IMG/VR virus record: IMGVR_UViG_3300011116_001229
DNA: 64,000 nucleotides
Origin: a virus
Lineage: Duplodnaviria > Caudoviricetes
Direction: 5' to 3' (one strand)
Part shown: positions 1 through 64,000 of the stretch, in pieces
How positions within the stretch are numbered: the stretch's first letter is position 1
How the letters are laid out: every line of letters begins with the position of its first letter
Notes under the pieces: generated by a model
Told to the model about the DNA's origin: nothing
Database searches by the model: none
The model's input: the letters and a program-made list of their open reading frames with translations, nothing else
Made by a program: the position numbers and the translations under genes

Positions 1-476
1 CATTTGATAATATGACCTTGATGAACCAAGGCAGGAATACTACAAAGCATTTAGGCAAGGTCCTGAATGGCTTCTATAACTACCTGTCACAGCAGGTGGA
101 CCCTGAAAGTCCAACAGAGAAGCTAGATCAGAGTACAGTATTCGTTGCATACGGCGATACACCACACACACCGCTGCAAGGTTCAACATGGCCCGATGCT
201 ACTCCGGATGCCTGTAACTTCGTATATGTCATGGATCCCAAAGGAAACACAAAGAACGGATGGTTCGGTCATGTCTATGCGAATAAGATAGGCGGAAAGA
301 ACGCAGTCGGTTTTAATCCAGCTACCGGAGCTGACGACGTTAGCAAGACATCAGAACAATGTTCAGCGTTTGCTTCTGCTGCGATTGTATATGCTGCCGC
401 GAAGGGCGACGTTAACAAGACTGCCGAATATGGTGTGTCGCCAGGCATTGTTTCTGGATTAATTAATATAAAGTGA
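1..476 (+). CDS. Partial CDS, open at the left edge; C-terminus weakly resembles DUF1501/DUF1552-type proteins
   Basis: The frame is open upstream of ATG 12 to the window edge (TTT GAT AAT ATG). LDQSTVFVAYGDTPHTP loosely resembles the LDxTLVVxxxEFGRTP segment of DUF1501. Confidence 0.4.
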   Translation, partial: FDNMTLMNQGRNTTKHLGKVLNGFYNYLSQQVDPESPTEKLDQSTVFVAYGDTPHTPLQGSTWPDATPDACNFVYVMDPKGNTKNGWFGHVYANKIGGKNAVGFNPATGADDVSKTSEQCSAFASAAIVYAAAKGDVNKTAEYGVSPGIVSGLINIK

Positions 477-505
477 ATATTTAAATTTTTGAGGCTAAGG
501 TAACA

Positions 506-811
506 ATGTCAAAGATAACTGAAACACATCTTCGTAAAATTATTAGACAAGAGATTCTTCGTGAAGCTGAAGACTCGGCGTCTGCTGCAAAGGGTGAAAA
601 AACAGACACAAAGGGTCAGCTCAATACTAAAGAGATAGCTAATCAATTAGACATGGATGAACAGACATTAAAAGCTGCAGTTCTCGCTGCTAAAAAGGGC
701 GATGCTAGCAAGGGAGCAGCTCTTTTAGCATTTGTAAAAGCTTTGCTTGCAGCAGGCCCAGATGCTTCTAAGAAGGTTGGTATGCTGATGTCTAAGATTG
801 AAGAAAAATAA
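506..811 (+). CDS. Hypothetical protein with LRKIIRQE leader; candidate head-internal protein
   Basis: Starts MSKITETHLRKIIRQEILREAE; ATATTTA at 477-483 upstream. Confidence 0.6.
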   Translation: MSKITETHLRKIIRQEILREAEDSASAAKGEKTDTKGQLNTKEIANQLDMDEQTLKAAVLAAKKGDASKGAALLAFVKALLAAGPDASKKVGMLMSKIEEK

Positions 812-899
812 TTACAAGATCAAGTTTTAAACATAGACATACCTCTGTCTTATTATAGAAGCATAGGAACCACTGGTTCTAATACTACAGAGGTAAATT

Positions 900-1169
900 A
901 TGGCACGACGAAAGAATAAGAACGCACAGTCAACTAACCACAACTCCACAATCGTTACACGTCAAGATCGTACGGGTAAGTTTCGCACCGAGACAACTCG
1001 CAGAGACAGCGGTATCACTGTCGCAGTGAGCACTAATCCTCAGAGCGACTCAACGATGCTTTATGTTGACGCTCCAAATGGTGAATCTTTTCGCTTTGAT
1101 GGTCGAGAGGCCCGCACGATCTATCGTGCACTGCAGAAGCACTACAGATTCACCGAGAAGTCTTGGTGA
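900..1169 (+). CDS. Small basic hypothetical protein
   Basis: 89 aa; GAGG before the ATG; followed by a terminator. Confidence 0.6.
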   Translation: MARRKNKNAQSTNHNSTIVTRQDRTGKFRTETTRRDSGITVAVSTNPQSDSTMLYVDAPNGESFRFDGREARTIYRALQKHYRFTEKSW

Positions 1170-1197
1170 GATTTAAGTCTGATCTAGACTAGATACG

Positions 1198-1222
1198 AGG
1201 CCTGCTCTTGCAGGCCTTTTTT
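1198..1222 (+). terminator. Intrinsic terminator
   Basis: AGGCCTGC-TCTT-GCAGGCCT followed by a T run. Confidence 0.8.
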
Positions 1223-1271
1223 GTTTCTGATTCTTGTAAACTATAGCGGCAGTCGTGTATATAATATCATC

Positions 1272-1577
1272 ATGCTAAATTTGACTCCAACTGAACTATT
1301 TTTTCTTTATGAGAATTTAACCAATTCAATCGTTACAGGATCGGAACAGCAAGAATTAAAAACCATGATTTTATCAAAAATTAAGTTTTCTCTTGTTGAG
1401 AAATTAGAATCACTTCAAGTAGAGACCAGCAAGTCAATGTATGAAGCTTGGAAGTCAAAAGAAGAGCAGAAGTTAAAGGATCTTTCTCAAAAGAACGAAG
1501 ATCTAAAAAACTCAGAACTAAATTCTTTACCTACCACATTAAAGAACAAGGTTCTTAAAAAGAAAGGTAAGCGTTAA
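1272..1577 (+). CDS. Hypothetical coiled-coil protein
   Basis: The ORF track starts at TTG 1221; ATG 1272 (MLNLTPTEL) after a TATAAT-like box at 1260-1265 is more likely. Confidence 0.55.
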   Translation: MLNLTPTELFFLYENLTNSIVTGSEQQELKTMILSKIKFSLVEKLESLQVETSKSMYEAWKSKEEQKLKDLSQKNEDLKNSELNSLPTTLKNKVLKKKGKR

Positions 1578-1756
1578 TGTCTGCATCAGCTGAAAGAATA
1601 TACTTGCAAATTGTAGAACTGGAATCTAGACTTCAAGAAGACAGGGCCGCAGGTAGAGACACTATTCTGCTTGAAGAACAGATTACATTTCTTAGAAAAG
1701 AGCTGAATAGCTTGACTGAGACTTTGTCTAGTCCCAACTTTGTTTTGAAAGGATAA
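1577..1756 (+). CDS. Small hypothetical protein, 59 aa, not in the ORF track
   Basis: TAATG overlap with the previous stop; MSASAERIYLQIVELESRLQED...FVLKG*; abuts the next ATG at 1758. Confidence 0.55.
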   Translation: MSASAERIYLQIVELESRLQEDRAAGRDTILLEEQITFLRKELNSLTETLSSPNFVLKG

Positions 1757-1757
1757 A

Positions 1758-1976
1758 ATGAATAAAGCTGATCTTTACCAACCAATTATTTCTGATAGAA
1801 CAGGTCCTGCACCTTTGACGCTGAGGACCATTGTGACGGTTCATCAAGATCACTTTGTGGGAGGTGTACCCGAATCCAGTCAAAAAGGCGAAGTTTATGT
1901 GCTTCTTTCAGCACTACCAAGAGAGCTACAAGAGAGAGTCAAAACTGCTGTGCAGGCTCTTATCTCTGGCATGTGA
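1758..1976 (+). CDS. Hypothetical protein
   Basis: 72 aa; tightly coupled in the operon. Confidence 0.5.
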   Translation: MNKADLYQPIISDRTGPAPLTLRTIVTVHQDHFVGGVPESSQKGEVYVLLSALPRELQERVKTAVQALISGM

Positions 1977-2762
1977 TTATAAGATTTTAAATGCTTCAAA
2001 GTGCATACCATCTGGTCTATTAGGAAACCATCCACCCCAATAGAAACCATGGTCGTATGCAATTTTAACTAATTCTCTAACACTTCCATCATTGTTTTTT
2101 AGCGCAGGGACTGTTCCAAGCATATTCCATTGCACATTGATATCAAAAGCAGTTCCCCAAGAATGATTTGAAAGAGAAGTTCTCGAGCCTCTTATAAATC
2201 GAGGCACCCAAGAACCACCCCAGGACTTAAGCCTGTGTGAAAGACATGAACTTTCCCAGGCAGAAAATAGTGATAATATTTGATTTTCTAACAGTTTGTG
2301 AACCTGAATAGAGCTGTCTGACGGTGCGCCCTTTAAACCGCTTAATTGGCAAATTGTAATAGTGCTGATGTTATCTTTTGCCCATCCGTTCGTTATCTTT
2401 ATAGCTTCTGGGTTTGCAGCTGTAGGAGCTGCAATATAAGTAAACTCTCCAAATAGTCTTATCCTATCGACGGGAGAAAGTGAGCCATGGGATGGTTTTT
2501 GTGGCCAATTAGGACCGTCTTCATTTACTTGATCATCTGTCATTAAATTAAATCCAAGATTTAAAGCCGCAGCCACTGTCGCCGGACCAACTACTCCATC
2601 GTCTGTTAGCTTTGATTTACTTTGAAATTCTTTTGTTTCGTCATGTGTGGTCTGGCCGAACTGACCATCTACTATAACTGTACTGTTTTTCTTCCTGCCT
2701 CTCAAGAAGATCTGCCACTTTTCTACGTCGGGCCCGCTCGATCCAAATTTAATTATTTTCAT
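1977..2762 (-). CDS. Endolysin: PG_binding_1 domain plus M15-family Zn peptidase
   Basis: N-terminal GSSGPDVEKWQIFL...VDGQFG...DDGVVGPAT peptidoglycan-binding repeat; SNHSWGTAFDIN and DGMHFE Zn-peptidase motifs. Confidence 0.85.
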   Translation of the reverse strand: MKIIKFGSSGPDVEKWQIFLRGRKKNSTVIVDGQFGQTTHDETKEFQSKSKLTDDGVVGPATVAAALNLGFNLMTDDQVNEDGPNWPQKPSHGSLSPVDRIRLFGEFTYIAAPTAANPEAIKITNGWAKDNISTITICQLSGLKGAPSDSSIQVHKLLENQILSLFSAWESSCLSHRLKSWGGSWVPRFIRGSRTSLSNHSWGTAFDINVQWNMLGTVPALKNNDGSVRELVKIAYDHGFYWGGWFPNRPDGMHFEAFKIL

Positions 2763-2843
2763 GAGATCCTCTTGAAAGTTTTGTTTATTGATGATTACTG
2801 CTTTCTAATGATATTTATACTCGCACTCGAGTCGAGATCTTAG

Positions 2844-4022
2844 ATGGCAAATTTTAGCGATACAATAAGTCCAACACCGTTTGGTTTTTTTGATTCTGAC
2901 ACCGAATTTCAGACAGAGGCTGATAATATGGTCAACTTTGTCAAGAGAAAGCTGGGTGATGACGTATTGTCTGTTGAGCTTACCAAGAAAGAAATTTGGG
3001 CATGCTTTGAAGAAGCGTGCTGTGAATATTCTAAGCATATTCACGAGATGAAAATAATGTCTGAATTATCAAACATTTTAGGAATGCCGACAGGATCTAC
3101 AGACTTAACAAATAAGTACACAAGAAACACTTTAGAATTCCTATTAAGAATGTCCGATGCATATGCATCAGAAGCTTACGTCGGAGGATCATACAATGCT
3201 CAGCTAGGATATTTTGACATTCAGGCTGATAGACAAGACTATGACATCTACGCGGATCTAAAAGATGCAGTTACAAATCAAGTAATATATCAGACGATAC
3301 CCAGTGGCTCAAAAGGTAAGCTAAAAATTGTAGAGTTATTTCACTTTGAACCAATCGCAGCTCAGCACTTTTTGCTCAATGCATCTAATATCACAAATTA
3401 CCTTGCAACAAATTTTAACTACGAGTCGTACATCAACTCTACGGTTTTTTACGTATTACCAGTCTTTGAAGATGTGCTTAGAAGAGGCATGCTAGAAACT
3501 GCATTTAGAGTGAGAAGATCACAATACAGCTATCAAATACTTGGAAGCAAACTGAGGCTCTTTCCAATACCAGTCCTTGAGTCACAGATTGGTAGAGTTT
3601 ATTGTAAAGTCATGGAAGGAAAAAATCCACTAAATCCTACAGCATACACAGACGATAGAATCTATGGCGTCTCAGGACCTGAGAATGCGCCATACAGCAA
3701 TATACCCTTTAAGAATGTAACACAACCAGGAAGACAGTGGATACGTCAATATACGCTTGCGCTATCAAGAGAACTTCTTGGTCTAATTCGTTCTAAGTTC
3801 CAAAGTATCCCAATACCTAACGCTGATCTACAATTAAATGGAGAGAGCTTGGTTTCTACGGGTCGAGAAGACAAAGATAAGCTCGTGACTCAATTAAAAG
3901 AATTTTTATCTAATTTAACTAGATCAAAATTGCTTGAAGTAGATGCTCTTGCTGCCGAGAACATGAATAAGAATTTACGGTATATACCGATGCCGCTAGG
4001 AAAATCAATCGTTATAGGTTGA
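2844..4022 (+). CDS. Neck / head-tail adaptor protein (T4 gp13-like)
   Basis: KRKLGDDVLSVELT...CFEEA at the N-terminus and WIRQYTLALSRELLG...LNGESL near the C-terminus match the gp13 pattern; position heads the tail module. Confidence 0.75.
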   Translation: MANFSDTISPTPFGFFDSDTEFQTEADNMVNFVKRKLGDDVLSVELTKKEIWACFEEACCEYSKHIHEMKIMSELSNILGMPTGSTDLTNKYTRNTLEFLLRMSDAYASEAYVGGSYNAQLGYFDIQADRQDYDIYADLKDAVTNQVIYQTIPSGSKGKLKIVELFHFEPIAAQHFLLNASNITNYLATNFNYESYINSTVFYVLPVFEDVLRRGMLETAFRVRRSQYSYQILGSKLRLFPIPVLESQIGRVYCKVMEGKNPLNPTAYTDDRIYGVSGPENAPYSNIPFKNVTQPGRQWIRQYTLALSRELLGLIRSKFQSIPIPNADLQLNGESLVSTGREDKDKLVTQLKEFLSNLTRSKLLEVDALAAENMNKNLRYIPMPLGKSIVIG

Positions 4023-4034
4023 TGAAGGAATATA

Positions 4035-4676
4035 ATGGCCCGATTATTTATAACACAGAGAGAGCTAAGCTTCATCTCCGACATCACAAAGGAGATTGTT
4101 AAGGACGTTGTAGGCCAGAAGATATACTACTACCCTATTTCAGAGAAAAAAACCAAGTCTCATCCAATCTATAATGAAGCTTTAAAAAAATTCTATGACA
4201 ATCCAATTGAGATAGAGTGTTTTGTCGATTCTAATTTCCAGCAATCAACCAAGATAGATAAGTTTGGAATTGATAAGCAGTTTATGTTAGAAGTTTTTAT
4301 TCAGTATAGAGATCTAGTTGACAAAGGAATCAATGTTAACATAGGCGACTTTTTCTCTTTTGATGAGATCTTCTATGAAATAACTGAAGCCATGATTTCA
4401 AGAAACATCTATGGCTTACCAGAGCACAAGAATGGAATTAAGCTAATTGGGACCAAGTCGCGCGAAGGTCTATTCAGAGCCCCGTTCAAAGGGCCAACTG
4501 ATATATCTCACACAGATGATGATGCAGTTCAAGTTAATTTTGAACAGCAGAGAGGTAATTCTTTGGATTCTGCAGGTAATCCTACTGGTGACAAGAGAGA
4601 CCTTCGCGACAATGGCGTTCTTGAACCCCCTATTGATGGAATTCGAAAAATTAAGACATCTTTCTACGATGAGTGA
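4035..4676 (+). CDS. Neck / head closure protein (T4 gp14-like)
   Basis: GQKIYYYP...KFGID...NIGDFF..D..FYEIT pattern; synteny with gp13 and gp15. Confidence 0.65.
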   Translation: MARLFITQRELSFISDITKEIVKDVVGQKIYYYPISEKKTKSHPIYNEALKKFYDNPIEIECFVDSNFQQSTKIDKFGIDKQFMLEVFIQYRDLVDKGINVNIGDFFSFDEIFYEITEAMISRNIYGLPEHKNGIKLIGTKSREGLFRAPFKGPTDISHTDDDAVQVNFEQQRGNSLDSAGNPTGDKRDLRDNGVLEPPIDGIRKIKTSFYDE

Positions 4677-4684
4677 AAACTATT

Positions 4685-5932
4685 ATGCCAACTAGGTTTA
4701 AGACGCAAAGTAAAAAAAATTATGGGATTACACCCATCAAGTCAGGTTATGAAAAGACAAGTGGAACACCCGACTTTTATATTAATTCTTGTGGCTTAGA
4801 AGATGTAGATACAGCAATCTTTAATTTATTCGACAAAGAGATCGCTCCTCAAGTTGGTAAAGACGAGACAAACCTGCTTAAAGTCCCAGTGATTTTTGCA
4901 GCAGGTGAAAAATGGTCTATGCTTAAGAAAGGACGACCGGTCAGGGATCAGACAGGTAGTTTAATACTACCGCTAATAACTATAATGAGAACTGATATCA
5001 CGCAGGATATGGCAGCTGATATCATTGGTCGGGGCATTAATCAACAGCAAGGCGAGATTGTAATCAGAAGAAGACTAGATAAATCCGATAGAGACTATCA
5101 AAACTTAGTAAATAGATTATTCTTAAAGAATCAAGTTAATCTTGCAGTAAACACAACAGACTCAGTCGTCAATGACCAAATAACCGTAGAGAGACAGCTG
5201 GGAGATAGAACTCAAGACAAAGACATTGTTGATGGCGCTTATCTCAAGCCAAATCTGTTAAATAATGTTTTCGAGACAATAGTCGTTCCAGCCCCTCAAT
5301 TTTACTCTGTTAAGTACCAGGTCACTGTGTGGACACAGTACATGCAACATTCAAATCAAGTCATAGAAAAATTTATCTCTTCTTTTTTGCCTCAAAGCCA
5401 GTCATGGCGTCTTGATACTCAAAAAGGATATTGGTTTGTCGCAACAGTTGAGGGAGGCGCATATTCATCAGAGTCAAGCTTTGAAGACATGTCAACAACA
5501 GAGAGATTTATTAAACATAACTTTGTAGTAAATGTGCCCGCTTATTTCTTTGCAACACAAACACCAGGATCGCCGGTTCCGCTAAAGCGCTACGTTTCTT
5601 CTCCCACAATTCAATTTAAAAATCTTTCTATGGAAGACGACGTTTTAACAACTGAGACACCTAGCAACAAATATCTTTTAGGCTCAGATGATCCTACGTT
5701 GCCGCTTGATGATCAAAAAAACTCGCTTGATGACCAAAGAAATGTAGGCTGGAGACAGCAAAAAGTTTCGCCCTTTATAAAGCAGCATGATCCAAATAAC
5801 CCTGCCGGAGGTGATTCTAATGATCCTGCTTACACTACTAACCCAAGAGGTTACAGATTTTTAAAAGTAAAGTCTAAAAATGCGAAAGGAGAGACAACTT
5901 ACACAGGTTACAGCTTAGACGATATAGAATGA
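4685..5932 (+). CDS. Tail terminator / sheath stabiliser (T4 gp15-like)
   Basis: KVPVIFAAGEKW...ILPLITIMR...PQFYSVKYQVTVWTQYMQHSNQVIE matches the gp15 pattern. Start is ATG 4685 or GTG 4673. Confidence 0.7.
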   Translation: MPTRFKTQSKKNYGITPIKSGYEKTSGTPDFYINSCGLEDVDTAIFNLFDKEIAPQVGKDETNLLKVPVIFAAGEKWSMLKKGRPVRDQTGSLILPLITIMRTDITQDMAADIIGRGINQQQGEIVIRRRLDKSDRDYQNLVNRLFLKNQVNLAVNTTDSVVNDQITVERQLGDRTQDKDIVDGAYLKPNLLNNVFETIVVPAPQFYSVKYQVTVWTQYMQHSNQVIEKFISSFLPQSQSWRLDTQKGYWFVATVEGGAYSSESSFEDMSTTERFIKHNFVVNVPAYFFATQTPGSPVPLKRYVSSPTIQFKNLSMEDDVLTTETPSNKYLLGSDDPTLPLDDQKNSLDDQRNVGWRQQKVSPFIKQHDPNNPAGGDSNDPAYTTNPRGYRFLKVKSKNAKGETTYTGYSLDDIE

Positions 5933-5998
5933 ATTTTCTTTTTATTAGTGAATTTTAGGACGATAATTATTGATCGGTAAATGTTAAGGAGATAGTCC

Positions 5999-8900
5999 AT
6001 GTCAGAGCAGACTTTTAAGTCGCCAAATTTTTATGAGCGCGAGATAGATCTTTCAGCACCAGCAGTTACAGGTCCAACAGGCGTACCTGCATTGATCATT
6101 GGCACTGCAAATAAAGGTCCGGCATTTGTTCCGGTAACAGTTGCTAACTTCAATGAATACGTTGAGGTATTCGGTAACTTAGACCCAGACAAATTTGGGC
6201 CATATGCTGCCAATGAGTTCTTAAAGAATAGATCGTCTCTCTCTTATATTAGAGTCTTGGGAGCCGGAGCTAATTCAACATCTGCGCACATAACGAGTAC
6301 AGCAACTTATGGTGTTGTTGAAAAGGCAGGATTTGTATTAGCAGGAACTGCAACAACCGATAATAGACACGCGGGTGCAGTTCAATTCCTTGTTGCTAGA
6401 CATGACATAGGAACTTATGAAGGTGCAGCCGCTCCGATGTTCTCTGACAACGACACGTTCGCAGGTTCATCCTATGTCAATCTAGTACGCGGTCTCATCA
6501 TGACCCCTAACACATCTAGAATCATGGTCACTGCTTCTCACGGAAGCATTGCAGCATCTTCTTTTGCAGTTGCGACAGCAATTAACGATGATGCTGATCT
6601 TATATCTGGTAAGTTTAAGCTTATTATTTCTTCTTCGCTGGGTGCAGATTTTGCCGTGACAGACGGTGTCACGGGCGTCAAGGTTTTGACAGCATCGTTT
6701 GATCCATCCGACAGCGATTACGTTGGCAAGATTCTCAATAGAGATCCTGACAAGTTTTACCAAGAGCAACATTATCTACATGCCGATTTCGCAGTTGATA
6801 AATCAATTGTATTCGCAAGCGGTAGCGCTCAAAGCAGAGTCGGTATTCTTTCTGGTTCAGCGAATACTTCAACCGCAGGTGATTCTTCTAAATCATTCCG
6901 CGAAGTCTTTGGATCTTATAATACACGCTTCACTGCACCAAAAACAACAACCTTCATCTCTCAGCCGTTCGGTAAGACTGAATACGACTTATTCCATTTC
7001 GAAGCAATTGACGATGGAGAGTACGCAAATCAGCTTTACAAGATCTCAATCTCAAATTTAAAGGCATCAGCAAATGATGCTGATCGCTATGGTACATTCA
7101 CAATTCAAGTTAGAAGCTGGGATGATACTGACCAAAATCCACAAGTCATTGAGCAATTCTCAAACTGCTCATTAAATCCCGACTCTCCAAACTACGTTGC
7201 CAAGCTAATCGGCGATAGAAAAGTACAGTACAACTTTGACTCTGTTCTGCCCGGAGAACGTCGTTTAATTGCAACTGGCAAATACGCAAATCGTTCAAGA
7301 TACGTCAGAATTATAATGAATTCGCTGGTTGACAATAAGGAAGTCCCAGAGAACAGCTTACCGTTTGGATTTAAGGGTGTTCATGCACTTAATATAAATC
7401 CCAACCTCGTTTCATCTACAGCTTTAAGTTCTGCAAATGCACGCCTGGGAGGAAAGCTCAGTACTTCATTTGCCAATCTTTCATCTTCATACGTTCCTCC
7501 TGTTCCAATGAGATTTAAGGTGACAAGAGGCGAGATGCCGACAAGCCCCTCGTTCATTGGAGCACCGGGCAATTCAGAAGTTACAGTGCCAGGTCTCTAC
7601 TGGGGTGTTAAGTTCGAGAGAGATAGCACATCATCTTCACCTACAGGTACTTCTCTTCTCAATCCGAATGTTGTTCAAGAAAAGAACGAACTTCTTGCAT
7701 CACTCACTAAGTTCGTGGGTATCGAGAAGCTTGATTCTCTTGTGACAGGTTCTAATGCTGATTCACTCAATAATAATAAGTTCTCACTGTCAAAGGTCGT
7801 TCTTTACAATGATTCAATCGGCGACTTAACTAGCTCTATCAACTCACACATGAAAGAAGCAGCTTATATTAGAAATGCTGCACTTGACAACACAAAGTAC
7901 ACTTACTCTGAAGGCGGCCGCAATAGAATGTCACTCGCGACAATTCTGGCATCAGGATCTGCGTCTGACTTTAACAAGTTCTCTGCCTTTGCTAAGTTCA
8001 CAAACTTCATGTATGGTGGATTCGACGGTACTAATTTCTTAGAGAGAAATGCTCGAAGGCTTAATGATAAGTCAGTATCTTTCGACGTCGGGGGTGGTGC
8101 TTCTACGACCAACACAATTTCTGGATTCTCAACTAATCCATCGGGTCAAGATGTCAACAACAATGGTGTTGCTTCTTACTTAGCAGCTGTTAATATTGGC
8201 ACAGATCCTCTAGTTGCAAATAATAATATACTTGCAATACCTGGAATCAGAGAGCCTTACATCAATGACAATGCCATGGCAAAAGTCAAGGATTACGGTC
8301 TTGCAATTCATGTTATGGACATACCGTCTTATGATGATAGCGGCAATAGACTGTACGATGACTCTACGGCTAAGCCAAACATCAATTATGTTTGCAATGA
8401 ACTTGACGCAAGAAGCATAGACAACAACTATGTTGCCACATACTTCCCGGACGTCTACATTGATGATGAAACCAATAGAAGAAGAGTCAAAGTACCTGCA
8501 TCAGTCGCAGCTCTTGGTGCTCTCGGATTTAACGACAGAGTGTCTTACCCATGGTTTGCACCCGCAGGCTTCAACCGAGCCGCCTTAGACTTTGTCACAA
8601 ACGTTGCAGTTCGTCTAAACGTCTCTGACAGAGATAGACTTTATGAGTCAAGAATCAACCCCATAGCGACATTCCCAAGATTGGGATTCGTTGTCTACGG
8701 TCAGAAGACTCTACAGATCAACAAGTCTGCTCTTGACAGAGTAAATGTTCGTAGACTCATGCTTGAGATAAAGCGTGTGATTATTGACATCGCGAAGAGA
8801 ATTGTCTTCGAGCAAAATACACCAGCAGTTAGAAATAAATTCGTGGCAGATACCTCATTCCAGCTTGGTCTCATCCAAGTTCAAGCAGGCATTGAAGGTT

Positions 8901-9049
8901 TCCAGGTTGTCATGAACGAAACAAACAACACACAAGAAGATGTTGATCTTAACAGACTCAATGGAAGAATAGTCGTTGTTCCAACAAGAGTTGTTGAATT
9001 CATCGCAATCGACTTTATCGTCACAAATAGTGGGGTTCAGTTCGTGTGA
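5999..9049 (+). CDS. Tail sheath protein 1
   Basis: EREIDLS...KGPAFVPVTV at the N-terminus; PWFAPAGFNR, RINPI, GQKTLQ, ALDRVNVRRL and EFIAIDF in the sheath C-domain; SD AAGGAG. Confidence 0.95.
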   Translation: MSEQTFKSPNFYEREIDLSAPAVTGPTGVPALIIGTANKGPAFVPVTVANFNEYVEVFGNLDPDKFGPYAANEFLKNRSSLSYIRVLGAGANSTSAHITSTATYGVVEKAGFVLAGTATTDNRHAGAVQFLVARHDIGTYEGAAAPMFSDNDTFAGSSYVNLVRGLIMTPNTSRIMVTASHGSIAASSFAVATAINDDADLISGKFKLIISSSLGADFAVTDGVTGVKVLTASFDPSDSDYVGKILNRDPDKFYQEQHYLHADFAVDKSIVFASGSAQSRVGILSGSANTSTAGDSSKSFREVFGSYNTRFTAPKTTTFISQPFGKTEYDLFHFEAIDDGEYANQLYKISISNLKASANDADRYGTFTIQVRSWDDTDQNPQVIEQFSNCSLNPDSPNYVAKLIGDRKVQYNFDSVLPGERRLIATGKYANRSRYVRIIMNSLVDNKEVPENSLPFGFKGVHALNINPNLVSSTALSSANARLGGKLSTSFANLSSSYVPPVPMRFKVTRGEMPTSPSFIGAPGNSEVTVPGLYWGVKFERDSTSSSPTGTSLLNPNVVQEKNELLASLTKFVGIEKLDSLVTGSNADSLNNNKFSLSKVVLYNDSIGDLTSSINSHMKEAAYIRNAALDNTKYTYSEGGRNRMSLATILASGSASDFNKFSAFAKFTNFMYGGFDGTNFLERNARRLNDKSVSFDVGGGASTTNTISGFSTNPSGQDVNNNGVASYLAAVNIGTDPLVANNNILAIPGIREPYINDNAMAKVKDYGLAIHVMDIPSYDDSGNRLYDDSTAKPNINYVCNELDARSIDNNYVATYFPDVYIDDETNRRRVKVPASVAALGALGFNDRVSYPWFAPAGFNRAALDFVTNVAVRLNVSDRDRLYESRINPIATFPRLGFVVYGQKTLQINKSALDRVNVRRLMLEIKRVIIDIAKRIVFEQNTPAVRNKFVADTSFQLGLIQVQAGIEGFQVVMNETNNTQEDVDLNRLNGRIVVVPTRVVEFIAIDFIVTNSGVQFV

Positions 9050-9096
9050 AATTGAGTCTTAAGTAATAGTTAGCTAGTAGTAATTGGAGAGCTTAA

Positions 9097-12000
9097 ATGG
9101 CAAAACTAAAGTTTGGAAGCGCAGGCGTAACAGCTAGAGAGATTGACCTCACGGGGCCAACTACACAGGAACCGATTGGTATTCCTGCTGGCATTATTGG
9201 AACGTCACTAAAAGGTCCGGCATTCGTACCAGTGACAGTAGGCAATCTATCAGATTGGACTGCTAAGTTTGGTGAAACAGATGGAAAGAAATTTGGTCCA
9301 CTGGCAGTTCGTGAATGGCTTAGAAATGCACAGGCAGTCACTTACTTAAGAGTTTTAGGTGTTGGTGACGGAAAGAAGAGAAATGCTGCAGGTGACGTCA
9401 CAAGCGCAGGTTTCACAGTAGGTGAGCAGCAACCCAGTGATCAAGCATCAAACTTAGATGCACTTGGTGCCAATGCTTATGCAAATGCAGGTGGACCTCC
9501 AGGAAGAACTTACTTCTTAGGATGTTTCATGTCAGAGTCTGCCGGTTCAAAGCTATTTAGCGAGGCTGGCATACAGACTTCTACAACAGCCATTCCAATC
9601 ATTAGAGGCGTACTCATGGCACCAAGCGGTGTCATAATGAGACTGTCTTCTTCGATTCCAGGATCTGGACTTTCTTCTGATGGTCCTTCTGCGGCGCTTG
9701 TTGCAACAGAAACAAATTCTGCAGGAACTTCTTTGGGAACTGTTGTTCTTTCACAGAACAGCACGGCCAAGCAAGAATTTGTTTTAATTCTTAATGGACA
9801 CAAAGGATCTGATGCATCTTATCCTAACGTAATTACCGCATCATTTGATGTGAATTCAAACAATTACTTCTACGATGTCTTTAACACAGACCCACTTAAG
9901 CTTCAAAAGGCAGGCCATTATCTTTACGCTCACTGGGATATTCATGGTTCACTTGCTGTTTTGACAGGCTCAGGCGTTATTAATGCTGCATCAGGTTCAG
10001 GACCAATTGGTGGTTATGAACCATCAGCATTTATCATATCTGGTTCAACAGCTAGAAACGTGGGCAGCACAACCGTTCCTAACTACGAAAACTTCAGAGA
10101 TAGGTTCGCTCACGCAGTCACTCCTTGGTTTATATCGCAGAAATTCGGCGGTGAGGCAGTTAATCTCTTTAAATTCCATGCTCTTGATGATGGAAGCTCT
10201 GTTGCTGACAAGATTAAGATTTCGATTGAGAACATTAACAAGTCAAATGATCCTCTTAATAAGTACGGTACATTTGATGTGATGCTACGTCTCTGGGATG
10301 ATAGAGATCTCGACAAGAAGGTTCTAGTGAACGAGAAATTCACAGGCGTCACACTTGATCCTTCGTCTGACAGATACATTGCAAAGGTCATTGGTGATCT
10401 TCATGCTTACTACGACTTTGACAGAGAACTTTCTTCACAGAAGCTTGTTATCGAGGGCAACTACTCAAACAAGTCTAACTACGTTCGCGTAGAAGTCAAT
10501 CCTGACATTGAGAACGGTTTTGTCGATCCACTCGCATTGCCGATGGGCTTCAGAGGCGTTGACCACTTGGTTACATCTGGTTCAGCACCGCTCTCTACAG
10601 TGACTCCAAAGGCCGTGGCGGACATTATGTCACAGGTCTACAGTGTAGGAACTGGAAGCTACCTCAAGAACTCAGTCACACCTCCGCTACCATTTAGAGC
10701 CAAGATAACAACAGGTGAAGAATGGTCAGTCAAGGAACAAGTTGAGAAGGGATTCTACTGGGGCGTTCAATTCGAGCATCCTGAGACGCTCGTTAAGAGA
10801 AATGGATCTGTTCTAAAGAACAAGAGCATTGAGTCTTTTGCGAAGTACTTCCCACAATTCGTTGTGGGCGAGGCAAAATTCGTGACAGGCAGCAACGTGG
10901 GTCAAGCTGACACTGCAGCCAACGGTATACTCGACTCAGACAGATTCTGTAATAACGTGTTCACTCTGGAGAACATTCAGGTGGTGACAGGTTCAACAGG
11001 AAATGCTGATCCTGAGAAGTGGTCAAAGGCAGTCTACGTGAGAAGCGGCGCTCCTACAGGCGGCGGTTACCTCTCTGACAGCATCGGTGCTACTGACTCT
11101 GCCAAGACAAGACCCTTTAAGGTTGACGATCTTGCAGACAACAAGCGTTATGCTAAGTTCACAGCAATCATGCAGGGTGGCTTCAATGGTGTCAATATCT
11201 TCGACGAGAATGAGTCTGAGATTACAAACCTTGCAGTCGTCGCTGACATGACATCAGGACTCGGTCGCGGCTTGAATGAAGGACCCAGCGTCTCCTCATA
11301 CCTCAAGGCTCTCGAGATCATGAAGAACACAGTCAACGTGGATATTCAGCTTCTCGCAATCCCTGGCATTAGAGAGCCGCTCGTCACTGACACGGCAATT
11401 CAAGCCACTGAGGAGAGATTCGACGCGCTGTTCATCATGGACATCGAACATCAAGATGAAAATGGCGACAACGTGAGAGACGAGAATGATCAACCCTCAG
11501 TGACGAACTCAATCACCACCTTTAGAGATCGCTCTGTGGACAGCTCCTTCGCTGCAGCTTACTTCCCAGACGTTCTCTACAGTGATCCGAAGGGCATCAA
11601 CCTCTTCGTGCCACCGTCGGTCGTGGTTCTCGGAGCTCTCTCTCTCAACGACGCTGTGGGTCATCCCTGGTTCGCCCCGGCCGGTTTCACACGCGGTGCT
11701 CTACCGCAAGATGCTCTTGAAGCACGCGTGAAGCTTAGCCAGAACGATCTAGATTCCCTCTATGACAACAGCATCAATCCTCTGGTCGCTTTCCCGGGTG
11801 CGCCAAGAAGCGGAACCAATCCCGCTTCAGGGCTCGTGGTCTGGGGCCAGAAGACACTGCAAGTCGCTGCTTCGGCACTCGACAGAGTCAACGTGAGAAG
11901 ACTCCTCATCGAGATCCGTCGTCAGGTGAGAGACATCGCTCAGACCATCATCTTCGAGCCCAACCGAGAAGCAACACTCGCTCGTTTCTCTGCAGCGGTC

Positions 12001-12189
12001 ACACCCCGTCTCCAGAGAATTCAGGCACTCGCAGGACTCGAGAGATTCAAGGTGGTCATCGATTCATCTACAACGACTCAGGACGACATCCTCAACAACA
12101 CACTCCGCGGAAAGATCTTCGTGCAACCCACGAAGAGCATCGAGTTCGTCAGCCTCGACTTCGTGGTGTCCAACAACATTCAGTCCTGA
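9097..12189 (+). CDS. Tail sheath protein 2 (paralog)
   Basis: Same sheath motifs: AREIDLT, KGPAFVPVTV, PWFAPAGFTR, GQKTLQ, ALDRVNVRRL, EFVSLDF. Confidence 0.95.
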   Translation: MAKLKFGSAGVTAREIDLTGPTTQEPIGIPAGIIGTSLKGPAFVPVTVGNLSDWTAKFGETDGKKFGPLAVREWLRNAQAVTYLRVLGVGDGKKRNAAGDVTSAGFTVGEQQPSDQASNLDALGANAYANAGGPPGRTYFLGCFMSESAGSKLFSEAGIQTSTTAIPIIRGVLMAPSGVIMRLSSSIPGSGLSSDGPSAALVATETNSAGTSLGTVVLSQNSTAKQEFVLILNGHKGSDASYPNVITASFDVNSNNYFYDVFNTDPLKLQKAGHYLYAHWDIHGSLAVLTGSGVINAASGSGPIGGYEPSAFIISGSTARNVGSTTVPNYENFRDRFAHAVTPWFISQKFGGEAVNLFKFHALDDGSSVADKIKISIENINKSNDPLNKYGTFDVMLRLWDDRDLDKKVLVNEKFTGVTLDPSSDRYIAKVIGDLHAYYDFDRELSSQKLVIEGNYSNKSNYVRVEVNPDIENGFVDPLALPMGFRGVDHLVTSGSAPLSTVTPKAVADIMSQVYSVGTGSYLKNSVTPPLPFRAKITTGEEWSVKEQVEKGFYWGVQFEHPETLVKRNGSVLKNKSIESFAKYFPQFVVGEAKFVTGSNVGQADTAANGILDSDRFCNNVFTLENIQVVTGSTGNADPEKWSKAVYVRSGAPTGGGYLSDSIGATDSAKTRPFKVDDLADNKRYAKFTAIMQGGFNGVNIFDENESEITNLAVVADMTSGLGRGLNEGPSVSSYLKALEIMKNTVNVDIQLLAIPGIREPLVTDTAIQATEERFDALFIMDIEHQDENGDNVRDENDQPSVTNSITTFRDRSVDSSFAAAYFPDVLYSDPKGINLFVPPSVVVLGALSLNDAVGHPWFAPAGFTRGALPQDALEARVKLSQNDLDSLYDNSINPLVAFPGAPRSGTNPASGLVVWGQKTLQVAASALDRVNVRRLLIEIRRQVRDIAQTIIFEPNREATLARFSAAVTPRLQRIQALAGLERFKVVIDSSTTTQDDILNNTLRGKIFVQPTKSIEFVSLDFVVSNNIQS

Positions 12190-12204
12190 CGCTAGGTTAA
12201 GGAG

Positions 12205-12281
12205 GAAGCTGCCAGAATATTATGCGATTAATTAGAATTGGTATAAACACCCTGATTAATTCCAATATCTTGGCAGCTTTC
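12205..12281. repeat. Long imperfect inverted repeat between sheath 2 and tube
   Basis: GAAGCTGCCAGAATATT..ATTAATTAG pairs with CTGATTAAT..AATATCTTGGCAGCTTTC. Confidence 0.65.
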
Positions 12282-12375
12282 TGTGAGACCTCAGACATCT
12301 AACACAAACTCAAATTGTAGTAATATTTTTGAAATTCACACATACTTAGAAAAGGCGATATAGGAGAAAAGAAAC

Positions 12376-12867
12376 ATGGCCGCTGAAACATTAGACGTAT
12401 CATCGATGCTTCCCGCGAAGTTCGAGCCAAAGCGTAAGAACCGCTGGGTCCTTATGATTGAGGGTATCGACGCTTACATCATCAAGACAACTGCAAGACC
12501 CACAATCACAACGGAAGAAGTTGAAGTTCCCTTCATCAACAGCCGACGTTACCTTGCAGGCAAGACATCTTTCGGAACCATGGCAGTGACACTGCACGAT
12601 CCCATCGCTCCCTCCGGCGCTCAGCAGGTCATGGAGTGGGTTCGTACACACTTCGAATCGGTCTCCGGTCGCTCCGGTTACGCTGACTTCTACAAGCGTG
12701 ACATCCAACTCAAGCTCCTCGATCCCGTTGGAACAGTGGTCGAGCTCTGGGACATCAAGGGCGCCTTCATCACCGAAGCAAACTTCGGCGAAGTCACCTA
12801 CGAAGACGGCGGCCCAATGGAAATCTCAATGACACTTCGCTTTGATAACTGCGTGCTGCAATTCTAG
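12376..12867 (+). CDS. Tail tube protein (T4 gp19-like)
   Basis: FEPKRKNRW...RYLAGKTSFGTMAVTLHDP...YKRDIQLKLLDPVG..VE.W.IKGAF; follows the sheath genes; SD AGGAG. Confidence 0.92.
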   Translation: MAAETLDVSSMLPAKFEPKRKNRWVLMIEGIDAYIIKTTARPTITTEEVEVPFINSRRYLAGKTSFGTMAVTLHDPIAPSGAQQVMEWVRTHFESVSGRSGYADFYKRDIQLKLLDPVGTVVELWDIKGAFITEANFGEVTYEDGGPMEISMTLRFDNCVLQF

Positions 12868-12905
12868 TAAAAGTCCTTTACCAAAACGCTTGGTGAGGTA
12901 TAATT

Positions 12906-12936
12906 ACCTCCGTGGCTCAATGCTGCGGAGGTTTTT
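12906..12936 (+). terminator. Terminator-like hairpin that also sequesters the RBS of the downstream endonuclease
   Basis: ACCTCCGTGGC-TCAAT-GCTGCGGAGGT plus TTTT; GGAGG (12927-12931) lies in the 3' arm. Confidence 0.65.
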
Positions 12937-13854
12937 ATGCTTAAGTGCCCTAACTGTGATTTTCAAGTCGAAACAATCAATTCTCTCAGAATCCATGCAT
13001 CAAAAAAGCACGGCATGGGAAGTGAAGATCTTTATGTCAGCGTAGTCCTAGAAGGCTCTAAGCCCGCATGTAAGTGCGGTTGCGGAGAATCAGTAAAATT
13101 TCACGGACTGAGCAAAGGATACTCTGAATATGCCTGGGGACATGGCGCTAGAATCAACAACAATTGGGGGAATAATATAACAGCTAGAGAGAAGAGCATC
13201 GAGACTCGCAGAGAGATGTGGAAGAACGGTGAGATCAAGGGTTGGTGCACGGGATTGACTAAAGAAGATCCGCGGATCGCGGCGATCATACAGAAGATGA
13301 ACACATCAGAAAGAGCACAGAAGATTTCAGACGCGTTAACGGGCCGATCAAAGTCTGAGTCTCATAAAGACAAGATAGCTCAAAACATGAAGTCATATTG
13401 GTCTAATGAAGAGAATAGAGCAAAGCAAAGTCAAAGACAAGCTGAGTGTGTCAAGAGTGGAATGCTCACAAAGGCAACGCGAGTGCACGGATACTATGAA
13501 AACCCAACAAAGTCAAACAAACATGTCTACTATCGGTCAATGTTCGAGCTGAACGCAGTTCTATTCATGGAAGCTGATGATTCTATCTCTTCGTATACTA
13601 TGGAACCTCTCACAATCGAATACAACTTTGATGGAAAAATCCGTCATTATGTTGTCGATTGCTTAATTGAATACAGTGATGGCCGAAAGATTCTCATAGA
13701 ATTCAAACCCAATTGTCACTTATTGGATCCAAAGAACGTCGCGAAATTTGAAGCTGCTAGCATCTTCGCATCTAACAAAGGTATGTCATTTGAAGTTTGG
13801 ACCGAAAAGACGCACCCATTTCTCTCTCGACAAGTCACGTCTTTACTTATGTAG
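12937..13854 (+). mobile_element. Free-standing putative homing endonuclease (C2H2 finger, CKCGCG motif, NUMOD-like basic region, TnsA_N-like PD-(D/E)xK domain)
   Basis: CPNC...H..KKH; CKCGCG; YRSMFEL...EPLTIEY...HYVVDCLIEYSDGRKILIEFKP. Confidence 0.7.
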
Positions 13855-13952
13855 GGTGCTGTGCTCCCTGCCACACCCACCAGCACGTCGGTGACCCCGA
13901 ATAATCTTCTAATAAAGACCTGATAGTTTACTCAAGTCATTAACCAGAATTA

Positions 13953-14714
13953 TCAGACGCCGTACGTTTTTCGCCCAGCGCTAAAGTTCTGCTCAATTTC
14001 TGTCGCGGTGAGTGCCGCACTGTAGACCATGAATTGTCCCAGTCTCATGTTGGCGTAGGATCCGTCGCCCATGTTGGTGATGTCTGTTGCCGCTATAGCA
14101 TAGTACAGTCCTGCACCTCCTTCGATGGGATTCAGACGAGCAAATGTCGCGCTCCCTGCTGCCGCCCCGTTGACGTAAGCATTGAGCTTCGTCCCGTCGT
14201 ACACAATCGCAAAGTGATACCAAGCATTGAGGGGTGTCGCCACCGTGGACGTGATCGAGGATATGGCAGAACCATTCCACATGCCGAACTTCATCGTCCC
14301 AGCGACCATTTCCATCTGCGAGTTGTGCCAGCCTGCAGCATTGGGAAGGGCGGATGATCCAATCTCAGACAGCAGCACACCGTTGTCCATTGGATAAGCC
14401 CACATCATGATCGAGGTGATGTCGGTCGGCACCTTCGAGGCCAACGAAGTGTTTGTGATCAGCGTGTCGTTGCTGCCGTCAAATGTGAGGTAACCGCTGC
14501 TGTAAGTCGGTCCGTTGTACAGCGTGGCGCTGCTGTTTCCCTTCAGGTCAGTGACTGTCACTCCGCTGCCCGGATATGATGCGGCGTTGCCGATATCGTA
14601 GTGAAGGACTAGACCTGTCGTGACTATTGCGGTGGAGATAGTAGAGAATCCACCGTCGAATCCAAATTGGGACAGTGAAGTCGAGAATCCTCTATTGAAA
14701 CCGCTGAATCCCAT
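13953..14714 (-). CDS. LamG / concanavalin-A-like domain protein (virion adhesin or decoration candidate)
   Basis: GLVLHYDIGNAASYPGSG...LTFDGSND...WYHFAIVYDGTKLNAYVNG. ATG 14714 follows the upstream TGA; the ORF track start is 14726. Confidence 0.75.
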   Translation of the reverse strand: MGFSGFNRGFSTSLSQFGFDGGFSTISTAIVTTGLVLHYDIGNAASYPGSGVTVTDLKGNSSATLYNGPTYSSGYLTFDGSNDTLITNTSLASKVPTDITSIMMWAYPMDNGVLLSEIGSSALPNAAGWHNSQMEMVAGTMKFGMWNGSAISSITSTVATPLNAWYHFAIVYDGTKLNAYVNGAAAGSATFARLNPIEGGAGLYYAIAATDITNMGDGSYANMRLGQFMVYSAALTATEIEQNFSAGRKTYGV

Positions 14715-14715
14715 G

Positions 14716-15111
14716 TCAACCCACACCGCCGAAACCGTTACTGCCGGTGACAGGAAGCATCTCGGTCCATGGAATGACTGTGAGCCCGGCCACTACCGAG
14801 AAGGGCACTGAAGTACCAACTGCTCCGGAGATGAAGAGTCTGTCTGTCTTCAGTTCAGCTGAGAAAGATTCAGATCCGCTGAGGATGAAGTAGTTCGAAT
14901 TCTTCGCGAGGAGCCCATTCTGTGTAAAAGCGACTGCGATTGCTGTCGACGTAGCACCAGTGTTCCTCACCAAGAGGAATTTGGAGACAGTGTCGAATGT
15001 GATCTCGCGTGTTGCTCCAAGCGCCACGATCGAAGAAGTGACGAAGGGAATGCCTGACATCTGGTATGCGGGTGAGTAGTATTCGCCCATTGAAGGATTT
15101 TTTAGTGCCAT
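14716..15111 (-). CDS. Hypothetical beta-rich virion-type protein
   Basis: 131 aa; coupled to the LamG gene; ATATTTA motif on the minus strand at 15142-15148. Confidence 0.6.
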   Translation of the reverse strand: MALKNPSMGEYYSPAYQMSGIPFVTSSIVALGATREITFDTVSKFLLVRNTGATSTAIAVAFTQNGLLAKNSNYFILSGSESFSAELKTDRLFISGAVGTSVPFSVVAGLTVIPWTEMLPVTGSNGFGGVG

Positions 15112-15272
15112 TTTATTGTGCCCTGTATGCTATGGATGCGGTAAATATCAAATGCAGAAACAATTATAACCTGCTGACAAAGTTATGCTCATCATCAATT
15201 AAAATAGGTCAATAGTTTTTACAACGTCTATTTTAGACATAAAATCCGTTTACACAGGAGAATATCAAACAC

Positions 15273-16151
15273 ATGTCAGAAGATCGTGATTCAAAAAATG
15301 CAGTTTTCACTCAGGGGCAACAAGTGCCAGCAGGCGTTGATCCCCGCATGCCGCGCCAGACAATTGCCGAGAAAGTCAAGGCCGACTTTGGTCTAGACAT
15401 TCCCCAAGAGATCGTTCCGCTGCCGTCGATGGGCAAGGTTTACCACCCAGAGTCACCCCTTCACGGCCTTGAATCGATCGAGATCAAGGCGATGACAGCC
15501 CGTGAAGAAGATATTCTCACGTCAAGAGCTCTCCTCAAGAAGGGCACAGTCATCTCTGAGCTGATTAAGTCATGCATCATCAATCGTTCAATTGATCCAC
15601 TTCAGCTTTTGTCGGGCGATAGAAACGCCATCATGGTGGCAATTCGAATCACCGGTTATGGCCCTGAGTACAATGTCGAGCTTGAATGTCCCGAGTGTAG
15701 TGTCAAGTCACCCCACGGATTTGATCTCTCGTCATTACCTCTCCGACGCCTTGAGATCGAGCCTGTACAGCCAGGTATGAACGTGTTTGAATACCAGCTG
15801 CCTTATAGCAAGAAGAAGGTGCACTTCAAGTTCATGACCGGCCGCGACGAAGAAGAGATCATGGTCATGTCTGAGAAGCAGAAGAAGCTTGCTCTCGGAA
15901 CCGAGTCGAATGTTACCACAAATCTTCTGTACTCAATTGTGTCTATCGATGGCGTCTCAGACAGAAGCAAGATCTCAGCTTTCGTCAAGAACATGCCTGC
16001 GAGAGATTCACTGTCCTTAAGAGAATTCATCAAAGACAGCGAACCAGGCATCATCATGCGTCAAGACACTACTTGTGACGCTTGCGGCCACACCGAGGAG
16101 GTGAACATGCCGCTCGGAGTCTCGTTTCTTTGGCCTCAGGCCCGAAGATAG
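15273..16151 (+). CDS. Baseplate hub assembly / tail assembly chaperone (T4 gp26-like)
   Basis: VPLPSMGKVY...IKAMTAREEDILTS...LLSGDRNAIMVAIR..GYG...CPEC...CDAC; lies between tube and tape measure. Confidence 0.75.
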   Translation: MSEDRDSKNAVFTQGQQVPAGVDPRMPRQTIAEKVKADFGLDIPQEIVPLPSMGKVYHPESPLHGLESIEIKAMTAREEDILTSRALLKKGTVISELIKSCIINRSIDPLQLLSGDRNAIMVAIRITGYGPEYNVELECPECSVKSPHGFDLSSLPLRRLEIEPVQPGMNVFEYQLPYSKKKVHFKFMTGRDEEEIMVMSEKQKKLALGTESNVTTNLLYSIVSIDGVSDRSKISAFVKNMPARDSLSLREFIKDSEPGIIMRQDTTCDACGHTEEVNMPLGVSFLWPQARR

Positions 16152-16398
16152 AGAACAGCTGGTCTTAGAACCGGCATTCCTCCTGATGTATTACGGCGGG
16201 TGTCTGTATGAAGAAATCATGCGGATGCCCGTTGCCTATAAGCGTTGGTTCATCCAAAGAATCAATCAAGAGATAACTAGAACCCACGAAGCAGGACAGA
16301 CTCAGACCCGCGCGGCCCATCAAAATCAACCCGACGTGCGTGAGCTTCAAGGCAAGGTGAGAAATCAGTCACCTTCTCGCCTTAGAAGATTCACATAA
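16126..16398 (+). CDS. Chaperone extension (gp51 / lambda T-like), probably reached by frameshift from the upstream gene
   Basis: The +1 frame is open from 16105 (FFGLRPEDREQLVLEPAFLLMYYGG...MPVAYKRWF); the first ATG (16186) has no SD. Confidence 0.55.
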   Translation, partial: FFGLRPEDREQLVLEPAFLLMYYGGCLYEEIMRMPVAYKRWFIQRINQEITRTHEAGQTQTRAAHQNQPDVRELQGKVRNQSPSRLRRFT

Positions 16399-16470
16399 TG
16401 ACAAGTTTGTTGAAATTGTGTGTTCTTCTTTTTTTCGTCGTATTATTTACGCTTAAGCTGAGGTAAGCAC

Positions 16471-16770
16471 GTGTCTAAAGGTTCCAATAAAAAGTCTGTC
16501 TTAACTGAAGATCTCTATCTAAACACTACGGGCAAGATATTTCTTGCGTCTCTGGGTGCTTGGATGGTGGGTAAATATGTCAACACAAAGCTGAAGGGCA
16601 GTCGAGACGAAGTGTCTGCAGTTGCAGACGCGCTTATTTCTTCTAGAAGATTTCAAGAAGAACTCAATAGACCTGGTGCCTCTGTTGAATCTGTCGTAGA
16701 GAAGCTCAGAGTAAAAGAGATGTCTGCGTCCACATTTGAGAGAGTTTTTGGCGTTAAATGGCCCCTGTGA
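16471..16770 (+). CDS. Hypothetical protein
   Basis: GTG start with GAGG SD; 99 aa; precedes the tape measure. Confidence 0.6.
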   Translation: MSKGSNKKSVLTEDLYLNTTGKIFLASLGAWMVGKYVNTKLKGSRDEVSAVADALISSRRFQEELNRPGASVESVVEKLRVKEMSASTFERVFGVKWPL

Positions 16771-16799
16771 TTAAGGTCATAGAATTAAGTAGGATTTAA

Positions 16800-19700
16800 A
16801 TGGCAGAAGGCGGCGGTGGCAAGGGAGGCAGCGGACCCAATCCGAAGGAAGTAAGTGCAGTTAACTCTGTGCTTCAGCAGCAGCTTGCCATCATGAACCA
16901 GCTGAAAGACGCGATTGCGTCAATGACTACGCAGATGTCAGAATTCTGTGAAGTCTCTGATAAGTGCTTTTCTTCTGACAAATGGCAGCAGGTCACCAAG
17001 CAAGCTCAAGCTTATAGCAGTCAAACAAAGACGTCAACTCAAAGCACCGGTCAGCTTGCTAAGAAGGCAAAAGAACTATCCACTAATTTTAGCAAGTTAG
17101 CTCCCACTATCGGCGGTGTAGCTGGCGGTTTAGCGGGTCTCAAGCAGGGATTTGCTAGCTTTGTTGCAAGTCTTAAAGGCGGGATCAACGTTATCAAATC
17201 AGCTGCTTCAGCTATCTTTGATCTGGGTAGATCAGTCATCTCTGTGCCCTTCAAGATGATGAAGGGCTTGATTAACATGGCAAATCAAGGCGGAGGCGGC
17301 GGTGGCGGCCTTGCTGAAGCCATGGAAGAACTCAGAAAAGAGTTCGGATTCTTAGGGCCGACGTCTGCAGCAGTTACTGACGTCGCCAAGAACATGCAAG
17401 GATTTTCTGATACTGGTCTAAGTGCCATAAGAGTTTTCGGCATGGCTGCAGACAGAATCAAGTACATGACTGCTCTCGCAAAAGAGATGGGTCCTCAGTT
17501 CGCTGCAAATGCTGAAGAATTCCGTCGAAACGGCGGAGCAATTCTAGCCTACCAAAAGGGTTTGGGTCTCACCGGTGAGCATCTGTCTGCGCTGGCGATT
17601 AAAGCTAAGCTCATGGGCGAAGACATGAGTTCTACTCTGAATGGCATCACTAAGCAAGCTTTACACATGTCAAAAGCATTTGGATTAGATGCCAAGGTAA
17701 TTTCAAGAGACATGGGCAAAGCCATGGCTGATGTGTCTCACTTCGGTCACTTGACTACACAGCAACTCAGTTCTGCTGTTGTTTATGCTAATAAATTGGG
17801 TGTGTCTATCGACAAGCTGACTGGCCTCATGGATCAGTTTGATACGTTCGACAAGGCAGCCGAGTCAACTGCATCTCTTAATGAACAGTTCGGAACGAAC
17901 ATCGACGCGATGGAATTGATGGCTGCACAAAGCCCAGCCGAGAAGATGGAAATGTTGAGAAAGTCTTTCCAGGCAACTGGAAAAGATATGTCTCAATTAA
18001 GCTTCCAAGAAAGAAAATTAATTCAACAAAAGACGGGTCTAGATCAGGCTACATTTGATGCTGCAATGGCGCAAGATGCTCAAGCTGATATTCTCGGAGA
18101 TATCAATAAAGAGTCTAAGAAAGCCGAAGACTCAACTTTAAAGCAAGCTGACGCTATGAAGCAGCTAGCTGTCCAAATTGAAAGAGTTGTTCAGAGCGGT
18201 GGCGGAGGATCACCGGGAGGAAGCTTCCTCGAAGCATTTACCAGAGGCTTCACGGAAGGCATCACCAAGACCCGTGAGTTCCAGCGTGTGATGATCAATA
18301 TCAGACGTTCACTTTTTGAAGTTGGTAGAATGGGATTCAACCTGGGTCAGTTGTTTGTGAAGGGCTTCCCAGGTGTAAAGCAGATTCTTGATGGTTTAGG
18401 CGATTTATTCGATCCCGCGAGATTTAGAAAATTATCGGGTGAAGTCCTTAAAATATTCAAGGGATTCCAGAATGGAAGCATAAAGTCATTTGACGAATTA
18501 ATGAGCAAATTGAAGACAGCATTCTTTGACTTCTTCAAGGCAGGCACACCGGCTTACGAGAAGATAATCGGAGGATTTAAGAATTTCTTCACTGCGCTCA
18601 TCAAGATTGTTTCTCAAATGATCATATGGATTGCTGATCACATTGAAGGTGCCATCAAGAGCTTGATTGAGTCACTTAAGAACGCTAAGTCTCCTGGAAT
18701 GGGAACATTCACGAAAATGTTCAAGCCGCTCATAGACGCTGCCATGCACGTTTTTGAGAAGCTCGGACCTCTTGTCTTGCCCTTACTGCTAGCTTTAGGT
18801 AAGAAAATCTTTGAAGTTTTAACTTCTGAGCAGTTCTTGACTTTCTTGAAGAAAGCCGGTCCGATTCTTGCACTTGTTATGTTTGGTCCCTCGCTACTGA
18901 AGTCCTTGACGGGTGCGTTGACCGGCACCTTGGCAGCAGCCGCCTCCGACGCAGTGAGAAACGCTTTCTTAGGCCCAGGATCAAAAAAGATTAGCGAGAT
19001 GACGGGCAAGCAGTTCTCCGAGCTAATGTCAAAGGCTACTCCTCCCCCCGCTCCTGCCGGTGCAGGAGGTCCAATAATTCCACCTGGAACACCTTCTCCT
19101 GCAGAGACAGCAAATGCTCAAGCTACGGGCTCTATCATCGACAGCTCACTCATAATCAAACTCTTACTCGCATTGGCTGCAATTATTACAATCGGTCTAG
19201 TTGCTTTCTATGCAGCTTCTAAGATGGTTAAGAATATGAGCCGTGAGCAGATAGAGAATACTCTTCTTACACTCGCCGGCATTGGAATAGCGATTATACC
19301 CGCTGCTATTGCAATGAAGCTCGTTTCCGGTCAGTCTCCGGCCTCAATTCTTGCTGCGATTCCTGCGTTAATTGCTTTAGGCCTGGTCATTCCAATGATG
19401 GCAGCTTTAGGCGTAGAAATTGCTAAGTCTCTTGCAGGAGTTCCGCTTGGCGACATCTTGTCGGCTCTTGCTCTAATTCTTGGCATGTCAGTGGCATTGA
19501 TACCTGCCTCAATGGCTCTCGCTAAACTAGCCGGAGTCGGCGGCGTTGTGACAGGTGCAGCACCGCTTATATTGGTTGCTTTGGCAGCATTAGGACTTCT
19601 CGTTCCAGCGATGGGTCTGCTGGGAATCAAACTTGCAGAGATGGCAGCAAGAATTGAATTAAGCAGTATTCTGAAGGCAATTATCTTACTTGCAGGTATG

Positions 19701-22700
19701 TCAGGAGCACTCCTAGCTGCTTCAGCTGCTCTAGCAGGTTTAGCAGCAGTAGGACCACTTGCCGGACTAGTTGGTGTTGCAATTATAGGTTTAGCAGCCG
19801 TGGGCCTAATTGCCGTCGCGATGTTTGAATTAGCTCCGGAACTAGCTGATGCTTCCTCATCGATACCGCTACCTAAAATACTCAAAGCTCTAGCAATATT
19901 AGGTCTCATGGCAGTTGCTGTTGTCGAAGTAGCTGTCGGCATGGCACTATTAGTAGCTGCGGGCGCGTTATCAATTCTAATGCCTGTCATTCTGATGGGG
20001 CTATCAGCTGTCCAAAAAGTCGGTGTTGGACTCATCGACATGTCTAGGGTCTTAGTTGAATCAGGACAAGGATTTAAACCCACTAAACTTGGACCTATCA
20101 TGGGTGCTCTTGCTTTAATGGCTGTCACCATCGCTGAAGTCATTCCAAACATGATCTTGCTTGCAGCTGCTGGCGCTTTAACACCTCTATATCCTGTCAT
20201 TTTATTAGGCATGATTGGCGTCGAAGAAGTCGCAACTTCATTATTAAAAGCAGCGCCTCAACTAGCCGCTGCTGGAGCAGGTATCAAAGCTGCAGCTATT
20301 GCTAGCGCGATGGGAATAATGGCACTAATGGCAGTAGCTATCGCTCAAAGTATAGGAAGTATGCTACTACTCGTCGCTGCAGCCCCACTAACATTATTGG
20401 CGCCTATCATTATTTTAGGCATGATCGGTGTGTCAGCAGTAGCCGCTGCACTTTTAAAGGCAGCGCCTAAGTTGGCTGAGGCTGCTTCAGGAATTGATGC
20501 CGGTGCTGTTGCAAATGCAATGGGCATCATGGCTCTAATGTCTTTAGCAATAGTCCAAGCCATTGGCAACATGCTGCTCTTAGTCGCAGCTGCGCCTTTT
20601 GCCTTGATATACAAGATAATAGGTTTAGGACTTAAGGCAGTCACTTGGACGGGTGAAGGTCTTCTCAACATGGGTAAGACAATTGCTGAAAAAGCCGCAG
20701 GTATTTCAGCAAGCAGTGTGATCGATGCGATGGGTGTCCTAGGTATAATAGCACTGCAAGTTATCGAATTAGCAGCAATCGCTGCTCTATTGACTGCTCT
20801 CGGAGCTCTGATTGTTACTTGGCCGATCATCAAGCTGGGCATGAAGCTAATGACGTGGACTGCAGAATTGCTTGCTGAGAAGGTACCCAGCATTGTAGAG
20901 AGTGCAAAGAAAATAGGATCATCAGGTCTTGCAGAAGCAATGCCAGGTATTGAAAACTTTGGCAAAGCATTGGATCAATTTGTGAAGATCATGGACGCGG
21001 TTGCTAGCCTATCTCAAATGGCAGAAGGCCCTATCAAAGCGATGGACTTTAGCTGGCGTGATACCGCAGCAGACAAAGCGAAAGCACTCGACAGTTTGAA
21101 GGGTGTTATGGACACCATGATGACCGGCGTCACGAATATATTGAACATAGTCTTGAAGATGGTCCAAGAAGTGGGTGCTTCGAGCGAAGCGCTTGAAGGT
21201 GCCAAATCAATTGTTGAGATACTAGCAGCTGTCGGTAAAATTGCAGAGGCGATGAAGCCATCACCACAATTTTTTGACGCTGTCAAAGCAGCTGACAATG
21301 ACGATGTGAAAGAGACGATGACTGAAGGCCTTGCGGGTCTTACTACTTTCATAAAAGAAGCTAGCACTCAGATTCAGGCAATTCTGGGCGTCATTTCAGA
21401 AAAACTCATACCTGCTATTGGCGGCATGTCACCGCAGCAGCTAGAAGCTGCCCAACATCTAGCACCTCTCATCGAGGCAGTTGGAAAAGTTATATCTGCT
21501 ATGCAGCCCCCTGACAACGTGATGGAAGTAATTCAAGAAGCTTCAGGCAATTTTTTAAAGATAAAAATCATCATGGATGGCGTGAGTTCTTATTTGACTG
21601 CAATGGCTCCTGCGATCGGCACGCTTTTGGACAATCTGGCTAAATACATCCCGGAGCTCGTCCGAAAAGTTGTCGGAGTAGGCCTCTCACCGGAGCAAAT
21701 GGATGCTTTGCAAGCTCTAGCTCCTCTTCTTTCGTCAATAGGAACTCTTGTCGGTTCACTCCTTACGCCCATGGCAGAGATCATGTCAAAGGCTGATGTT
21801 GACTTCTCTGATGCTGAAGAAGTTGCTAAAGTTCTCGGTAACATCGACATGATGTTTGCTAAGATGCAGGGTGCTTTAGACAAGATTTTAGATAAAGGCG
21901 GCCCCATGCAAAAACTTATTGATCTTGTGAAGGGCGTCACTCCCGAAGCCGCAGAAGCAGCCTCAAAGCTCTCCGGTGTGATAAATGCTGTGGGCTCTCT
22001 AGCAAAGGGCTTGCTACCACCACCTGAAGTTCTGAAAGCAATCCAAGACGCTGCGGCTGATGAAAAGAAGCTGACAAGCTTGATGACAAGTATTGAGAAA
22101 ATTGCCAGCATCCTATCTGACAACGTCGGCAAGCTAATGGGATCTCTATCGGGTATGGTCACATCGCTAGCCAGCGTTTCAGTCACACCCGACCAAGTCA
22201 AGTTGATGGAAGTGCTTGCTCCCATCTTAGGTTCTGCGACAAAACTTATCTCTGATCTCATAGCCAACGTCACGAAGAAGGGCCCGCCAAAAGCTGAAGA
22301 AATGGGTCCGCTGCAGGACTTCCTAGATAAATCAGTCGTTGCTATAAAACAAGTCTTTGATTCAATGTCGCAGACGGCGACGGACATGGTAAGATCAGTG
22401 GCTGAAGCAATAAAAGATCTCTCTAAGACAGGCCTTAAGCCAGAAGCCCTGAAGAGCGGCATGGAGTCTCTCAAGTCTGCCTTTGATATCATTACTTCAG
22501 TGTCCAATGTGATGAAGGACATCTCTGCGATGGCTACAAAGACTGACCCGAAGGGAGCCGTTTCTTTTGATGCAAGTGGTTACGGCGTTTTATTGGAAAA
22601 AGTTGATGAATTAATTAGCGCCATCTTTGAAGGCGACGCGTCTATCCTGCAGAAAATTTCCGCAGGCTTGCAGAAACTTCCTGCGGATTTTGGAAAGCAA

Positions 22701-23492
22701 AAAGACAAGGTTGAAGTCTTGAAGCTCACCTTTGACATGATCGACTCGCTTAATAAGGTGATGAAGAGCTTCTCCAAGGGCGAAGGAAAAGATGCCAAGA
22801 TAGACATCAATCCTAAGCTAATTGTAGAAAATCTTAATAAGCTAGTAGATATAGTCAATGAGCTTTCAGCAAGTGAATCAATTAAAAAATTACCAACAAG
22901 CTTGGCAGGATTAGCGCCGCTAGGCAAGCAAAAAGAAAATATTACTAGTGTAGATCAAGCATTCAAGGGACTTGAAGCTCTGACCAAGACGCTTAATGAC
23001 AACAAAGTTCAAGATGTCTCAAGCGTCGCAGTAACACTCAAGACAAATGTCGAGAAGCTTAACACGTCGCTTAACGATATATTGACCCCTGCCTCGACTC
23101 TATCAACAACAATCTCTAAAGTCACGACAGACTTCAAAGTTACAACACTTCAAAAATCTCTCACAGAGCTCGGCAGCATCGTCAAGGCTGTTCAACAATT
23201 AGATTCTGCGCTTGGATCTTTAGGCAACATTAACTTGCAGTCTAGAATGACAGCTATTGCGGGCTCAGCAGGTTTAGGGTCCGCTGGAATCTATACAGTG
23301 AAGAGCAAGGATGTTGTTGTGCAGATAACACTTAATGTGACGATGGAAGCCGGAGCAGTTGAGAGAGCCATCATTTCTGATTCAAAGTCTGAGATAAAAC
23401 GCATTGTCAATTATCACTCTGATAAATTAGGCACGTCTGCCGAAGATCTCAAGGGTGATGGTTATAATCACAATGACTACCAATTAAAGTAA
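16800..23492 (+). CDS. Tape measure protein
   Basis: 2230 aa; Ala/Gly/Leu-rich and helical, with a long hydrophobic repeat block; canonical position after the chaperone. Confidence 0.85.
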   Translation: MAEGGGGKGGSGPNPKEVSAVNSVLQQQLAIMNQLKDAIASMTTQMSEFCEVSDKCFSSDKWQQVTKQAQAYSSQTKTSTQSTGQLAKKAKELSTNFSKLAPTIGGVAGGLAGLKQGFASFVASLKGGINVIKSAASAIFDLGRSVISVPFKMMKGLINMANQGGGGGGGLAEAMEELRKEFGFLGPTSAAVTDVAKNMQGFSDTGLSAIRVFGMAADRIKYMTALAKEMGPQFAANAEEFRRNGGAILAYQKGLGLTGEHLSALAIKAKLMGEDMSSTLNGITKQALHMSKAFGLDAKVISRDMGKAMADVSHFGHLTTQQLSSAVVYANKLGVSIDKLTGLMDQFDTFDKAAESTASLNEQFGTNIDAMELMAAQSPAEKMEMLRKSFQATGKDMSQLSFQERKLIQQKTGLDQATFDAAMAQDAQADILGDINKESKKAEDSTLKQADAMKQLAVQIERVVQSGGGGSPGGSFLEAFTRGFTEGITKTREFQRVMINIRRSLFEVGRMGFNLGQLFVKGFPGVKQILDGLGDLFDPARFRKLSGEVLKIFKGFQNGSIKSFDELMSKLKTAFFDFFKAGTPAYEKIIGGFKNFFTALIKIVSQMIIWIADHIEGAIKSLIESLKNAKSPGMGTFTKMFKPLIDAAMHVFEKLGPLVLPLLLALGKKIFEVLTSEQFLTFLKKAGPILALVMFGPSLLKSLTGALTGTLAAAASDAVRNAFLGPGSKKISEMTGKQFSELMSKATPPPAPAGAGGPIIPPGTPSPAETANAQATGSIIDSSLIIKLLLALAAIITIGLVAFYAASKMVKNMSREQIENTLLTLAGIGIAIIPAAIAMKLVSGQSPASILAAIPALIALGLVIPMMAALGVEIAKSLAGVPLGDILSALALILGMSVALIPASMALAKLAGVGGVVTGAAPLILVALAALGLLVPAMGLLGIKLAEMAARIELSSILKAIILLAGMSGALLAASAALAGLAAVGPLAGLVGVAIIGLAAVGLIAVAMFELAPELADASSSIPLPKILKALAILGLMAVAVVEVAVGMALLVAAGALSILMPVILMGLSAVQKVGVGLIDMSRVLVESGQGFKPTKLGPIMGALALMAVTIAEVIPNMILLAAAGALTPLYPVILLGMIGVEEVATSLLKAAPQLAAAGAGIKAAAIASAMGIMALMAVAIAQSIGSMLLLVAAAPLTLLAPIIILGMIGVSAVAAALLKAAPKLAEAASGIDAGAVANAMGIMALMSLAIVQAIGNMLLLVAAAPFALIYKIIGLGLKAVTWTGEGLLNMGKTIAEKAAGISASSVIDAMGVLGIIALQVIELAAIAALLTALGALIVTWPIIKLGMKLMTWTAELLAEKVPSIVESAKKIGSSGLAEAMPGIENFGKALDQFVKIMDAVASLSQMAEGPIKAMDFSWRDTAADKAKALDSLKGVMDTMMTGVTNILNIVLKMVQEVGASSEALEGAKSIVEILAAVGKIAEAMKPSPQFFDAVKAADNDDVKETMTEGLAGLTTFIKEASTQIQAILGVISEKLIPAIGGMSPQQLEAAQHLAPLIEAVGKVISAMQPPDNVMEVIQEASGNFLKIKIIMDGVSSYLTAMAPAIGTLLDNLAKYIPELVRKVVGVGLSPEQMDALQALAPLLSSIGTLVGSLLTPMAEIMSKADVDFSDAEEVAKVLGNIDMMFAKMQGALDKILDKGGPMQKLIDLVKGVTPEAAEAASKLSGVINAVGSLAKGLLPPPEVLKAIQDAAADEKKLTSLMTSIEKIASILSDNVGKLMGSLSGMVTSLASVSVTPDQVKLMEVLAPILGSATKLISDLIANVTKKGPPKAEEMGPLQDFLDKSVVAIKQVFDSMSQTATDMVRSVAEAIKDLSKTGLKPEALKSGMESLKSAFDIITSVSNVMKDISAMATKTDPKGAVSFDASGYGVLLEKVDELISAIFEGDASILQKISAGLQKLPADFGKQKDKVEVLKLTFDMIDSLNKVMKSFSKGEGKDAKIDINPKLIVENLNKLVDIVNELSASESIKKLPTSLAGLAPLGKQKENITSVDQAFKGLEALTKTLNDNKVQDVSSVAVTLKTNVEKLNTSLNDILTPASTLSTTISKVTTDFKVTTLQKSLTELGSIVKAVQQLDSALGSLGNINLQSRMTAIAGSAGLGSAGIYTVKSKDVVVQITLNVTMEAGAVERAIISDSKSEIKRIVNYHSDKLGTSAEDLKGDGYNHNDYQLK
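19263..20940 (+). repeat. About eight tandem ~70-aa hydrophobic repeats in the tape measure
   Basis: Units such as MGALALMAVTIAEV...AAIASA, MGIMALMAVAIAQS...AVANA and MGIMALMSLAIVQA...SVIDA each count 70 aa. Confidence 0.75.
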
Positions 23493-23501
23493 TATAGACT
23501 T

Positions 23502-23762
23502 ATGATCAATAAAGAAGAATTTTTAAAGAGTCTTTACTCACACGAAGCAATGAGAGCTGCATTTGGGCAGGTCAAGACAAGCAAAGAGACAAATCAGATT
23601 AAAGCTTGCATAGACGAAGTCATTGGAAAATTTTATGACAGCGTCGCTGAAGCTTATGCACCTGTCCAAAAAAATCCCGACATGTTTAAGAATGTGGTCA
23701 CAGAAGAAGAGTCAAGCTTAATTAACTATGAAGAGTCGATTAAAGTGACTAAAGACAAATGA
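23502..23762 (+). CDS. Hypothetical protein
   Basis: 86 aa; coupled to both neighbours. Confidence 0.55.
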   Translation: MINKEEFLKSLYSHEAMRAAFGQVKTSKETNQIKACIDEVIGKFYDSVAEAYAPVQKNPDMFKNVVTEEESSLINYEESIKVTKDK

Positions 23763-26700
23763 CCGACAAGAAGCTTGACACAGGTACGGGTGGAATCAAT
23801 ATAGACGGTAAAGTCTATACGTACGATGTTGGTGTTGAAAGAGAAGTCGGAGACGATGGCCCCTGGTCGGGTGGAGATGTCAAGGTTGACACACAGGCAC
23901 GAGATGTGTCTAAAGGTACGCGTCGCACTCTAGCGCAGTATTTGAGCGACACGACATTGGGAAAGACTGATTCTGTTCCACAGCAAGCAGGGTCTAAGGG
24001 AAACAGATTCGTCATTCCCATGCAACCTGACGGTAATCCTGGCACGCTCTTCACGACTGTTGACGGAAACCCTGTAGGTCCTCAGCCCACACCCTCCAGC
24101 GCTTTTGAACCCAATCTTAGCGATCCGAACCGCGATGCTCGTCCAAACTTACCCATAGCAAATCTATCAGAGGAAAAAGTCTCACGCGGAATGATCAGAA
24201 GCACGCTGAAGAATGATGATGCTGATAATGCTACAGCTAATCAAGCGGCTGGAATTGACGGCAACAATTTATTAAAATTTGACCTAGAGTCAAATATTGT
24301 TCTGCGCCGCGGTTTGACGCTAGCTTATGAAGGCAAAAAGATAAAAGATGATCATCCTGTTGCTACTTACAGTAGTTCTCTTATCAAGAACAGATGGAAC
24401 ACAAGCAATCGATTCGGAAGTACACCAACAGAAGATACTCTTAGAAATAGACCGCTCGCTGCCATAAAATATGAATTGGGTGCGTCATATTCACCCGAAC
24501 GTTATCTGACTGATCCAAATCTAAAGACTGTTTCACATGCTCAACTTGCTGGTGTTGCCAATACACTTATGGCACGCGCGAGCACAGAATTAACTGCAAC
24601 TGATGAAAATTTTGATCCTGCAAATGCAGGGTTTCAAACTGCTGCATCGCTACTGCCGGGCTTTGGTCAGTTAGGTGCCGCGAGAGTTTCTGAGCTTGTT
24701 TTGCAAGCTAAAGATGTTTTAGAAAATATGGATCTCACGGAGACTGACGGAGATGAAAAATCTCCTGGTATTGATGCAGCTAATATTACTAGCATAGCTC
24801 CTGGAATCACATCCGCGCTTACATTTGATGCTCCGCTTCAATCGTGGGGTGCACTTAACAATCCCTTTGATGTGTACACAGGCCTGGGTGCTTTGGGAAT
24901 GCAGATTCTTTCAATTGCATTTGTCATCGCGATTACCATAATTCCGTCGGCGTTAAACATTAATTTGGATGCTAAACCACCTGGTGGAGAATTAGATGAA
25001 TATTCTAGAATGCCCATAGGTCGCTACAAACAAACAGGCAAGCCTATTCCTAATCTTTCTGCAGGTTACTTAATTTCGGGACTCGCGACCGGTTCTATTA
25101 GTTGGGCTACCATTCTTGGATTTGGAGAGACTTCTTTTCCCCTAAGCAGATGCATTGCTATTGGTATACTCGCTTTCTTTGGTCTCTACAAGCCCATTCT
25201 TGGTAAAACCCCGGAAGAAACTCAAGTTTCTGTAAAGCAGTCGCTCTTAGGCGCGCTTACATTGAGCGGCACAGAAGCATACGTCATATTTTCAAGATCA
25301 ATTATTCGATCATTCTTGCTCTTAGTTGATGAAATTATTAAAATAGGCAGGGCTTTCGCTAATCCCACTGCAGGAATCCAACAGCTGCTTGGCTTTATTG
25401 AATTTTTTAGATCTTCAAAGATAATGAGATTCCTCAACACCTGCGGTCTACTAGGAGATCAAATGCTCTTGATTGATCTACGGAATACTGACGAAAAATC
25501 AAAGGGATTCGGGCCTAGATCTTCATCGGTTGATGCGAAAAGCATAACAGGAGATTCTGCGTATAGAAAGTCAAGACTAATAGAATTAGGTTCTGCGGCT
25601 TCAGAAAACGGAAACGCCGGAATTTCAGGTGTCAAAGGTTCAGCTGATTCTGCAGGAGGCTCTGCAAAGAATTTGCGTCATGCCTGGTCTTCATTTAGAT
25701 CACCTGACATGTTGATCTTGCCAAAAAACTTACTTGCAGTCTCGCTCGTAGACCAAGAGCTCGGTGCACCGAGGCTGTTGCCCAACATTGAAGAAGACGA
25801 AAGAGTTGGCACAAGAAACGGATCATCAACATCACTCAAGCTTCGAGGCGGCGTTTACTCGGTAGCCGATACTAATGAGAGAATTAGCTCTGATGATAGG
25901 AAATATTTTGAAGGTGTTCTTGACGCTGAATACATGCCATTTTATTTTCATGACGTAAGAACGAATGAAATAGTTAGCTTTCATGCATTTTTAGCAAGCT
26001 TAGGAGATAGCTACACAGCAGGTTATGATTCAACCGACGCATTTGGTCGTGTAGAGCCTGTCAAAACTTATAAGAACACAGTAAGAAAAATTGATGTAAG
26101 CTTTCACATTGCAGCAATGAGCCCAGAAGACTTTGATTATATGTGGCTTAAAATCAACAAGCTAACGACCTTGGTATATCCTCAGTTCACACCTGGAAAG
26201 CTTGCAACGACACCGAACTATAGCGTGAGTATTCCATTTAGCCAACAAATTGCAGCTGCACCGCTTGTTAGACTTCGAATTGGTGACCTTATACAAAGCA
26301 ATTATTCAAGATTTAATCTTGCTAGACTTTTTGGTTACACATACGGTAGCGATGAGTACACTGATGAATCAGGTAGGCCAAAAGGTGCAAAGGGAGCAGA
26401 TCTCGGTACAATTAAAGTGCCAGAAAATTTTAGAGAACTTATTGCGTCTGCAAAGACCACTGGAAATACCTTCACATCTCACGGAGAATTAAATTTTACT
26501 TCGTTTGAAAAGCCGGACTCATGTCTGAGAACGTTCAGTGGGACGCCGAAATATCTAAGACTAAAAATAAATAAAGTTGACGGTGTTAAAGCTGAATGCA
26601 CTGTAGAAGTAAATCAAGATATCTTAGAAAAAATAAAAGAACCCGCCAGATCTAGTGTAAAGACTTCGGTTGAGAAATCTTATGGTTCTCCTGATGACCC

Positions 26701-27106
26701 AAGATCTTCTATCATTGGTAAAAAGTGTATAGTGCACCTAGATGATTTAATTCCTACTGACGAGACTTACAAGAAAGTCTTTGATAAGCAGCCTGACTTG
26801 CAAAAAGTAGCAAATTATCAAGCTGCAGTTCAAAATTTTATGCGCCCCGAGGTGAATTCTGTCGTCAGATCTTTTGAGTCCTCAGGAGGTAGAGGTATGC
26901 CAGGTTTCATCGAAACCATGAGTTTTGACTGGTATAGCGGAGTAACTTGGGAAGAGGATTCCAATCGCGGCCGCGCACCAAAAATGTGCAAAGTAACGAT
27001 GTCATTCTCGCCGTTCCATGACATCACCCCAGGTCTTGACTCACGAGGCGCAAATAGAGCACCCATCTATCCAATAGGGCCGCACGCTCCCAAGAAACGA
27101 GTTTAA
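23759..27106 (+). CDS. Baseplate / tube-initiator-like protein
   Basis: YMPFYFHDVRTNE.VSFHAFL..L.DSY...GRVEPVKTYKNTVRKIDVSF is a tube-like domain; position between tape measure and LysM genes. Confidence 0.55.
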   Translation: MTDKKLDTGTGGINIDGKVYTYDVGVEREVGDDGPWSGGDVKVDTQARDVSKGTRRTLAQYLSDTTLGKTDSVPQQAGSKGNRFVIPMQPDGNPGTLFTTVDGNPVGPQPTPSSAFEPNLSDPNRDARPNLPIANLSEEKVSRGMIRSTLKNDDADNATANQAAGIDGNNLLKFDLESNIVLRRGLTLAYEGKKIKDDHPVATYSSSLIKNRWNTSNRFGSTPTEDTLRNRPLAAIKYELGASYSPERYLTDPNLKTVSHAQLAGVANTLMARASTELTATDENFDPANAGFQTAASLLPGFGQLGAARVSELVLQAKDVLENMDLTETDGDEKSPGIDAANITSIAPGITSALTFDAPLQSWGALNNPFDVYTGLGALGMQILSIAFVIAITIIPSALNINLDAKPPGGELDEYSRMPIGRYKQTGKPIPNLSAGYLISGLATGSISWATILGFGETSFPLSRCIAIGILAFFGLYKPILGKTPEETQVSVKQSLLGALTLSGTEAYVIFSRSIIRSFLLLVDEIIKIGRAFANPTAGIQQLLGFIEFFRSSKIMRFLNTCGLLGDQMLLIDLRNTDEKSKGFGPRSSSVDAKSITGDSAYRKSRLIELGSAASENGNAGISGVKGSADSAGGSAKNLRHAWSSFRSPDMLILPKNLLAVSLVDQELGAPRLLPNIEEDERVGTRNGSSTSLKLRGGVYSVADTNERISSDDRKYFEGVLDAEYMPFYFHDVRTNEIVSFHAFLASLGDSYTAGYDSTDAFGRVEPVKTYKNTVRKIDVSFHIAAMSPEDFDYMWLKINKLTTLVYPQFTPGKLATTPNYSVSIPFSQQIAAAPLVRLRIGDLIQSNYSRFNLARLFGYTYGSDEYTDESGRPKGAKGADLGTIKVPENFRELIASAKTTGNTFTSHGELNFTSFEKPDSCLRTFSGTPKYLRLKINKVDGVKAECTVEVNQDILEKIKEPARSSVKTSVEKSYGSPDDPRSSIIGKKCIVHLDDLIPTDETYKKVFDKQPDLQKVANYQAAVQNFMRPEVNSVVRSFESSGGRGMPGFIETMSFDWYSGVTWEEDSNRGRAPKMCKVTMSFSPFHDITPGLDSRGANRAPIYPIGPHAPKKRV

Positions 27107-27126
27107 ACTTTTAAAGGATACAAGCT

Positions 27127-27426
27127 ATGGCCTTATTCGGAAGATATGATGCTAGTAACAAGATAGATAGAGGAAATCAGCAGGGGACATCTTTCACTAT
27201 ATCAAGAATACGTCAAGGCATAAAGAACGGATCAATACCTCTAGTCGGACAAATTGTCGCAACCGGCGCAGATAGACTCGACACACTCGCAGGAACTGTA
27301 TATGGGGATGCCAGATATTGGTGGGTCTTAGCAGCTGCGTCTGATATCGGTTGGGGTTTACAAGTACCGCCTGGCACACTAATCAACATTATTGATCTAC
27401 GACGCATAGAGGAGATATCGTCCTAA
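27127..27426 (+). CDS. LysM / gpX (gp53-like) baseplate protein
   Basis: GADRLDTLAGTVYGDARYWWVLAAAS...VPPGTLINI. Confidence 0.8.
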   Translation: MALFGRYDASNKIDRGNQQGTSFTISRIRQGIKNGSIPLVGQIVATGADRLDTLAGTVYGDARYWWVLAAASDIGWGLQVPPGTLINIIDLRRIEEISS

Positions 27427-30400
27427 TGCTCGAAAAAGACGACCCTAGGTTTTTAACGGACTTGATGGATCTACTCTCTCCCAGAGGCGTAGGTACAACT
27501 GCTAAAAGTAGCCCTTCACTTGATAACATGCCAATTGATGAGCGTGTTAGAGTTCTTCTCGTTGACAAGACGAAAACGTTCGATCAAATTAAAAAAGAAG
27601 TTGAAAATTATTACACAGCAAAAAAAACTAATCAGGCTACACCCGCCGAGCAAGACTCTGATGCAGATCTTCCAAATAATTTTCATGGCATATCAACTAA
27701 AGACCCATTTCCCATCTGCGAAAAGAAAGGGTTTAAGGACTCGAAATATTGGTTACAGAATGCTCCTAAGAACTTATCAACTCCGAGCACTCTGACAAAA
27801 GCTATCTTTGGTGATATTTTTGATGACACAAAGTGCACCGTATCAATTTTTGTTTCAACAGATCCGTATCTGAGTCCTGCTGCAGCGGCAACTGAAGATG
27901 TAGAGCTATTTTTAAATTATACACCGCCAATTGTTGCCAACCAGATGATACCTTATCTTGAAGTAGAATTTGCATCTAATAAGGCGCACAATAACGATCC
28001 TTCGTTCAATCACTTAAGCACCCCATCACTACTGAGATTTTTGCTCGGTTCTGTGCCGTGGTTTGATGCCAAGTCTGACGGGCCTGGGAGTCTTGCTCAA
28101 GGATTTAGCGCTGCAGATTCTGCGCTAATAACAGTCAAGCAAGGCGAAACCAATGCAAAGGGTCAAGCAACGAGTGAAGTAATTTCTGGCATGGAATTAT
28201 TCTTATCACCTCAATCTTTGACGAATGTCGAGACCATTAAGTCATCAAAGACAAGATTGATGAATGTTAAACCTTTTATACCCTTTGCATCAATAAACAA
28301 TTTTGAAGTTCAAATTTTAAATGCAGGTGCCGGTGCAATGGCACACAAGAAGGGAAAGCTAACTTTGACTGTGCACGATAAGTCTAGAATTTCTGAAATG
28401 TCAGAGTTCTTTAGAGGACCTGCGGGTTATGCAACTTTAAAAGTTTGGACATCATATGGTTGGATAGCGCCGCGGCGCCCTGACAGTGAAATTGACTCAT
28501 ACGCAAAATTTATCAACGAGACGATGCATGCAGAAGATTGCTGGCAGGTTATGAACACACAGTTTAGCTTTGATCAAGCTGGTAAAGTTTCTATCACGCT
28601 TGACCTGGTTGGTTTCGGTGTATCGCAGGCAAAAAGAACTGCCATAACAGTTGCTAAGGGTTACCAAGCCTTCGTCAATGGATTTAATGATACCCTGGAA
28701 GAGATTCAAGAAGCAGCTAAAGACATTATGAAACTTCCGCTTGGTCCTGATGCAAGAATAACCCAGGTGCTAAATGCTGCATCTTCAGGTGGAATGTTGC
28801 CGGCCGACCTAAAGCCTGAACAGTTCGAAGACGTCATGAAATCAGTCAGTGTCTATGCGCAGACAGCAGGTCTTTCGACTGACGAAACAGATAAATTAGT
28901 CGCAAAGATAAGAAATGTCTTGGATCCAAAAAAGTATAAAGCTGGTCTGGCACGTGAAAGAGCCAACTCATTAAAATCCTTGCTCACAGAGATCAAAGGT
29001 TACGATCCCTTTATTGCGGGCCCAGCTAACGCAAATAACCTGCCAGCTTTAGAACAATTCTTTAATCCTGAGCTTATTAAAGAAATAGATTTTTTCTACA
29101 CTTTGCCTTTACCACCTACTGAAGAGGAAAAGAAAACACCCCCTGCAGACAATAAGAAAGACGAAAAGGAAATACCCAGACCAGTTATCAGCATTGACAA
29201 AGATAAAAAAGTGATATCTTTTGGAAAGCTTTTTTGTGCTGTTGCTGTGCCTGCTATATTAGAAGCGAATAGAAACTCTCTCAAGTCAAACCAAAAGTCA
29301 GAATTGCAAATAATGTTCTATGCTCTAAACGATCAGTGTGGTCCTGTCAGCGGACAAAGCGTCGCCGAATTCCCAATAGACGTTGAGAGACTTGCTTATG
29401 CTCTTGACGATACCATCAGAGCAAAATCAAAGACATCTGATTTAACAATTGAAGAGTTTCTAAAAGTAGTTATTAATAGCCAGTTCACAGATGACAGAGC
29501 GATTGGCTACGGTATGCTGAGTAAGAACTTGTTTGCACCATTCGATAAAGATAAACCGGGTGCTGCAAAGGCAGAAAAGAACAAAGAATATGAGTCCAAG
29601 ATGGCAGAATGGCAGTCACAGTATCCTGTATTCGCAAAGCCCGTCATAGAGATGCTAATTGAGACCAGCAAAGTTGAAAAGAATACAGCAACCAGAATAC
29701 ACGAGCTGACAAATAAGAACAGAAAAGATTCAACAGATGAATCCATAATGAGAGTCCACATCTACGACAAACAGAATAACCCAAGAAAGCTCTTTACACA
29801 AGTTGCATCTTTGTCTGGTAAACTATTTGTCGGCTCTTTTGATGACCGAGAACTTCGTCGAAAATTAAGCAAAAAATCATTAACTAAAGAACAACTACAG
29901 GCTCTAGTGAATGACATCAGAAAAGATCGTAATAGCGGTGAAGCTGCTGCTGCAGCAGCAACAGGTTTAACTTTAAAAGGCCCAGCTGGTGAAGACTCTG
30001 GAATTCCAATTGAAGCAAAATTATTTGGTGAGGGTGGTGTGAGAGAGAATCTAAGAAAGCTAGCACCCACCCTAGAGATCGGCACCAATGGAACTCTAAT
30101 AAAATCTGCGAACCTTCAGTCTAAGACGGATGACTTGATGGCAGCTGCCAACTTGGTCAACATAATGAAATCTAGTGGTAAAGGCAGTAATAACTCCACT
30201 GATCCACCTGGAACAGGTCTAGAGGGCCCAGGCGGTTTGCCTCTCAGAACTGTCCCTGCATCTTTGAGCATGACAATGATGGGATGCCCTGCCGCTAGAC
30301 TATATCAGCAGTATTTCGTCGATCTAGGAACGGGAACTTCTCTAGACAATCTCTACACTTGCACTCAGGTAACGCACAAGATCGATCCGGGAAAGTTTGA

Positions 30401-30707
30401 GACTTCTATGACATTCGCATTCTCTGACGGCTACGGTAAGTACTCTTCGCCTCCCACAATTGCATCCATTTTGACTAATGCTGCTAAGCAGCTAAAGAGA
30501 GCAGAAGAAGCAGCAAATCAGCCAAAACCACCGAACTCTCCAAAGGCGACCACTGCAGGAAAGGGTGCCAAGTCAACATCTCCAGCAACTAAAGCCGGAG
30601 GAAACAAGGCTCCCCAAAATATAGCCCCAGAGAATCCACCTCGTCCACCCGCTAGAGAAACTACATCACCAGATCCCCTGCCAGGAAAGCACCCGTTTGC
30701 TTCTTGA
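27426..30707 (+). CDS. Baseplate hub protein (gp27/gpD-like) with Pro-rich C-terminal tail
   Basis: C-terminal MTMMGCP...YFVDLGTGTSLDNLY.CTQVTHKIDPGKFET resembles a hub; follows the LysM gene. Confidence 0.55.
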   Translation: MLEKDDPRFLTDLMDLLSPRGVGTTAKSSPSLDNMPIDERVRVLLVDKTKTFDQIKKEVENYYTAKKTNQATPAEQDSDADLPNNFHGISTKDPFPICEKKGFKDSKYWLQNAPKNLSTPSTLTKAIFGDIFDDTKCTVSIFVSTDPYLSPAAAATEDVELFLNYTPPIVANQMIPYLEVEFASNKAHNNDPSFNHLSTPSLLRFLLGSVPWFDAKSDGPGSLAQGFSAADSALITVKQGETNAKGQATSEVISGMELFLSPQSLTNVETIKSSKTRLMNVKPFIPFASINNFEVQILNAGAGAMAHKKGKLTLTVHDKSRISEMSEFFRGPAGYATLKVWTSYGWIAPRRPDSEIDSYAKFINETMHAEDCWQVMNTQFSFDQAGKVSITLDLVGFGVSQAKRTAITVAKGYQAFVNGFNDTLEEIQEAAKDIMKLPLGPDARITQVLNAASSGGMLPADLKPEQFEDVMKSVSVYAQTAGLSTDETDKLVAKIRNVLDPKKYKAGLARERANSLKSLLTEIKGYDPFIAGPANANNLPALEQFFNPELIKEIDFFYTLPLPPTEEEKKTPPADNKKDEKEIPRPVISIDKDKKVISFGKLFCAVAVPAILEANRNSLKSNQKSELQIMFYALNDQCGPVSGQSVAEFPIDVERLAYALDDTIRAKSKTSDLTIEEFLKVVINSQFTDDRAIGYGMLSKNLFAPFDKDKPGAAKAEKNKEYESKMAEWQSQYPVFAKPVIEMLIETSKVEKNTATRIHELTNKNRKDSTDESIMRVHIYDKQNNPRKLFTQVASLSGKLFVGSFDDRELRRKLSKKSLTKEQLQALVNDIRKDRNSGEAAAAAATGLTLKGPAGEDSGIPIEAKLFGEGGVRENLRKLAPTLEIGTNGTLIKSANLQSKTDDLMAAANLVNIMKSSGKGSNNSTDPPGTGLEGPGGLPLRTVPASLSMTMMGCPAARLYQQYFVDLGTGTSLDNLYTCTQVTHKIDPGKFETSMTFAFSDGYGKYSSPPTIASILTNAAKQLKRAEEAANQPKPPNSPKATTAGKGAKSTSPATKAGGNKAPQNIAPENPPRPPARETTSPDPLPGKHPFAS

Positions 30708-30739
30708 TCCATTTGCACATTTGTGTCGCTGCAGTGTAG

Positions 30740-31942
30740 ATGTTGACTGTGTCGTATTGCATTGACAGGTCGTATCTCGGCTCTAATGAAAATTTTTGTA
30801 AGAATCCAGAAGGATTCTTTTGGTCAGGCTCGCGTCCTCGACAGAGTTGGCTGCTCACGGGGAAACATAAAAGCAAAGACAGGTGTCTAGACACGCTGCT
30901 CACACTCAGCCAGATTGATCTTCCCAAGATCCCCGACAGGTACGTCGCAGTCATGGACCAGCTGGTTACAGGGTCTAACGTGCAGATTCCATGGCAGCAC
31001 GTTCTTCCTCGGAGCATATACGAAAATTACTTTAAAAATACGGTTAAGGTAATTGAAGACTCTTTTTCTGAATTACCATTTGATTACTATGAGACCGCGT
31101 GGACACAGGGCACTGATTTGCTTTCGTCACTCAAGCCAGCAAAGATCGACGTCGAAGCATGGAATAGACACCTAGATGAAGCAAACGTCAATGCTGCTGT
31201 TCTTGCTTCTTTCAAGCCCGACCCTCGAGGTTTTGCTGATGTACCCACTTATAACCGCTTTGGCACACGCACGGGACGTCTCACTGTGTCTGATGGGCCT
31301 AATATTCTCACGCTCAAGAGGGAACACAGAGCTATTTTGCGCTCTTCTTTCAGCGATGGTTTTATCTGTTCACTGGACTTTAGAGCCCTTGAGCCCCGCA
31401 TCGTCCTTGCGGAAGCTGGACGCAGCAGTGATGCTGAAGACATCTATGGTGAGCTCGCAGAGAAGATCTTTGGAGATCGATCAAACAGAGACGCTGTGAA
31501 GGTTGCTGTCATCTCTGAGCTGTATGGTGCTGCAAAAGAGTCTCTTCGTGCACGCCTAGGAATATCGCAAGCGAAGATTGATGCATTCGTGCGCGGCATC
31601 AACGACTTCTTTAAGCTCGAAGACCTCAGAGCGAGGTTATCAGTTCAAGCATCATCTGGGAAGATCATCAATCGCTTTGGGAGACCGCTTCAAGTCGACC
31701 CAAGCGCAAAGAACTTATTCATCAATACCTACGTGCAGAGTACCGGTGTGGACGTCTCCCTGTTTGGATTCGATATTATTTTACAAAAGCTTGGCATTGA
31801 TGGTGTGCGACCCCTCTACGTGCTCCATGACGCGCTAATCCTTGACGTGCGAGGTGATAGACTACAAGATGTTTCAGAGTTGTCATCATTAAAAGTCCCT
31901 TCTTACGACGTGTCATTTCCGGTAAAGTTTGAGAAATTATGA
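30740..31942 (+). CDS. polA: Family A DNA polymerase, polymerase domain only
   Basis: TRTGRL; motif A SLDFRALEPR; motif B RDAVKVAVISELYG; motif C LHDAL; only 400 aa, with no recognisable exonuclease domain. Confidence 0.8.
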   Translation: MLTVSYCIDRSYLGSNENFCKNPEGFFWSGSRPRQSWLLTGKHKSKDRCLDTLLTLSQIDLPKIPDRYVAVMDQLVTGSNVQIPWQHVLPRSIYENYFKNTVKVIEDSFSELPFDYYETAWTQGTDLLSSLKPAKIDVEAWNRHLDEANVNAAVLASFKPDPRGFADVPTYNRFGTRTGRLTVSDGPNILTLKREHRAILRSSFSDGFICSLDFRALEPRIVLAEAGRSSDAEDIYGELAEKIFGDRSNRDAVKVAVISELYGAAKESLRARLGISQAKIDAFVRGINDFFKLEDLRARLSVQASSGKIINRFGRPLQVDPSAKNLFINTYVQSTGVDVSLFGFDIILQKLGIDGVRPLYVLHDALILDVRGDRLQDVSELSSLKVPSYDVSFPVKFEKL

Positions 31943-31975
31943 ACATTATGATTTATCTAGTTTATTGTTGGTTGT

Positions 31976-32563
31976 ATGTCATTAACTCCTGAAGAAATCA
32001 CAGCTAATTTTGAAAAATTTCGGTCGCTTTGCGAGAAACTCGGCGAGCGGTCGGAAGCAGCTCTTGCTCTTGTTGACCACCTTGGAGAAAGACTAGCTTT
32101 GTGTCCTGCGTCCGGACGCAAAGAATACCATGCAGCTTACCCAGGCGGTCTAGTTGACCATTCTCTTCGGGTCTTGTCTTATTCTATGAAATTGTGTAAG
32201 ACTTTTGGCTGGTCTGTCTCAAAAGAATCGTTGATCATCGGTTGTCTTTTTCACGACCTTGGAAAGGTGGGCGACCACGAGCATGACTATTATATCCCGC
32301 AGGATTCTGACTGGCACCGTGAGAAGCTCGGAGAGATGTACAAACACAACAAAGACATACTGTATATGACGGTACCCGACCGCGGTGTGTGGCTCTGTCA
32401 GCACTTTGGCCTTAAATTGACACAAGATGAGTGGCTGGCAATCAAACTAAATGACGGCCAGTACATACAGGAGAACACACCCTACAAGATGAAAGAACCT
32501 CTCCTTGCTGATATTGTTCACCAAGCTGATATTATCGCAACAAAAGAAGAAAAAGATACTTGA
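31976..32563 (+). CDS. HD-domain phosphohydrolase (YhaM-like)
   Basis: YHAAYPGGLVDHSLRV...LFHDLGKVG...VHQAD. Confidence 0.85.
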   Translation: MSLTPEEITANFEKFRSLCEKLGERSEAALALVDHLGERLALCPASGRKEYHAAYPGGLVDHSLRVLSYSMKLCKTFGWSVSKESLIIGCLFHDLGKVGDHEHDYYIPQDSDWHREKLGEMYKHNKDILYMTVPDRGVWLCQHFGLKLTQDEWLAIKLNDGQYIQENTPYKMKEPLLADIVHQADIIATKEEKDT

Positions 32564-32583
32564 TAGACTGATATTTAAGTTGC

Positions 32584-32886
32584 ATGGAAGAGTTACTTCG
32601 TGAGTTCTTAGAACTGGCTTTATATGAGCTAAGGGATGCACGTGTGCCCAATCAGCTTCGTAGTAGAAAATCTAAGAAAAAAGACGACGAAGACAAGAAC
32701 GAAATGTCGACAGTTGGTGTTAGTCTTGGTGGAGCTGCTGCCCCTGGTGGGCCACTTGGTCCTGGTGGATTTGGCGGTTATACAGCGCCCCTTGGTGCAT
32801 CATCAGCTGACATGAAACCCGGCAAACATGCGACACCCGGTAAAAAAGTAAAGAAGCATAAGAAAAAACACGTTCGTATTAAGTGA
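32584..32886 (+). CDS. Hypothetical Gly/Lys-rich protein
   Basis: 100 aa; ATATTTA 6 nt before the ATG. Confidence 0.55.
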   Translation: MEELLREFLELALYELRDARVPNQLRSRKSKKKDDEDKNEMSTVGVSLGGAAAPGGPLGPGGFGGYTAPLGASSADMKPGKHATPGKKVKKHKKKHVRIK

Positions 32887-33043
32887 CAAGATTAAATGGA
32901 TCTCTTCTTGCCAACAGCGTGAACAATCGCGTAGCTTCGGTATACAGTGTCACATATCAAAGGAGTTCGACCGTTAAAAGCATGTTGCTTAACAGCGGTC
33001 AACGTTACAATTAACGGAATAGGAAACGGAAAAGGAAAATATT

Positions 33044-33874
33044 ATGGCTATTGATCTAGAAGCAATTAAGAAGCGTGTTGCAGAACTCAGCGGTGTGAAG
33101 AAGACCTCGTCGGTCCAATTGTGGAAGCCTTCGATCGGTGAACACAAAATTCGCTGCCTACCATGGAAGAATGCACCGGATGGTCAACCTTTCGCAGAGA
33201 GGTGGTTCTACTACATCGGTGAGAATGCAGGCATTCTGGCACCCAACCAGTTTGGCAAACCAGACCCAATTAATGATCTCATTAAGAAGTTATACAGCAG
33301 TGGCAAGCCAGATGATCGTCTTCTTGCTAAGAAGTTGGCACCTAAAATGCGATGCTATGCACCTGTTGTCGTCCGCGGCGAAGAGGATAAGGGAGTTCAA
33401 GTCTGGGCATTCGGCAAACTTGTATACCAGAGAATGCTTAGCTTCTTCTTGGATGAAGAAGTTGGTGATATCTTATCGCCGTCAGAAGGATTTGACTTGA
33501 AGGTTTCAATTACAAAGCAACCTGGCAAGCAGTTCAATGACACGACTGTTGACCCAGCTCGTCGTCCTTCAAAGCTACATGAGGACGCAAAGGTGTCTGA
33601 GCAGTGGCTTAACTCAATCCCAAGCCTTGACGATATGTACCGCCTCAAGAATACGCAAGAAATTGAGACAGTTCTTAACAACTGGCTTTCAGGCGGGGCT
33701 CCCGCTGATGTTGAGAAGACCGATGGAACTGCTAGAGGCGTCGCACCAGTTGATGAACTTGACAGCTTGACTGCAGAGCTTAAGTCTTCTGCGCCTGCTG
33801 AAAAGAAGTCAAAGAAAGAGACAGCTAAGAAGCAGTCGCTTGATGAAGCTTTTGCTGACTTAATGAGCGAGTGA
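33044..33874 (+). CDS. ssb: Single-stranded DNA-binding protein (T4 gp32-like)
   Basis: LWKP..GEHKIRCLP...PF.ERWFYY...DPI...VVVRGEEDKGVQVWAFGK..YQ...GFDLKV; acidic C-terminus DEAFADLMSE; lies before recA. Confidence 0.75.
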   Translation: MAIDLEAIKKRVAELSGVKKTSSVQLWKPSIGEHKIRCLPWKNAPDGQPFAERWFYYIGENAGILAPNQFGKPDPINDLIKKLYSSGKPDDRLLAKKLAPKMRCYAPVVVRGEEDKGVQVWAFGKLVYQRMLSFFLDEEVGDILSPSEGFDLKVSITKQPGKQFNDTTVDPARRPSKLHEDAKVSEQWLNSIPSLDDMYRLKNTQEIETVLNNWLSGGAPADVEKTDGTARGVAPVDELDSLTAELKSSAPAEKKSKKETAKKQSLDEAFADLMSE

Positions 33875-33898
33875 CATTAGTTTAATTGTTGATCTCTT

Positions 33899-33930
33899 GA
33901 AAGCGCCGCCAACAGCGGCGCTTTCTTTTT
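33899..33930 (+). terminator. Intrinsic terminator
   Basis: GAAAGCGCCGC-CAACA-GCGGCGCTTTC followed by TTTTT. Confidence 0.88.
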
Positions 33931-33991
33931 CTGATCCATTAAAACAAATTGAGTAGTCTATGTTAGAATGAGAGGCAACTGAGAGTTACAT

Positions 33992-35179
33992 ATGGTTAAG
34001 AAGACAAAAAGTGAAATAAGCGCTGAAGACAATATTGTTGACTCAATGACTAATGATTTGATCAAAGCTCTTAACAAAGAGTTTGGCCAAAAGATTGCTT
34101 TTAATCTATCAGAAGATGAAGCACCAACCATCGTAAAGCGCTGGATCGATACAGGTTCTATTCAGCTTAACTACGCCGTGAGAAATGCATTCGCTGGCGG
34201 TTATCCAGAGGGACGAATCATTGAGATCAGCGGACCACCTTCCATCGGCAAGTCTCATCTTGCCTACCATGCAGCGCTTGTAGTTCAGTCTCTCGGTGGG
34301 CTTGTGGTTTATATTGACACTGAGAATGCTACAAGCCCCCAGAAGCTCGCTGATATGGGCATCGATGTTCGTAAGCGATTTGTTTATTGTGACTCACACT
34401 GTACAGAAGAGGTATTCTCGATTATTGAGTCAACAATTCTTAAGGCGAAACAGATCATAGACAAGAATGTTCCCATCTTGGTTGTATGGGACTCAGTCGC
34501 AGCAACATCACCAAAGGCAGAACTTGACGGTGAGTACGAAGATAACACAATCGGTCTTCAGGCTCGCGTAATTTCAAAGGGTATGCGTAAGATCACTGGT
34601 GTGATTGGTCAGAATAACGTAACTCTTCTCTGTCTTAATCAGTTAAGAACTGCAATCGGAGTAATGCACGGTGACCCAGACATTACACCAGGTGGAAAAT
34701 CCATCCCTTACCATGCGTCTCTCAGAATTAAGTTAACTAGCGGTACGCAGGTAAAAGACAAGAATGGAAATGTGATTGGTATTCACGTCATCTGCACGAT
34801 CAAGAAGAATAAGGTTGCTCCGCCATTCCGCAAATGTGAGTTCGATATTATCTTTGGCAAGGGTATCGTTGAGGATGAGTACATCTTTGATGAAGTCCGA
34901 AATCACTGCAAGGATGTTGGACCTGTTAAGCGTAAGGGTAAGTCAATTAAGATATCAGGTGAAGGCGCATGGAAAGAACTTTCAGTCCTTGATGACAAGA
35001 CAGGCGAAGTTATTATTGAAAAGAAGTTCTACAAGAATGAGTTTGGTGCATTGCTAAAAGATGACAAATATTCACCATGGATTATGGAGGCAATTGATTC
35101 AGCGCTTACGCTTGTGAGTGGTCCCCCACGCGATGAGTCGGATGTAATTGAAGACGACGAGGAAGATTCCGATGAGTGA
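33992..35179 (+). CDS. recA: RecA/UvsX recombinase
   Basis: Walker A GPPSIGKS; YIDTENA; VVWDSVAA; LNQLR; PGGKSIPYHAS; KNKVAPPFR. Confidence 0.93.
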   Translation: MVKKTKSEISAEDNIVDSMTNDLIKALNKEFGQKIAFNLSEDEAPTIVKRWIDTGSIQLNYAVRNAFAGGYPEGRIIEISGPPSIGKSHLAYHAALVVQSLGGLVVYIDTENATSPQKLADMGIDVRKRFVYCDSHCTEEVFSIIESTILKAKQIIDKNVPILVVWDSVAATSPKAELDGEYEDNTIGLQARVISKGMRKITGVIGQNNVTLLCLNQLRTAIGVMHGDPDITPGGKSIPYHASLRIKLTSGTQVKDKNGNVIGIHVICTIKKNKVAPPFRKCEFDIIFGKGIVEDEYIFDEVRNHCKDVGPVKRKGKSIKISGEGAWKELSVLDDKTGEVIIEKKFYKNEFGALLKDDKYSPWIMEAIDSALTLVSGPPRDESDVIEDDEEDSDE

Positions 35180-35642
35180 CAAGGGAATGACAAGAAAAGT
35201 TAACCCGATCTGGGTAAGAGCTACCATTGACAAAAACGGATCTTTCCCTAAATACCAGACGGAGTCTTCAATAGGCTGCGATTTGCACGCTGCTGAAGAT
35301 GCTGTTATTAAACCAGGAAAAAGATTGCTTATTGGAACTGGAATCCGTCTAGAGACGCCTAGCGGCATCGGAGCAATCGTATGTTCTAGATCAGGACTTG
35401 CGATCAAGCATGGTGTAGCTGTCCTAAACTCTCCAGGAATAATTGATAGTGACTTTAGGGGAGAAATAAAAGTTATACTACACAACTCCGGTGATGAAGA
35501 TTTTCACGTAAATGCAGGTGATAGAATTGCACAGCTCGTGTTTTTCCCAATTGTGCAAGCTATCTTTCAGCATTCCGAAGAATTAACACAGACAGGACGC
35601 GGCGAGGGCGGATTTGGTAGTACTGGTATTTCTTCGACATGA
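35172..35642 (+). CDS. dut: Trimeric dUTPase
   Basis: RSGLA, GIIDSDFRGE, GDRIAQLV and RGEGGFGSTG motifs; ATG 35172 overlaps the recA end. Confidence 0.95.
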   Translation: MSDKGMTRKVNPIWVRATIDKNGSFPKYQTESSIGCDLHAAEDAVIKPGKRLLIGTGIRLETPSGIGAIVCSRSGLAIKHGVAVLNSPGIIDSDFRGEIKVILHNSGDEDFHVNAGDRIAQLVFFPIVQAIFQHSEELTQTGRGEGGFGSTGISST

Positions 35643-35660
35643 TATTTAGGAGGACAAATT

Positions 35661-35963
35661 ATGAAGTCTAATGAAGTATTAAGTTTTTTGCTTTTCGTAG
35701 CGGGTTATACCCTTGGAAGGGTAGACACAATTATTGGATCTTTTAAAAATAAGAAGCTCGAATCTTTTGTTGATAAAGTCTGCCAAGATGAGAAGAAAGA
35801 TAAAAACAAAAAGAAGCTTTTAATCGATGACAAAAAATATGTGACCAAAGTTTCTACAGAAAAATTTAAGAAAAGTGCTGATCTTGGTGTTCAGTCAGAA
35901 GTTAATGACAGCATTGAAAACGAAACAGCTAAGCTGAGCTCACTGAAAAAAAAGAAAGGCTGA
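35661..35963 (+). CDS. Small Lys-rich protein with a hydrophobic N-terminal segment
   Basis: EVLSFLLFVAGYTLG; SD AGGAGG; ATATTTA at 35642-35648. Confidence 0.6.
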   Translation: MKSNEVLSFLLFVAGYTLGRVDTIIGSFKNKKLESFVDKVCQDEKKDKNKKKLLIDDKKYVTKVSTEKFKKSADLGVQSEVNDSIENETAKLSSLKKKKG

Positions 35964-35965
35964 TT

Positions 35966-36970
35966 ATGGCTAAAGGTCTAGACGTTGGAACATCTTTTAT
36001 TGTGCTTGCATCTGAGGGTAACAAGGGCAAAGTAGTCTACAAAGACTTTAGAGACGCTTTTTATGTCATTAAGCCCACGACTCCAATCGCCACAAAGATG
36101 ATTGAGAAGGGTCTTTCTGGCAAGATCTTTGTAAAAGATGACGATGGATCTTTTATTATTCTAGGAAAAGACGCGATTGAGAAGGCAGTCGAGAGAAATG
36201 ACTCAGCCAAGCGTCCAATGCACAAGGGTGTGGTTTCTTCTAAAGAGAAAGAAGCTAGAAGAATTTTAACATACATACTTAAAGAAGTTGCAGGACAAGC
36301 AGCTGAACAAGATGAAAAACTTGTCTTCTGCATTCCGGCTCAACCTGTCGATCAAGAGGATGAAGATTTTGACGTTGGTTATCATGAAGACGTCGTTAAG
36401 TCTGTTCTTTCTGATTGCGGCTATGACGCAAAGTCTATTAATGAAGCAGAAGCCCTTTGCTATTCTGAGCTTGCAGATGATGATTACACCGGTGTTGCTC
36501 TGTCGTGGGGCGCAGGGATGGTGAACGTCTGCGTGATGCTCAATGGTGAGCCTGTGCTGAAATTCTCAACAACAAAGTCCGGTGACTGGATTGATCGTAT
36601 GGCAGCAGTTGCCACTGGAGAAACTGACTCTGTCGTACAGGCGGAGAAAGAAAATGGTGATTTCACAGTGGGGCAAGACAATGATAATCAAGTTCTTGCG
36701 GCCGTTGCTTCTTACTACGATAGACTAATTGATTACACTGCAAAACAATTAGTAGATGCGCTAGAGGAAAACAAAGCACTGCCCAAGTTTAAGGATGCAA
36801 TTCCAGTTGTTCTTGCAGGCGGCACGACAAAGGCAAAAGGCTTTGTCGACCACTTTAAGATTAAGCTTGAAGAAAATGGGTTTCCGCTGCCCGTCAAGGA
36901 TGTTCGCCATGCAGCTGATCCTCTTCACGCTGTGGCTAGAGGCTGCTTAATCGCATCCCAGATTCTTTGA
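35966..36970 (+). CDS. Actin-fold ATPase (MreB/FtsA/ParM superfamily)
   Basis: Phosphate-1 GLDVGTS, connect-1 INEAEAL, phosphate-2 SWGAGMVN, adenosine VLAGGT..AKGF, connect-2 DPLHAVARG. Confidence 0.8.
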   Translation: MAKGLDVGTSFIVLASEGNKGKVVYKDFRDAFYVIKPTTPIATKMIEKGLSGKIFVKDDDGSFIILGKDAIEKAVERNDSAKRPMHKGVVSSKEKEARRILTYILKEVAGQAAEQDEKLVFCIPAQPVDQEDEDFDVGYHEDVVKSVLSDCGYDAKSINEAEALCYSELADDDYTGVALSWGAGMVNVCVMLNGEPVLKFSTTKSGDWIDRMAAVATGETDSVVQAEKENGDFTVGQDNDNQVLAAVASYYDRLIDYTAKQLVDALEENKALPKFKDAIPVVLAGGTTKAKGFVDHFKIKLEENGFPLPVKDVRHAADPLHAVARGCLIASQIL

Positions 36971-37016
36971 CTTTAGTTAATTGTAAAGATAGATACGAAC
37001 GTGCAAATATAAGCGC

Positions 37017-37988
37017 ATGAGTCTAGTTTTACTAATAGATGGAATGAATCTTTTCGTTCGATCCTGGGCTGCTTTCCCGCAGATGTCAACTCATGGCTAT
37101 CAAGTGGGCGGGTGTGTAGGATTTCTTAAGACGCTGCAGAAACTCGTGAGAGAATTATCACCCTCTTCAGTCTGTGTTGCATGGGAAGGCGGAGGGTCTC
37201 AGAGGCGTCGAAAATTATTCCCAGAATATAAGCTTAATAAACGCCCCGAGAAATTAAATAGATTTTATGGGGACGACATTCCTGACACAGAGAAAAATAA
37301 GAAGCATCAACTTTTATCTCTCCTCAGCATGCTTAAGCAGACACCTGTCTGCCAAGTCTATGTCGACAACTGCGAAGGAGACGACATTATTGCTTTCCTC
37401 TGTAAAGGACCCTTTAGAGAAGATGATAAAATTATCGTGTCTTCTGACAAAGATATGCTGCAGCTCCTCGATGAAAGAACAAGAATATACTCAACTCACA
37501 AGAAGAGAATTGTCACGAGTGAAGATGTTCTAAAAGAATATAAGATTCACGTTAACAATTTTGCGATAGCCAAAGCACTTTGCGGAGACAGTTCAGACAA
37601 CATCCCGGGTGTGAAAGGTCTAGGTTATAAGACTGTTTCTTCTAAGTTTCCTTTCTTGGCAAAGGAAGAGACTATTATTCTTCAAGACCTCTTAAACTAC
37701 TCCGCTAGTCACACATCTGAGAGCGTTATCTATAAGAGGGTGCACTCTGAGTCTCAAGCGGTGCATAGAAATTGGAACTTGGTTCATCTTGATGGTAGTA
37801 TGCTCTCTGCAGATCAAACATCAAAGCTTCAAAATGTAATAGATACATTTGAGCCTAGAGCGAATAGGATTGAGCTCATCAAGACGCTTGTCAAAGAAGG
37901 CATAAATGATTTCGACGTCGATAAATTCTTTTACGATTTATCTTGCGTTAAGGGTCTGAAGAACACGGCAAGGATGCAAAATGACTGA
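37017..37988 (+). CDS. 5'-3' exonuclease / flap endonuclease (PolI N-domain, T4 RNase H-like)
   Basis: LLIDGMNL, EGDDIIA, IVSSDKDMLQL, GDSSDNIPGVKGLG. Confidence 0.92.
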   Translation: MSLVLLIDGMNLFVRSWAAFPQMSTHGYQVGGCVGFLKTLQKLVRELSPSSVCVAWEGGGSQRRRKLFPEYKLNKRPEKLNRFYGDDIPDTEKNKKHQLLSLLSMLKQTPVCQVYVDNCEGDDIIAFLCKGPFREDDKIIVSSDKDMLQLLDERTRIYSTHKKRIVTSEDVLKEYKIHVNNFAIAKALCGDSSDNIPGVKGLGYKTVSSKFPFLAKEETIILQDLLNYSASHTSESVIYKRVHSESQAVHRNWNLVHLDGSMLSADQTSKLQNVIDTFEPRANRIELIKTLVKEGINDFDVDKFFYDLSCVKGLKNTARMQND

Positions 37989-39426
37989 TAGTGAAAATAT
38001 GCTGAAGGCTGGGACTGTAACTTTCGGGCAGTTTGGCAAGTCTTTTCAAGAAAAACTTGTCCAGGCTCTTCTCACTGACACAAAGTGGGCAGAACAAATG
38101 ATGGAAGTAATCGACAATGGTTACTTTGAAGTAAACTATTTAAGATTTTTATCTGATCGATATTTTTCTTATGCAAAGAAATACAAGGTATTTCCTACAT
38201 TGCAGCTACTAATCACTATCATTAGAGATGACTTAAAGACGGGCACCGATACGATTCTACGCGATCAGATCATTGATTATCTTCAGCGTATGAAGGCAAA
38301 TCCAGACGTAGGTGATCTACAATTCGTCAAAGATAAGTCGCTCGATTTCTGTCGCAAGCAAGCTCTGAAGAAGGCTCTTGAAGATGCCGTTGATCAAATT
38401 GCTGCTGAGAAGTACGAGTCTATTGTTGAGTCAATTAAGAAAGCCGTTCTCGTTGGTACAGCACCGGCTCTTGGACATGACTTCTTTGCTGATTACGAGT
38501 CGAGATTCACTCGTCTACAAAGAAACTGCGTTCCAACAGGTCTCGACGAGCTCGATCGTAAAGAGATCCTCAACGGAGGCCTTGGTGCCGGTGAAATCGG
38601 AGTTATTGTCGCGGCAACAGGCGTCGGCAAATCCCACTTCCTTACAATGCTCGGTGCTAACGCTCTAAAGCAAGGCAAGAATGTTTTGCATTACACCTTC
38701 GAGCTTTCTGAAACAGCGGTCGGCGTGCGCTACGATTCAAATCTATGCGATATGGAATCCAACCAGGTCATCGACCGCAAGGACGAAGTTTTGGAAAAGT
38801 ACAAAGACATGAAGCTTGGTCGACTCATCATCAAGGAGTTTCCAACTAATACTGCTTCTATCTACACAGTTCGATCCCACATCGAACGTCTTGATGTCAA
38901 AGGTTTCAGGCCTGATGTAATTGTTATTGACTATGCTGATATTATGCGATCAACTAGACAGTTTGATTCTTTAAGACATGAATTAAAACTCGTTTATGAA
39001 GAGCTTCGTGGTTTTGCTTCAGAAAAAGGCATACCAATCTGGACTGCATCGCAGTCAAATAAAGAAGGATCTAACAGTGAGATCGTCGATCTCAGCAATA
39101 TGTCTGAGGCTTACGGCAAGGCTATGGTTGCTGACGTGGTTCTCTCTATCTCTCGTAAGTCGCATGAGAAAGCCACCGGATGGGGTCGTCTATTTGTTGC
39201 AAAAAATAGAGCAGGTAGAGACGGTTTAGTTTATCCAATTAAGATTGATACTGCACGAAGCAGGTTTGAAGTCGCCGGCCAAGCTGGTTCTCTTGAAGAT
39301 AGCAAGGTTGATGATGATGTTGCGCAGAAGAAGGCGCTTAAAGCAAAGTGGGAAGAACTAAAAAAAGAACTTCCAACGAAGAAAACTAACTTTGAAGCTA
39401 GCAGTTCTCTAGCAATTGTTGTATAG
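37981..39426 (+). CDS. dnaB: Replicative helicase (DnaB/gp41-like)
   Basis: AATGVGKS, YTFEL, VIVIDYAD, WTASQ, KNRAG. Confidence 0.9.
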   Translation: MTDSENMLKAGTVTFGQFGKSFQEKLVQALLTDTKWAEQMMEVIDNGYFEVNYLRFLSDRYFSYAKKYKVFPTLQLLITIIRDDLKTGTDTILRDQIIDYLQRMKANPDVGDLQFVKDKSLDFCRKQALKKALEDAVDQIAAEKYESIVESIKKAVLVGTAPALGHDFFADYESRFTRLQRNCVPTGLDELDRKEILNGGLGAGEIGVIVAATGVGKSHFLTMLGANALKQGKNVLHYTFELSETAVGVRYDSNLCDMESNQVIDRKDEVLEKYKDMKLGRLIIKEFPTNTASIYTVRSHIERLDVKGFRPDVIVIDYADIMRSTRQFDSLRHELKLVYEELRGFASEKGIPIWTASQSNKEGSNSEIVDLSNMSEAYGKAMVADVVLSISRKSHEKATGWGRLFVAKNRAGRDGLVYPIKIDTARSRFEVAGQAGSLEDSKVDDDVAQKKALKAKWEELKKELPTKKTNFEASSSLAIVV

Positions 39427-39451
39427 TTAGAATCCACGCAAGAGAGAAAAT

Positions 39452-42400
39452 ATGTCGTACACACGTGATGAAGCTTTTAACGCCTCTTTAAAGTATTTCA
39501 ACGGAGATGAATTAGCTGCGAGCGTATTTGTTGATAAATACGCGCTGAGAGACGCGTCAGGGAAATTACACGAACTGACACCGTCAGATATGCACCGTAG
39601 ACTGGCGCGTGAGTTTGCAAGAATTGAAGCCAAGTATCCCAATCCGTTGTCTGAAAAAGAAATCTTTTGTCTTTTGGCTGACGTAGATCACATTGAAGAA
39701 TCAAAGCGCGCATCTATGACATTGGATGAATTGGCTTCTGAATCTCGAGGATTCGGTGCCGTGGTGCCGCAGGGTTCTCCGATGTCGGCCATTGGTAATG
39801 AATTTCAGTATCAGTCGTTATCTAATTGCTTCGTGATTCAGTCGCCTTATGATTCCTACGCTGGTATCCTAAAAGCCGACCAAGAGCAAGCTCAAATCAT
39901 GAAACGTCGAGGAGGTGTTGGCTTTGATGTTTCTACTATTCGTCCAAAAGGATTAATCACAGCAAACGCTGCCCGTACCACAGACGGCATTGGGGTCTTC
40001 ATGGAAAGGTTCTCAAATACCTGCCGCGAAGTTGCCCAAGGTGGCCGCCGCGGAGCGTTAATGCTTACTATCGATGTTCACCACCCAGAGATCCGCACCT
40101 TCATCAACATCAAGCGCGACCTCAAGAAGGTTACTGGTGCCAACATCTCCATTCGTCTCACTGACGAATTCATGCAAGCAGTGAAAGATGGTGAAAAAGC
40201 ACACCTTAGATTCCCTGTTGAGAAGGACGCAAAGCATACAGTTGAAACTTGGGTTGATGCTCGAGAACTTTGGCATGAAATTATTGAAGCAGCTTGGGCT
40301 TCTGCAGAACCAGGACTATTATTCTGGGACACTGTCAAGAAGCGTACACCAACTGAGGCATATGAGGATTATCGTTCAACATCCACGAATCCATGTATTG
40401 TTGGTGATACGCTCATTGCCGTTGCAGACGGAAGAAATGCAGTCAGTATCCGTCAGCTTGCGGAAGAAGGCAAGGACGTTCCGGTGTATTCGACTAACCC
40501 AGAAACTGGTCAAGTTGAAATTAAATTAGGAAGAAAACCGAGACTAACAAAGAATCAAGTCGAGGTCTGGAAGTTGACGCTTGACGATGGAAGCTTCCTT
40601 ATTGCAACACCTGATCATAGGATCATGAAGCGCGACTGCACTTATGTGGAGCTTCAGAACCTAAAGTCTGGTGATTCCATCTTTCCATTCAACTCTTTTA
40701 ATTCAAATGGGTACAGACAAGTTTCCAACACAGGTGTCTTGATGACAGGCGGAGCTCGAAGAAATAGACGACAGTATCGTCTCATCCACGAGTTCCATTT
40801 TGGGCCCGTTGATCCAAAAATTCATGCTATTCATCATATTGATTGTGATTCTCTCAATGACAGCATTGAGAACATGAGGATCATGACCCATAAGGAACAT
40901 CATGATTTACATTCTAAGAACATGCTGGGGGAGAGCAATCCTTACTTCAAGATGTCTGAAGAGTGGAAAACAAACTTTGCAACCCATCCTGGCGAAACAA
41001 ATGGCAGATTCTCGGGCCATACTAACGATCAGCTTCTTGAACATGGCAGGAATCTATTTGAGAAACATGGCAAGCTGACAGGAAAGATCTGGTCGGACCA
41101 TGCCAAGAAACATGGTCTACCTCAATTCCTTGCAAATAAGTTCCGGTTTGAGTCTTGGAATAACTTTGTTAATCAGGTATCTAACAATCACAAGGTCGTC
41201 TCAGTAGAGAAATTCGGCATTGAGGATGTCTACAATATCACGGTTGACGATAATCACAACTACCATGTTATCACTTCACATGAGGATTCCAAGTTCGTGG
41301 TTTCCTCTGGCATCTGTGTCAAGAACTGCGGTGAAATCGTTCTATCACCATACGATTCTTGTAGGTTGCTTCTCGTCAATCTCTACAAGTTCGTCAAGAA
41401 CCCATTCACATCTGCTGCCTCATATGACAACGAGAGACTCAAGGATGTTGCAGTTAAAGCACAGCGTCTCATGGATGATCTCATCGACCTTGAGATTGAA
41501 GCTGTTGATAAGATCATTGCTAAGATTCAGAATGATCCAGAACCAGAAGACGTTAAAAGGTCTGAACTTGACCTCTGGACTAAGATTAAAAAAGCAGCTC
41601 TCGGAGGTCGGAGAACTGGCTTGGGTATCACTGCGCTTGGAGACACATTGGCTGCAATGGGCTTCGTCTACGGTTCAAAGAATTCTATCCAAATGACTGA
41701 ATCGCTCTACAAGGCATTAGCACTTTCTGCCTATCGTTCGACTGTCGCGATGGCTGCAGAGCGTGGTGCATTCCCAGTCTTCTCTCATAAGCTTGAGGAG
41801 AAGCATCCATTCATCCAACAAATCCTTGAAGCAGACCCTGATCTCGCAAAGGATTACAAGAAGCACGGCCGCCGAAACATCGCTCTAACAACTACAGCAC
41901 CGGCTGGTTCTGTGTCTGTCCTAACGCAAACGACGTCTGGTATCGAGCCGGCGTTCATGCTCTTCTACAAACGCCGCAAGAAGGTCAACGGTGATGATCC
42001 AAATGTTCGTGTCGACTTTGTAGATCCACTCGGCGACAAGTGGCAGGAGTACATGGTATACCATCATGCTTTCAAGAAGTGGATGGAGGTCAACGGAAAG
42101 ACCGAAACCGACTTCGCTGAGTCTCCATACCACGGCGGCACCGCAAATGAGATCGATTGGGTTGCCAAGGTCGACCTCCAAGCCGCCGCCCAGAAGTGGA
42201 TCTGTCATTCTATCTCCAACACAACAAACATTCCAAATTCAACTTCAGTTGATGTTGTCAAGGGCATCTACATGAGGGGTTGGGAGACTGGGTGTAAGGG
42301 TGTCACAATCTATCGTGATGGATGCCGAACCGGCGTTCTCGTAGCAGAGACTCCGAAGGAAGAGCAGACAATTGAAGGTCAGCCTGATACCTTAATAGAA

Positions 42401-42955
42401 AATCATGCACCAAAGCGACCCAAGGAATTAACCTGTGATATTCACAGAATTAACGTGAGGTCATCTGGTGACAATGAGAGCTATCTTGTTTTGGTGGGTA
42501 AGCTAGAAGATAAGCCATACGAAATCTTCTGCGGTCTATCGCAGCACGTTGAGGTACCGAAAAAAGCCAAGACAGGTACGATGATCAAGAATGGCAAGAA
42601 GGATGGGGTTGCGACCTACAATCTTCAGATTCCGATTGGTGATGATGATCAGCTATTGTTCAAGGACGTTGTAGAATTATTTTCAAATCCAAATCATGGA
42701 TCCATGACAAGAACTTTATCGTTAGCACTACGACATGGAGTTCCTGTTCAATACGTGGTTGAGCAGCTTCAAAAGGACAAACACAGCGGCCTTCAGTCTT
42801 TCTCTAGAGCTATCTCTCGTGTCTTAAAAACATATATTCCTGATGGAACAAAAGCGCAGTCAGACAAGATCTGCGGTTCTTGCGGTCTTGAAGGAATTGT
42901 CTACAAAGAAGGTTGCGCAACCTGTAACTCTTGCGGTTGGTCAAAATGTGGGTGA
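39452..42955 (+). CDS. nrdJ: Class II (B12-dependent) ribonucleotide reductase with an intein
   Basis: SNCF, TNPC..GE split by an intein, APAGSVS..TQTTSGIEP, YRDGCR; C-terminal TSCPD-like domain and Zn ribbon; no ATP cone; no beta-subunit gene nearby. Confidence 0.88.
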   Translation: MSYTRDEAFNASLKYFNGDELAASVFVDKYALRDASGKLHELTPSDMHRRLAREFARIEAKYPNPLSEKEIFCLLADVDHIEESKRASMTLDELASESRGFGAVVPQGSPMSAIGNEFQYQSLSNCFVIQSPYDSYAGILKADQEQAQIMKRRGGVGFDVSTIRPKGLITANAARTTDGIGVFMERFSNTCREVAQGGRRGALMLTIDVHHPEIRTFINIKRDLKKVTGANISIRLTDEFMQAVKDGEKAHLRFPVEKDAKHTVETWVDARELWHEIIEAAWASAEPGLLFWDTVKKRTPTEAYEDYRSTSTNPCIVGDTLIAVADGRNAVSIRQLAEEGKDVPVYSTNPETGQVEIKLGRKPRLTKNQVEVWKLTLDDGSFLIATPDHRIMKRDCTYVELQNLKSGDSIFPFNSFNSNGYRQVSNTGVLMTGGARRNRRQYRLIHEFHFGPVDPKIHAIHHIDCDSLNDSIENMRIMTHKEHHDLHSKNMLGESNPYFKMSEEWKTNFATHPGETNGRFSGHTNDQLLEHGRNLFEKHGKLTGKIWSDHAKKHGLPQFLANKFRFESWNNFVNQVSNNHKVVSVEKFGIEDVYNITVDDNHNYHVITSHEDSKFVVSSGICVKNCGEIVLSPYDSCRLLLVNLYKFVKNPFTSAASYDNERLKDVAVKAQRLMDDLIDLEIEAVDKIIAKIQNDPEPEDVKRSELDLWTKIKKAALGGRRTGLGITALGDTLAAMGFVYGSKNSIQMTESLYKALALSAYRSTVAMAAERGAFPVFSHKLEEKHPFIQQILEADPDLAKDYKKHGRRNIALTTTAPAGSVSVLTQTTSGIEPAFMLFYKRRKKVNGDDPNVRVDFVDPLGDKWQEYMVYHHAFKKWMEVNGKTETDFAESPYHGGTANEIDWVAKVDLQAAAQKWICHSISNTTNIPNSTSVDVVKGIYMRGWETGCKGVTIYRDGCRTGVLVAETPKEEQTIEGQPDTLIENHAPKRPKELTCDIHRINVRSSGDNESYLVLVGKLEDKPYEIFCGLSQHVEVPKKAKTGTMIKNGKKDGVATYNLQIPIGDDDQLLFKDVVELFSNPNHGSMTRTLSLALRHGVPVQYVVEQLQKDKHSGLQSFSRAISRVLKTYIPDGTKAQSDKICGSCGLEGIVYKEGCATCNSCGWSKCG
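40394..41326 (+). mobile_element. Intein (311 aa) with HNH endonuclease in the RNR active site
   Basis: Begins CIVGDTLIA; block B TPDH; HNH IHHIDCDSLNDSIENM; block F DVYNITVDDNHNY; ends VKN before +1 Cys. Removal restores TNPCGEI. Confidence 0.92.
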
Positions 42956-42978
42956 TTAATTGATTTTTTCACCTACTT

Positions 42979-43332
42979 ATGTTGTCGACTATGAGCAAGC
43001 GTAGAGATAGAGGCAGTGATTTTGAAGAAAGAGTATATGATAGTGTGAAGAAGAGGTTACTAGAAACAAATACAAGGTGGCGCGGTGAGTCGACACGTTC
43101 GTATGCAGAAGGTAATTTGACTTCGATTCCTGAGTTTGTCATCGACGAATTGTCTGAAGAGTTTGTTAATAGTTTGGGAAGAAGAATTATTGCTCAGATA
43201 AATGTACAACCGCTCGAGCCACAGACGCGTAGAAACCTAAAGGCTCAACTCAATGATCTATTAACTTCAATGAAGAAAGATCTTAAAAATACAACAAAGA
43301 GCCACTTAGATCGTTTCTTTCAAGTGTATTGA
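42979..43332 (+). CDS. Hypothetical protein
   Basis: 117 aa; followed by a terminator. Confidence 0.55.
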   Translation: MLSTMSKRRDRGSDFEERVYDSVKKRLLETNTRWRGESTRSYAEGNLTSIPEFVIDELSEEFVNSLGRRIIAQINVQPLEPQTRRNLKAQLNDLLTSMKKDLKNTTKSHLDRFFQVY

Positions 43333-43357
43333 TAACTACAACATATGTAACAATTTG

Positions 43358-43387
43358 AAGGCTGATCTTTTTTGATCAGCCTTTTTT
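43358..43387 (+). terminator. Intrinsic terminator
   Basis: AAGGCTGATC-TTTTTT-GATCAGCCTT followed by TTTT. Confidence 0.85.
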
Positions 43388-43412
43388 GTTCACATTGACT
43401 TGACTTTGTATT

Positions 43413-44081
43413 ATGTGGGCTATGCCTCCGCAACCTAATAAAGTTGAGTTGATTGGTTTTTATGGATCTGATGAAATTCATGCTCTTTCAGCGTGGACTT
43501 CAACTTCAAGAGATCTTACGGAAGAAAAGAGAAGTCGAATTCCTAATCTTTTAAAAATGTTGGCCGAAAATGGACATGAAACTCCTTTTGAAAAATCTTC
43601 GCTACATTTTCTTGTAACGACAGAGATAGCTACACACGCACAACTCCTTAAACATCGTATTGGTGTCTCTATCAACGCTGAGTCTGCTCGTTATAAAGAG
43701 CTCAAGGATGATAAGTACTATGTTCCCGTTGATTGGCCCGCAGCTGAAAAAGAGCTCTACATCGAGCACATGGAATCTTCTCTTCAAAAGTACCATGAGA
43801 CGCTTGAACGCTTAGTTCAAGGAGGAATGTCAAGAAAGCGCGCAAAGGAGTCTGCTAGACTATATCTTCCCTATGGCAATCAGATCACTGCTGACATTAT
43901 GTTTAATTTTCGAAGCTTCGTCCACTTTATTCGCCTACGATATTCAGAACACGCGCAATTAGAGATCAGAGATATTGCAAGTTGCATGTTAAACCTAGTA
44001 GAATCTACTAAAGTCTTTCCGGCAACTTTAGAGGCATTTGGACTCACGGAAAGCGGCGTATTAAGAAGACCATTTTCATGA
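43413..44081 (+). CDS. thyX: FAD-dependent thymidylate synthase
   Basis: GHETPFE; KHRIGVSINAESARY signature; KESARLYLP; FNFRSFVHFIRLR. Confidence 0.9.
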   Translation: MWAMPPQPNKVELIGFYGSDEIHALSAWTSTSRDLTEEKRSRIPNLLKMLAENGHETPFEKSSLHFLVTTEIATHAQLLKHRIGVSINAESARYKELKDDKYYVPVDWPAAEKELYIEHMESSLQKYHETLERLVQGGMSRKRAKESARLYLPYGNQITADIMFNFRSFVHFIRLRYSEHAQLEIRDIASCMLNLVESTKVFPATLEAFGLTESGVLRRPFS

Positions 44082-44665
44082 GTAAAATTATCGTTTTTGA
44101 AGGTGCAGATCGCTGTGGAAAAGCTACACAGAGCGCTATTCTTAAAGATCATATTCAATCTTTGGGGAACACTGCGGCAATTGTAGAAGTACCAATCCGC
44201 TCTGCTATCACATATAGAGCTATTTATTGGATGCTTAAGAATGGACTCGCAAAAAATCTTCCAAAAACATTCCAGGTCATTCAATTCCTCAATAGAAAGT
44301 TTTTTCAGTGGTTTACTCTCCCACGCCTAGAGAAAGTTTATGACTACATTATCTTAGATAGATGGAGTTTATCAACTGTTATTTACGGCGGCGCTGAAGG
44401 TGTTTCGCAGTGTTTTACTGTTGGTCTCTCAAAATTTCTGCGTGATCCTGATCACACTGTTGTCCTAATTGGCAAATCGTTTCCTCACGATGCGGAGGAT
44501 GTATATGAAGCTGATCAAGCTCTTCAAGAAAAAGTCAGAGAAGGTTATGCCCAATGGGTAGTGAATAACTACGACAAGGCTAGTCTTCATGACTGTCGGC
44601 AAGAAAAGCATGTTCTAGCAAAAAAGATACAACTAGTTTTATCATCTAAGAAAATCATCCCTTGA
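44078..44665 (+). CDS. tmk: Thymidylate kinase
   Basis: IVFEGADRCGKATQ P-loop; ILDRWSLSTVIYG. Confidence 0.85.
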   Translation: MSKIIVFEGADRCGKATQSAILKDHIQSLGNTAAIVEVPIRSAITYRAIYWMLKNGLAKNLPKTFQVIQFLNRKFFQWFTLPRLEKVYDYIILDRWSLSTVIYGGAEGVSQCFTVGLSKFLRDPDHTVVLIGKSFPHDAEDVYEADQALQEKVREGYAQWVVNNYDKASLHDCRQEKHVLAKKIQLVLSSKKIIP

Positions 44666-44687
44666 GCGATGATATATTTAGAGATAC

Positions 44688-45632
44688 ATGCACTACATCA
44701 CGCCTAAGAAAATAAAGAAGGGATCAAGAGTCGCGATTGTTGCTCCCTCGTCCGCTGTTCACACAGACCGTCTAAGCGTCGGTCTAGATATCATGAGAGA
44801 ACACGGCTTAGTTCCTGTTCTTGGTCCATGCGTCAAGAGGCTTAAGATTGATGGAATGCATGCAGCGCCTCTTGAAGACAGAATTGATGAGCTCAATTGG
44901 GCATTTTCTAGTGATGAGATTTCCGCTGTATTTTGTGCAATAGGTGGAATCGGAAGTTCTGCTGTTTTACCCTATCTTAATTATGATGCCATTTATAATA
45001 GCAGAAAACCTTTACTTGGTAGGTCTGACATCTCAGCATTAAATTGCGGTATTTTAAAGCACGCCGGACTAATCAGCATAAATGGTCAGACTCCGAGTAT
45101 ACGTCTAGATAAAGGTAGCAAGCACCAAATTGGTCAAACTGACTCTTTTGTGAGAACGTTAAAGTTAATGATGTCAAATAGACCTTGGGGCATTTCGCCG
45201 CTTACACACAATGAGTATATACCCCGAACAGTATCTTCAGGTATTGCTGGAGGTCATGCGATCGGTTGTACTGCCGACACAATCTCAAGACTGATAGGCA
45301 CACCACACGAGCCAGACTTTTCAGATGCAATCTTATTTTTAGAAGACATTCATGAAAGCCCCCAGAGCCTTGCAAGAATTTTCTTGCATATGAAGTTGGC
45401 GGGTGTGCTAGATAGAGTTGCAGGTGTGGTCATTGGAGAATTTCAAGACATTAGAGATGCAGATGATCATGATATGGAAGAGGTCGTTAAAGAATATTTC
45501 TCAGACGGCCCACCATGCGTCTTTGGATATTCTTTTTCTCACGGATCTACTGTGTCACCCATTCCAGTTGGTGCCCAGTGCACAATGAATGCAGATACTG
45601 GAGATATTTCTTTCGATTTTTCAATGGGTTGA
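44688..45632 (+). CDS. S66-family peptidase (LD-carboxypeptidase / MccF-like)
   Basis: VAIVAPSS, GGIGS, GRSDIS (Ser), LFLEDIHE (Glu), FSHG (His). Confidence 0.88.
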   Translation: MHYITPKKIKKGSRVAIVAPSSAVHTDRLSVGLDIMREHGLVPVLGPCVKRLKIDGMHAAPLEDRIDELNWAFSSDEISAVFCAIGGIGSSAVLPYLNYDAIYNSRKPLLGRSDISALNCGILKHAGLISINGQTPSIRLDKGSKHQIGQTDSFVRTLKLMMSNRPWGISPLTHNEYIPRTVSSGIAGGHAIGCTADTISRLIGTPHEPDFSDAILFLEDIHESPQSLARIFLHMKLAGVLDRVAGVVIGEFQDIRDADDHDMEEVVKEYFSDGPPCVFGYSFSHGSTVSPIPVGAQCTMNADTGDISFDFSMG

Positions 45633-45675
45633 TACAAGACTGATTTAAGCTGTATAAGATAACCACGAGGTACTT

Positions 45676-45939
45676 ATGAGTTATAAAATTTCAGATTCAG
45701 TCGCAATGCGTTTCATTCAAATCTTTCAAGAAGCTGTCTTGATGGGTCTAGATGGAGCTGACTTAATGAGACAAGTAAGATTAGTTGTCGATTCTGAAGA
45801 AGCTGATACATTAACACTTGATCCTGAATATAAGAAATTTGTTCAGGAATCTCACGAAAAGTATTTGGCCGACATTGAAAAGAAACTTTCTACAAATAGT
45901 GATCTCAATATTCAGTTCGAAGATTCAAAAAAAGTTTAG
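45676..45939 (+). CDS. Hypothetical protein
   Basis: 87 aa; GAGG SD. Confidence 0.6.
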   Translation: MSYKISDSVAMRFIQIFQEAVLMGLDGADLMRQVRLVVDSEEADTLTLDPEYKKFVQESHEKYLADIEKKLSTNSDLNIQFEDSKKV

Positions 45940-46019
45940 TCGAGGGGTTACCTTACAAAAAGTAATGATTATCTTCTGATCACAAGGCAACAGCCTAATA
46001 ACACAGGAGAAACAATACT

Positions 46020-46397
46020 ATGTTAGCTAAGTACTATTTGGACAGACTTGACTCTCGTAATTTTTTTGATCCCTTTTGCTCCCTTTCTGAACTTGCTTGG
46101 TCAGAGACGCCCGGTAAATCTAAACGAAGAATTAGTTATGACATCACGTCAGATGACAATTCTTTAACTCTCACAGTTGACTTACCAGGTGTAAAAAAAG
46201 AAGATTTGCAAGTCGAAGCCACTGGCCAAACGATTGCTGTAAAAGCAAAAAGGGGAGAAGAAGATTGTTCAACAACCTATAAGATCTCTAAAGAATATGA
46301 CACATCTCAAGTAGATGCGCACCTTGACGATGGTGTTCTTACGCTTAAATTCAATAGAGCAAAGTCAGCAGACGTTAAACGGATTGTTATTAGATAG
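46020..46397 (+). CDS. Small heat-shock protein (Hsp20)
   Basis: LTVDLPGVKKEDLQVE...VDAHLDDGVLTLKF...KRIVI alpha-crystallin pattern. Confidence 0.85.
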   Translation: MLAKYYLDRLDSRNFFDPFCSLSELAWSETPGKSKRRISYDITSDDNSLTLTVDLPGVKKEDLQVEATGQTIAVKAKRGEEDCSTTYKISKEYDTSQVDAHLDDGVLTLKFNRAKSADVKRIVIR

Positions 46398-46425
46398 CTG
46401 ATAAACTCTGATATTTAGAAATAGG

Positions 46426-46455
46426 GGGGACGCGTCAAAAAGCGTCCCCTTTTTT
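46426..46455 (+). terminator. Intrinsic terminator
   Basis: GGGGACGC-GTCAAAAA-GCGTCCCC followed by TTTTTT. Confidence 0.8.
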
Positions 46456-46509
46456 ATTTTCAATGAATAATTAGTATCATCTGTTTATAGAAACACTATT
46501 AGGACTAAA

Positions 46510-47706
46510 ATGCGTCTAGACAACAAAACTCAAAAATTGCACAGCGTAATCAAATACAAGGCATATACATCTCTCCTTGAGGGAAGAATCACTCAGAAAG
46601 AGTACAATATGCTCTCTGAGATCGGTTTTCTCGACAAGATCAAATCTTTTTTTGGTGGCGGAGTTGATGTCAGCAAGGACCTGGGCAAATTATTTTCTAA
46701 CAAGGTTGCACAGCGTCAATTAACAGCAGCAAAAGATGCAATTACGAAAGCTGTTCAAGATTTAAGAAAAGTTGCAGGTGAAGCTGGCGTTGATGAAGAC
46801 ACAATCAATGAGTTTTTGATGGGCGTCTTTAAGAGTGCTGATATTGATCCTGCCGAGGTAGCATCAGCAGGCAAGGGCGGCGGTGAGGACAAGGGCGGAG
46901 AGAGCGCAGCAGGAGAGGCTCCAAGTGGCACGCCAGTCAGCGCTGCAGCTATTGAAAAGAACCCTGCAGTTATTACAAGGATAGTTGCTGACGTCACTGG
47001 CAAAGATGAAGAGAAAGTCGCAGCTGAGATCGAGAAGAAGAAGCCCGATGTCGCTGCTCTGTCAGCTGTTCTTGGCAACGCAATCGGTAAAAATGTTGGT
47101 GTTGATGGAAAGATCGTTACAGACGTCGTCAAGGCTCTGATTGACAAGGGACATCTTAAGCTTGAGAACGGAAATCGTCTCACTCTCCGCGGATTAATGA
47201 GCTTTATTAATGAAGTAAATGAGTTAAACAATCAGTATGATCTCATGGAAAGATGGCAGAAACTTGCAGGTGTAAGAACTGGTGTAATGTTAGAGGGTCG
47301 AACAGGAGACATTCTAAAAGACATAAAAGCGAAAAAAATAAAGTCTGTAGAAGAGCTTGAAGCAAGAATTAAGCAGGCTACTGCCGATGGTCAAGGTGGT
47401 CAAGTTCTTAAAAGAAAAGATGAGATTATGTCTGCATTTAAAGAAATTAATCCAGACGTCAAGCCTCAAGATGAGAAAAAAATTGATACAGCAATTCAGG
47501 ACGCAGGAAAAGATGCGCCCGCAGGCGGTGATAAGAAAGAAATTTCACCTGAAGATCAAAAGAAAGCTGAAGAAGTCAAGAAAGAGTTTGGACCTGCTTT
47601 CAAGGATGTCCGAGCTGTTATCGATCCCAAGAAGGTCGATGATACAACTTTAGCCAAGGTGATAGGTGCAATTGACGGCTTTAAGTCTGTTTCGATTGCT
47701 GCTTAA
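46510..47706 (+). CDS. Hypothetical protein with repeated LxE motifs; candidate processed head protein
   Basis: LLEGR, MLSE, LMERWQKLAG, MLEGR; ATAATTA at 46467-46473. Confidence 0.55.
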   Translation: MRLDNKTQKLHSVIKYKAYTSLLEGRITQKEYNMLSEIGFLDKIKSFFGGGVDVSKDLGKLFSNKVAQRQLTAAKDAITKAVQDLRKVAGEAGVDEDTINEFLMGVFKSADIDPAEVASAGKGGGEDKGGESAAGEAPSGTPVSAAAIEKNPAVITRIVADVTGKDEEKVAAEIEKKKPDVAALSAVLGNAIGKNVGVDGKIVTDVVKALIDKGHLKLENGNRLTLRGLMSFINEVNELNNQYDLMERWQKLAGVRTGVMLEGRTGDILKDIKAKKIKSVEELEARIKQATADGQGGQVLKRKDEIMSAFKEINPDVKPQDEKKIDTAIQDAGKDAPAGGDKKEISPEDQKKAEEVKKEFGPAFKDVRAVIDPKKVDDTTLAKVIGAIDGFKSVSIAA

Positions 47707-47765
47707 TATCACACTTACTTGATACTTGAAGCGCCTAACAAGTTACAATACTTTTAGGCGCTTTT

Positions 47766-48548
47766 ATGTATTTGCGAAAAGATTTACACAAAGATGGACT
47801 GACTATTTGCGGTGACTGCACTGATCCTGACGTTCTTGCTGAAGTCAAAACTTACCTTGAAAGTCAAGGTCAAGGAAAAGCAGCATTGATCTATGCTGAT
47901 CCACCTTACGGTAATATCTTAGATGAAAAATGGGATAAAACCAAGCTTAATGAAAAGCAATTTGCGTCCTGGATGATCGATTGGTCAAAACAGTGGTGCG
48001 ATGTTCTTGAAGACGGCGGCGCTTTTTATGTGTGGGGCGGTGTAGGTAAAAGAAATTTCCGTCCCTTCTTTCAATACATGCTTGACGCCGAAACTGACTC
48101 ATTCCAGTTAGCCAATCTAATTACGTGGAAAAAGAAGCGTGCATACGGTGTACCCAGAAATTATATCTTCACACGAGAAGAGCTTGCTTATTTCGTTAAA
48201 GGTCGCGCTGATAGACCTCGAAAATTTAACATTCCTTACCTGGATGACAAGCGAGGTTATGCAGGATACAACAAGAAATATCCTGCCAAGAGTGAATTTT
48301 ATCGTAGAACAAACGTGTGGACTGACATTACTGAGATCTTCAAAGGCAAAGTTCACCCTACGGAGAAACCTACAAGACTTGCTCAGATTCCTATCGAAAT
48401 TCACACAGAGCAAGATGAATATGTGATTGACATGTTTGCAGGAAGCGGTTCCACAGCTCATGCTGCAAGACTGCTAGGAAGAAAATTCATTCTTGTAGAA
48501 AAAGATCCAGCGTACTATGATAAAATTATTGACTCTTTAAAAATTTAA
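47766..48548 (+). CDS. DNA amino-methyltransferase (N6A/N4C), beta class
   Basis: DPPY precedes HPTEKP and DMFAGSGST. Confidence 0.9.
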   Translation: MYLRKDLHKDGLTICGDCTDPDVLAEVKTYLESQGQGKAALIYADPPYGNILDEKWDKTKLNEKQFASWMIDWSKQWCDVLEDGGAFYVWGGVGKRNFRPFFQYMLDAETDSFQLANLITWKKKRAYGVPRNYIFTREELAYFVKGRADRPRKFNIPYLDDKRGYAGYNKKYPAKSEFYRRTNVWTDITEIFKGKVHPTEKPTRLAQIPIEIHTEQDEYVIDMFAGSGSTAHAARLLGRKFILVEKDPAYYDKIIDSLKI

Positions 48549-48595
48549 GCAGTCGTATGCGTACAAGAGCTAATTATAGAACGAATGGGCTGTCA

Positions 48596-49120
48596 ATGAA
48601 AATGTCACTCTTGTTGAATGACGATTACACACCCTTAAATTTTGTCTCTCCAATTCGTGCTTTGACGCTTTTATTTAGAGGAAGTGCTGAAGTTGTATCT
48701 GTTGATGGTCCAAGCATGTGGGATATCACATATGCAACTACTAGCAGAGAGTATAAAGCTCCAGCAACTTTGCGTCTGAAAAGAAGAGTCCCAAGAATTG
48801 AGGTACCGCCTCGCTTTCGAAGAAAAGCTCTGTTCAATAGAGATAATTGGCAGTGTCAATATTGTGGCGTTGATCTAGATGATGACACTGTTACAATTGA
48901 TCACATTATTCCAAAGACGCGAGGTGGTCCAAGGTCTTGGAAAAATTGTGTTACAGCGTGTAAAAAATGCAATTTAAAGAAGGGTTCAAAAGCTTTGTCT
49001 GAATCGGGTCTTCGTCTTTTAAAGAGTCCTGCTTCGCCAAAGATTCATCACTTTTGGGACATTCGTAAGAAAAATTTTGAGTGGCATTCTGACTGGGTTC
49101 ATTTCTTAAACAACATGTAG
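48596..49120 (+). CDS. HNH endonuclease (McrA-like family)
   Basis: LLLNDDYTPL...RDNWQCQYCG...TIDHIIP..RGG...W.NCVTACKKCN.KKG. Start is 48557, 48596 or 48602. Confidence 0.85.
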   Translation: MKMSLLLNDDYTPLNFVSPIRALTLLFRGSAEVVSVDGPSMWDITYATTSREYKAPATLRLKRRVPRIEVPPRFRRKALFNRDNWQCQYCGVDLDDDTVTIDHIIPKTRGGPRSWKNCVTACKKCNLKKGSKALSESGLRLLKSPASPKIHHFWDIRKKNFEWHSDWVHFLNNM

Positions 49121-49133
49121 ATAATTACTTGTT

Positions 49134-49334
49134 GTGAAAGATACGTCAAATAAGCGCTTGAGATTGCTGCTAAGACAACTTGTTAAAGAAGCTGTATTGG
49201 CTGGGTCTCACCCAGACGAATCTTATAAAAATCAAATGATAGACGACCCTGCTTTTAATGAAAAAAGCGTCTATGTATCTGATGATATCAAAGATGCTAT
49301 AAAGAAATGGCTGAAGGCCATGAAGTTAGATTAA
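49134..49334 (+). CDS. Small hypothetical protein with LRQLVKE motif
   Basis: GTG start 6 nt after ATAATTA. Confidence 0.55.
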   Translation: MKDTSNKRLRLLLRQLVKEAVLAGSHPDESYKNQMIDDPAFNEKSVYVSDDIKDAIKKWLKAMKLD

Positions 49335-49385
49335 TTTTTCAACCTTTTGCGCTCGTTGATATTTAGAAACTAGGAGTGTCTTTGA

Positions 49386-50519
49386 ATGCAACTCAAGCTG
49401 AAGAATCTGCAAGGAATCGTCAAAGAGACGATGAAGAGAGAAAAAGCTGCACATCAGTTAATGAAAGAAGCAGTTGAAGTTTTTGGTCCGACTGTTGAAG
49501 TCTCAAGCGATCCGCGCCGAGTTTTCGCAGCGATCAATGATAAATTAACCGTTATGGAAGCGCGCGGCCAAGATCTGCCAGTTGGATCTTTGAGAGTCTC
49601 AGCATTATTGTCAGCTGCTGAAACTAACAAAGAAGCTAGAAAATTAGCAGCAAGATTACTTCCTGAAAAATATGCTGTTAAATTTTTAACTGATAAAGAC
49701 TCGAGCGTTAGATGCGCAGCAGCAAAGAGGTTTTCTTATGATCAGCTTGCTGAAACGCTGAGAAGATATCCATTCGATGATCAGCTCTTGACTATAGCAC
49801 AGCAAAAGCGTCTTTTTGAAGCAGGAATTCCTACACCAAAATCTGACGATGATCAATTTGATATGTACGGTGACGGTCCTATCGCTGAGATTCTCGATGG
49901 ATATGAACCAGAAGATTTAACAGATGGCTGGTACAAGAGGATGGCTGTTAAGATTTTCAACGATTATAGAGGTAGACTAGACGGTAACTGGAAACACCTA
50001 GCTGTTTCAAGGCTCTGCTCGAGCATATACGCAACGTCTGGCGTCAAAGTCGATTACATGAAACTCACAGAAGAACTCGAAGCAGTGTGTGAGAACTATG
50101 GCTTCCTCAAGGAGGGCTTTGCCTTTGAAGAGACTAAAGAAAGACTTATCTTTGAAGCAGACGAAGCAGAAACTAATGTTATGCCCGTCCTCGATGAGAG
50201 CTTCTTTGCTGATCCTATTAAGGAATTGCTTCGAGAAGGATCTTCAAAAACAAGCTATGTTGACTCTGCAAACAAGCTGTTTAACATTACACATGACTTA
50301 ATAGAAGAATCACTGTACACGGGTGATGTGCAATTAGTTGAAGCTCCTCAATATGGACGACTTCCCGGTGGTTATAATTGGAACTCGTCTGCTGAGAAAG
50401 CTCTTGATAGATACGTAAGTAATTGGAATGAAAGAGCAGACGCGAGAGGCTCTAATTGTAGAATTGCTTGGAATTACGGCTTTAACACAAAAATTAACTT
50501 TTCAGTGGTGGACAAATGA
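49386..50519 (+). CDS. Hypothetical protein with leader motif, LxE sites and a short HEAT-like repeat
   Basis: MQLKLKNLQGIVKE; DKDSSVRCAAAKR; LFEAG, IFEAD, LREGS; ATATTTA and SD AGGAG upstream. Confidence 0.55.
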   Translation: MQLKLKNLQGIVKETMKREKAAHQLMKEAVEVFGPTVEVSSDPRRVFAAINDKLTVMEARGQDLPVGSLRVSALLSAAETNKEARKLAARLLPEKYAVKFLTDKDSSVRCAAAKRFSYDQLAETLRRYPFDDQLLTIAQQKRLFEAGIPTPKSDDDQFDMYGDGPIAEILDGYEPEDLTDGWYKRMAVKIFNDYRGRLDGNWKHLAVSRLCSSIYATSGVKVDYMKLTEELEAVCENYGFLKEGFAFEETKERLIFEADEAETNVMPVLDESFFADPIKELLREGSSKTSYVDSANKLFNITHDLIEESLYTGDVQLVEAPQYGRLPGGYNWNSSAEKALDRYVSNWNERADARGSNCRIAWNYGFNTKINFSVVDK

Positions 50520-51088
50520 ATCTAAAATCTTCTGGAGTAGTTCCTGTAAAGGCTGCAGTTACTGTAGTTGCTGTTGAGCCTAACATTAATATCTTGACAG
50601 ATAATATGATTGCTGAGTGGGGACACGTCCCATATGCAGGCTTGTCAGTCGTCTTATCGCATCTTAAGTATTTGTATGAATTGCATCAGTATCATCACTG
50701 GACTGCAATGGGTGACCCTTTCTACGGAGATCATTTGCTCTTTCAGCGTTTATATGATGGCGTCTCAAAAGAGATTGACATGATTGCTGAGAAAGCTATT
50801 GGTCTAGGCTGCACGACAAATGTTGACCTTCACCTAGTTCATTCTCAAGTTCTAAAATTGATCTCTGGCACTGATTCCGCGACTATGATTCCTCAATCTT
50901 CTGACCTTGCAAGAAAATCTTTGATGGCGGAGACGAATTTCTTAAAAGTGATTGAGCACATTATCTCGCACCTTCAAGAGTGCGGTCTTCTCACCTCAGG
51001 ACTTTCAAATATGCTTGAAGGAATTGCTGACTCTCATGAAGGGCATGTTTATTTGTTAAAGCAGAGAGTCTCTAATCCCCTAGTTTAA
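50516..51088 (+). CDS. dps: Dps / ferritin-like protein
   Basis: HHWTAMGDPFYGDHLLFQRLYD....EIDMIAEK aligns with the Dps ferroxidase H-W..H..D..E motif. Confidence 0.7.
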   Translation: MNLKSSGVVPVKAAVTVVAVEPNINILTDNMIAEWGHVPYAGLSVVLSHLKYLYELHQYHHWTAMGDPFYGDHLLFQRLYDGVSKEIDMIAEKAIGLGCTTNVDLHLVHSQVLKLISGTDSATMIPQSSDLARKSLMAETNFLKVIEHIISHLQECGLLTSGLSNMLEGIADSHEGHVYLLKQRVSNPLV

Positions 51089-51096
51089 GGAACATT

Positions 51097-51789
51097 ATGA
51101 AACTTACAACCTCACAGCTTCGTCAAATTATCAAAGAAGAACTTAATGATATTAATAGCGTCACAAACGATTCTCAGCGTTTCTTGCACGGCTATGAAGA
51201 GAATCATCCTCACGATGACGAAGGTTATATGCTGAAGTCTAATCTGTATTCTATGAAACAGATGGCGGAAGAAGTCTGTGAAATTGTTCAGTCGGATGAT
51301 CAGCTTCCAGGTTGGGTACAAGAACTTTTAGCCGTATCTCATGAGAATCTCTCACACGTGCATCGGTACCTTACAGGCGATGAAGCACTGAGAAAATATT
51401 CTCAGCAGCCACAAATGAAAGAATCTAAACTGAACGAGAGTCATAATCGTATCACTAAAGAAGAGATGGATGCTTGGATGAGAGGTGACTGGGGTTTTGT
51501 TTCAGAAGGGGGCACTATGAAGACCTATGATAACAATACCGACTGGGTGAACGCTGTCTATTCTGATGATCGTACCATTGGACAATTGCTTAATGCTCAT
51601 GATGACATGTCAAAAACCCCCATTCGAGGTTACGACGTGTCCGTATCAAGTTCTGCATTTCAAGATCTTTTACCTTATGAAGATTTGAAGATCAATAATT
51701 TACAAGATCCAAAAATTAATGAAAGAGTCAAAGAACTTGTTTCTGATTTGATAAGCTTGGCTGCTGCTATAGACGAAGACATGATGTGA
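51097..51789 (+). CDS. Hypothetical protein with LRQIIKEE leader
   Basis: MKLTTSQLRQIIKEEL; internal MKESKLNES. Confidence 0.6.
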   Translation: MKLTTSQLRQIIKEELNDINSVTNDSQRFLHGYEENHPHDDEGYMLKSNLYSMKQMAEEVCEIVQSDDQLPGWVQELLAVSHENLSHVHRYLTGDEALRKYSQQPQMKESKLNESHNRITKEEMDAWMRGDWGFVSEGGTMKTYDNNTDWVNAVYSDDRTIGQLLNAHDDMSKTPIRGYDVSVSSSAFQDLLPYEDLKINNLQDPKINERVKELVSDLISLAAAIDEDMM

Positions 51790-51797
51790 ATATCTCT

Positions 51798-51826
51798 TTG
51801 TAAATTCAATCATAAGATGTTATGAT
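51798..51826 (+). promoter_or_regulatory. Sigma70-like promoter
   Basis: TTGTAA-N17-TATGAT with an extended -10 TG; the predicted TSS falls at ATG 51834. Confidence 0.55.
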
Positions 51827-51833
51827 TGAATAC

Positions 51834-52925
51834 ATGCAAAAAACTCTTTGCTTTGATGATGTACTGTTAATTCCTCAATATTCTGAGATTGAGTCAAGAA
51901 AAAATGTTGATCTAACAGTCTCAGGATTTGATGAAAATGCTGCAAAATTAACATGTGCTTTTCAGGCATTGAGATGCCCTATTGTGGGATCTCCTATGGA
52001 CACTGTAATGAGCCCAGACGCTGCTGCTGTGCTGGATCGAGTGGGAGGTTTTGGTATTTTACACCGTTATTGTACAATAACTGAAGCTGTAAAAACGTTC
52101 TTAGACACAATGGAAAAGACGGTCTATGAGGATAATCCTATGCCCAATATTATGTCTGCAGTTGGTGCAACTGGCGATTATCTAGAAAGATCACATGCAC
52201 TTTATGAAGCAGGTTGCCGAGCCTTTTGCATTGATGTTGCTCACGGACATCATGCTTCTGTTAAAACAGCTATCTCTGAAATGCGTCTAAAATTTGGAGA
52301 TGATATCCACATCATGTCTGGAAATGTTGCCACGCTTGAAGCGTTCAATGATCTTGCAGATTGGGGGTCAAACTCGATTCGTGTTGGAGTCGGCGGTGGA
52401 TCCATGTGTTCTACTCGTATTCGAACTGGACATGGAATTCCAACTTTGCAATCTGTGTTAGATTGTGGGAAATCAGATAGAGACGTATTGTTAATTGCTG
52501 ACGGAGGTATTAGAAATAGCGGCGACTTTGTAAAATCACTTGCTGCAGGCGCGGATATGGTGATGCTAGGTTCACTTCTTGCAGGTCACAAAGAATGCCC
52601 AGGCGACGTGATAGATGACAAAGGTTTCATATACCAGAATCTGCCATCGGGCTCTATTAAATTATTTAAAAAATTTAGAGGAATGGCCTCGCGTGAAGCA
52701 CAGCTCAAATGGAGAGGACGTGTTTCTGTCGTTGAGGGAGAGTCAACAGCTGTACCTTACAAGGGACTAATGATGAATACCATCGCTGATCTGCTTGAAG
52801 GAGTTAGGTCAGGCCTGTCTTATTCAGGTGCTAGAACAATTAGAGAGCTACGAAGTAAAGCGAGGTTTGTTTCTGTGACATCGCAGGGAGTACGAGAAAA
52901 TGTACCCCATGGTAAATTGGCTTAA
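51834..52925 (+). CDS. IMPDH / GMP reductase family protein without CBS domains
   Basis: LCFDDVLLIP, SPMDTV, IDVAHGH, GNVAT, RVGVGGGSMCSTR (catalytic Cys), IADGGI, RGMAS, GVRSGLSYSGA. Confidence 0.88.
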   Translation: MQKTLCFDDVLLIPQYSEIESRKNVDLTVSGFDENAAKLTCAFQALRCPIVGSPMDTVMSPDAAAVLDRVGGFGILHRYCTITEAVKTFLDTMEKTVYEDNPMPNIMSAVGATGDYLERSHALYEAGCRAFCIDVAHGHHASVKTAISEMRLKFGDDIHIMSGNVATLEAFNDLADWGSNSIRVGVGGGSMCSTRIRTGHGIPTLQSVLDCGKSDRDVLLIADGGIRNSGDFVKSLAAGADMVMLGSLLAGHKECPGDVIDDKGFIYQNLPSGSIKLFKKFRGMASREAQLKWRGRVSVVEGESTAVPYKGLMMNTIADLLEGVRSGLSYSGARTIRELRSKARFVSVTSQGVRENVPHGKLA

Positions 52926-52946
52926 TTTAAAGATCAATTATTTAAG

Positions 52947-53579
52947 TCATTCTTTTTCACTTGGCCATTTCCCATAAGCCTTGTGTGTCATCCATGCAGC
53001 CGCCGCCGCTGGGTCATCAGCCCAACTTGAAACTTTCTTCATTTTTTGCTTAAATGATTTTGTGCCTCGAAGAATTTTTCGAGCAGTTTTAGCTGATGGT
53101 CCTTTCTTTGACTCACTCATGTTGCAGCCACACGAACCATCAACAGGCATCATGCCGCAGTCTGGGCAAACTTCATCGTTCTGTTCACACCCGCACTTGC
53201 CATCAATTACCATCATGCCACATTCTGGGCACGCTGATTCATCTTCTGCGTTAGCACCTAGCGCATCACCCAGATCAATTTTAATCGTTACTGGATCAAG
53301 CTTGACTGGGTCAACGATAGAAAGCTTAATGGGCTCTTCTTCATATTCCTCACATCCGCAAGATCCGTCCATTATCTGCATTCCACAGTCAGGACAAATT
53401 TCTCCATCATCTTGTTTGTCGCTGTGATCGCAGCCACAAGAATTATCTATGTGCATCATACCGCAGTCCTGACAAACTTCTGATGAGATTTCATTTCGTA
53501 CACCAGCTGGGGCGTCTCCTGCATAAGATCCAATAGGTTCACCAAAAGCCTCTTCTAAAATCTTTTCATATTTGTCCAT
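52947..53579 (-). CDS. Cys-rich repeat protein (four CxxCGM-x3-D-x2-CGC units) with basic C-terminus
   Basis: Repeats at aa 36-50, 62-76, 117-131 and 138-152; ATATTTA 6 nt before the ATG on the minus strand. Confidence 0.7.
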   Translation of the reverse strand: MDKYEKILEEAFGEPIGSYAGDAPAGVRNEISSEVCQDCGMMHIDNSCGCDHSDKQDDGEICPDCGMQIMDGSCGCEEYEEEPIKLSIVDPVKLDPVTIKIDLGDALGANAEDESACPECGMMVIDGKCGCEQNDEVCPDCGMMPVDGSCGCNMSESKKGPSAKTARKILRGTKSFKQKMKKVSSWADDPAAAAAWMTHKAYGKWPSEKE

Positions 53580-53602
53580 AAAACCTAAATATTACGGTCC
53601 CT

Positions 53603-53631
53603 TTGTACTTTACTTCCAATGATTCTAAAAT
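53603..53631 (+). promoter_or_regulatory. Sigma70-like promoter
   Basis: TTGTAC-N17-TAAAAT upstream of the all-alpha pyrophosphatase gene. Confidence 0.5.
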
Positions 53632-53650
53632 ACGATTAAGGAAAAGACAC

Positions 53651-54016
53651 ATGGATAAACTTGACGAGATGTATAACCAGCAGCGAGACTTCAATTATCT
53701 CTTGAGAGATGAAAGAGGTTATCCTGACTTTCCGCTCGATCTAAAAGAAAAGAAGAATCAACAGATTCTTAAGGGGCTTGCGCATGAGTGCATGCATGAA
53801 CTCTTCGAGGCTAATCATCTACTAAAGAATAGCAAGAATCATCGAGTTACCGAAGTAAAAGAATTTGACAGAGAGTCTTACAAAGAAGAACTTGTTGATG
53901 CGCTACATTACTTCTTTGGAATTGTAATCTATAGCGGCATTTCTGCAGAAGAGCTACATGAAGCTTTCATGAAGAAGGGTGCTGTTAACGTGCAACGAGT
54001 GAAGACCGGTTATTGA
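53651..54016 (+). CDS. All-alpha NTP pyrophosphatase (dimeric dUTPase / MazG / T4 gp56-like)
   Basis: HECMHELFEA...K.HR...KEELVDALHYF (ExxE..EExD); ATG 53651 after AAGGA. Confidence 0.8.
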   Translation: MDKLDEMYNQQRDFNYLLRDERGYPDFPLDLKEKKNQQILKGLAHECMHELFEANHLLKNSKNHRVTEVKEFDRESYKEELVDALHYFFGIVIYSGISAEELHEAFMKKGAVNVQRVKTGY

Positions 54017-54960
54017 CTATGACAAAGTGGGACGACTTGCATAATGCTCTAAAAGCTCAGAAATCCTTTTCCGATTATTTTTATGACACTAATCAACTAA
54101 CAAATGAGCAGAAAATTGAAGAACTAAAGACTTTGAGCTTAGCGTTACACTCTGAGATTTCAGAGATGTGCAATGCTGTCAATTACAAAGAGCATCGCAG
54201 AGAATCTCGCGAAACAGACTTGCAGAAGATTCTGTACAAGTCTGCTGATGCTTATCGTTATATTCTTGCTATAGCAAACCTATGGGGAATAACTGCAGAT
54301 AAATTAACATCTGCCTTAGAACAAAAGGACCACTATCTGCACTATAGACATCAACTTCGTGACAAGAGATGGTGCGGAGAACCGATTGTGCTCTTTGATA
54401 TTGACGACGTACTTGCTGAGTTCAGATATGAGTTCTGCAGATTTGTTACAGATCAGACTGGAATCTTCATGGATCCTAACAGCTCAGAGTACTATAACAC
54501 TGTTAAGTTCAAAGAACACGGTCTTAACAGCGAGTATTTCTTTAAAAAATTTATTGACGATCATGGATTTTTGAGATTGGACTTGAACAAGCGTTACTAC
54601 GATTTGTTGACGCGTCTAAAAGCTCGAGGACACTGGGTGCAAATAGTCACTGCACGAGATGCAAGCAATCTCACGTGTTTCTATGACACTTACGCATGGC
54701 TGCATCTCAACAACATTCCAGCAGATGATGTAGTTTTCACGCCCGAGAAATTTGCCTGGTTGGCAGGCCAAGATTTCTATAAGACAGCTCGATTATTTGC
54801 TGTTGATGATTCAGCAAAGCATGCATCTGAATACGCTAAGCATGGCGTGACTTGCGTTGTTCCAAAAAAATCTTACAATGTTGAAGTAAAAAATGTCAAG
54901 GGTGTCATCTACATCGAAGACAGCGACGATATTTTTGCTAAAATTAACACTATCCTTTAG
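54013..54960 (+). CDS. Fusion: degenerate all-alpha NTP-PPase domain plus HAD 5'-nucleotidase
   Basis: ALHSEISEM..NYKEHR...YKSADAYRY; then LFDIDDVL, IVTAR, PEK and AVDDS HAD motifs I-IV. Confidence 0.75.
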   Translation: MTMTKWDDLHNALKAQKSFSDYFYDTNQLTNEQKIEELKTLSLALHSEISEMCNAVNYKEHRRESRETDLQKILYKSADAYRYILAIANLWGITADKLTSALEQKDHYLHYRHQLRDKRWCGEPIVLFDIDDVLAEFRYEFCRFVTDQTGIFMDPNSSEYYNTVKFKEHGLNSEYFFKKFIDDHGFLRLDLNKRYYDLLTRLKARGHWVQIVTARDASNLTCFYDTYAWLHLNNIPADDVVFTPEKFAWLAGQDFYKTARLFAVDDSAKHASEYAKHGVTCVVPKKSYNVEVKNVKGVIYIEDSDDIFAKINTIL

Positions 54961-55030
54961 CGCGAGAACGTGTTATACTTTACAGACTGCTCGACTAATA
55001 ATTGCAGCTTGACTCAAACTTGGAGAAATT

Positions 55031-56011
55031 ATGCCCATTAATAAAGACCTACAGCCGATTGAACTACCCATGGAATTAAAGTTCGGACGACCTGTTCGCA
55101 CCAAGTTCCATAATAATATTGATGCACTAAAGATTGAGCTCGTCGACCATCCTGCGCGTCAACAAGCATGGAACGTCGCTTGGCATTATGTTAAGGCAAC
55201 TTGGGCAGATAGACCTGACATCTCGCCTGAGTCTGTATCGCATCGAGAACTTTCTAAAAACCTGGAAGATGTTTTCGGAGGCCGCACTCTGCCAGCGCCC
55301 ATGGAATGTCTTGGCTTCACATTTAGATTAAGTGGTATGTCTTTTCAAGAGGTGACTCATATTATCAGACATCGTGCAGGAACTTTTGCTGCACAATGCA
55401 CAGGCGATCGTGACCTCCGAGATGATGATGCAGTAATTCCAGAACCCGTAGAGAATTCACCTGAGTTCTTAGCGCGCTGGAAGAAGATTGTGGAAGATTC
55501 CAAGCAACTCTATGCTGATATGACTGATTCAAAGGTTGTGTCCATGATGGACGCACGTTTGATTCTACCAAAGTGCATGACGTCTTTCTACTACATGCGA
55601 CTTCCTCTCAAGGAGCTAATTGGCTTCATCTATCAACGTCAGGATAGGCAGATTCAGACGTCAGCTGATAATATTCTGGCAGCACGCATGGCAGTTGAGG
55701 TGGCTAAGGTCATTCCTGAGTTCACTACGCTAGTTGATTTCAACAAGCCTGACATGCACTACATCAAGACCTTCCGCGTGAAGGAAGGTGATAAGTTCGT
55801 GTCTCGCGGAACGAACCTCTATTGGCCGGAACCCAAGAACGACAAGTTTGAGTTCCACCCAGATGACACTATCTACCAGGCTCGCCGTGAAGAGCTCAAC
55901 GGCACGCATGGTGATGGCCCACAGCGAAAGTTTGTAGCTGCCTGGGATTCTGCAGTGTCCGAGTTTGAGAGTATTAAAAAGCAACACAATGATTGGAAGG
56001 AAGGTAAATAA
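55031..56011 (+). CDS. Divergent ThyX-fold flavoprotein (second paralog)
   Basis: FTFRLSGMS...IIRHRAGTFAAQCTGDR...MDARLILP; the RHR-x7-S signature has Cys in place of Ser. Confidence 0.7.
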   Translation: MPINKDLQPIELPMELKFGRPVRTKFHNNIDALKIELVDHPARQQAWNVAWHYVKATWADRPDISPESVSHRELSKNLEDVFGGRTLPAPMECLGFTFRLSGMSFQEVTHIIRHRAGTFAAQCTGDRDLRDDDAVIPEPVENSPEFLARWKKIVEDSKQLYADMTDSKVVSMMDARLILPKCMTSFYYMRLPLKELIGFIYQRQDRQIQTSADNILAARMAVEVAKVIPEFTTLVDFNKPDMHYIKTFRVKEGDKFVSRGTNLYWPEPKNDKFEFHPDDTIYQARREELNGTHGDGPQRKFVAAWDSAVSEFESIKKQHNDWKEGK

Positions 56012-56053
56012 AGTAATTAAGTACTTTTGTACCTGACGGAGATAAGTATAGCC

Positions 56054-56233
56054 ATGAAACAATCGAAGATCTCGGTCGATGAAGAGACCCATAAATTGCT
56101 GAAGATATACTGTGCTCAGCACGGTCTGATTATGAGTCAGTTCACCGCCGAGATCATTCGAGAGAGGATTGGCAATGAAAGAGAAGATCTGCGCACAATG
56201 CGAAAAGAAATTTGTGCCAAAGAATCCATTTAG
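56054..56233 (+). CDS. Small ribbon-helix-helix-type DNA-binding protein
   Basis: KISVDEETHKLLKIYCAQHGLIMSQFTAEII has the strand-helix-helix pattern. Confidence 0.6.
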   Translation: MKQSKISVDEETHKLLKIYCAQHGLIMSQFTAEIIRERIGNEREDLRTMRKEICAKESI

Positions 56234-57068
56234 TAATAAGTCTGGTTTCTTCTTTTGCTCGAAAGAGTGCACTTATCTTGCTCAGAAGAAGGGCGGTGTC
56301 ACATATGAGCTCCGTCGAAAGAGGTCACTAGAGAAGCACGGCACCGACTTTCCAATGTCTTGCCCTGAGATAAAGAATAAGCGCAGCAACAACAACATAA
56401 AAAAGTACGGTGTTGCCAGCACGTTTGAACTTGATTCAGTCAAAGAGAAGTCAAAAAAGACTTCACGTGAGAAATATGGGGTTGATGTTTACTCACAAAC
56501 AACAGAATTCAAGTCCAAGATCGAAGAGACAAATCTAAAGAGATTCGGACATAAGTCTCCGATAGAAAATCCCAACATTCTAGAACGACGACGGCAGACA
56601 ATGATCGACAGATGGGGAGGTCCATCAACTTTCGAATCACCTGTTCTACGAGCTCGCGCTGAAGATACCTGTATTGAAAAGTTCGGAGTTCATAATATTG
56701 TCTTATCGCCGACGTTTATCTCTTCTTCCATGGATAAGAAACTGCTCAAATCACATGGAAAAACTTGGCAGCAGTACATCGATGACCTACCTGAATTTCA
56801 GGATTATCGAAGAAAAGTCGATCACTTTACACGCATGCAGCCGATCGAACAGCTAGCCAATCATGATAAACGTGGTGAATATCATCTCGATCACAAGTTT
56901 TCAGTCGCTGAAGGGTTTAGACAAGGTCTACCACCCGAGGTGATAGGTCACATTGTGAATCTGGAATTCATACCGGCTGCAGAAAATCTTCGAAAACAGT
57001 CAAGTTGTTCAATTGACAAAGACGCATTACTATCAGAATACTCAACTAGAAAGGTAAATCAAAGATGA
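56175..57068 (+). mobile_element. Putative HNH homing endonuclease with (E/K)K(Y/F)G repeats
   Basis: CAQC...CSKEC; repeats EKHG, KKYG, EKYG, KRFG, DRWG, EKFG; C-terminal YHLDHKFS...NLEFIPAAENLRK. Confidence 0.7.
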
Positions 57069-57520
57069 ATCGAAAAAAGATGTATCTCGCAAGCGGATGG
57101 TTCAACCCTACACAGGAAGCAGAGCTCACGAGGCTCGAGCAGATTATGGAAGCACGTAAGGACTGGATCGATATGGCTTCACCACGTAGGATCTTCATCT
57201 GTCCACCTAATGCATCTCGTGAAGTACAAGATGCAACCTATCAGGGTAATCTTAAACACATCCGCGAGGCTGACTTCCTCGTTGTGAACACCCGCGACAA
57301 GGATCTCGGTACGATCATGGAATGTGGTTATGCTACAGCCTTTGACAAGCATATCATCTACTTCTGTGCAGGACTTCCCCCCGGAGCAAAATTTAATCTT
57401 ATGCTTTCAAGATCGGGTGCATTCGTGGCTACTTCGTTCGAACAACTCGAAGACTACCTCGATCGGTGCAAGTCTGCAGGCGAGATGCTTTACGAACCGT
57501 ACGACAAGGAAATTGAGTGA
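57065..57520 (+). CDS. Nucleoside 2-deoxyribosyltransferase / nucleotide N-glycosidase family
   Basis: MYLASGWFN...ADFLVVN..DKDLGTIMECGYA matches the NDT Y..A...F / D.GT..E.G.A pattern. Confidence 0.8.
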   Translation: MNRKKMYLASGWFNPTQEAELTRLEQIMEARKDWIDMASPRRIFICPPNASREVQDATYQGNLKHIREADFLVVNTRDKDLGTIMECGYATAFDKHIIYFCAGLPPGAKFNLMLSRSGAFVATSFEQLEDYLDRCKSAGEMLYEPYDKEIE

Positions 57521-57580
57521 CTTAAAGTGAAAATGAAGAGAGGCGCTATAAAATTGGCGTCTCCTTCATAATTAAGTGTT

Positions 57581-58342
57581 ATGTTAATCAAGCTTTCACA
57601 ACTTCGTAAAATTATTAGAGAAGAGCTTTCACGTACTTTGAGTGAAGACGCATCTGATTTAAGCGCAGCAGAACCAAGCGAAATGGTAAAAAATCTAGCT
57701 GGGAAAACAGGATTGGGTCCTTTCTCTTACGGCCCTATCTCTTTAAGAAATTTAATGGCAAAAGTTGAATCAACAGGAGATATATCGCTGTTAGATAACT
57801 GGGACAAAGTAGTTGCTGCAGCGTATGAAACAGAGAAAGAAATAAAGCGAATAAGAAACACTCCTACTTATGAGATCACTGATGCGCAGGGAAATAAACA
57901 AGTTCGACCCAGATCTCCTGGTTCAATTTTAAATACTGAGAGTAGAAAAGCAGCTGAAGATGCAGCAGCTGAACAGGGCCTCGAAGGAGAAGTTGCCGGT
58001 CGAGATTATGCAGCATATGTTTCAACACTTGTCGATAGCATGAAGAACTTTAAACAGGTTCCGCCTATAAGAGCTGATATCCTCGCTGCTCTTGAATTTC
58101 GCAAACAAAAGAAAGAAGCTCACGAGAATAGAGAGGCTTCACCCGAAGATATAAAGAAGCTTAGAAATCTTTTAGCATCCCACGATTGGTACTACGAGAG
58201 AGCTGAAGGTCTTCAGCCGTCTTATACTAAGGGTGCTGCTCAAGCCGAAGAGATTAAGCTCCTTGTCAATAAAATGGGCAAAACAGGTAGAGATATGTAC
58301 AACGCTGCCGCAGCAAAAGCATTCCCAAAGGGTGCGACTTGA
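57581..58342 (+). CDS. Hypothetical protein with LRKIIREE leader
   Basis: MLIKLSQLRKIIREELSRTLSE; ATAATTA 6 nt before the ATG. Confidence 0.6.
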   Translation: MLIKLSQLRKIIREELSRTLSEDASDLSAAEPSEMVKNLAGKTGLGPFSYGPISLRNLMAKVESTGDISLLDNWDKVVAAAYETEKEIKRIRNTPTYEITDAQGNKQVRPRSPGSILNTESRKAAEDAAAEQGLEGEVAGRDYAAYVSTLVDSMKNFKQVPPIRADILAALEFRKQKKEAHENREASPEDIKKLRNLLASHDWYYERAEGLQPSYTKGAAQAEEIKLLVNKMGKTGRDMYNAAAAKAFPKGAT

Positions 58343-58405
58343 TCTAAGCGAGATGATTAAAATCTTCTTTGCAGTTATATTTAAAGACATCATTTGGAGA
58401 AAAAC

Positions 58406-58684
58406 ATGAAATTGACATCATCACAGCTTCGCAAGATCATCTCAGAAGAGGTCTCAAAGGTTGTCACCGAGCAAGGATTAACACCAGGCAGACTTGCGCT
58501 AGGATCACTTGCAGATATTTCTGAAATAGAAAAAGCAAAAGCTGCTTTAGACTCTTTTCGTATGCACATAGAGAAGAATGCTATCGCCGAGGGGCATGAC
58601 AGTGAAGAAGCAGAAGACTTCGCGCGCGACGGATTGGGCGAGATGTTTCAAGAATTCATGCAAAGCATTGGATACAGGATGTGA
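58406..58684 (+). CDS. Hypothetical protein with LRKIISEE leader
   Basis: MKLTSSQLRKIISEEVSKVVTE; GGAG SD; ATATTTA at 58377-58383. Confidence 0.6.
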   Translation: MKLTSSQLRKIISEEVSKVVTEQGLTPGRLALGSLADISEIEKAKAALDSFRMHIEKNAIAEGHDSEEAEDFARDGLGEMFQEFMQSIGYRM

Positions 58685-58724
58685 TTTTTAGTTTGTAATT
58701 CGTTCTTAAAATCTCGAGATGTAT

Positions 58725-58764
58725 AAAAAGCGACCTTGTATTTGGTCGCTTTTTTTGTTATAAT
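58725..58764 (+). promoter_or_regulatory. Bidirectional terminator overlapping a sigma70-like promoter
   Basis: AAAAAGCGACC-N8-GGTCGCTTTTTT hairpin; TTGTAT(58736)-N17-TATAAT(58759) with an extended -10 TG. Confidence 0.65.
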
Positions 58765-58783
58765 GGTCTGCATCGGAGGAAAC

Positions 58784-59776
58784 ATGCGTTTTTACATCAC
58801 AGGTGGTGCAGGTTTTATTGCTAGACATTTGAAGAAGAATCTGATTGTTAGAGGGCATTCGATTCTCTCGGACGCCGATCTGATCGGTGATGGCATGCTT
58901 ACCTTGCCCAAGACGGGTGAAGTCTGTGTGCATCGCAATTCAGAAGACGCTTGGACAAGAGCTTTTGAAAAATACGGCGTTGATGTTGTTGTGCACAATG
59001 CAGCTGTGGTGGGAACAGACGTGGTTGCTCTCAATCCCGCAGAAGCGACTCTGAGCAACGTGCACGGTTCTTACAATATTGTTAGAGCAGCTAACGCAAC
59101 TGGTGCCGGCGTGTGCTACATGGGTACCACCGTGATTTATGACACGCCTTCCTACCAGAACCAGCAAATTTTTGAAGATTCTGTCAGAAAACCACTTACG
59201 TACTACGGCGTACAGAAGCTTGCAGGTGAACAGATCATCACCAGCATGGCAAAACGCTGGTCTGTGGTGCGTCCTCTCTTCGCTTTTGGTGACGAGGGTG
59301 ACATGAATTCACTCATCGCCAAGAGTATCTATGCATCCTTGCAGAACAAAGATTCTGTTGACATCTTCTTAGACCCCGCGAAGATCAAGGATTATCTCCA
59401 CGTGTCCGATTACTGTGAAGCCGTGTCGATGATCTGTGAGAGCAAGGATGGTTGGGGTACTGATTTTAACGTCGCAGCTGAGACACCTCACACCGCCGCA
59501 GAGATCATGAATCTTGTTTCTCGTGTTGTCGGGAAAAACGTAGAAAAAATCGTCCGCTGGTATCCAAAGACTGATTATCTCGGAAACCACAGACTGTCAT
59601 CTGCCAAGGTCAGAAAGCAAATTGGCTGGTCTCCGAAGCTTGACTTGGAGGGCGGCGTCAAGGCGACTTACGATTGGATTTCTTCAAATTCATCTAAGAA
59701 CTATAACCCTCTGAAGTATCTCGATGAAGCTAAGTCGAAAGGTACAGATCTACTGCAACATTTCCCTAAAGTTTGA
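58784..59776 (+). CDS. NAD-dependent epimerase/dehydratase (extended SDR, nucleotide-sugar type)
   Basis: GGAGFIA, HNAAVVG, YGVQK (YxxxK), DYLHVSD; ATG 58784 after GGAGG. Confidence 0.85.
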   Translation: MRFYITGGAGFIARHLKKNLIVRGHSILSDADLIGDGMLTLPKTGEVCVHRNSEDAWTRAFEKYGVDVVVHNAAVVGTDVVALNPAEATLSNVHGSYNIVRAANATGAGVCYMGTTVIYDTPSYQNQQIFEDSVRKPLTYYGVQKLAGEQIITSMAKRWSVVRPLFAFGDEGDMNSLIAKSIYASLQNKDSVDIFLDPAKIKDYLHVSDYCEAVSMICESKDGWGTDFNVAAETPHTAAEIMNLVSRVVGKNVEKIVRWYPKTDYLGNHRLSSAKVRKQIGWSPKLDLEGGVKATYDWISSNSSKNYNPLKYLDEAKSKGTDLLQHFPKV

Positions 59777-59878
59777 CGTGTAAATAACTAGTATGTGTGT
59801 GATGTTCTCCATATTTATAATGAGTCTCGAGAAAAGATACGGCCTTGTGCCGTAACTATTTGACCACCGGAGGAAACA

Positions 59879-60772
59879 ATGGAGAGTAAATGTGAAGTTT
59901 GCGGAATTAGCATAGAATCAAAACCAAGACTACGTACTTGTTCAAAAAAATGCGGTTACGTGTTGAGAAGTCGTACTAGAAATATAAAACATGAGCCTGT
60001 TGAAAAGATATGTCTCGACTGCGAGTGTAATTTTCAAGATACTTCAAAAAAGAAGTTAGTCGTTAGATGCAAACCATGCATAAACAATTCCATGGTTGCT
60101 ACACGTTACGCAAGAGGAAGCTATGAGCGCTCAGAAGAGCAGAACGAGAAATTGTCTATTACGCTTAAGACAAAGTACGAATCAGGATGGAACCCTAACA
60201 CTGAAGAGCATCGAGAAAAATTATCCGAGGGAATGAAGGCTCGCTGGCAAGATGGTTCAATGAGAAAGAAGTCGGTTGCAACAACGCTTGAAAAGTATGG
60301 AGTTGAGCACTGGGCGCAGTCTGAAGAAGGAAAGACAGTGCTATCACAGAGGTCAAGAGGCAGAAAATTTTCTGATGAAACTCGTAAAAATATGAGTCAA
60401 GGCGCTGCAAGGCGCATTAGAGAGAATAATAATCATTATGAACGAGGTAATGGAGGTTTTAGAGAAGACCTCGGACACTATGTACGGAGTAACTGGGAAG
60501 CTAATTTTGCTAGAATATTAAAAATTCAAGGAAAGTCTTACGAATACGAACCTAAGACATTTCAAATTGCTGAGGATAAAACGTATACACCCGATTTTCT
60601 TGTCGATGGTATTTTCTACGAAGTTAAAGGCTATTGGACCGAAAAATCGAAACTTAAATTAGAATCATTTGTAAAAATATATCCCGAAATAGAATTGCAA
60701 ATCATCGACGGCACAAAGTACAATGAGCTTAGAGAAGCTTACCAAGATCTAATTCACTGGGAAGGCAAATAA
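59879..60772 (+). mobile_element. Free-standing putative homing endonuclease (Zn-binding N-terminus, NUMOD3-like repeats, PD-(D/E)xK domain)
   Basis: CEVC...CSKKC; HREKLSEGM and ETRKNMS repeats; VRSNWEANFA...YEYEP...YTPDF...YEVKGY. Confidence 0.75.
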
Positions 60773-60775
60773 TAA

Positions 60776-63700
60776 ATGAACAGCACAAAGGAGAAGAGCT
60801 ACTTGAAGCTTGAGTCCGTGCGACCTCCTACTCGGTTTGTGGGGTTTCACGCGCACTCAGGCTTCTCGTAAAGTTACGACATTTGACGGTTTGGGTTACC
60901 CTGCAGATCACATTGCCTTTGTCACCTCTGAGTCACAAGGCATGGATGCCTGGGCACTGACAGATCACGGCAATGGCAACGGACTTGCACACGCACATTC
61001 TGCTGCCAAGAAGATTCAGAAGAAAGGTGTGAAGTATCGACAGCTCTACGGCGTGGAGTTCTACTTCGTTCCTTCACTTTCGCAGTGGCGTATCGATTAC
61101 GAGGCCCACAAGCAATCAGTCAAGGACGCGAAGTCTGCAGCTGAGGCTGAGAAGAAAGCAAAGATTCGAACTGACATCGACGCTGACGAGGCAGCAGAGG
61201 AAGAGGAGGCCGGTGGCCACGTCGTGGAGGATGAGGCAGAGACGAAGGCCGACGACTACAAGGAGAAGCCTGACTGGCAGCGTCGTTACCACCTCGTGGC
61301 AGTGGCGCAGTCAGCTGAGGGGCTCGCGAACATCAACCGTCTCGTCAAGGCATCATTTAAAGACGGATTCTACCGTTATCCACGCATCGACTTCGACCTC
61401 CTCAGAAAGTGGGGCAAAGGGATCGTGTGGTCGAGCGCCTGCCTCGGCGGAACAATGGCGGGTACAATTCTACGAGGCGTAGCACATAATAGAACTTCTG
61501 AGCAAATTATTGCTGATCTTGAAGTTCTCACAGGTCAGTTCGTCGAAGCAGTCGGCCAAGAGAACTTCTTCCTCGAACTGCAATTCAATAAGCTCGAGAA
61601 ACAACACACCGTAAACAAGTACCTCATCGACCTGTCTCGAAAGACCGGTGTGAAGCTGCTGGCCACATGCGACTCTCACTATCCAGATCCCTCCAAGTGG
61701 CAGGCCCGTGAGCTCTACAAGAAGCTGGGCTGGATGGGCACGAAGCTAGACGAGCAAGCACTACCGAAGTTCGAGGACCTGAAGTGCGAGCTGTATCCCA
61801 AGAACGCTACCCAGATGTGGGACGAGTTCAAGAAGTCCTACGAACAGTACGACTTCTACAAGGGTTCCGAGGAGGAAGTTCGTGACGCGATCGAGCGGAC
61901 TCACGACGTCGCTTGGCAGCATTGCGAGGACACTTGGGTCGATGTGAAACCAAAGCTGCCCAAGGTCGACACACCAGAAAAAACAGCATTCCAGCAGCTC
62001 ACTGAGCTTGTTAAAGAAGGTCTTACCCGCGAAGGTCTTGCTGATAAGCCTGAGTATGTCGATCGAGCTAAATATGAGCTCGGAGACATCAAATATCTGA
62101 ATTGTGCTTCTTACTTCATTACGATGTATAAAGTGTTCAATCTTGCGAAGGAGAAGACGCTCTTTGGAAGCGGCCGCGGGAGTGGTGCGGGATCGCTCGT
62201 CAACTTCCTGTTAGGCATCACGCAGATCGATCCGATACCATACGGTTTGCTTTGGAGCAGATTTTTAGGACGACACCGAGTGAGCTTTCCGGATATCGAT
62301 ACAGACGCAGGTGACAGGGATGTCCTTATCGATGCGGCACGAACTCTGTTCGGCGATGACGCCGTGATCCCGGTGTCCAACTTCAACACCCTGAAGCTCA
62401 AGTCCCTCGTCAAGGACATCGCCAAGATCTACGGCGTGCCCTTCGAGGAGGTGAACGAGATGACCGGCCCTCTCCAGGACGAGGTGATGCCGCTGGCTCG
62501 AGACGAGGACCAGGAGAAGTCGGTCTTCGTGCTGAAGCATGAGGACTGCATGAAGTACTCGCCGAAGTACACGGCCTTCATGGAGAAGTATCCTGACGTT
62601 GCTGCACACGTCGAGACACTGTTCATGCAGAACAGGTCCATCGGAAGGCATGCAGGAGGCGTACTCTTAGCAGATCCTGAAGATCTTGCTGCAAACATGC
62701 CTATCATTGGCGTCAGAGGCGAGCTGCAGACACCGTGGACAGAGGGTATGAACTTCCGCAATCTGGAGGATAACGGCTTCTTGAAGTTTGACTTCCTAGG
62801 TCTCACGCTTCTCAAAGATGTCGAGAACTGCATTAGACGCATTCTCATCAAGAATGGCAATCTTGATCCTACCTTCCTGGACATTAGAGGCTTCTTCGAC
62901 AAGCATCTAAACTGTCGATACGTGAAGCAGGACGATCCTGCTGTGTGGAAGCATGTCTACCAGGACGGCTCGTTTGTGTCAGTCTTCCAGATGACTGCAG
63001 AGGGTGCTCGGAAGTTCTGCAAGGCAGTTAAACCGACGAAGATCGAAGACCTCACAGCTATTACAGCGATCTACCGCCCTGGGCCTCTCAAAGCAAACGT
63101 GCACAACCTCTTTGTCGAAGCTAGAAAGCTTGACAAGATCAATTACCCACACCCAATCATCGAGCAAGTCCTTGGACCTACGAAAAATTTCGTTGTGTAT
63201 CAGGAACAATTTATGTTGTTAGCAGAAAAACTAGGTGGCTTTACACCTGGTGAAGCTGATCAGCTGCGCAAGACGCTAGTTAAGAAGTCGCTTGACACGC
63301 TGGACAAAAAGTCATCAGAGAAGGAGCTTGCTAAGCAGAAGTTTATTGAGGGTGCTCAGCGACTTCACGGAGTTCCTCCAGAAGTGACCGAGCCTCTTTG
63401 GCAAACAATTGACAACATGAGCGTCTATTGTTTCAATAAATCCCACAGTTTAGCATATGCTATCGATTCCTACTATGCAGCATGGCTTCATACACACTAC
63501 GAGAAAGAGTGGCTGGCAACTGCACTTCAATCAGCTTCCAGCAACCCAAAAGAACTTGCGAAGACGATCTCCGAGATCAAGGCGTTAGGCTTCAAGTTCT
63601 CGAAGCACGACATCAACTACTCGGGCAAGGAGTGGCAGTTCTCTGAGGAGGCCGATGCTTTCGTGCCGCCTCTCGGTTCAGTGAAGGGAATTGGATCTGC

Positions 63701-64000
63701 AGCAGTTGAAGAGATCATGGCGAACAGGCCCTACAAGGATCTAGCTACTATGCTCTATGACGACGCAGGTGAGTGGCGACACAGCAAGGTGAACAAGACA
63801 GCTCTGTCAGCTCTTTGCAAGATTGATGCGCTTTCTTCTTTGGAAGATTTTAATCTAGGTAGAGTTAATAATCATAAGCAACTTCTAATGGCTTTGACAG
63901 ATGACAAGAATTACGAGATGCTTCGACGTGGTCTCTACGGCCTGACTGCATCGCAGCTGAAGAAGAAAGCTAAGGCCGGCGAAAAGATCGAAGCTTTCTT
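60776..64000 (+). CDS. dnaE: DNA polymerase III alpha subunit; frame interrupted at 60869-60878; truncated by the window end
   Basis: Frame 0 gives M...FVGFHAHSGFS*. The +1 frame from 60879 gives TFDGLGY...LTDHGN...GVEFY...SACLGG...CDSHY...GRGSGAGSLV...FPDIDTD...HAGGV...KFDFLGL...YQEQFM...FNKSH and is open to 64000. Confidence 0.92.
60866..60879. other. 10-nt stop-containing insert with a 6-bp inverted repeat
   Basis: TCGTAA-AG-TTACGA; deleting TAAAGTTACG restores HAHSGFSTFDG. Confidence 0.75.

Follow-up and report, generated by a model that had tools for sequence, protein, structure and literature searches.

In phage T4 the internal proteins IPI, IPII and IPIII carry a short capsid-targeting sequence (CTS) which, with the propeptides of gp24, gp21 and Alt, is removed by gp21 (Mullaney & Black 1996; PMC3012670, PMC9026906), and gp21 cleaves after L/I-x-E (PMC9026906). 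Many head-internal proteins of phiKZ and SPN3US are reported to be cut after Glu by a T4-related protease (PMC5694885, PMC10052503). The phage studied here resembles both in being a large myovirus with a gp21-related prohead protease and putatively Glu-directed processing. However, the phiKZ/SPN3US motif is S/A/G-x-E and the propeptides there are long and do not form one shared tag, whereas a single short tag is shared here. Encapsulin cargo-loading peptides are also short and portable and bring diverse cargo into an HK97-fold shell, but most of them sit at the C-terminus, attach directly to the shell protein and stay uncleaved, whereas the tag reported here is N-terminal and putatively removed, and there is no homology between the two.

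The tag was found in a stretch of 64,000 nucleotides, called the window here. Its source is an uncultured freshwater T4-like giant phage, and phages of this kind carry cytoskeleton genes, either actin-like (window 35966-36970) or tubulin-like. When the window DNA was compared with INPHARED by megablast and blastn there was no match, and a scan of IMG/VR for close relatives with P0001 found nothing.

An N-terminal tag on unrelated proteins

Four ORFs in the window share an N-terminal peptide of 15-22 residues:

506-811, plus strand: tagged ORF 506, 101 aa, basic, Ala/Lys-rich, N-terminus MSKITETHLRKIIRQE; profile E 2e-7
506-565, plus strand: tag of ORF 506 (codons 1-20), MSKITETHLRKIIRQEILRE, with AEDS next
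51097-51789, plus strand: tagged ORF 51097, 230 aa, acidic (pI 4.6), N-terminus MKLTTSQLRQIIKEE; profile E 1e-10
51097-51141, plus strand: tag of ORF 51097, MKLTTSQLRQIIKEE, without a second hydrophobic-x-Glu at the usual offset
57581-58342, plus strand: tagged ORF 57581, 253 aa, N-terminus MLIKLSQLRKIIREE; profile match
57581-57646, plus strand: tag of ORF 57581 (codons 1-22), MLIKLSQLRKIIREELSRTLSE, with DASD next
58406-58684, plus strand: tagged ORF 58406, 92 aa, acidic, N-terminus MKLTSSQLRKIISEE; profile E 2.5e-11
58406-58471, plus strand: tag of ORF 58406 (codons 1-22), MKLTSSQLRKIISEEVSKVVTE, with QGLT next

These are the four strong copies that an earlier, sequence-only reading had reported, and all of them are real. 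The core LR.II..E has exactly four matches in the whole window in six frames, each 7-8 residues past the initiator Met, and its degenerate DNA version gives 4 matches compared to 0.01 expected (100 shuffles). The consensus is MKITKSQLR(Q/K)IIKEE(L/V/I)xxxLxE, and conservation ends right past LxE. The leader profile which that reading had called for was built and scanned, and it recovered the four window ORFs together with at least 4,132 cluster representatives (E<=0.001; clustered at 50% identity) among 1.84 billion in public data. Three weaker copies had also been listed, one of them internal to 46510 and two as follows:

49386-50519, plus strand: claimed weaker copy, MQLKLKNLQGIVKE; no profile score, membership unsupported
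49134-49334, plus strand: claimed weaker copy, LLLRQLVKE, GTG start; no profile score, membership unsupported

Even when the tag profile had been iterated three times over 12,162 candidate N-termini, all three went without a score (E>10) and, judged by this profile, three of the seven copies first listed are not members.

The tag starts at residue 1-3 in 144 of the 150 best library matches, and in IMG/VR an ATG lies 1-10 codons upstream in 123 of 131 pattern matches (exactly 6 codons in 76 and 4 in 39). Internal copies are confined to multi-tag ORFs, in which tag-cargo units are fused and every copy still opens with Met. Pattern matches in the complete small proviruses L029 and L060 are not N-terminal and were treated as chance. 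A Sec/Tat signal peptide, which would have a hydrophobic core of at least 10 residues behind a basic N-region, was ruled out; charged and hydrophobic residues alternate in the tag, without a hydrophobic stretch.

The sequences after the leader had been described as unrelated, and BLASTP bore this out for the four window ORFs, with no pairwise similarity (best E 0.29). Essentially no Pfam family is found in the cargo of the tagged clusters. Additionally, PHROGs and Pfam gave no meaningful family for the tagged proteins of the window and 20 other tagged proteins, and the ESM Atlas returned only unnamed viral clusters for 57581 and 51097. In the AF2 model of ORF 57581 (pLDDT 72), residues 5-24 form a helix, residues 19-28 are of low confidence and the body is all-alpha; a Foldseek search of the PDB with this model gave nothing at E<=0.001. 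The tag is real, N-terminal, very widespread and carried by unrelated cargo and, as far as seen, it is confined to T4-like phages that bear an S77 protease. A tblastn search of the tag against cultured phages gave a sole match, to the record of an uncultured 484-kb phage, and a full-text literature search with the peptide strings found no paper.

Head-module context and candidate cleavage sites

The motif ATAnTTA had been said to stand directly upstream of almost all tagged genes. This holds for 506, 58406 and 57581, but 51097 has no motif of its own; it is the third gene of the tight run 49386 / 50516 / 51097, and the motif stands before the head of that run:

477-483, plus strand: promoter-like ATATTTA, 29 nt ahead of the ORF 506 start
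49359-49365, plus strand: ATATTTA promoter-like motif, before ORF 49386, head of the run with 51097
57568-57574, plus strand: ATAATTA variant, 13 nt ahead of the ORF 57581 start
58377-58383, plus strand: promoter-like ATATTTA, 29 nt ahead of the ORF 58406 start

Upstream regions of tag genes contain TATTTAT in 31/86 cases, CTATTTA in 24/86 and ATATTTA in 20/86, with about 1 expected for each. The motif also precedes portal and scaffold genes (G002, G004) and, in the window's phage, gp13, a head-core gene and the sheath gene (at 5963, as the ATAATTA variant), as well as some non-structural genes. From the genes downstream of it, the motif would belong to a late class.

The tagged genes had been placed among metabolic genes, which is true of three of them but not of ORF 506. 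This ORF lies in a head/neck structural block, about 2 kb upstream of a gp13-like neck gene, and the same slot is filled by tagged ORFs in L028, L068, L072 and L119. The same phage has its portal and S77 protease genes 13 kb upstream of the window, together with those for a 679-aa acidic scaffold and the Gp23 capsid protein (via L153). In this head module a tagged 103-aa ORF stands before the portal gene, and two further ORFs come after the protease gene, a tag-like one of 144 aa and an acidic, tagged one of 80 aa (L153 6090-6332). G004 has a tagged 115-aa ORF immediately before its protease gene. S77 is present in 5/5 large tag contigs and 8/24 fragments, often 6-15 kb from the tags. Like T4 gp67 and gp68, these are small, often acidic proteins encoded beside portal and protease genes, and the 80-aa ORF equals gp67, which contains DLIKEE, in length. 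However, no homology was detectable when the 80-aa ORF was compared with gp67, and the T4 genes fill the interval from portal gene 20 to protease gene 21 whereas the tagged genes of the window's phage stand before the portal and after the protease. For some tagged proteins a place in the prohead core is more likely than an effector role.

Other tagged genes lie elsewhere. Of the tagged families the largest (MKLDQLRKIIREEV..., 135-147 aa, 28 loci) is directly upstream of the gp25/gp6 baseplate genes, and others are found between sheath and tube or near gp32/recA, so by position not all are head genes. A tagged family directly upstream of TerL was considered as the small terminase (TerS), and this was rejected because a separate conserved 181-200-aa ORF (MATV..GL.QAAAN) fills the TerS role or slot; in L008 a tagged gene is inserted between that ORF and TerL. 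Complex prediction with the tag alignment and the 679-aa scaffold scored 0.00, which was counted neither for nor against an interaction.

The tag has two candidate cut sites. The first is the II-x-E that is invariant in its core, where the IIKE of the tag can be set against the N-terminal propeptide ends FIAE, LLRE and LLIE of T4. The second is a terminal hydrophobic-x-Glu, found at offset +13 to +15 in 87/140 tags (62%) and no more than 2 positions off in 106/140 (76%). The residue after it is D, S, G, A or N, and beyond there conservation collapses. In the window, the LxE that the sequence-only reading had placed after the core is present in ORF 506 (LRE, then A) and ORF 57581 (LSE, then D), takes the form VxE in ORF 58406 (VTE, then Q) and is missing in ORF 51097, whose tag has no such site beyond IIKE (then E). 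When ORF 57581 was compared with a 60%-identical orthologue, the first 16 residues were fully conserved and an indel lay directly after LxE. The 231 residues past the tag of this ORF are free of [LIVMF]xE (P=0.008); ORF 51097 has nine internal hydrophobic-x-Glu sites. The observed/expected ratio of L-x-E is 1.02 in mature parts compared to 1.31 in the small ORFs of these loci that lack the tag, a modest relative depletion (z about -2.8; rank 5 of 216 pairs), and no depletion of I-x-E was seen in mature parts.

When the tag is compared with the T4 CTS, both are short N-terminal peptides common to unrelated proteins and ending in hydrophobic-hydrophobic-x-Glu. Both occur in genomes that encode a protease of the gp21 family (S77) along with an acidic scaffold and a Gp23 capsid protein, on genes that lie partly within the head module and partly far away, and tandem tagged genes occur in both (ipII and ipIII in T4). 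However, there is no similarity to MKTYQEFIAE beyond that shared end, which suggests that the tag is CTS-like in its presumed working and not of the same sequence family. It is also longer (about 22 residues, 14 to the first site, compared to 10), is predicted to form an amphipathic helix with two candidate cut sites, and marks 6-9 or more genes in each genome, with cargo families in the thousands where T4 has three. Multi-tag fused ORFs are a further difference.

By analogy with the T4 CTS, the tag is probably a propeptide that targets proteins to the capsid or prohead core, a reading to which a probability of about 0.55 is given. It is close to the portable capsid-targeting signal first proposed, for which several independent lines of circumstantial support come from S77, the head-module tags, the terminal hydrophobic-x-Glu, the promoter motif and the L-x-E depletion. 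In this model the helix of about 22 residues would act as a detachable address tag on unrelated proteins, bringing them into the assembling prohead core late in infection. Its removal would then fall to the S77 (gp21-type) prohead protease, which would cleave behind the Glu of hydrophobic-x-Glu, at the invariant II-x-E of the core, at the terminal LxE, or at both. The mature proteins would remain in the head with the DNA, or the head-module members would be core proteins that are then degraded. In this model the steps of core binding, cleavage and packaging are inferred, as would be an injection of the cargo. The sequence-only reading also cast the cargo as candidate host-takeover or anti-defence effectors, a speculative role for proteins in which no domain is recognisable.

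Alternative explanations

One alternative, judged rather unlikely, is that the helix serves late proteins as a general module for interaction or sorting, is not bound for the capsid and is perhaps never cleaved. Its partner could be a shared chaperone, a membrane-bound assembly site or the phage actin/tubulin cytoskeleton, or the helix could serve homo- or hetero-oligomerisation. The predicted amphipathic helix would suit such a module, as would the tagged genes in the baseplate, sheath-tube and gp32/recA slots and the fact that these phages encode actin-like or tubulin-like proteins. However, it leaves unexplained why conservation ends exactly at a hydrophobic-x-Glu with small or acidic residues next, why L-x-E is relatively depleted in the mature parts, why tagged genes stand beside the protease gene, and why the tag is strictly N-terminal.

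A less probable explanation still is that the tagged proteins are ordinary paralogues, one small-protein family with a constrained N-terminal helix and a diverged remainder, with no portable signal involved. Tandem pairs of tagged genes are common, which suggests duplication, and the cargo is small and often helical or of low complexity and could diverge quickly. Against this, the mature parts range from about 40 to more than 400 aa, have opposite charge (pI 4.6 to 9) and share no detectable similarity, and at least 4,132 clusters remain at 50% identity. Orthologues at fixed syntenic positions also belong to distinct families with the tag as their one common feature. Such descent is compatible with a targeting function and is not opposed to it.

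A RiPP-like leader for a modifying enzyme (a radical-SAM partner) would likewise put one N-terminus on unrelated proteins, as one enzyme serves many precursors, but this is very improbable: no radical-SAM gene is found in G004 (98% complete, 9 tags), G006 or G007 (6-9 tags each) or near the window's tagged genes, the single one of G001 is far from its tags, G002 has five and one tag, and the enzyme found wherever there is enough sequence is the S77 protease. Conservation of the nucleic acid, with the first codons belonging to an operator, an element for translation initiation or a recombination cassette, would fit the A/T-rich region at the start codon and the window's codon choice (Leu as CTT in 4/4, Arg as CGT in 3/4), yet it too is scarcely credible, since third positions vary freely across 62 diverse tags (CTT/CTA/CTC, CGT/CGA/CGC, ATC/ATT) while the amino acids are invariant, and no alignment of the upstream regions extends past the short promoter motif. 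Judged by these codons, the conservation of the tag is selection on the peptide.

Implications for aquatic T4-like phages

The targeting reading can be extended, though this wider claim is tentative and put at somewhat under even odds. The tag may mark a sequence-predictable 'capsid cargo-ome' of thousands of unrelated families, with 6-9 or more members per genome that would be loaded by the helix and released by S77, fused multi-cargo ORFs (two or three tag-cargo units) included. The clade concerned is one of abundant, almost wholly uncultured aquatic T4-like phages. The papers on Flavobacterium phage immuto and Mel-JY01 contain no virion proteomics. The cultured Flavobacterium phage immuto encodes a tagged protein, so the capsid-targeting question is directly testable.

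If this is true, the delivery system would be far larger and more modular than the three internal proteins of T4, and the CTS principle would be ancient or repeatedly invented, with different tag sequences under one protease specificity. It would also offer a longer helical tag to try as a packaging handle. Additionally, across a large group of uncultured T4-like phages from fresh and marine waters, the proteins carried in the capsid could be told from a single short motif. This fraction is the likeliest to be first at work in the host, where its tasks might include anti-defence, takeover or the protection of DNA.

Tagged ORFs of the window and spread of the tag

The window is a mostly plus-strand part of a large T4-like myovirus, with gp13- and gp15-like neck genes, two sheath paralogues, a T4 baseplate protein, gp32, RecA, a DnaB-like helicase and an intein-bearing ribonucleotide reductase. 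Its phage is a freshwater one, present in lake, river and estuary metagenomes from at least nine studies. The sequence-only reading had proposed that otherwise unrelated proteins of this phage share an N-terminal leader, by which they would be loaded into the head as candidate effectors for injection, and its four strong copies are real: LR.II..E has four matches in all six frames, each 7-8 residues past a start Met, and the degenerate DNA form of this motif occurs four times against 0.01 expected.

Tagged ORFs of the window
506-811, N-terminus MSKITETHLRKIIRQE
51097-51789, N-terminus MKLTTSQLRQIIKEE
57581-58342, N-terminus MLIKLSQLRKIIREE
58406-58684, N-terminus MKLTSSQLRKIISEE

BLASTP found no similarity among the post-tag parts of these four proteins, as the earlier reading had claimed. 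The weaker copies it listed (49386, 49134 and internally in 46510) gave no score with a profile of the tag, even when iterated, and are not counted. The tag is real in four ORFs of the window, and the head module brings the count for the phage to seven. In ORF 51097 the terminal LxE is missing, and hydrophobic-x-Glu occurs at many internal sites. When 57581 was compared with a 60%-identical orthologue, the tag was identical over its first 16 residues and an indel followed the LxE. The AF2 model of 57581 has a helix at residues 5-24, pLDDT below 50 at 19-28 and then an all-alpha body, for which no PDB match was found. The translationally coupled gene between ORF 49386 and tagged ORF 51097 (50516-51088) encodes a protein with a weak ferritin-like/DUF5856 match (E 6e-4).

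A search of IMG/VR with a degenerate DNA pattern for [QH]LR[KQ]II.[EQ]E found more than 118 loci among the matches listed. An ATG lies 1-10 codons upstream in 123 of the 131 pattern matches listed (exactly six codons in 76, four in 39), and several positions are conserved although the pattern does not force them, namely M, K/R, I/L and T before the core, K/R at +6 and I/V/L at +9. Third codon positions of the tag vary freely, which rules out that an RNA or DNA element is what is conserved. Selection acts on the peptide, and the tag is an N-terminal signal of wide occurrence. The leader profile that had been suggested as a check was built with 34 positions and matched 4,132 representatives at E<=0.001 in a library of 1.84 billion clusters at 50% identity; the tag stands at residue 1-3 in 144 of the best 150 of these. 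The library consensus is MKITKxQLRxIIKEExxxxLxE. Hydrophobic-x-Glu falls at exactly +13 to +15 in 87 of 140 tags and within two positions of this in 106, and is followed by D/S/G/A/N, after which conservation collapses. Essentially no Pfam or PHROG family was found in the cargo, and a full-text literature search found no paper containing the tag peptide.

Two or three tags per ORF were seen in 62 of the best 150 matches, including protein P0005 (locus L159, 304-912), and each internal tag retains its Met. In the DNA of P0005, the one case read, the internal Met is preceded at 8 nt by AAGGA, a Shine-Dalgarno-like stretch. Either tandem cargo genes have been joined with no stop codon between them, or these ORFs contain nested internal starts; they could be multi-cargo polyproteins.

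Head module and prohead protease

L153, a JGI contig of 29.6 kb from the same phage, shares sequence with the window (its position 18026 is window position 1) and adds 18 kb upstream of the window.

Head module in L153 order (arrow, putative cut)
1, TerL C-terminus
2, tagged 103-aa ORF, MQKISVNQLKQIIKEEIQKINE↓D
3, 966-4097, portal, intein-bearing
4, 4097-4960, 287-aa ORF
5, 4963-5574, S77 protease
6, tag-like 144-aa ORF, MKLTKNDLKQIVKECLVEILSE↓G
7, tagged 80-aa acidic ORF, MKLTSKLLKQIIEEEV..
8, two more ORFs
9, 679-aa acidic scaffold-like protein
10, 618-aa Gp23 capsid protein
11-12, more genes, then tagged ORF 506; gp13-like gene last

The T4 order is 20-67-68-21-22-23, in which the small core proteins gp67 and gp68 adjoin the protease. 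In a second phage contig, G004, the protease gene is preceded immediately by a tagged 115-aa ORF and followed by a tag-like ORF of 142 aa. An alignment to T4 at the VRR motif places the likely maturation site of the capsid protein at VLKE↓SS. A TnsA-like endonuclease gene immediately follows the capsid gene (L153 11769-12596), and inteins with HNH endonuclease domains were found in the portal (L153 966-4097) and the ribonucleotide reductase (window 39452-42955). The gene for a protein of about 280 aa (MxxKHxKKRN...) with no known family always separates the portal gene from the protease gene; this protein is a candidate clade-specific factor for head assembly.

Portal-protease protein of about 280 aa
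L153 4097-4960
L129 10893-11717 (minus)
L156 6361-7215

A Peptidase_S77 (T4 gp21-type) prohead protease was found in all five large tag-bearing contigs (146-191 kb) and in 8 of 24 mid-size contigs, often 6-15 kb from tags, these mid-size contigs being 9-48% complete fragments. Contigs of 178-211 kb searched with the tag profile held up to nine tagged ORFs each, and an uncultured 484-kb phage record held about 12. The near-complete small records with a pattern match were proviruses only, and in these the match was not N-terminal. By sheath protein, the nearest cultured relatives are Microcystis phage Mel-JY01, Rhodothermus phage RM378 and Flavobacterium phage vB_FspM_immuto; the last has one clear tagged protein (gp080, YP_010114603, MKKSQLRQIIKEALD) and a tag-like N-terminus in gp114 (MKLDLLKKLIKEAV).

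Tagged genes outside the head module and a promoter-like motif

Tagged genes also recur in slots beyond the head module: at gp25/gp6, between sheath and tube, upstream of gp13, upstream of TerL and near gp32/recA. A conserved tagged family of 135-147 aa (MKLDQLRKIIREEV..) is always directly upstream of gp25-like and gp6-like baseplate wedge genes (28 loci); this holds in the 191-kb contig G002, and immuto gp114 has the same arrangement.

Examples upstream of gp25/gp6
L155 9843-10274
L123 6001-6420

Gene position does not equal function, and T4 ip genes likewise lie away from the head genes. Still, this baseplate-cluster family is not predicted by a pure head-cargo model. The TerL-adjacent family is not TerS, because the TerS slot is taken by a different conserved ORF.

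Tail-sheath-like proteins are encoded twice in tandem (window 5999-9049 and 9097-12189), as paralogues of about 1,020 aa with similar N-termini, which is unusual for a contractile tail. An actin-fold protein (window 35966-36970) strongly matches the archaeal Volactin family (PF25216, E 1e-68) and is preceded by a small 100-aa ORF with an ATATTTA motif (35661-35963). Related tag-bearing phages have, instead of the actin-fold gene, a tubulin/FtsZ-like ORF near the terminase.

Tubulin/FtsZ-like ORFs
L008 5373-6512
L129 16510-17646 (minus)

Of 13 ATATTTA occurrences in the window, 11 have a start codon on the same strand 13-99 nt downstream, those of 506, 58406, 49386 and the gp13-like gene among them. 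Each of the six ATAATTA sites on the plus strand precedes a gene, among them 57581 and a sheath gene. About 17 of 23 ATA(T/A)TTA occurrences lie 13-99 nt upstream of start codons.

ATA(T/A)TTA sites in the window
477, 2811, 5963, 12900, 15148(-), 32571, 35642, 44674
46411, 46467, 49121, 49359, 53592(-), 57568, 58377, 59811

ATAnTTA had been said to precede almost all leader-bearing genes, and it does precede 506, 57581, 58406 and 49386, but 49386 itself is not counted as a family member. Upstream of 86 non-redundant tag genes across other phages, TATTTAT was found in 31, CTATTTA in 24 and ATATTTA in 20, versus about one expected each. The same motif also stands before portal, scaffold and further head genes of G002 and G004, and the related sequences CTATTTAT and ATATTTAT before the portal and scaffold genes of other phages in this clade. 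From its placement, the motif is probably a late-type promoter of this lineage; its T4 counterpart, TATAAATA, differs in sequence.

Probable processing of the tag and alternative readings

T4 gp21 cleaves after L/I-x-E (PMC9026906). T4 internal proteins are brought to the prohead core by a 10-residue capsid targeting sequence (CTS), which is then removed, and this is the sole common part of the diverse T-even internal proteins (PMC3012670, PMC9026906). The N-terminal propeptides in the T4 record, MKTYQEFIAE (twice), MAKINELLRE (gp24) and MNEPQLLIE (gp21), all have hydrophobic-hydrophobic-x-Glu at the end, a feature shared by the invariant II(K/R)E of this tag.

In 179 non-redundant mature parts, [LI].E was observed 187 times versus 193 by shuffling, and [LI].D, [LI].K, [LI].Q and E.[LI] were 29-34% above expectation. 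In 614 untagged small ORFs from the same loci, [LI].E was the most enriched of these motifs (1.21). Pair by pair, observed/expected L.E was 1.02 in tagged proteins versus 1.31 in controls (z -2.8, rank 5 of 216 pairs), and I.E was unremarkable. ORF 57581 has zero [LIVMF].E across 231 post-tag residues (P=0.008). This avoidance of the cut motif modestly favours T4-type processing.

The tag may instead be a non-capsid sorting or oligomerisation helix, or the tagged proteins may be plain paralogues; each reading leaves unexplained the sharp motif-bounded end of the tag and its linkage to the protease. A radical-SAM or RiPP-like leader fails, as contigs G004, G006 and G007 have no radical-SAM genes despite 6-9 tags each. 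The most likely mechanism, at slightly better than even odds (roughly 55%), is that the tag is a CTS-like propeptide that would bring proteins to the prohead and would then be cut off by the S77 protease. Such a tag would work like the T4 CTS but belong to a different sequence family, being longer and helical and having a far larger cargo set.

What the first reader, a model, noticed from the sequence alone, without database searches (positions are those of the whole stretch)
53603..59776. Second nucleotide-remodelling cluster upstream of dnaE suggests an undescribed DNA base modification
Seen: the phage already has a complete dTTP route (dut 35172, thyX 43413, tmk 44078, nrdJ). It also carries, behind sigma70-like promoters, an all-alpha NTP pyrophosphatase, a second all-alpha domain fused to a HAD nucleotidase, a divergent ThyX paralog, an NDT-family enzyme and a nucleotide-sugar SDR, leading into its own DnaE. 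Established: phages that replace a base pair a thymidylate-synthase-like modifier with a pyrophosphatase that removes the canonical dNTP (T4 gp42/gp56, SPO1-type hmdU phages). NDT-fold enzymes such as MilB, BlsM and DNPH1 hydrolyse modified pyrimidine monophosphates. Inference: a pathway that makes or sanitises a non-canonical pyrimidine, possibly sugar-decorated. No glycosyltransferase is visible in this window.
Basis: partly seen in the sequence, partly recalled or inferred. Interest (0 to 1): 0.8.

Follow-up and report, generated by a model that had tools for sequence, protein, structure and literature searches.

The report
Phage module around a divergent ThyX
A large freshwater phage carries, next to its DNA polymerase, a conserved gene set built around an unusual copy of the flavin thymidylate synthase ThyX; the same partnership recurs in unrelated phages, so it probably makes or reshapes a DNA building block other than ordinary thymidylate, but nobody has tested this.

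Summary
They are an all-alpha NTP pyrophosphatase, an all-alpha + HAD 5'-deoxynucleotidase fusion, a ThyX paralog with RHR-x7-C-TGDR, a nucleoside deoxyribosyltransferase (NDT), an extended SDR, then DnaE. Two endonuclease-like genes and two unknown ORFs are interspersed.

The linkage is conserved. Eighty viral contigs keep the order PPase–fusion–ThyX-like–NDT–SDR–DnaE. Four 200–284 kb relatives also carry a canonical ThyX.

Distant phages with PolA, PolB or DnaE replicases pair ThyX-like genes with an all-alpha PPase (9 of 11 clusters) and an NDT (6 of 11). A nucleotidase accompanies 3 of 11, HAD in one lineage and HD in two. One canonical-ThyX control cluster (24 loci) has neither partner.

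Geobacillus phage GR1 is cultured. It has ThyX-like, NDT, an HD nucleotidase, a PPase and DnaE, and no other thymidylate synthase.

My best reading (about 0.45) is a pre-replicative pyrimidine-pool pathway analogous to dTTPase + dTMPase + dUMP hydroxymethylase, on a ThyX fold. No modified base is shown.

Corrections:
- The NDT is nucleoside-type, not MilB/DNPH1-type.
- Promoter-like sites are not above chance.

First-stage readers of this scan flagged the same paralog in other genomes.

The parts
53651..54016 (+). Short all-alpha NTP pyrophosphatase (dimeric-dUTPase/MazG superfamily). The ORF opens at TTG 53603; the likely start is ATG 53651.
   Evidence: Pfam dUTPase_2 27.3 bits and phrog_12184 1.3e-13. 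An RBS and ATG lie at 53651. In 22 homologues E50, E53, E79, E80 and D83 (ExxE...EExxD) are invariant. The nearest solved relatives are the dimeric dUTPases 1w2y and 5mil.
54013..54960 (+). Fusion protein: an N-terminal all-alpha NTP-PPase-like domain (about residues 1-115) plus a C-terminal HAD 5'(3')-deoxyribonucleotidase-like domain (about residues 120-315).
   Evidence: Pfam NT5C 24.6 bits (cut-off 24.8) and dUTPase_2 18 bits; phrog_2643 5'-3' deoxyribonucleotidase. HAD motifs D129, D131, T213, K246, D265 and D266 are kept in 60 diverse homologues. In the N-domain only E48 and D79 are kept.
55031..56011 (+). Divergent ThyX-family flavoenzyme ('Cys-ThyX'), 326 aa. The ThyX core spans residues about 33-231, with conserved N- and C-terminal extensions.
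   Evidence: Pfam Thy1 59 bits, against 129 bits for the canonical copy. AF2 model pLDDT 82. Foldseek probability 1.0 to ThyX and PolB structures. In the profile alignment to T. maritima ThyX, C123 = S88, C93 = H53, R176 = R147 and R203 = R174. The motif is invariant in 28 relatives.
56169..57068 (+). Homing-endonuclease-like gene inserted between the ThyX-like gene and the NDT. It is mobile and not part of the pathway.
   Evidence: Pfam DUF7487 84 bits and phrog_3339 homing endonuclease. It is absent at this position in most relatives, where the NDT follows the ThyX-like gene directly.
57065..57520 (+). Nucleoside 2-deoxyribosyltransferase (NDT), nucleoside type.
   Evidence: Pfam Nuc_deoxyrib_tr 54 bits and phrog_7995 1.7e-23. 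The best PDB matches are true NDTs (6evs, 1f8x), ahead of DNPH1. Y7, D80, E86 (nucleophile) and N111 are kept in 20 diverse phage homologues.
57581..58342 (+). Unknown 253-aa protein, specific to the closest relatives. It is probably not part of the module.
   Evidence: No Pfam or PHROG match. It was not found in the other 80 loci.
58394..58684 (+). Unknown 96-aa ORF.
   Evidence: No family match. It was found only in L004 and L007.
58784..59776 (+). Extended SDR (NAD-dependent epimerase/dehydratase family). The likely start is ATG 58784.
   Evidence: Pfam Epimerase 99 bits and phrog_540 2e-48. GGAGFIA and YYGVQK motifs were read. The best PDB matches are UDP-glucose 4-epimerase and WbmF-like enzymes. 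A terminator at 58725-58754 and a TGTTATAAT box lie upstream. The gene is present after the NDT in most of 80 relatives. An extended SDR is also adjacent to the ThyX-like gene in the PolB lineage L096/L099.
59879..60772 (+). DUF7487 + Endonuclease I-like nuclease, conserved between the SDR and dnaE in many relatives.
   Evidence: Pfam Phage_endo_I 29 bits and phrog_945 2.4e-13. The 'HE2' family occurs in 33 loci.
60810..63998 (+). DnaE-type replicative polymerase. It runs off the end of the window.
   Evidence: Pfam DNA_pol3_alpha 168 bits, plus finger, PHP and HHH_6 domains.
43413..44665 (+). Canonical thyX plus tmk, the ordinary dTMP/dTDP route. It is listed as the comparator for the paralog.
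   Evidence: Thy1 129 bits with KHRIGVSINAESARY; Thymidylate_kin 34 bits.

Best explanation
The block is a conserved pre-replicative pyrimidine deoxynucleotide-remodelling module centred on a divergent flavin-dependent ThyX-family enzyme.

Proposed steps:
1. The short all-alpha pyrophosphatase converts a pyrimidine dNTP (dUTP- or dCTP-like) to the dNMP.
2. The Cys-ThyX paralog binds that dNMP through the retained phosphate- and uracil-contacting arginines. It alters C5 (or C5/C6) with flavin chemistry to give something other than dTMP. The best guess is a 5-hydroxymethyl- or 5-hydroxy-type dUMP derivative.
3. Cys123, at the position of Ser88 next to C6, is a candidate nucleophile or acid.
4. 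A P-loop dNMP kinase phosphorylates the product, and the phage DnaE incorporates it.
5. The all-alpha + HAD nucleotidase strips phosphate from a competing dNMP.
6. The NDT recycles that deoxyribose by base exchange. In relatives a thymidine kinase would re-phosphorylate the product.
7. The extended SDR either tailors the new substituent or supplies a nucleotide sugar.

Shown: gene identities, catalytic residues, the fold, conserved linkage across unrelated phages, and coexistence with canonical ThyX.

Inferred: every substrate, the product, and whether it reaches the virion DNA.
For: 1. Conserved order. Eighty IMG/VR loci with ThyX-like identity of 55-86% keep PPase - fusion - ThyX-like - NDT - SDR - DnaE. 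In that lineage the PPase lies within 6 kb in 78 of 82 loci, the HAD in 69 of 82 and the NDT in 79 of 82.

2. Non-redundancy. All four 200-284 kb relatives have both a canonical ThyX (129-174 bits) and the paralog (66-70 bits), and no ThyA. A second lineage (L102-L104) also has both.

3. Lineage-independent association. Of 11 Cys-type ThyX-like clusters at 50% identity, 9 have an all-alpha PPase within 6 kb, 6 have an NDT and 3 have a nucleotidase. Their replicases are PolA, PolB or DnaE. One canonical-ThyX cluster of 24 loci has neither partner. Examples are L084 (dUTPase_2 - NDT - HD YfbR-like - ThyX-like) and L086 (NDT - Tmk-like - ThyX-like).

4. Non-homologous replacement of the nucleotidase. 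It is HAD NT5C-like here, and HD YfbR-like in GR1 and L084. The activity is conserved, not the gene.

5. Altered active site on an intact scaffold. In the RHR-x7-S-x-R-Y motif Ser becomes Cys, there is a two-residue insertion and Tyr becomes Asp. RxR and the R147 and R174 equivalents are kept. The catalytic residues of the PPase, HAD and NDT are intact.

6. Known logic. hmdU phages combine a TS homologue with a phage dTTPase, dTMPase and dNMP kinase, and amidoligases co-occur with T-hypermodification genes (PMC8989533). GR1 has amidoligase, GGACT, a Tmk-like kinase and a nitroreductase-type flavin reductase beside its ThyX-like gene. It has no other TS.

7. SDR link. An extended SDR directly abuts a Cys-ThyX-like gene in a PolB lineage.
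Against: - There are no chemical data. The DNA of this lineage is assembled from ordinary short-read libraries in 9 studies, so any modification does not block sequencing.
- This phage keeps canonical thyX + tmk + dut. A dTTP-exclusion role for the PPase and nucleotidase would therefore be futile here.
- In GR1 and in small complete phages the ThyX-like gene is the only TS-type gene. That equally fits a true but divergent thymidylate synthase.
- The Cys is present in only about 70% of the wider family, so it cannot be essential to the family's common function.
- Nucleotide-metabolism genes cluster in phages anyway. The control for specificity rests on one canonical-ThyX cluster.
- The NT5C match is just under Pfam's cut-off.
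- The N-domain of the fusion has lost part of the metal-binding set, and the window copy has Lys where many homologues have Glu.
Confidence: 0.45

Rival explanations
1. Housekeeping reading. The ThyX-like protein is a divergent but genuine flavin-dependent thymidylate synthase. The all-alpha PPase is a second dUTPase feeding it dUMP. The nucleotidase, NDT and (in relatives) thymidine kinase form a deoxyribose-salvage network. That network converts host-derived dNMPs into the deoxynucleosides the phage needs. The DNA is ordinary.
For: - The ThyX-like gene is the sole TS-type gene in GR1 and in complete 55-70 kb phages.
- The arginines that contact the dUMP phosphate and uracil are kept.
- The PPase is nearest to the dimeric dUTPases.
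- The NDT is a true nucleoside transferase, and a TK lies downstream of dnaE in relatives.
- GR1 has 32% G+C (PMC10237291), so base rebalancing would be useful there.
- The S88C mutant of T. maritima ThyX was the best PDB match (3g4c). From my own knowledge, that mutant is reported to be active.
Against: - Two lineages keep this gene together with a canonical ThyX over long divergence, with 55-86% identity within the lineage. That is not expected of a redundant isozyme.
- Tyr91 and the SxR spacing of the ThyX signature are lost.
- A 5'-deoxynucleotidase fused to the PPase would destroy the substrate or the product of a thymidylate synthase.
- The canonical-ThyX loci in the same data set lack the PPase and the NDT.
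Confidence: 0.3
2. The pathway makes or destroys a free base, nucleoside or nucleotide that is not meant for the phage genome. One option is MilA/MilB-like production of a modified free pyrimidine: ThyX-like modifies a nucleotide, the nucleotidase dephosphorylates it, and the NDT releases the base. Other options are removal of a toxic or defence-related nucleotide, or sanitation of damaged dNTPs.
For: - The order of activities (PPase, nucleotidase, NDT) runs away from the triphosphate pool rather than towards it.
- NDT-fold enzymes partner with TS-like enzymes in nucleoside-antibiotic pathways. This rests on my own knowledge of MilA/MilB; no tool result bears on it.
- Fpg/Nei and HhH-GPD glycosylases flank the module in relatives, which hints at base-level traffic.
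Against: - The NDT lacks the phosphate-binding features of the nucleotide hydrolases.
- The module is embedded in the replication block beside the polymerase in every lineage seen.
- P-loop dNMP-kinase-like genes accompany it, which points towards the triphosphate pool.
Confidence: 0.13
3. There is no pathway. The genes are independent nucleotide-metabolism and sugar genes that sit together only because phage replication modules are compact and inherited as blocks.
For: - Within the freshwater/marine lineage the whole region from dnaB to dnaE is syntenic, so conservation there may be simple inheritance.
- The SDR's position varies: it lies after dnaE in L002.
- The two unknown ORFs and the homing endonuclease show the region tolerates insertions.
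Against: - The association is rebuilt in unrelated genomes with different replicases and gene orders.
- The nucleotidase is non-homologous between lineages.
- PPase-HAD fusions lie directly upstream of ThyX-like genes in 18 of 21 loci of another subfamily.
Confidence: 0.07

Closest known systems
hmdU pathway of Bacillus phages SPO1/SP8/SP5C: dUMP hydroxymethylase + dTTPase/dUTPase + dTMPase + dNMP kinase (summarised in PMC8989533)
   Same: It uses the same three-activity logic. A dNTP pyrophosphatase and a 5'-deoxynucleotidase flank a thymidylate-synthase-like enzyme next to the replication genes. GR1, like SPO1, has no ordinary TS.
   Different: The modifier there has the ThyA fold, whereas here it has the unrelated ThyX fold. 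This window keeps canonical thyX + tmk, which hmdU phages do not need. An NDT and an SDR are added. No modified base is shown.
T4 gp56 (dCTPase/dUTPase) + gp42 (dCMP hydroxymethylase) alongside Td
   Same: A TS paralog coexists with the ordinary TS. A dedicated pyrophosphatase turns the canonical dNTP into the paralog's substrate.
   Different: gp42 is a ThyA homologue with a changed base-recognition residue. Here the uracil-contacting Arg equivalent (R203) is kept, which favours a uracil substrate. No glucosyltransferase is adjacent.
PolB of polyoxin biosynthesis (UMP/dUMP C5-methylase, PDB 4p5a/4p5b)
   Same: It is a ThyX-fold enzyme recruited for a job other than making DNA thymidylate. It is among the best structural matches.
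   Different: It shares about 19% identity and has no Cys-TGDR motif or C-terminal extension. It belongs to a Streptomyces antibiotic cluster, not a phage replication module.
Canonical ThyX (T. maritima TM0449, M. tuberculosis ThyX)
   Same: The fold, the RxR motif and the R147 and R174 equivalents are shared.
   Different: Ser88 becomes Cys, there is a two-residue insertion before the Arg, Tyr91 becomes Asp, and His53 becomes Cys. The central His of RHR is lost in much of the wider family. Conserved extensions of about 30 aa (N-terminal) and about 95 aa (C-terminal) are present.
Nucleoside 2-deoxyribosyltransferases (L. leichmannii NDT 1f8x; B. psychrosaccharolyticus NDT 6evs) versus DNPH1/MilB/BlsM
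   Same: The nucleophile Glu and the Tyr7, Asp and Asn residues match true NDTs, and these are the best sequence matches.
   Different: The DNPH1 matches are weaker, at E about 0.04-1.
PurZ/MazZ/DatZ system of Z-genome phages; 5-hydroxycytosine/arabinosyl pathway of RB69 and DLP3 (PMC13326640, abstract)
   Same: An all-alpha (MazG-type) pyrophosphatase supplies the dNMP for the base-changing enzyme, and a hydrolase removes the canonical nucleotide. In the second system a TS homologue makes a hydroxylated pyrimidine mononucleotide that is later glycosylated.
   Different: The first system changes a purine, and the second uses the ThyA fold. Neither uses ThyX, an NDT or a HAD nucleotidase.

Membership tests
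ThyX / Thy1 (PF02511) flavin-dependent thymidylate synthase | ThyX fold and a Pfam score over the gathering cut-off | tested here: met
   59.3 bits against a cut-off of 24.8. Foldseek probability 1.0 and TM by target 0.66-0.73 to ThyX structures.
ThyX / Thy1 (PF02511) flavin-dependent thymidylate synthase | ThyX signature RHRxxSxxxxSxR(Y) | tested here: not met
   The motif reads RHRAGTFAAQCTGDRD. Cys sits at the second Ser, there is a two-residue insertion, and Asp replaces Tyr. The motif is invariant in 28 relatives.
ThyX / Thy1 (PF02511) flavin-dependent thymidylate synthase | Arginines that bind the dUMP phosphate and uracil (Tm R78, R80, R147, R174) | tested here: met
   R113, R115, R176 and R203 align to them and are invariant.
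ThyX / Thy1 (PF02511) flavin-dependent thymidylate synthase | Converts dUMP to dTMP with FAD, NADPH and CH2-THF | not testable with these tools
   This needs an enzyme assay or thyA complementation.
All-alpha NTP pyrophosphatase (dimeric dUTPase / MazG superfamily) | Acidic metal-binding set ExxE ... E(E)xxD | tested here: met
   In the short PPase E50, E53, E79, E80 and D83 are invariant in 22 sequences. dUTPase_2 scores 27.3 bits against a cut-off of 22.9.
All-alpha NTP pyrophosphatase (dimeric dUTPase / MazG superfamily) | The same acidic set in the N-domain of the fusion protein | tested here: inconclusive
   Only E48 and D79 are conserved in 60 homologues. The window copy has K76 where many have Glu. 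dUTPase_2 scores 18 bits, below the cut-off.
HAD 5'(3')-deoxyribonucleotidase (NT5C) | HAD motifs I-IV (DxD, S/T, K, DD) | tested here: met
   D129, D131, T213, K246, D265 and D266 are conserved in at least 54 of 60 homologues. Motif I reads DIDDVLAEF.
HAD 5'(3')-deoxyribonucleotidase (NT5C) | Pfam gathering score | tested here: inconclusive
   24.6 bits against a cut-off of 24.8. phrog_2643 matches at 6.8e-6, but phrog_415 'polynucleotide kinase' scores better.
Nucleoside 2-deoxyribosyltransferase (PF05014) | Catalytic Glu nucleophile plus the Tyr and Asp/Asn that hold the deoxyribose | tested here: met
   Y7, D80, E86 and N111 are kept in 19-20 of 20 homologues. Pfam scores 54 bits against a cut-off of 28.8.
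DNPH1 / MilB / BlsM nucleotide N-glycosidases | 5'-phosphate-binding residues in place of the NDT Asp/Asn, and best similarity to these enzymes | tested here: not met
   The Asp and Asn of NDTs are retained. DNPH1 matches are at E about 0.04-1, against 7.5e-5 for a true NDT. That DNPH1 has serines at these positions is from my own knowledge.
Extended SDR (NAD-dependent epimerase/dehydratase) | GxxGxxG dinucleotide motif and catalytic YxxxK | tested here: met
   GGAGFIA and YYGVQK are in the translation. Epimerase scores 98.9 bits.
Pre-replicative phage DNA base-replacement systems | A non-canonical base present in virion DNA | not testable with these tools
   All public runs holding this DNA are kept only as contigs. 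No chemistry is available.
Pre-replicative phage DNA base-replacement systems | A TS-like modifier linked to enzymes that hydrolyse canonical dNTP/dNMP, conserved in relatives | tested here: met

The most novel reading that the evidence does not exclude
A ThyX-fold flavoenzyme, here bearing an invariant Cys beside C6 of the bound pyrimidine, is the founding enzyme of an undescribed family of pre-replicative pyrimidine modification pathways. It makes a 5-substituted (hydroxymethyl-, hydroxy- or otherwise oxidised/reduced) dUMP or dCMP. A dedicated kinase and the phage polymerase put this into DNA, and it may then be tailored by the SDR or sugar enzymes. Such DNA would be widespread in large freshwater and marine myophages and in smaller PolA/PolB phages. 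It would also be present in the cultured Geobacillus phage GR1.
Probability: 0.35. Interest if true: 0.85.

Novelty: new variant of a known kind. Interest (0 to 1): 0.68.

Why it matters
Every phage pathway described so far that replaces a pyrimidine before replication starts from a ThyA-fold enzyme. A ThyX-fold counterpart would be an independent invention of the same strategy. It could bring flavin chemistry that ThyA cannot do, and so a new DNA base.

The family is not rare. It has about 120 clusters at 50% identity at E<=1e-10 and more than 1,100 close homologues in aquatic metagenomes. It is uniformly annotated as 'thymidylate synthase', so any such chemistry is hidden in current annotation.

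One member sits in a cultured phage with a type-strain host (GR1 on G. stearothermophilus ATCC 10149). A single nucleoside LC-MS run could therefore settle the question. If the answer is negative, the result still defines a new, strongly diverged class of ThyX with a fixed set of partner enzymes.

Tried and rejected
- No whole genome is held for the window, so the rest of this phage could not be searched. Relatives G001-G004 were used instead.
- Megablast of the region against 50,697 phage records found nothing. phmmer of the ThyX-like protein and of the fusion protein against PDB found nothing. Only the family profile reached ThyX.
- I hoped to look for base-specific miscalls in raw long reads. 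All 22 runs are kept as Logan contigs, so read laying could not test for modification and was not run.
- The search for related loci with the GR1-like alignment A2 failed for lack of a conserved stretch. The exact-product look-up for L089 found no record.
- The ThyX of Xanthomonas phage XcP1 and its relatives (25% identity) reads RTR...ETSR and is not Cys-type. Its upstream 311-aa gene is unrelated to the fusion protein, so this lead was dropped.
- The first-pass label 'aaHAD' for the 331-aa gene of L096 came from single-linkage clustering and was wrong. BLAST and Pfam show no relation.
- Glycosyltransferases of relatives form GT1/GT2 islands 100 kb or more from the module. I do not count them as part of it.
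- Fpg/Nei, HhH-GPD, TK, Tmk-like, DHH and RNR-small genes of relatives have no counterpart inside this window.
- His53-to-Cys93 was considered as a sign of lost folate binding and rejected. The window's own canonical ThyX has Lys at that position.
- Four literature searches for a described Cys-type or modifying ThyX in phages found none. The GR1 paper reports no restriction or modification data.

Full report
**What is in the window**

The window is part of a large contractile-tailed phage. It encodes two ~1,000-aa sheath paralogs and T4-type baseplate proteins. It has no near relative among 50,697 deposited phage genomes.

The same DNA is held in lake, river and estuary metagenomes from nine studies.

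A replication and nucleotide block runs from 33 kb onward on the + strand. It contains gp32-like, RecA, trimeric Dut, a Volactin-type actin, FEN and DnaB. It then has an RNR large subunit with an intein, canonical ThyX, Tmk, an N6/N4 methyltransferase and a GMP-reductase/IMPDH-family enzyme.

The finding's region follows:
- a short all-alpha NTP pyrophosphatase, with its real start probably at ATG 53651;
- a fusion of an all-alpha domain with a HAD NT5C-like phosphatase;
- a 326-aa ThyX paralog;
- a DUF7487 homing-endonuclease gene;
- an NDT;
- two unknown ORFs;
- an extended SDR, probably starting at ATG 58784, behind a terminator and a TGTTATAAT box;
- an Endo I-like nuclease;
- DnaE.

The exception is the promoter claim: promoter-like sites are no more frequent than in shuffled sequence, 15 against 14.2 +/- 4.5.

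**The ThyX paralog**

It scores 59 bits on Pfam Thy1, against 129 bits for the canonical copy. An AlphaFold model built on 28 relatives has pLDDT 82. It shows a ThyX core at residues about 33-231, flanked by conserved N- and C-terminal extensions.

Foldseek finds ThyX and the polyoxin UMP/dUMP methylase PolB with probability 1.0.

A family profile aligns best to the S88C mutant of T. maritima ThyX (3g4c), because Cys123 falls on Ser88. Cys93 falls on His53. R113/R115, R176 and R203 fall on R78/R80, R147 and R174.

The stretch IRHRxGxFAAQCTGDRDLR is invariant in 28 relatives of 56-83% identity. The nucleotide-binding arginines are therefore kept. The SxRY half of the ThyX signature is rewritten.

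**Breadth of the family**

The word-based search found 1,125 homologues, and the best 120 are 78-99% identical. The exhaustive search of 50%-identity representatives found 316 clusters at E<=1e-3, 121 at E<=1e-10 and 43 at E<=1e-30. Many of these match over the full length, extensions included.

Across them the motif is h-h-R-x-R ... S-F-[SA]-x-Q-C-[TS]-G-D-x-D-x-R. The central His of RHR is often lost. The Cys is present in about 70%.

The protein atlas assigns the nearest clusters to viruses.

I found no paper describing such a ThyX.

**Conserved linkage within the lineage**

Eighty IMG/VR loci with ThyX-like identity of 55-86% keep the order PPase - fusion - ThyX-like - NDT - SDR - (Endo I-like) - DnaE. 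The homing endonuclease and the two unknown ORFs are absent from most of them.

All four long relatives (200-284 kb, one rated complete) have both a canonical ThyX and the paralog, and no ThyA. The paralog is therefore not simply this lineage's thymidylate synthase.

Relatives add Fpg/Nei and HhH-GPD glycosylases upstream. Downstream of DnaE they add a thymidine kinase, a Tmk-like P-loop protein and a second SDR. None of these lies inside this window.

**Conserved linkage outside the lineage**

This is the stronger evidence, because synteny inside one lineage may be plain inheritance.

- Geobacillus phage GR1 is a cultured 79-kb phage. It has a 45%-identical ThyX-like protein with the same QCTGDR motif and a 37%-identical NDT. 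It also has a YfbR-like HD 5'-deoxynucleotidase, a Tmk-like kinase, a nitroreductase-type flavin reductase, an all-alpha PPase and DnaE, all within 11 kb. It has no other ThyX or ThyA.
- Contig L084 reads dUTPase_2 - NDT - HD (YfbR-like) - ThyX-like.
- L086 reads PolB ... NDT - Tmk-like - ThyX-like.
- L087 reads primase ... NDT ... ThyX-like - P-loop - PolA.

I built HMMs and ran a census over 168 loci:

| ThyX type | Clusters or loci | All-alpha PPase within 6 kb | NDT within 6 kb | HAD or HD nucleotidase |
|---|---|---|---|---|
| Cys-type ThyX-like | 11 clusters at 50% identity | 9 | 6 | 3 |
| 'GGRD' subfamily | 21 loci | 16 | 0 | 18 (PPase-HAD fusion directly upstream) |
| Canonical ThyX | 1 cluster, 24 loci | 0 | 0 | weak HAD hits in 4 loci |

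The nucleotidase is HAD in some lineages and HD in others. The activity is conserved, not the gene.

In a PolB lineage (L096, L099) the order is Tmk-like - unknown - extended SDR - Cys-ThyX-like - a small weakly ThyA-like protein - PolB. The SDR link is therefore also seen twice.

**The partner enzymes look active**

- Short PPase: the full acidic metal-binding set is invariant. It is nearest to the dimeric dUTPases of C. jejuni and S. aureus phages, then to MazG and DCTPP1.
- Fusion protein: the HAD half keeps all four motifs. The N-terminal half keeps only part of the acidic set.
- NDT: it keeps Tyr7, Asp80, the Glu86 nucleophile and Asn111. It matches true nucleoside transferases best. It should act on deoxynucleosides, which the nucleotidase would supply.

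**How it most likely works**

The closest described logic is the pre-replicative hmdU pathway of Bacillus phages. That pathway combines a TS-like dUMP hydroxymethylase with a phage dTTPase, dTMPase, dCMP deaminase and dNMP kinase (PMC8989533). T4's gp56/gp42 pair beside Td is also close.

Here the same activities surround a ThyX-fold enzyme. I therefore favour, at about 0.45, the pathway set out under the best explanation:
1. pyrophosphatase: dNTP to dNMP;
2. Cys-ThyX changes the pyrimidine, most likely on dUMP given the retained R174 equivalent;
3. kinase and DnaE take the product into DNA;
4. nucleotidase, NDT and TK dispose of a competing dNMP and recycle its deoxyribose;
5. the SDR tailors the substituent or supplies a sugar.

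Only the gene identities, residues, fold and linkage are shown. All substrates and the product are inferred.

**Why I am not more confident**

- This phage keeps thyX, tmk and dut, so dTTP exclusion would be futile here.
- In GR1 and in small complete phages the ThyX-like gene is the only TS-type gene. That fits a divergent true thymidylate synthase with a salvage network around it (rival, 0.30).
- The Cys is not universal in the wider family.
- The canonical-ThyX control is a single cluster.
- A pathway to a free base or nucleoside, or a sanitising role (0.13), and mere co-location (0.07) remain possible.

**Sugar decoration**

No glycosyltransferase family turned up among the window ORFs scanned. 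Relatives have GT1/GT2 islands, but these lie 100 kb or more from the module.

GR1's record annotates a glycosyltransferase in its cluster. Pfam does not recognise that protein.

One distant contig has a Nucleotid_trans glycosyltransferase two genes after its ThyX-like gene.

**Earlier notes of this scan**

First-stage readers flagged the same paralog in this window and in other genomes. One of those notes reports an FNR-like reductase next to it. None had been checked with tools.

**Verdict**

The feature is real, conserved and undescribed as a unit. It is best classed as a new, ThyX-fold variant of the known 'TS-like modifier plus canonical-nucleotide hydrolases' scheme. Its product is unknown. 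It has a direct experimental handle in phage GR1.

Noticed in passing
window 35966-36970: The phage encodes an actin-family protein that matches Pfam Volactin at 232 bits. GR1, the only cultured phage with the Cys-ThyX, also encodes an actin-like protein (ALP).
   Followed up: no
window 39452-42955: The ribonucleotide reductase large subunit is interrupted by an intein carrying an HNH endonuclease. In relatives the DnaE gene is split by inteins (L002).
   Followed up: no
window 5999-9049 and 9097-12189: Two adjacent ~1,000-aa paralogs carry tail-sheath C-terminal domains. This is unusually long for sheath proteins.
   Followed up: no
window 51822-52925: An IMPDH/GMP-reductase family enzyme (287 bits) sits just upstream of the module. 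The same family appears near dnaE in several relatives (L018, L019, L082).
   Followed up: partly
window 30740-32563: A short (400 aa) family-A polymerase-like protein is followed by an HD-domain protein, in a phage that also has DnaE.
   Followed up: no
window 16800-23492: A 2,230-aa ORF has no Pfam match. Two further ~1,100-aa ORFs (23759-27106, 27426-30707) are likewise unmatched.
   Followed up: no
window 12937-13854: A gene with a TnsA-like endonuclease domain lies among the tail genes.
   Followed up: no
L058:14000-20000, L074, L049, L069: Relatives carry arrays of up to nine tandem paralogs of a ~170-aa protein ('U36') beside the module. The array is absent from the window.
   Followed up: no
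L043:7068-7889; L015:5098-5538: An Fpg/Nei-type DNA glycosylase (48 loci) and a small HhH-GPD glycosylase sit immediately upstream of the PPase in many relatives.
   Followed up: partly
L096:9038-9559 (also L085, L094, L099): In the PolB lineage a 174-aa protein directly follows the Cys-ThyX-like gene. It has a weak match to the middle of ThyA (25.8 bits).
   Followed up: no
L092, L097, L098, L101, L102, L105: Proteins of 410-465 aa lie directly upstream of ThyX-like genes. They have a dUTPase_2 domain at the C-terminus and an unknown ~300-aa N-terminal part, which is a second kind of PPase fusion.
   Followed up: partly
L108:7006-7974 and about 40 loci: In the canonical-ThyX control lineage a 323-aa protein with a dinucleotide-binding GxGxxG start precedes ThyX. 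It has no Pfam match and may be a dedicated reductase.
   Followed up: no

Follow-up and report, generated by a model that had tools for sequence, protein, structure and literature searches.

The dnaE gene of an uncultured freshwater phage is interrupted within its first PHP motif by 10 nt that include a stop codon. Comparative sequence evidence makes it probable that these 10 nt are an untranslated coding gap crossed by a programmed ribosomal hop, analogous to that of the T4 gene 60/MobA system, and indicates that the gap belongs to a mobile cassette whose insertion site in dnaE is the motif HxHS-xFS|T. The DNA analyzed is a 64-kb stretch, referred to below as the window. In a search for cultured relatives, Megablast against GenBank phages gave no match, and tblastn matches reached only about 30% identity or less.

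The 5' ORF of dnaE (60776-60871, plus strand, as are the other window genes described here) encodes MNSTKEKSYLKLESVRPPTRFVGFHAHSGFS and then stops: its last sense codon, TCG at 60866-60868, is adjoined by the in-frame stop TAA at 60869-60871. Up to and including the TCG, the 5' segment (60776-60868) comprises a cassette-type N-terminal extension and the first PHP motif (RFVGFHAHSGFS); an alternative TTG start at 60803 lies 9 nt after AAGGAG. The long dnaE ORF is in the +1 frame. It reads TFDGLGYPADH from ACA 60879, lacks its own start codon, and runs on without a stop for over 1040 codons to the end of the window (60879-64000), covering the rest of the PHP domain, the polymerase core, the fingers and the HhH region (Pfam PHP, DNA_pol3_alpha, finger and HHH_6). 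Deletion of the coding gap, 60869-60878 (TAAAGTTACG, with CG repeated on both sides), yields the canonical PHP motif HAHSGFS|TFDG, which aligns without gaps to the uninterrupted relatives L018 and L045 and has the motif spacing of L018; the L018 motif in turn aligns without gaps to Thermus aquaticus Pol III alpha (PDB 2hpi). Downstream of the gap the PHP ligands (D of DG, DH, E, H, C and DxH) are invariant in alignment A2, at D3, H30, E60, H138, C188, D265 and H267, and with the HxH that precedes the gap the DnaE metal site is complete at nine ligands: HxH, D, H, E, H, C and DxH.

Three independent studies (runs X3, X4 and X11) gave contigs in which the 10 nt are unchanged, with 0 differences and 0 gaps across 60866-60884; the insert is therefore not a misassembly, an alternative that an earlier note on this DNA had kept in view. 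The rest of that note's description agrees with the data: dnaE is broken after HAHSGFS by 10 stop-containing nucleotides whose removal restores the PHP motif, an ACG (60876-60878) directly precedes the codon at which reading resumes, an endonuclease gene ends 3 nt before the dnaE ATG, and the other PHP metal ligands are intact.

Variation at this site was surveyed in about 215 related loci, many of which are duplicates of one another. The motif is uninterrupted in the majority, and in about 100 close relatives HxHS and F/YDG are separated by exactly 12 nt. Dozens of loci carry stop-containing gaps at the identical motif, which is more than chance would produce. Twelve gap versions, with lengths of 5, 9, 10, 12, 38, 40 and 68 nt, occur at either Ser codon of HxHS-xFS|T. 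The 5-nt gap is TCG[TAACG] (L063/L129); the 9-nt gaps are TCN[TAG(G/A)TATCT], TCC[TAATAATCT] and TCC[TAATAAACC]; the 10-nt gaps are that of the window, TCC[TGAAT(G/A)GTCT], TCC[TGAATAATCT] and TCC[TGAGAAAGCT]; and the 12-nt gap is TCG[TAAATAAAATCA]. The window gap was aligned with the 5-12-nt gaps of the relatives. The 38-, 40- and 68-nt versions form hairpins and lie one Ser codon earlier.

Two features recur across these gaps. The stop immediately follows a TCN (Ser) take-off codon in 11 of the 12 types, the exception being L021, in which a 23-bp hairpin starts after the take-off codon in place of the stop. All 12 types, which amount to fewer than 12 independent trials because they share descent, end in a triplet whose second and third positions agree with those of the take-off codon. 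The match is full or wobble (TCN to TCN) in eight types; the other four (window, L063, L118 and L080) mismatch at the first landing position, the window pairing take-off UCG with landing ACG (two of three positions) and L063/L129 combining the same two triplets across 5 nt. In each of the nine short types, as read from the sequences, the landing triplet is the sole triplet in the gap with a central C, and premature landing triplets are absent. For the window that triplet is ACG 60876-60878, immediately before ACA 60879. Gap lengths of 5, 9 and 10 nt, and with them three different frames, occur in homologous cassettes, and the gaps of L178 and L215 are one G apart, so that homologous cassettes vary by as little as 1 nt. 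Gaps in all three frames within homologous cassettes call for a mechanism that is independent of frame.

The gap travels with a cassette that comprises a PD-(D/E)xK homing endonuclease gene, a new start that gives dnaE an N-terminal extension, and a synonymously recoded 5' exon copy. In the window the endonuclease (297 aa) is encoded at 59879-60772 and ends 3 nt before the dnaE ATG at 60776. It is built from two four-Cys ribbons, a DNA-binding middle part of helical structure and, at the C terminus, a PD-(D/E)xK domain of the T7 endonuclease I type. The protein scores 29.0 bits against Pfam PF05367, 0.1 bit short of the 29.1 cut-off, and matches PHROG 945 "endonuclease" with E = 2.4e-13; the best fold matches (T7 endonuclease I, Bax1, TnsA and I-Bth0305I) are all weak, at E 2e-3 and above. 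The nuclease motif is intact, with E207, D239, E248 and K250 invariant in nine homologues of 44-68% identity. Upstream, the cassette left end and endonuclease 5' UTR (59777-59878, plus strand) contain the string AACTAGTATGTGTG (59786-59799), common to the left ends of relatives' cassettes, a small hairpin at 59838-59854, and GGAGG before the ATG. Strings resembling AAAACTTAGTATGTG follow the old-exon remnant in marine loci and precede the endonuclease gene in L063. L118, L017 and the marine cassettes have N-terminal extensions homologous to that of the window.

The earlier note placed the endonuclease next to dnaE. That adjacency holds, but the gene is not a mere neighbor: in marine relatives the entire cassette sits inside dnaE with its own copy of the 5' exon, and the old exon persists as an upstream remnant, which the window, unlike the marine loci, lacks. 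Mobility is evident from nearly identical backbones that differ in the element. L070 and L040 differ by the presence and absence of a 1150-nt cassette between flanks that are 96-98% identical, near-identical dnaE backbones either have or lack the endonuclease gene, and gap-bearing genes are scattered on the DnaE tree amid near-identical gapless ones; in the 9-nt group the gap state needs at least eight changes on that tree. Comparison of dnaE 5' ends with and without the endonuclease bore out the predicted co-occurrence: a homologue of the 59879 endonuclease accompanies 18 of 27 gap loci and 2 of 53 gapless loci (Fisher p = 1.9e-9). The association is not strict in either direction. Some cassettes have kept the gap after losing the nuclease gene, and L054 has a cassette without a gap, so the gap is not obligatory for the cassette.

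Purifying selection is strong on both sides of the gap, as judged from codon substitutions, and the upstream HxH exon is clearly selected at the protein level. The cassette exon copy differs from the old-exon remnant of the same genome by 79 synonymous and 7 nonsynonymous codon differences, and its Gly/Ser and Ala/Ser states are mostly those of the host backbone (six of the nine pairs listed agree at both positions). Among gap-bearing genes the nine upstream codons, RFVGxHxHS, show 428 synonymous and 124 nonsynonymous codon differences. Over the first 105 downstream codons dN/dS between gap-bearing genes is 0.03-0.12, with synonymous sites saturated. Because both sides are under purifying selection and the motif spacing is fixed, we infer that a single chain is made without residues from the gap. 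That dnaE is a pseudogene or dispensable and the gap is damage from endonuclease activity is hardly credible: error-prone repair at a nuclease cut could give short insertions with 2-nt repeats, such as the CG...CG of the window, but the low dN/dS between gap-bearing genes, the more than 1040 open codons after the gap, and the persistence of the gap in diverged lineages and many samples argue against it.

The proposed hop would proceed as follows. With peptidyl-tRNA-Ser on UCG 60866-60868 in the P site and the stop UAA in the A site, the peptidyl-tRNA would un-pair from UCG, the mRNA would slide by 10 nt, and the tRNA would re-pair at ACG 60876-60878 through two G-C pairs. Decoding would restart at ACA 60879 and give one DnaE chain, HAHSGFS-TFDG, with the junction peptide ...HAHSGFSTFDGLGYPADH / ...FVGFHAHSGFSTFDGLGYPADH. 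Re-pairing in the P site tolerates mismatches, and in the gene 60 family the take-off shifts between neighboring codons (bioRxiv 10.1101/2022.08.31.505936, sections 15-16). The bypass model put forward in the earlier note is supported, in that a frame-independent hop fits the 5-, 9- and 10-nt gaps and a single frameshift or readthrough event does not. By analogy with homing elements of the MobA kind, the gap may also confer immunity: it would split an endonuclease target that is otherwise rebuilt at the right-hand junction, and the carrier would thereby be protected from its own nuclease.

The inverted repeat TCGTAA-AG-TTACGA pointed out previously is present (14 nt, 60866-60879), but neither palindrome nor hairpin is shared across the family. 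In RNA it could form at most a 5-bp stem with a 4-nt loop (-3.4 kcal/mol, z = -1.2, not significant). RNAalifold found no consensus structure over 23 short-gap sequences, and minimum free energy per nucleotide differed little between gap-bearing and gapless alleles (p = 0.053). Strong hairpins occur only in the 38-68-nt versions, where one compensatory change distinguishes L024 from L058 and L021 has z = -8.7. Weighing against the hop, a search of the gap types yielded no conserved take-off hairpin, no Shine-Dalgarno-like element and no nascent-peptide signal in common, and the landing triplets of the window, L063, L118 and L080 are only near-cognate. Synthetic stop-hops in E. coli, moreover, are inefficient. 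The 64-kb window holds no tRNA genes, and so no suppressor or special tRNA-Ser is encoded within it. An alternative genetic code was rejected, as table 11 gives long ORFs over 92% of the window, with each of the three stop codons found among their ends. In many loci the string CGTGTAAA precedes dnaE and the endonuclease gene, but the window shows no enrichment for it (3 matches versus 1.3 expected), so no promoter is claimed, and a sigma-70 consensus scan of the window gave nothing useful. A search for RNA evidence turned up no RNA run that contains the gene; the sole run labeled "RNA?" covers just 60600-60682 and is probably DNA.

Recoding without a hop is an unlikely alternative to the ribosomal hop. 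It would require a +1 frameshift at 10-nt gaps, readthrough at 9- and 12-nt gaps and a -1 or +2 shift at the 5-nt gap, and DnaE would gain one to four loop residues, for example HAHSGFS-KVT-TFDG. Such products are conceivable, as the downstream frame is open across every short gap and a stop codon in the A site stimulates +1 shifts. A more distant clade with 15-nt spacing tolerates one extra residue in the loop, from which it follows that loop spacing is not absolutely fixed. Yet a single family of homologous cassettes would need three or four mechanisms, a slippery site is absent (UCG U gives no re-pairing in the +1 frame), and sense-codon insertions at the site never occur in about 100 close relatives. 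No suppressor tRNA is seen in the 64-kb window, where all three stops serve as gene ends. Recoding of this kind would also leave unexplained both the end triplet that matches the take-off codon and the lack of other central-C triplets.

It is quite unlikely that dnaE is truly split, either with the 31-aa HxH peptide assembling with the remainder or with the remainder alone sufficing, made from a non-canonical start or from ATG 60942. Protein-level selection on the 5' mini-ORF would fit a separate functional peptide too, and fractured dnaE genes are tolerated in this phage group, joined there by split inteins (PMC2677866). At the gap, however, there is neither an intein nor another joining domain, and in none of the gap types does an in-frame ATG, GTG or TTG follow the gap before codon 22. 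In the PHP barrel, moreover, the core begins with the HxH strand. An internal start at ATG 60942, listed as an alternative in the earlier note, is unsupported: the HxH exon is under selection, the core FDGLGYP-DHI-F within the 21 codons from the gap to that ATG is kept across many synonymous changes in gap-bearing genes, and its Met is not conserved, being absent in L054.

That the mRNA loses the gap ahead of translation, as a micro-intron or through endonuclease-ligase splicing or editing, is very improbable. The 14-nt palindrome around the window gap and the strong hairpins of some relatives (such as L021) could be read in its favor, but gaps of 5-12 nt that are unrelated in sequence and share no structure offer no handle to an RNA-processing enzyme, and the ribosomal hallmarks, namely the stop that adjoins a sense codon and the match of landing triplet to take-off codon, would be left unexplained. 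We know of no phage system that removes such gaps from mRNA.

The proposed ribosomal hop has close parallels in known systems. Natural programmed bypassing is known in very few cases: T4 gene 60 and its topoisomerase homologues, the byps of yeast mitochondria, and one Streptomyces phage terminase. As in gene 60/MobA (Manning & Atkins, bioRxiv 10.1101/2022.08.31.505936), a homing endonuclease cassette lies in an essential replication gene and brings an N-terminal extension together with a homologous copy of the exon it displaces; after these comes a gap, in dnaE probably untranslated. In both systems the stop adjoins the take-off codon, the landing triplet matches it (in four dnaE gap types at two of three positions), take-off occurs at either of two neighboring codons depending on lineage, and some lineages have lost the nuclease and kept the gap. 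The T4 element and the dnaE cassette nonetheless share no sequence homology. The T4 element sits in a topoisomerase gene, encodes an HNH nuclease and has a gap of about 50 nt, whereas the cassette in dnaE encodes a PD-(D/E)xK nuclease and has gaps of 5-12 nt (38-68 nt in the hairpin versions); its take-off codon is Ser rather than the Gly or Asp of the gene 60 family. Four dnaE gap types mismatch at the first landing position, and the conserved take-off stem-loop, gap Shine-Dalgarno and nascent-peptide signal of gene 60 were not detected in the dnaE system.

The short gaps also resemble the synthetic "stop-hops" of E. coli, in which peptidyl-tRNA makes a short hop over a stop to a matching codon, including hops of +5 and +6 (Weiss et al. 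1987, reviewed by Atkins et al. 2016, PMC5009743). Those were laboratory constructs, whereas the dnaE gaps are natural, conserved and tied to a mobile element. No natural in-frame stop-hop was known as of the 2016 recoding review (PMC5009743). The byps of Magnusiomyces capitatus mitochondria and the phiHau3 terminase bypass are likewise natural gaps that tolerate imperfect take-off and landing and involve a slow A-site codon (PMC5009743; PMC10732093), but the byps are inserts of 27-55 nt in mitochondria, phiHau3 relies on UUA, a rare codon, and neither is described with a homing endonuclease cassette in dnaE. The "fractured genes" of uncultured aquatic phages (Dassa et al. 2009, PMC2677866) share the dnaE target, a free-standing endonuclease with a 5' UTR hairpin, and a break at a conserved motif. 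There the free-standing homing endonucleases lie between split-intein halves and the pieces are joined by protein trans-splicing (PMC2677866); no intein is present at the window gap, where the join would have to occur during translation, unlike in fractured genes. Relatives of the window carry split inteins at two other dnaE sites.

We found no publication on a ribosome hop in phage dnaE. On balance the dnaE gaps appear to form a natural and widespread family of short-range stop-hops (5-12 nt, or 38-68 nt if hairpin-folded), which would need pairing at just the two 3' codon positions to land, change length by single-base indels and still function, and be kept as self-protection of the cassette. 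The solution known from T4 gene 60 would then have arisen a second time, independently, and the dnaE gaps would be the first stop-hops found in nature. If so, the dozen natural dnaE gap variants are a ready-made mutational series for the requirements of hopping with respect to gap length, landing triplet and hairpin. Gene callers split or truncate such genes, so that essential phage polymerases bearing gaps are mis-annotated as pseudogenes or as N-terminally truncated. The gene 60/MobA arrangement, in which a selfish nuclease breaks its own target and the ribosome mends the message, would then be a general evolutionary solution and not a one-off.

The dnaE gene in the window is broken as the earlier note described. 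The ORF from ATG 60776, which lies 3 nt past the end of a 297-aa endonuclease ORF (59879-60772), translates as MNSTKEKSYLKLESVRPPTRFVGFHAHSGFS and ends with the sense codon TCG (60866-60868), followed by TAA (60869-60871). The remainder of DnaE (TFDGLGYPADH...) continues in the +1 frame from ACA at 60879, is open up to the end of the window, and carries the Pfam domains PHP, DNA_pol3_alpha, finger and HhH. Deleting 60869-60878 restores HAHSGFS/TFDG (slash at the junction), and the inverted repeat TCGTAA-AG-TTACGA is present at 60866-60879. The window uses the standard code, with 92% of its length in long ORFs, which end in TGA, TAA and TAG. The stretch was found in runs of nine studies, and in three independent studies, of lake, river and other water samples, contigs span 60866-60884 without a difference or a gap. 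The assembly error once considered as an alternative is thereby set aside: the 10 nt are real. In one run, X4, a second contig from the same sample merges with the window at 60906; its bases before this position are AGC ACC TTC GAC GGA CTC GGC TAT CCA GCC (S-TFDGLGYPA). It seems to be a related and probably gapless allele that co-occurs with the gap-bearing phage.

Database searches found no close cultured relatives of the window. Three scans of IMG/VR and JGI/ENA metagenomes yielded 217 loci, many of them mutual duplicates, with DnaE 50-86% identical to that of the window. The spacing from HxHS to F/YDG is 12 nt (xFS plus T/V) in all close relatives (~100 sequences). One more distant DnaE clade (L190, L197, L199-L210; junction near 2001) has a spacing of 15 nt, HAH[S/C]GTGSP-YDG, with one added loop residue; the length of the loop is therefore not absolutely fixed across the wider family.

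We use "gap" for the putatively untranslated bases within the dnaE motif, "take-off codon" for the last codon before them and "landing triplet" for the last triplet in them. Twelve gap versions occur among the relatives and the window. The 5-nt gap is TCG[TAACG]ACC (L063, L129). The 9-nt gaps are TC(C/G/A)[TAG(G/A)TATCT]ACN in many marine loci, TCC[ TAATAATCT ]GTA in L215 and TCC[ TAATAAACC ]GTT in L118. Those of 10 nt are TCG[ TAAAGTTACG ]ACA in the window, TCC[TGAAT(G/A)GTCT]ACA in L020, L067 and L113, TCC[ TGAATAATCT ]ACT in L178 and TCC[ TGAGAAAGCT ]GTT in L080, and a 12-nt gap, TCG[ TAAATAAAATCA ]ACA, is found in L017. The three gaps that contain hairpins sit one Ser codon earlier (HAHS/GFS) and measure 38 nt (TCG...TCG; L024, the closest relative of the window), 40 nt (TCG...TCA; L058, L060-62) and 68 nt (TCT...TCA; L021, 1058-1124).

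These versions share a simple layout. A stop lies directly 3' of the Ser take-off codon in 11 of the 12, and in every one positions 2 and 3 of the landing triplet are those of the take-off codon. The match is full or wobble in eight; the window, L063, L118 and L080 have a mismatch at the first base. No triplet inside a short gap other than the landing triplet has a central C. Alignment A3 presents the short gaps as one A/T-rich spacer varied by indels, those of L178 and L215 being one G apart, and we found no hairpin, Shine-Dalgarno-like element or nascent-peptide signal shared among them. Among the longer gaps, a compensatory change from C-G to U-A distinguishes the stems of L024 and L058. 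The 68-nt gap of L021 forms a perfect 23-bp hairpin (-51 kcal/mol, z = -8.7) with the HS and take-off codons in its 5' arm; its first in-frame stop lies 5 codons past take-off, and in this version the hairpin, not the stop, may be the stall signal.

Both parts of dnaE appear to be translated and selected within one PHP domain, because several lines of comparison agree. In the first 105 codons past the gap, dN/dS among gap-bearing genes is 0.03-0.12, with synonymous sites near saturation. Comparison of 91 pairs over the nine codons before the gap (RFVGxHxHS) gives 428 synonymous versus 124 nonsynonymous codon differences, and in the 21 codons from the gap to the first in-frame ATG the core FDGLGYP-DHI-F is kept amid many synonymous changes. 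The other seven PHP ligands, which had been described as intact, are invariant, and alignment of the L018 motif with Thermus aquaticus Pol III alpha (2hpi) needs no gap.

We consider a natural short-range ribosomal hop linked to a homing-endonuclease cassette to be the most likely reading, and a probable one. The peptidyl-tRNA-Ser would quit UCN with a stop in the A site and re-pair at the first downstream xC(N) triplet. At the near-cognate ACG landing of the window, two G-C pairs would be retained and only the weak U-A pair lost; the same TCG/ACG pair occurs in L063, 5 nt apart. In the 38-68-nt versions, folding of the hairpin would shorten the effective path to a similar length. The gaps of homologous cassettes (5, 9, 10 and 12 nt) represent all three frames, which fits one frame-independent process. 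A frameshift or readthrough past the break is improbable: several distinct mechanisms would be needed within one family, the loop, of constant length in every close relative, would become longer, and the landing-triplet rule would be left without explanation. A truly split protein is quite unlikely, as there is no joining domain and no start codon 3' of the gap ahead of the first in-frame ATG, 21 codons on. Removal of the gap at the RNA level is very unlikely, since the gaps have no common structure to serve as a substrate. That dnaE is a pseudogene is scarcely credible, being contradicted by the selection data.

The endonuclease consists of two four-Cys ribbons, a helical middle and a C-terminal domain with invariant E207, D239 (TYTPDF), E248 and K250 (EVKG). 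It matches PHROG 945 "endonuclease" (E 2.4e-13) and scores 29.0 bits against Pfam Phage_endo_I (cut-off 29.1). The C-terminal domain of an AlphaFold model is confident (pLDDT 84-93 for most of residues 201-290), and the best PDB matches of the model, T7 endonuclease I, Bax1, TnsA and I-Bth0305I (E 2e-3 or weaker), are all PD-(D/E)xK nucleases. The 5' UTR of the gene contains a small hairpin, TACGGC-CTTGT-GCCGTA (59838-59854), similar to those that have been reported ahead of free-standing endonuclease genes in fractured genes (PMC2677866).

The gap belongs to a mobile cassette. The marine loci start with an old dnaE 5' exon ending ...HSHSTF and a stop, followed by a conserved left-end string and the endonuclease gene. 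Beyond it are a new ATG and N-terminal extension (MNNTFNTERRYLEKVEL...), a second RFVxLHxHSTFS copy, the gap, and TFDG with the remaining dnaE. In the window, this left-end string recurs at 59786-59799, the endonuclease gene is present, and the N-terminal extension is homologous to its counterparts in L118, L017 and the marine cassettes; unlike the marine loci, the window has no old-exon remnant. Relative to L040, L070 has a 1150-nt insert, with flanks 96-98% identical. The old and new exon copies within one genome differ at 10-14 of 39 nt, and codon differences over nine distinct pairs are 79 synonymous versus 7 nonsynonymous. At the Gly/Ser and Ala/Ser positions the new copy mostly agrees with the host backbone (at both in 6 of 9 pairs), even where the Ser codons are unlike (TCT vs AGC).

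Seven different gap types are directly preceded by endonuclease homologues (44-68% identical, alignment A1). The endonuclease ORF is reduced to its last codons in L036, L097 and L044 and to ~25 codons in L058 and L060-62, with extension, exon copy and gap retained. Among deduplicated loci with sufficient upstream sequence, a full or partial endonuclease gene is present at 18 of 27 gap loci versus 2 of 53 gapless ones (Fisher p = 1.9e-9, kinship ignored). This comparison of relatives with and without the endonuclease, proposed in the earlier note, supports its bypass and homing model. Gap loci are dispersed over the DnaE tree, often as sisters to near-identical gapless loci; L060 (40-nt gap) and L063 (5-nt gap and endonuclease) are also sisters. 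L054 (3019-4010) carries a full endonuclease gene and an upstream old-exon remnant (RFDIHTHSSFS) but no gap, its new exon copy being joined directly to the remaining dnaE in a diverged motif, HNHSDFSPYDG. The gap may have been lost here; otherwise synonymous recoding alone would give immunity.

Other selfish elements occur in dnaE and nearby. In L018 (5560-6800) dnaE is also split at ...FLGRHR/C by a split intein, whose N half begins CLQKDSLVLTENG and whose C half ends ...THN/TSWPDIDSD, with a 306-aa free-standing endonuclease gene between the halves. The arrangement is that of the "fractured genes" in Dassa et al. 2009 (PMC2677866). At the equivalent site, around 62330, the window is uninterrupted; matches to L021, L031, L032, L036, L053 and L054 also end near residue 470. 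A third interruption site, at the PHP cysteine (STAC/LGG), lies ~500-2000 nt past the junction at 2004-2006 in L033, L035 and L051; there, a free-standing endonuclease ORF separates an intein N half (CLHPDT...) from the C half, which ends ...LVHN/CLGG. L033 has both this interruption and a 9-nt gap, and two selfish elements are therefore possible in one gene. The window has a second homing-endonuclease-like gene (56169-57068; 299 aa, DUF7487 with an HNH-like C-terminus, PHROG 3339 "homing endonuclease") that overlaps the start of a nucleoside 2-deoxyribosyltransferase gene; an 85% identical copy occupies the same place in L018.

In the literature consulted, bypass cassettes are described in topoisomerase genes only, and no natural in-frame stop-hop is known according to a recoding review (PMC5009743); our search of the literature on bypassing with dnaE or homing endonucleases found no further case. 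For similar environmental phages, Dassa et al. 2009 reported split inteins and free-standing endonucleases that leave dnaE "fractured", but the dnaE gap is absent from their description (PMC2677866). In T4 gene 60 bypassing, the A-site codon is slow, the landing site is matched, P-site re-pairing has some latitude, premature landing triplets are avoided, and take-off moves between adjacent codons (bioRxiv 10.1101/2022.08.31.505936), and the proposed dnaE hop would fit what is established there. The dnaE cassette shares with MobA/gene 60 the nuclease, the N-terminal extension, the homologous exon copy, the gap, and the persistence of the gap after loss of the nuclease. It differs in its host gene and nuclease family, in lacking sequence homology, and in its far shorter gaps. 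Judging from this architecture, the gap would give immunity from the cassette's own endonuclease; without it, the recoded exon copy would restore a target-like sequence at the right-hand junction.
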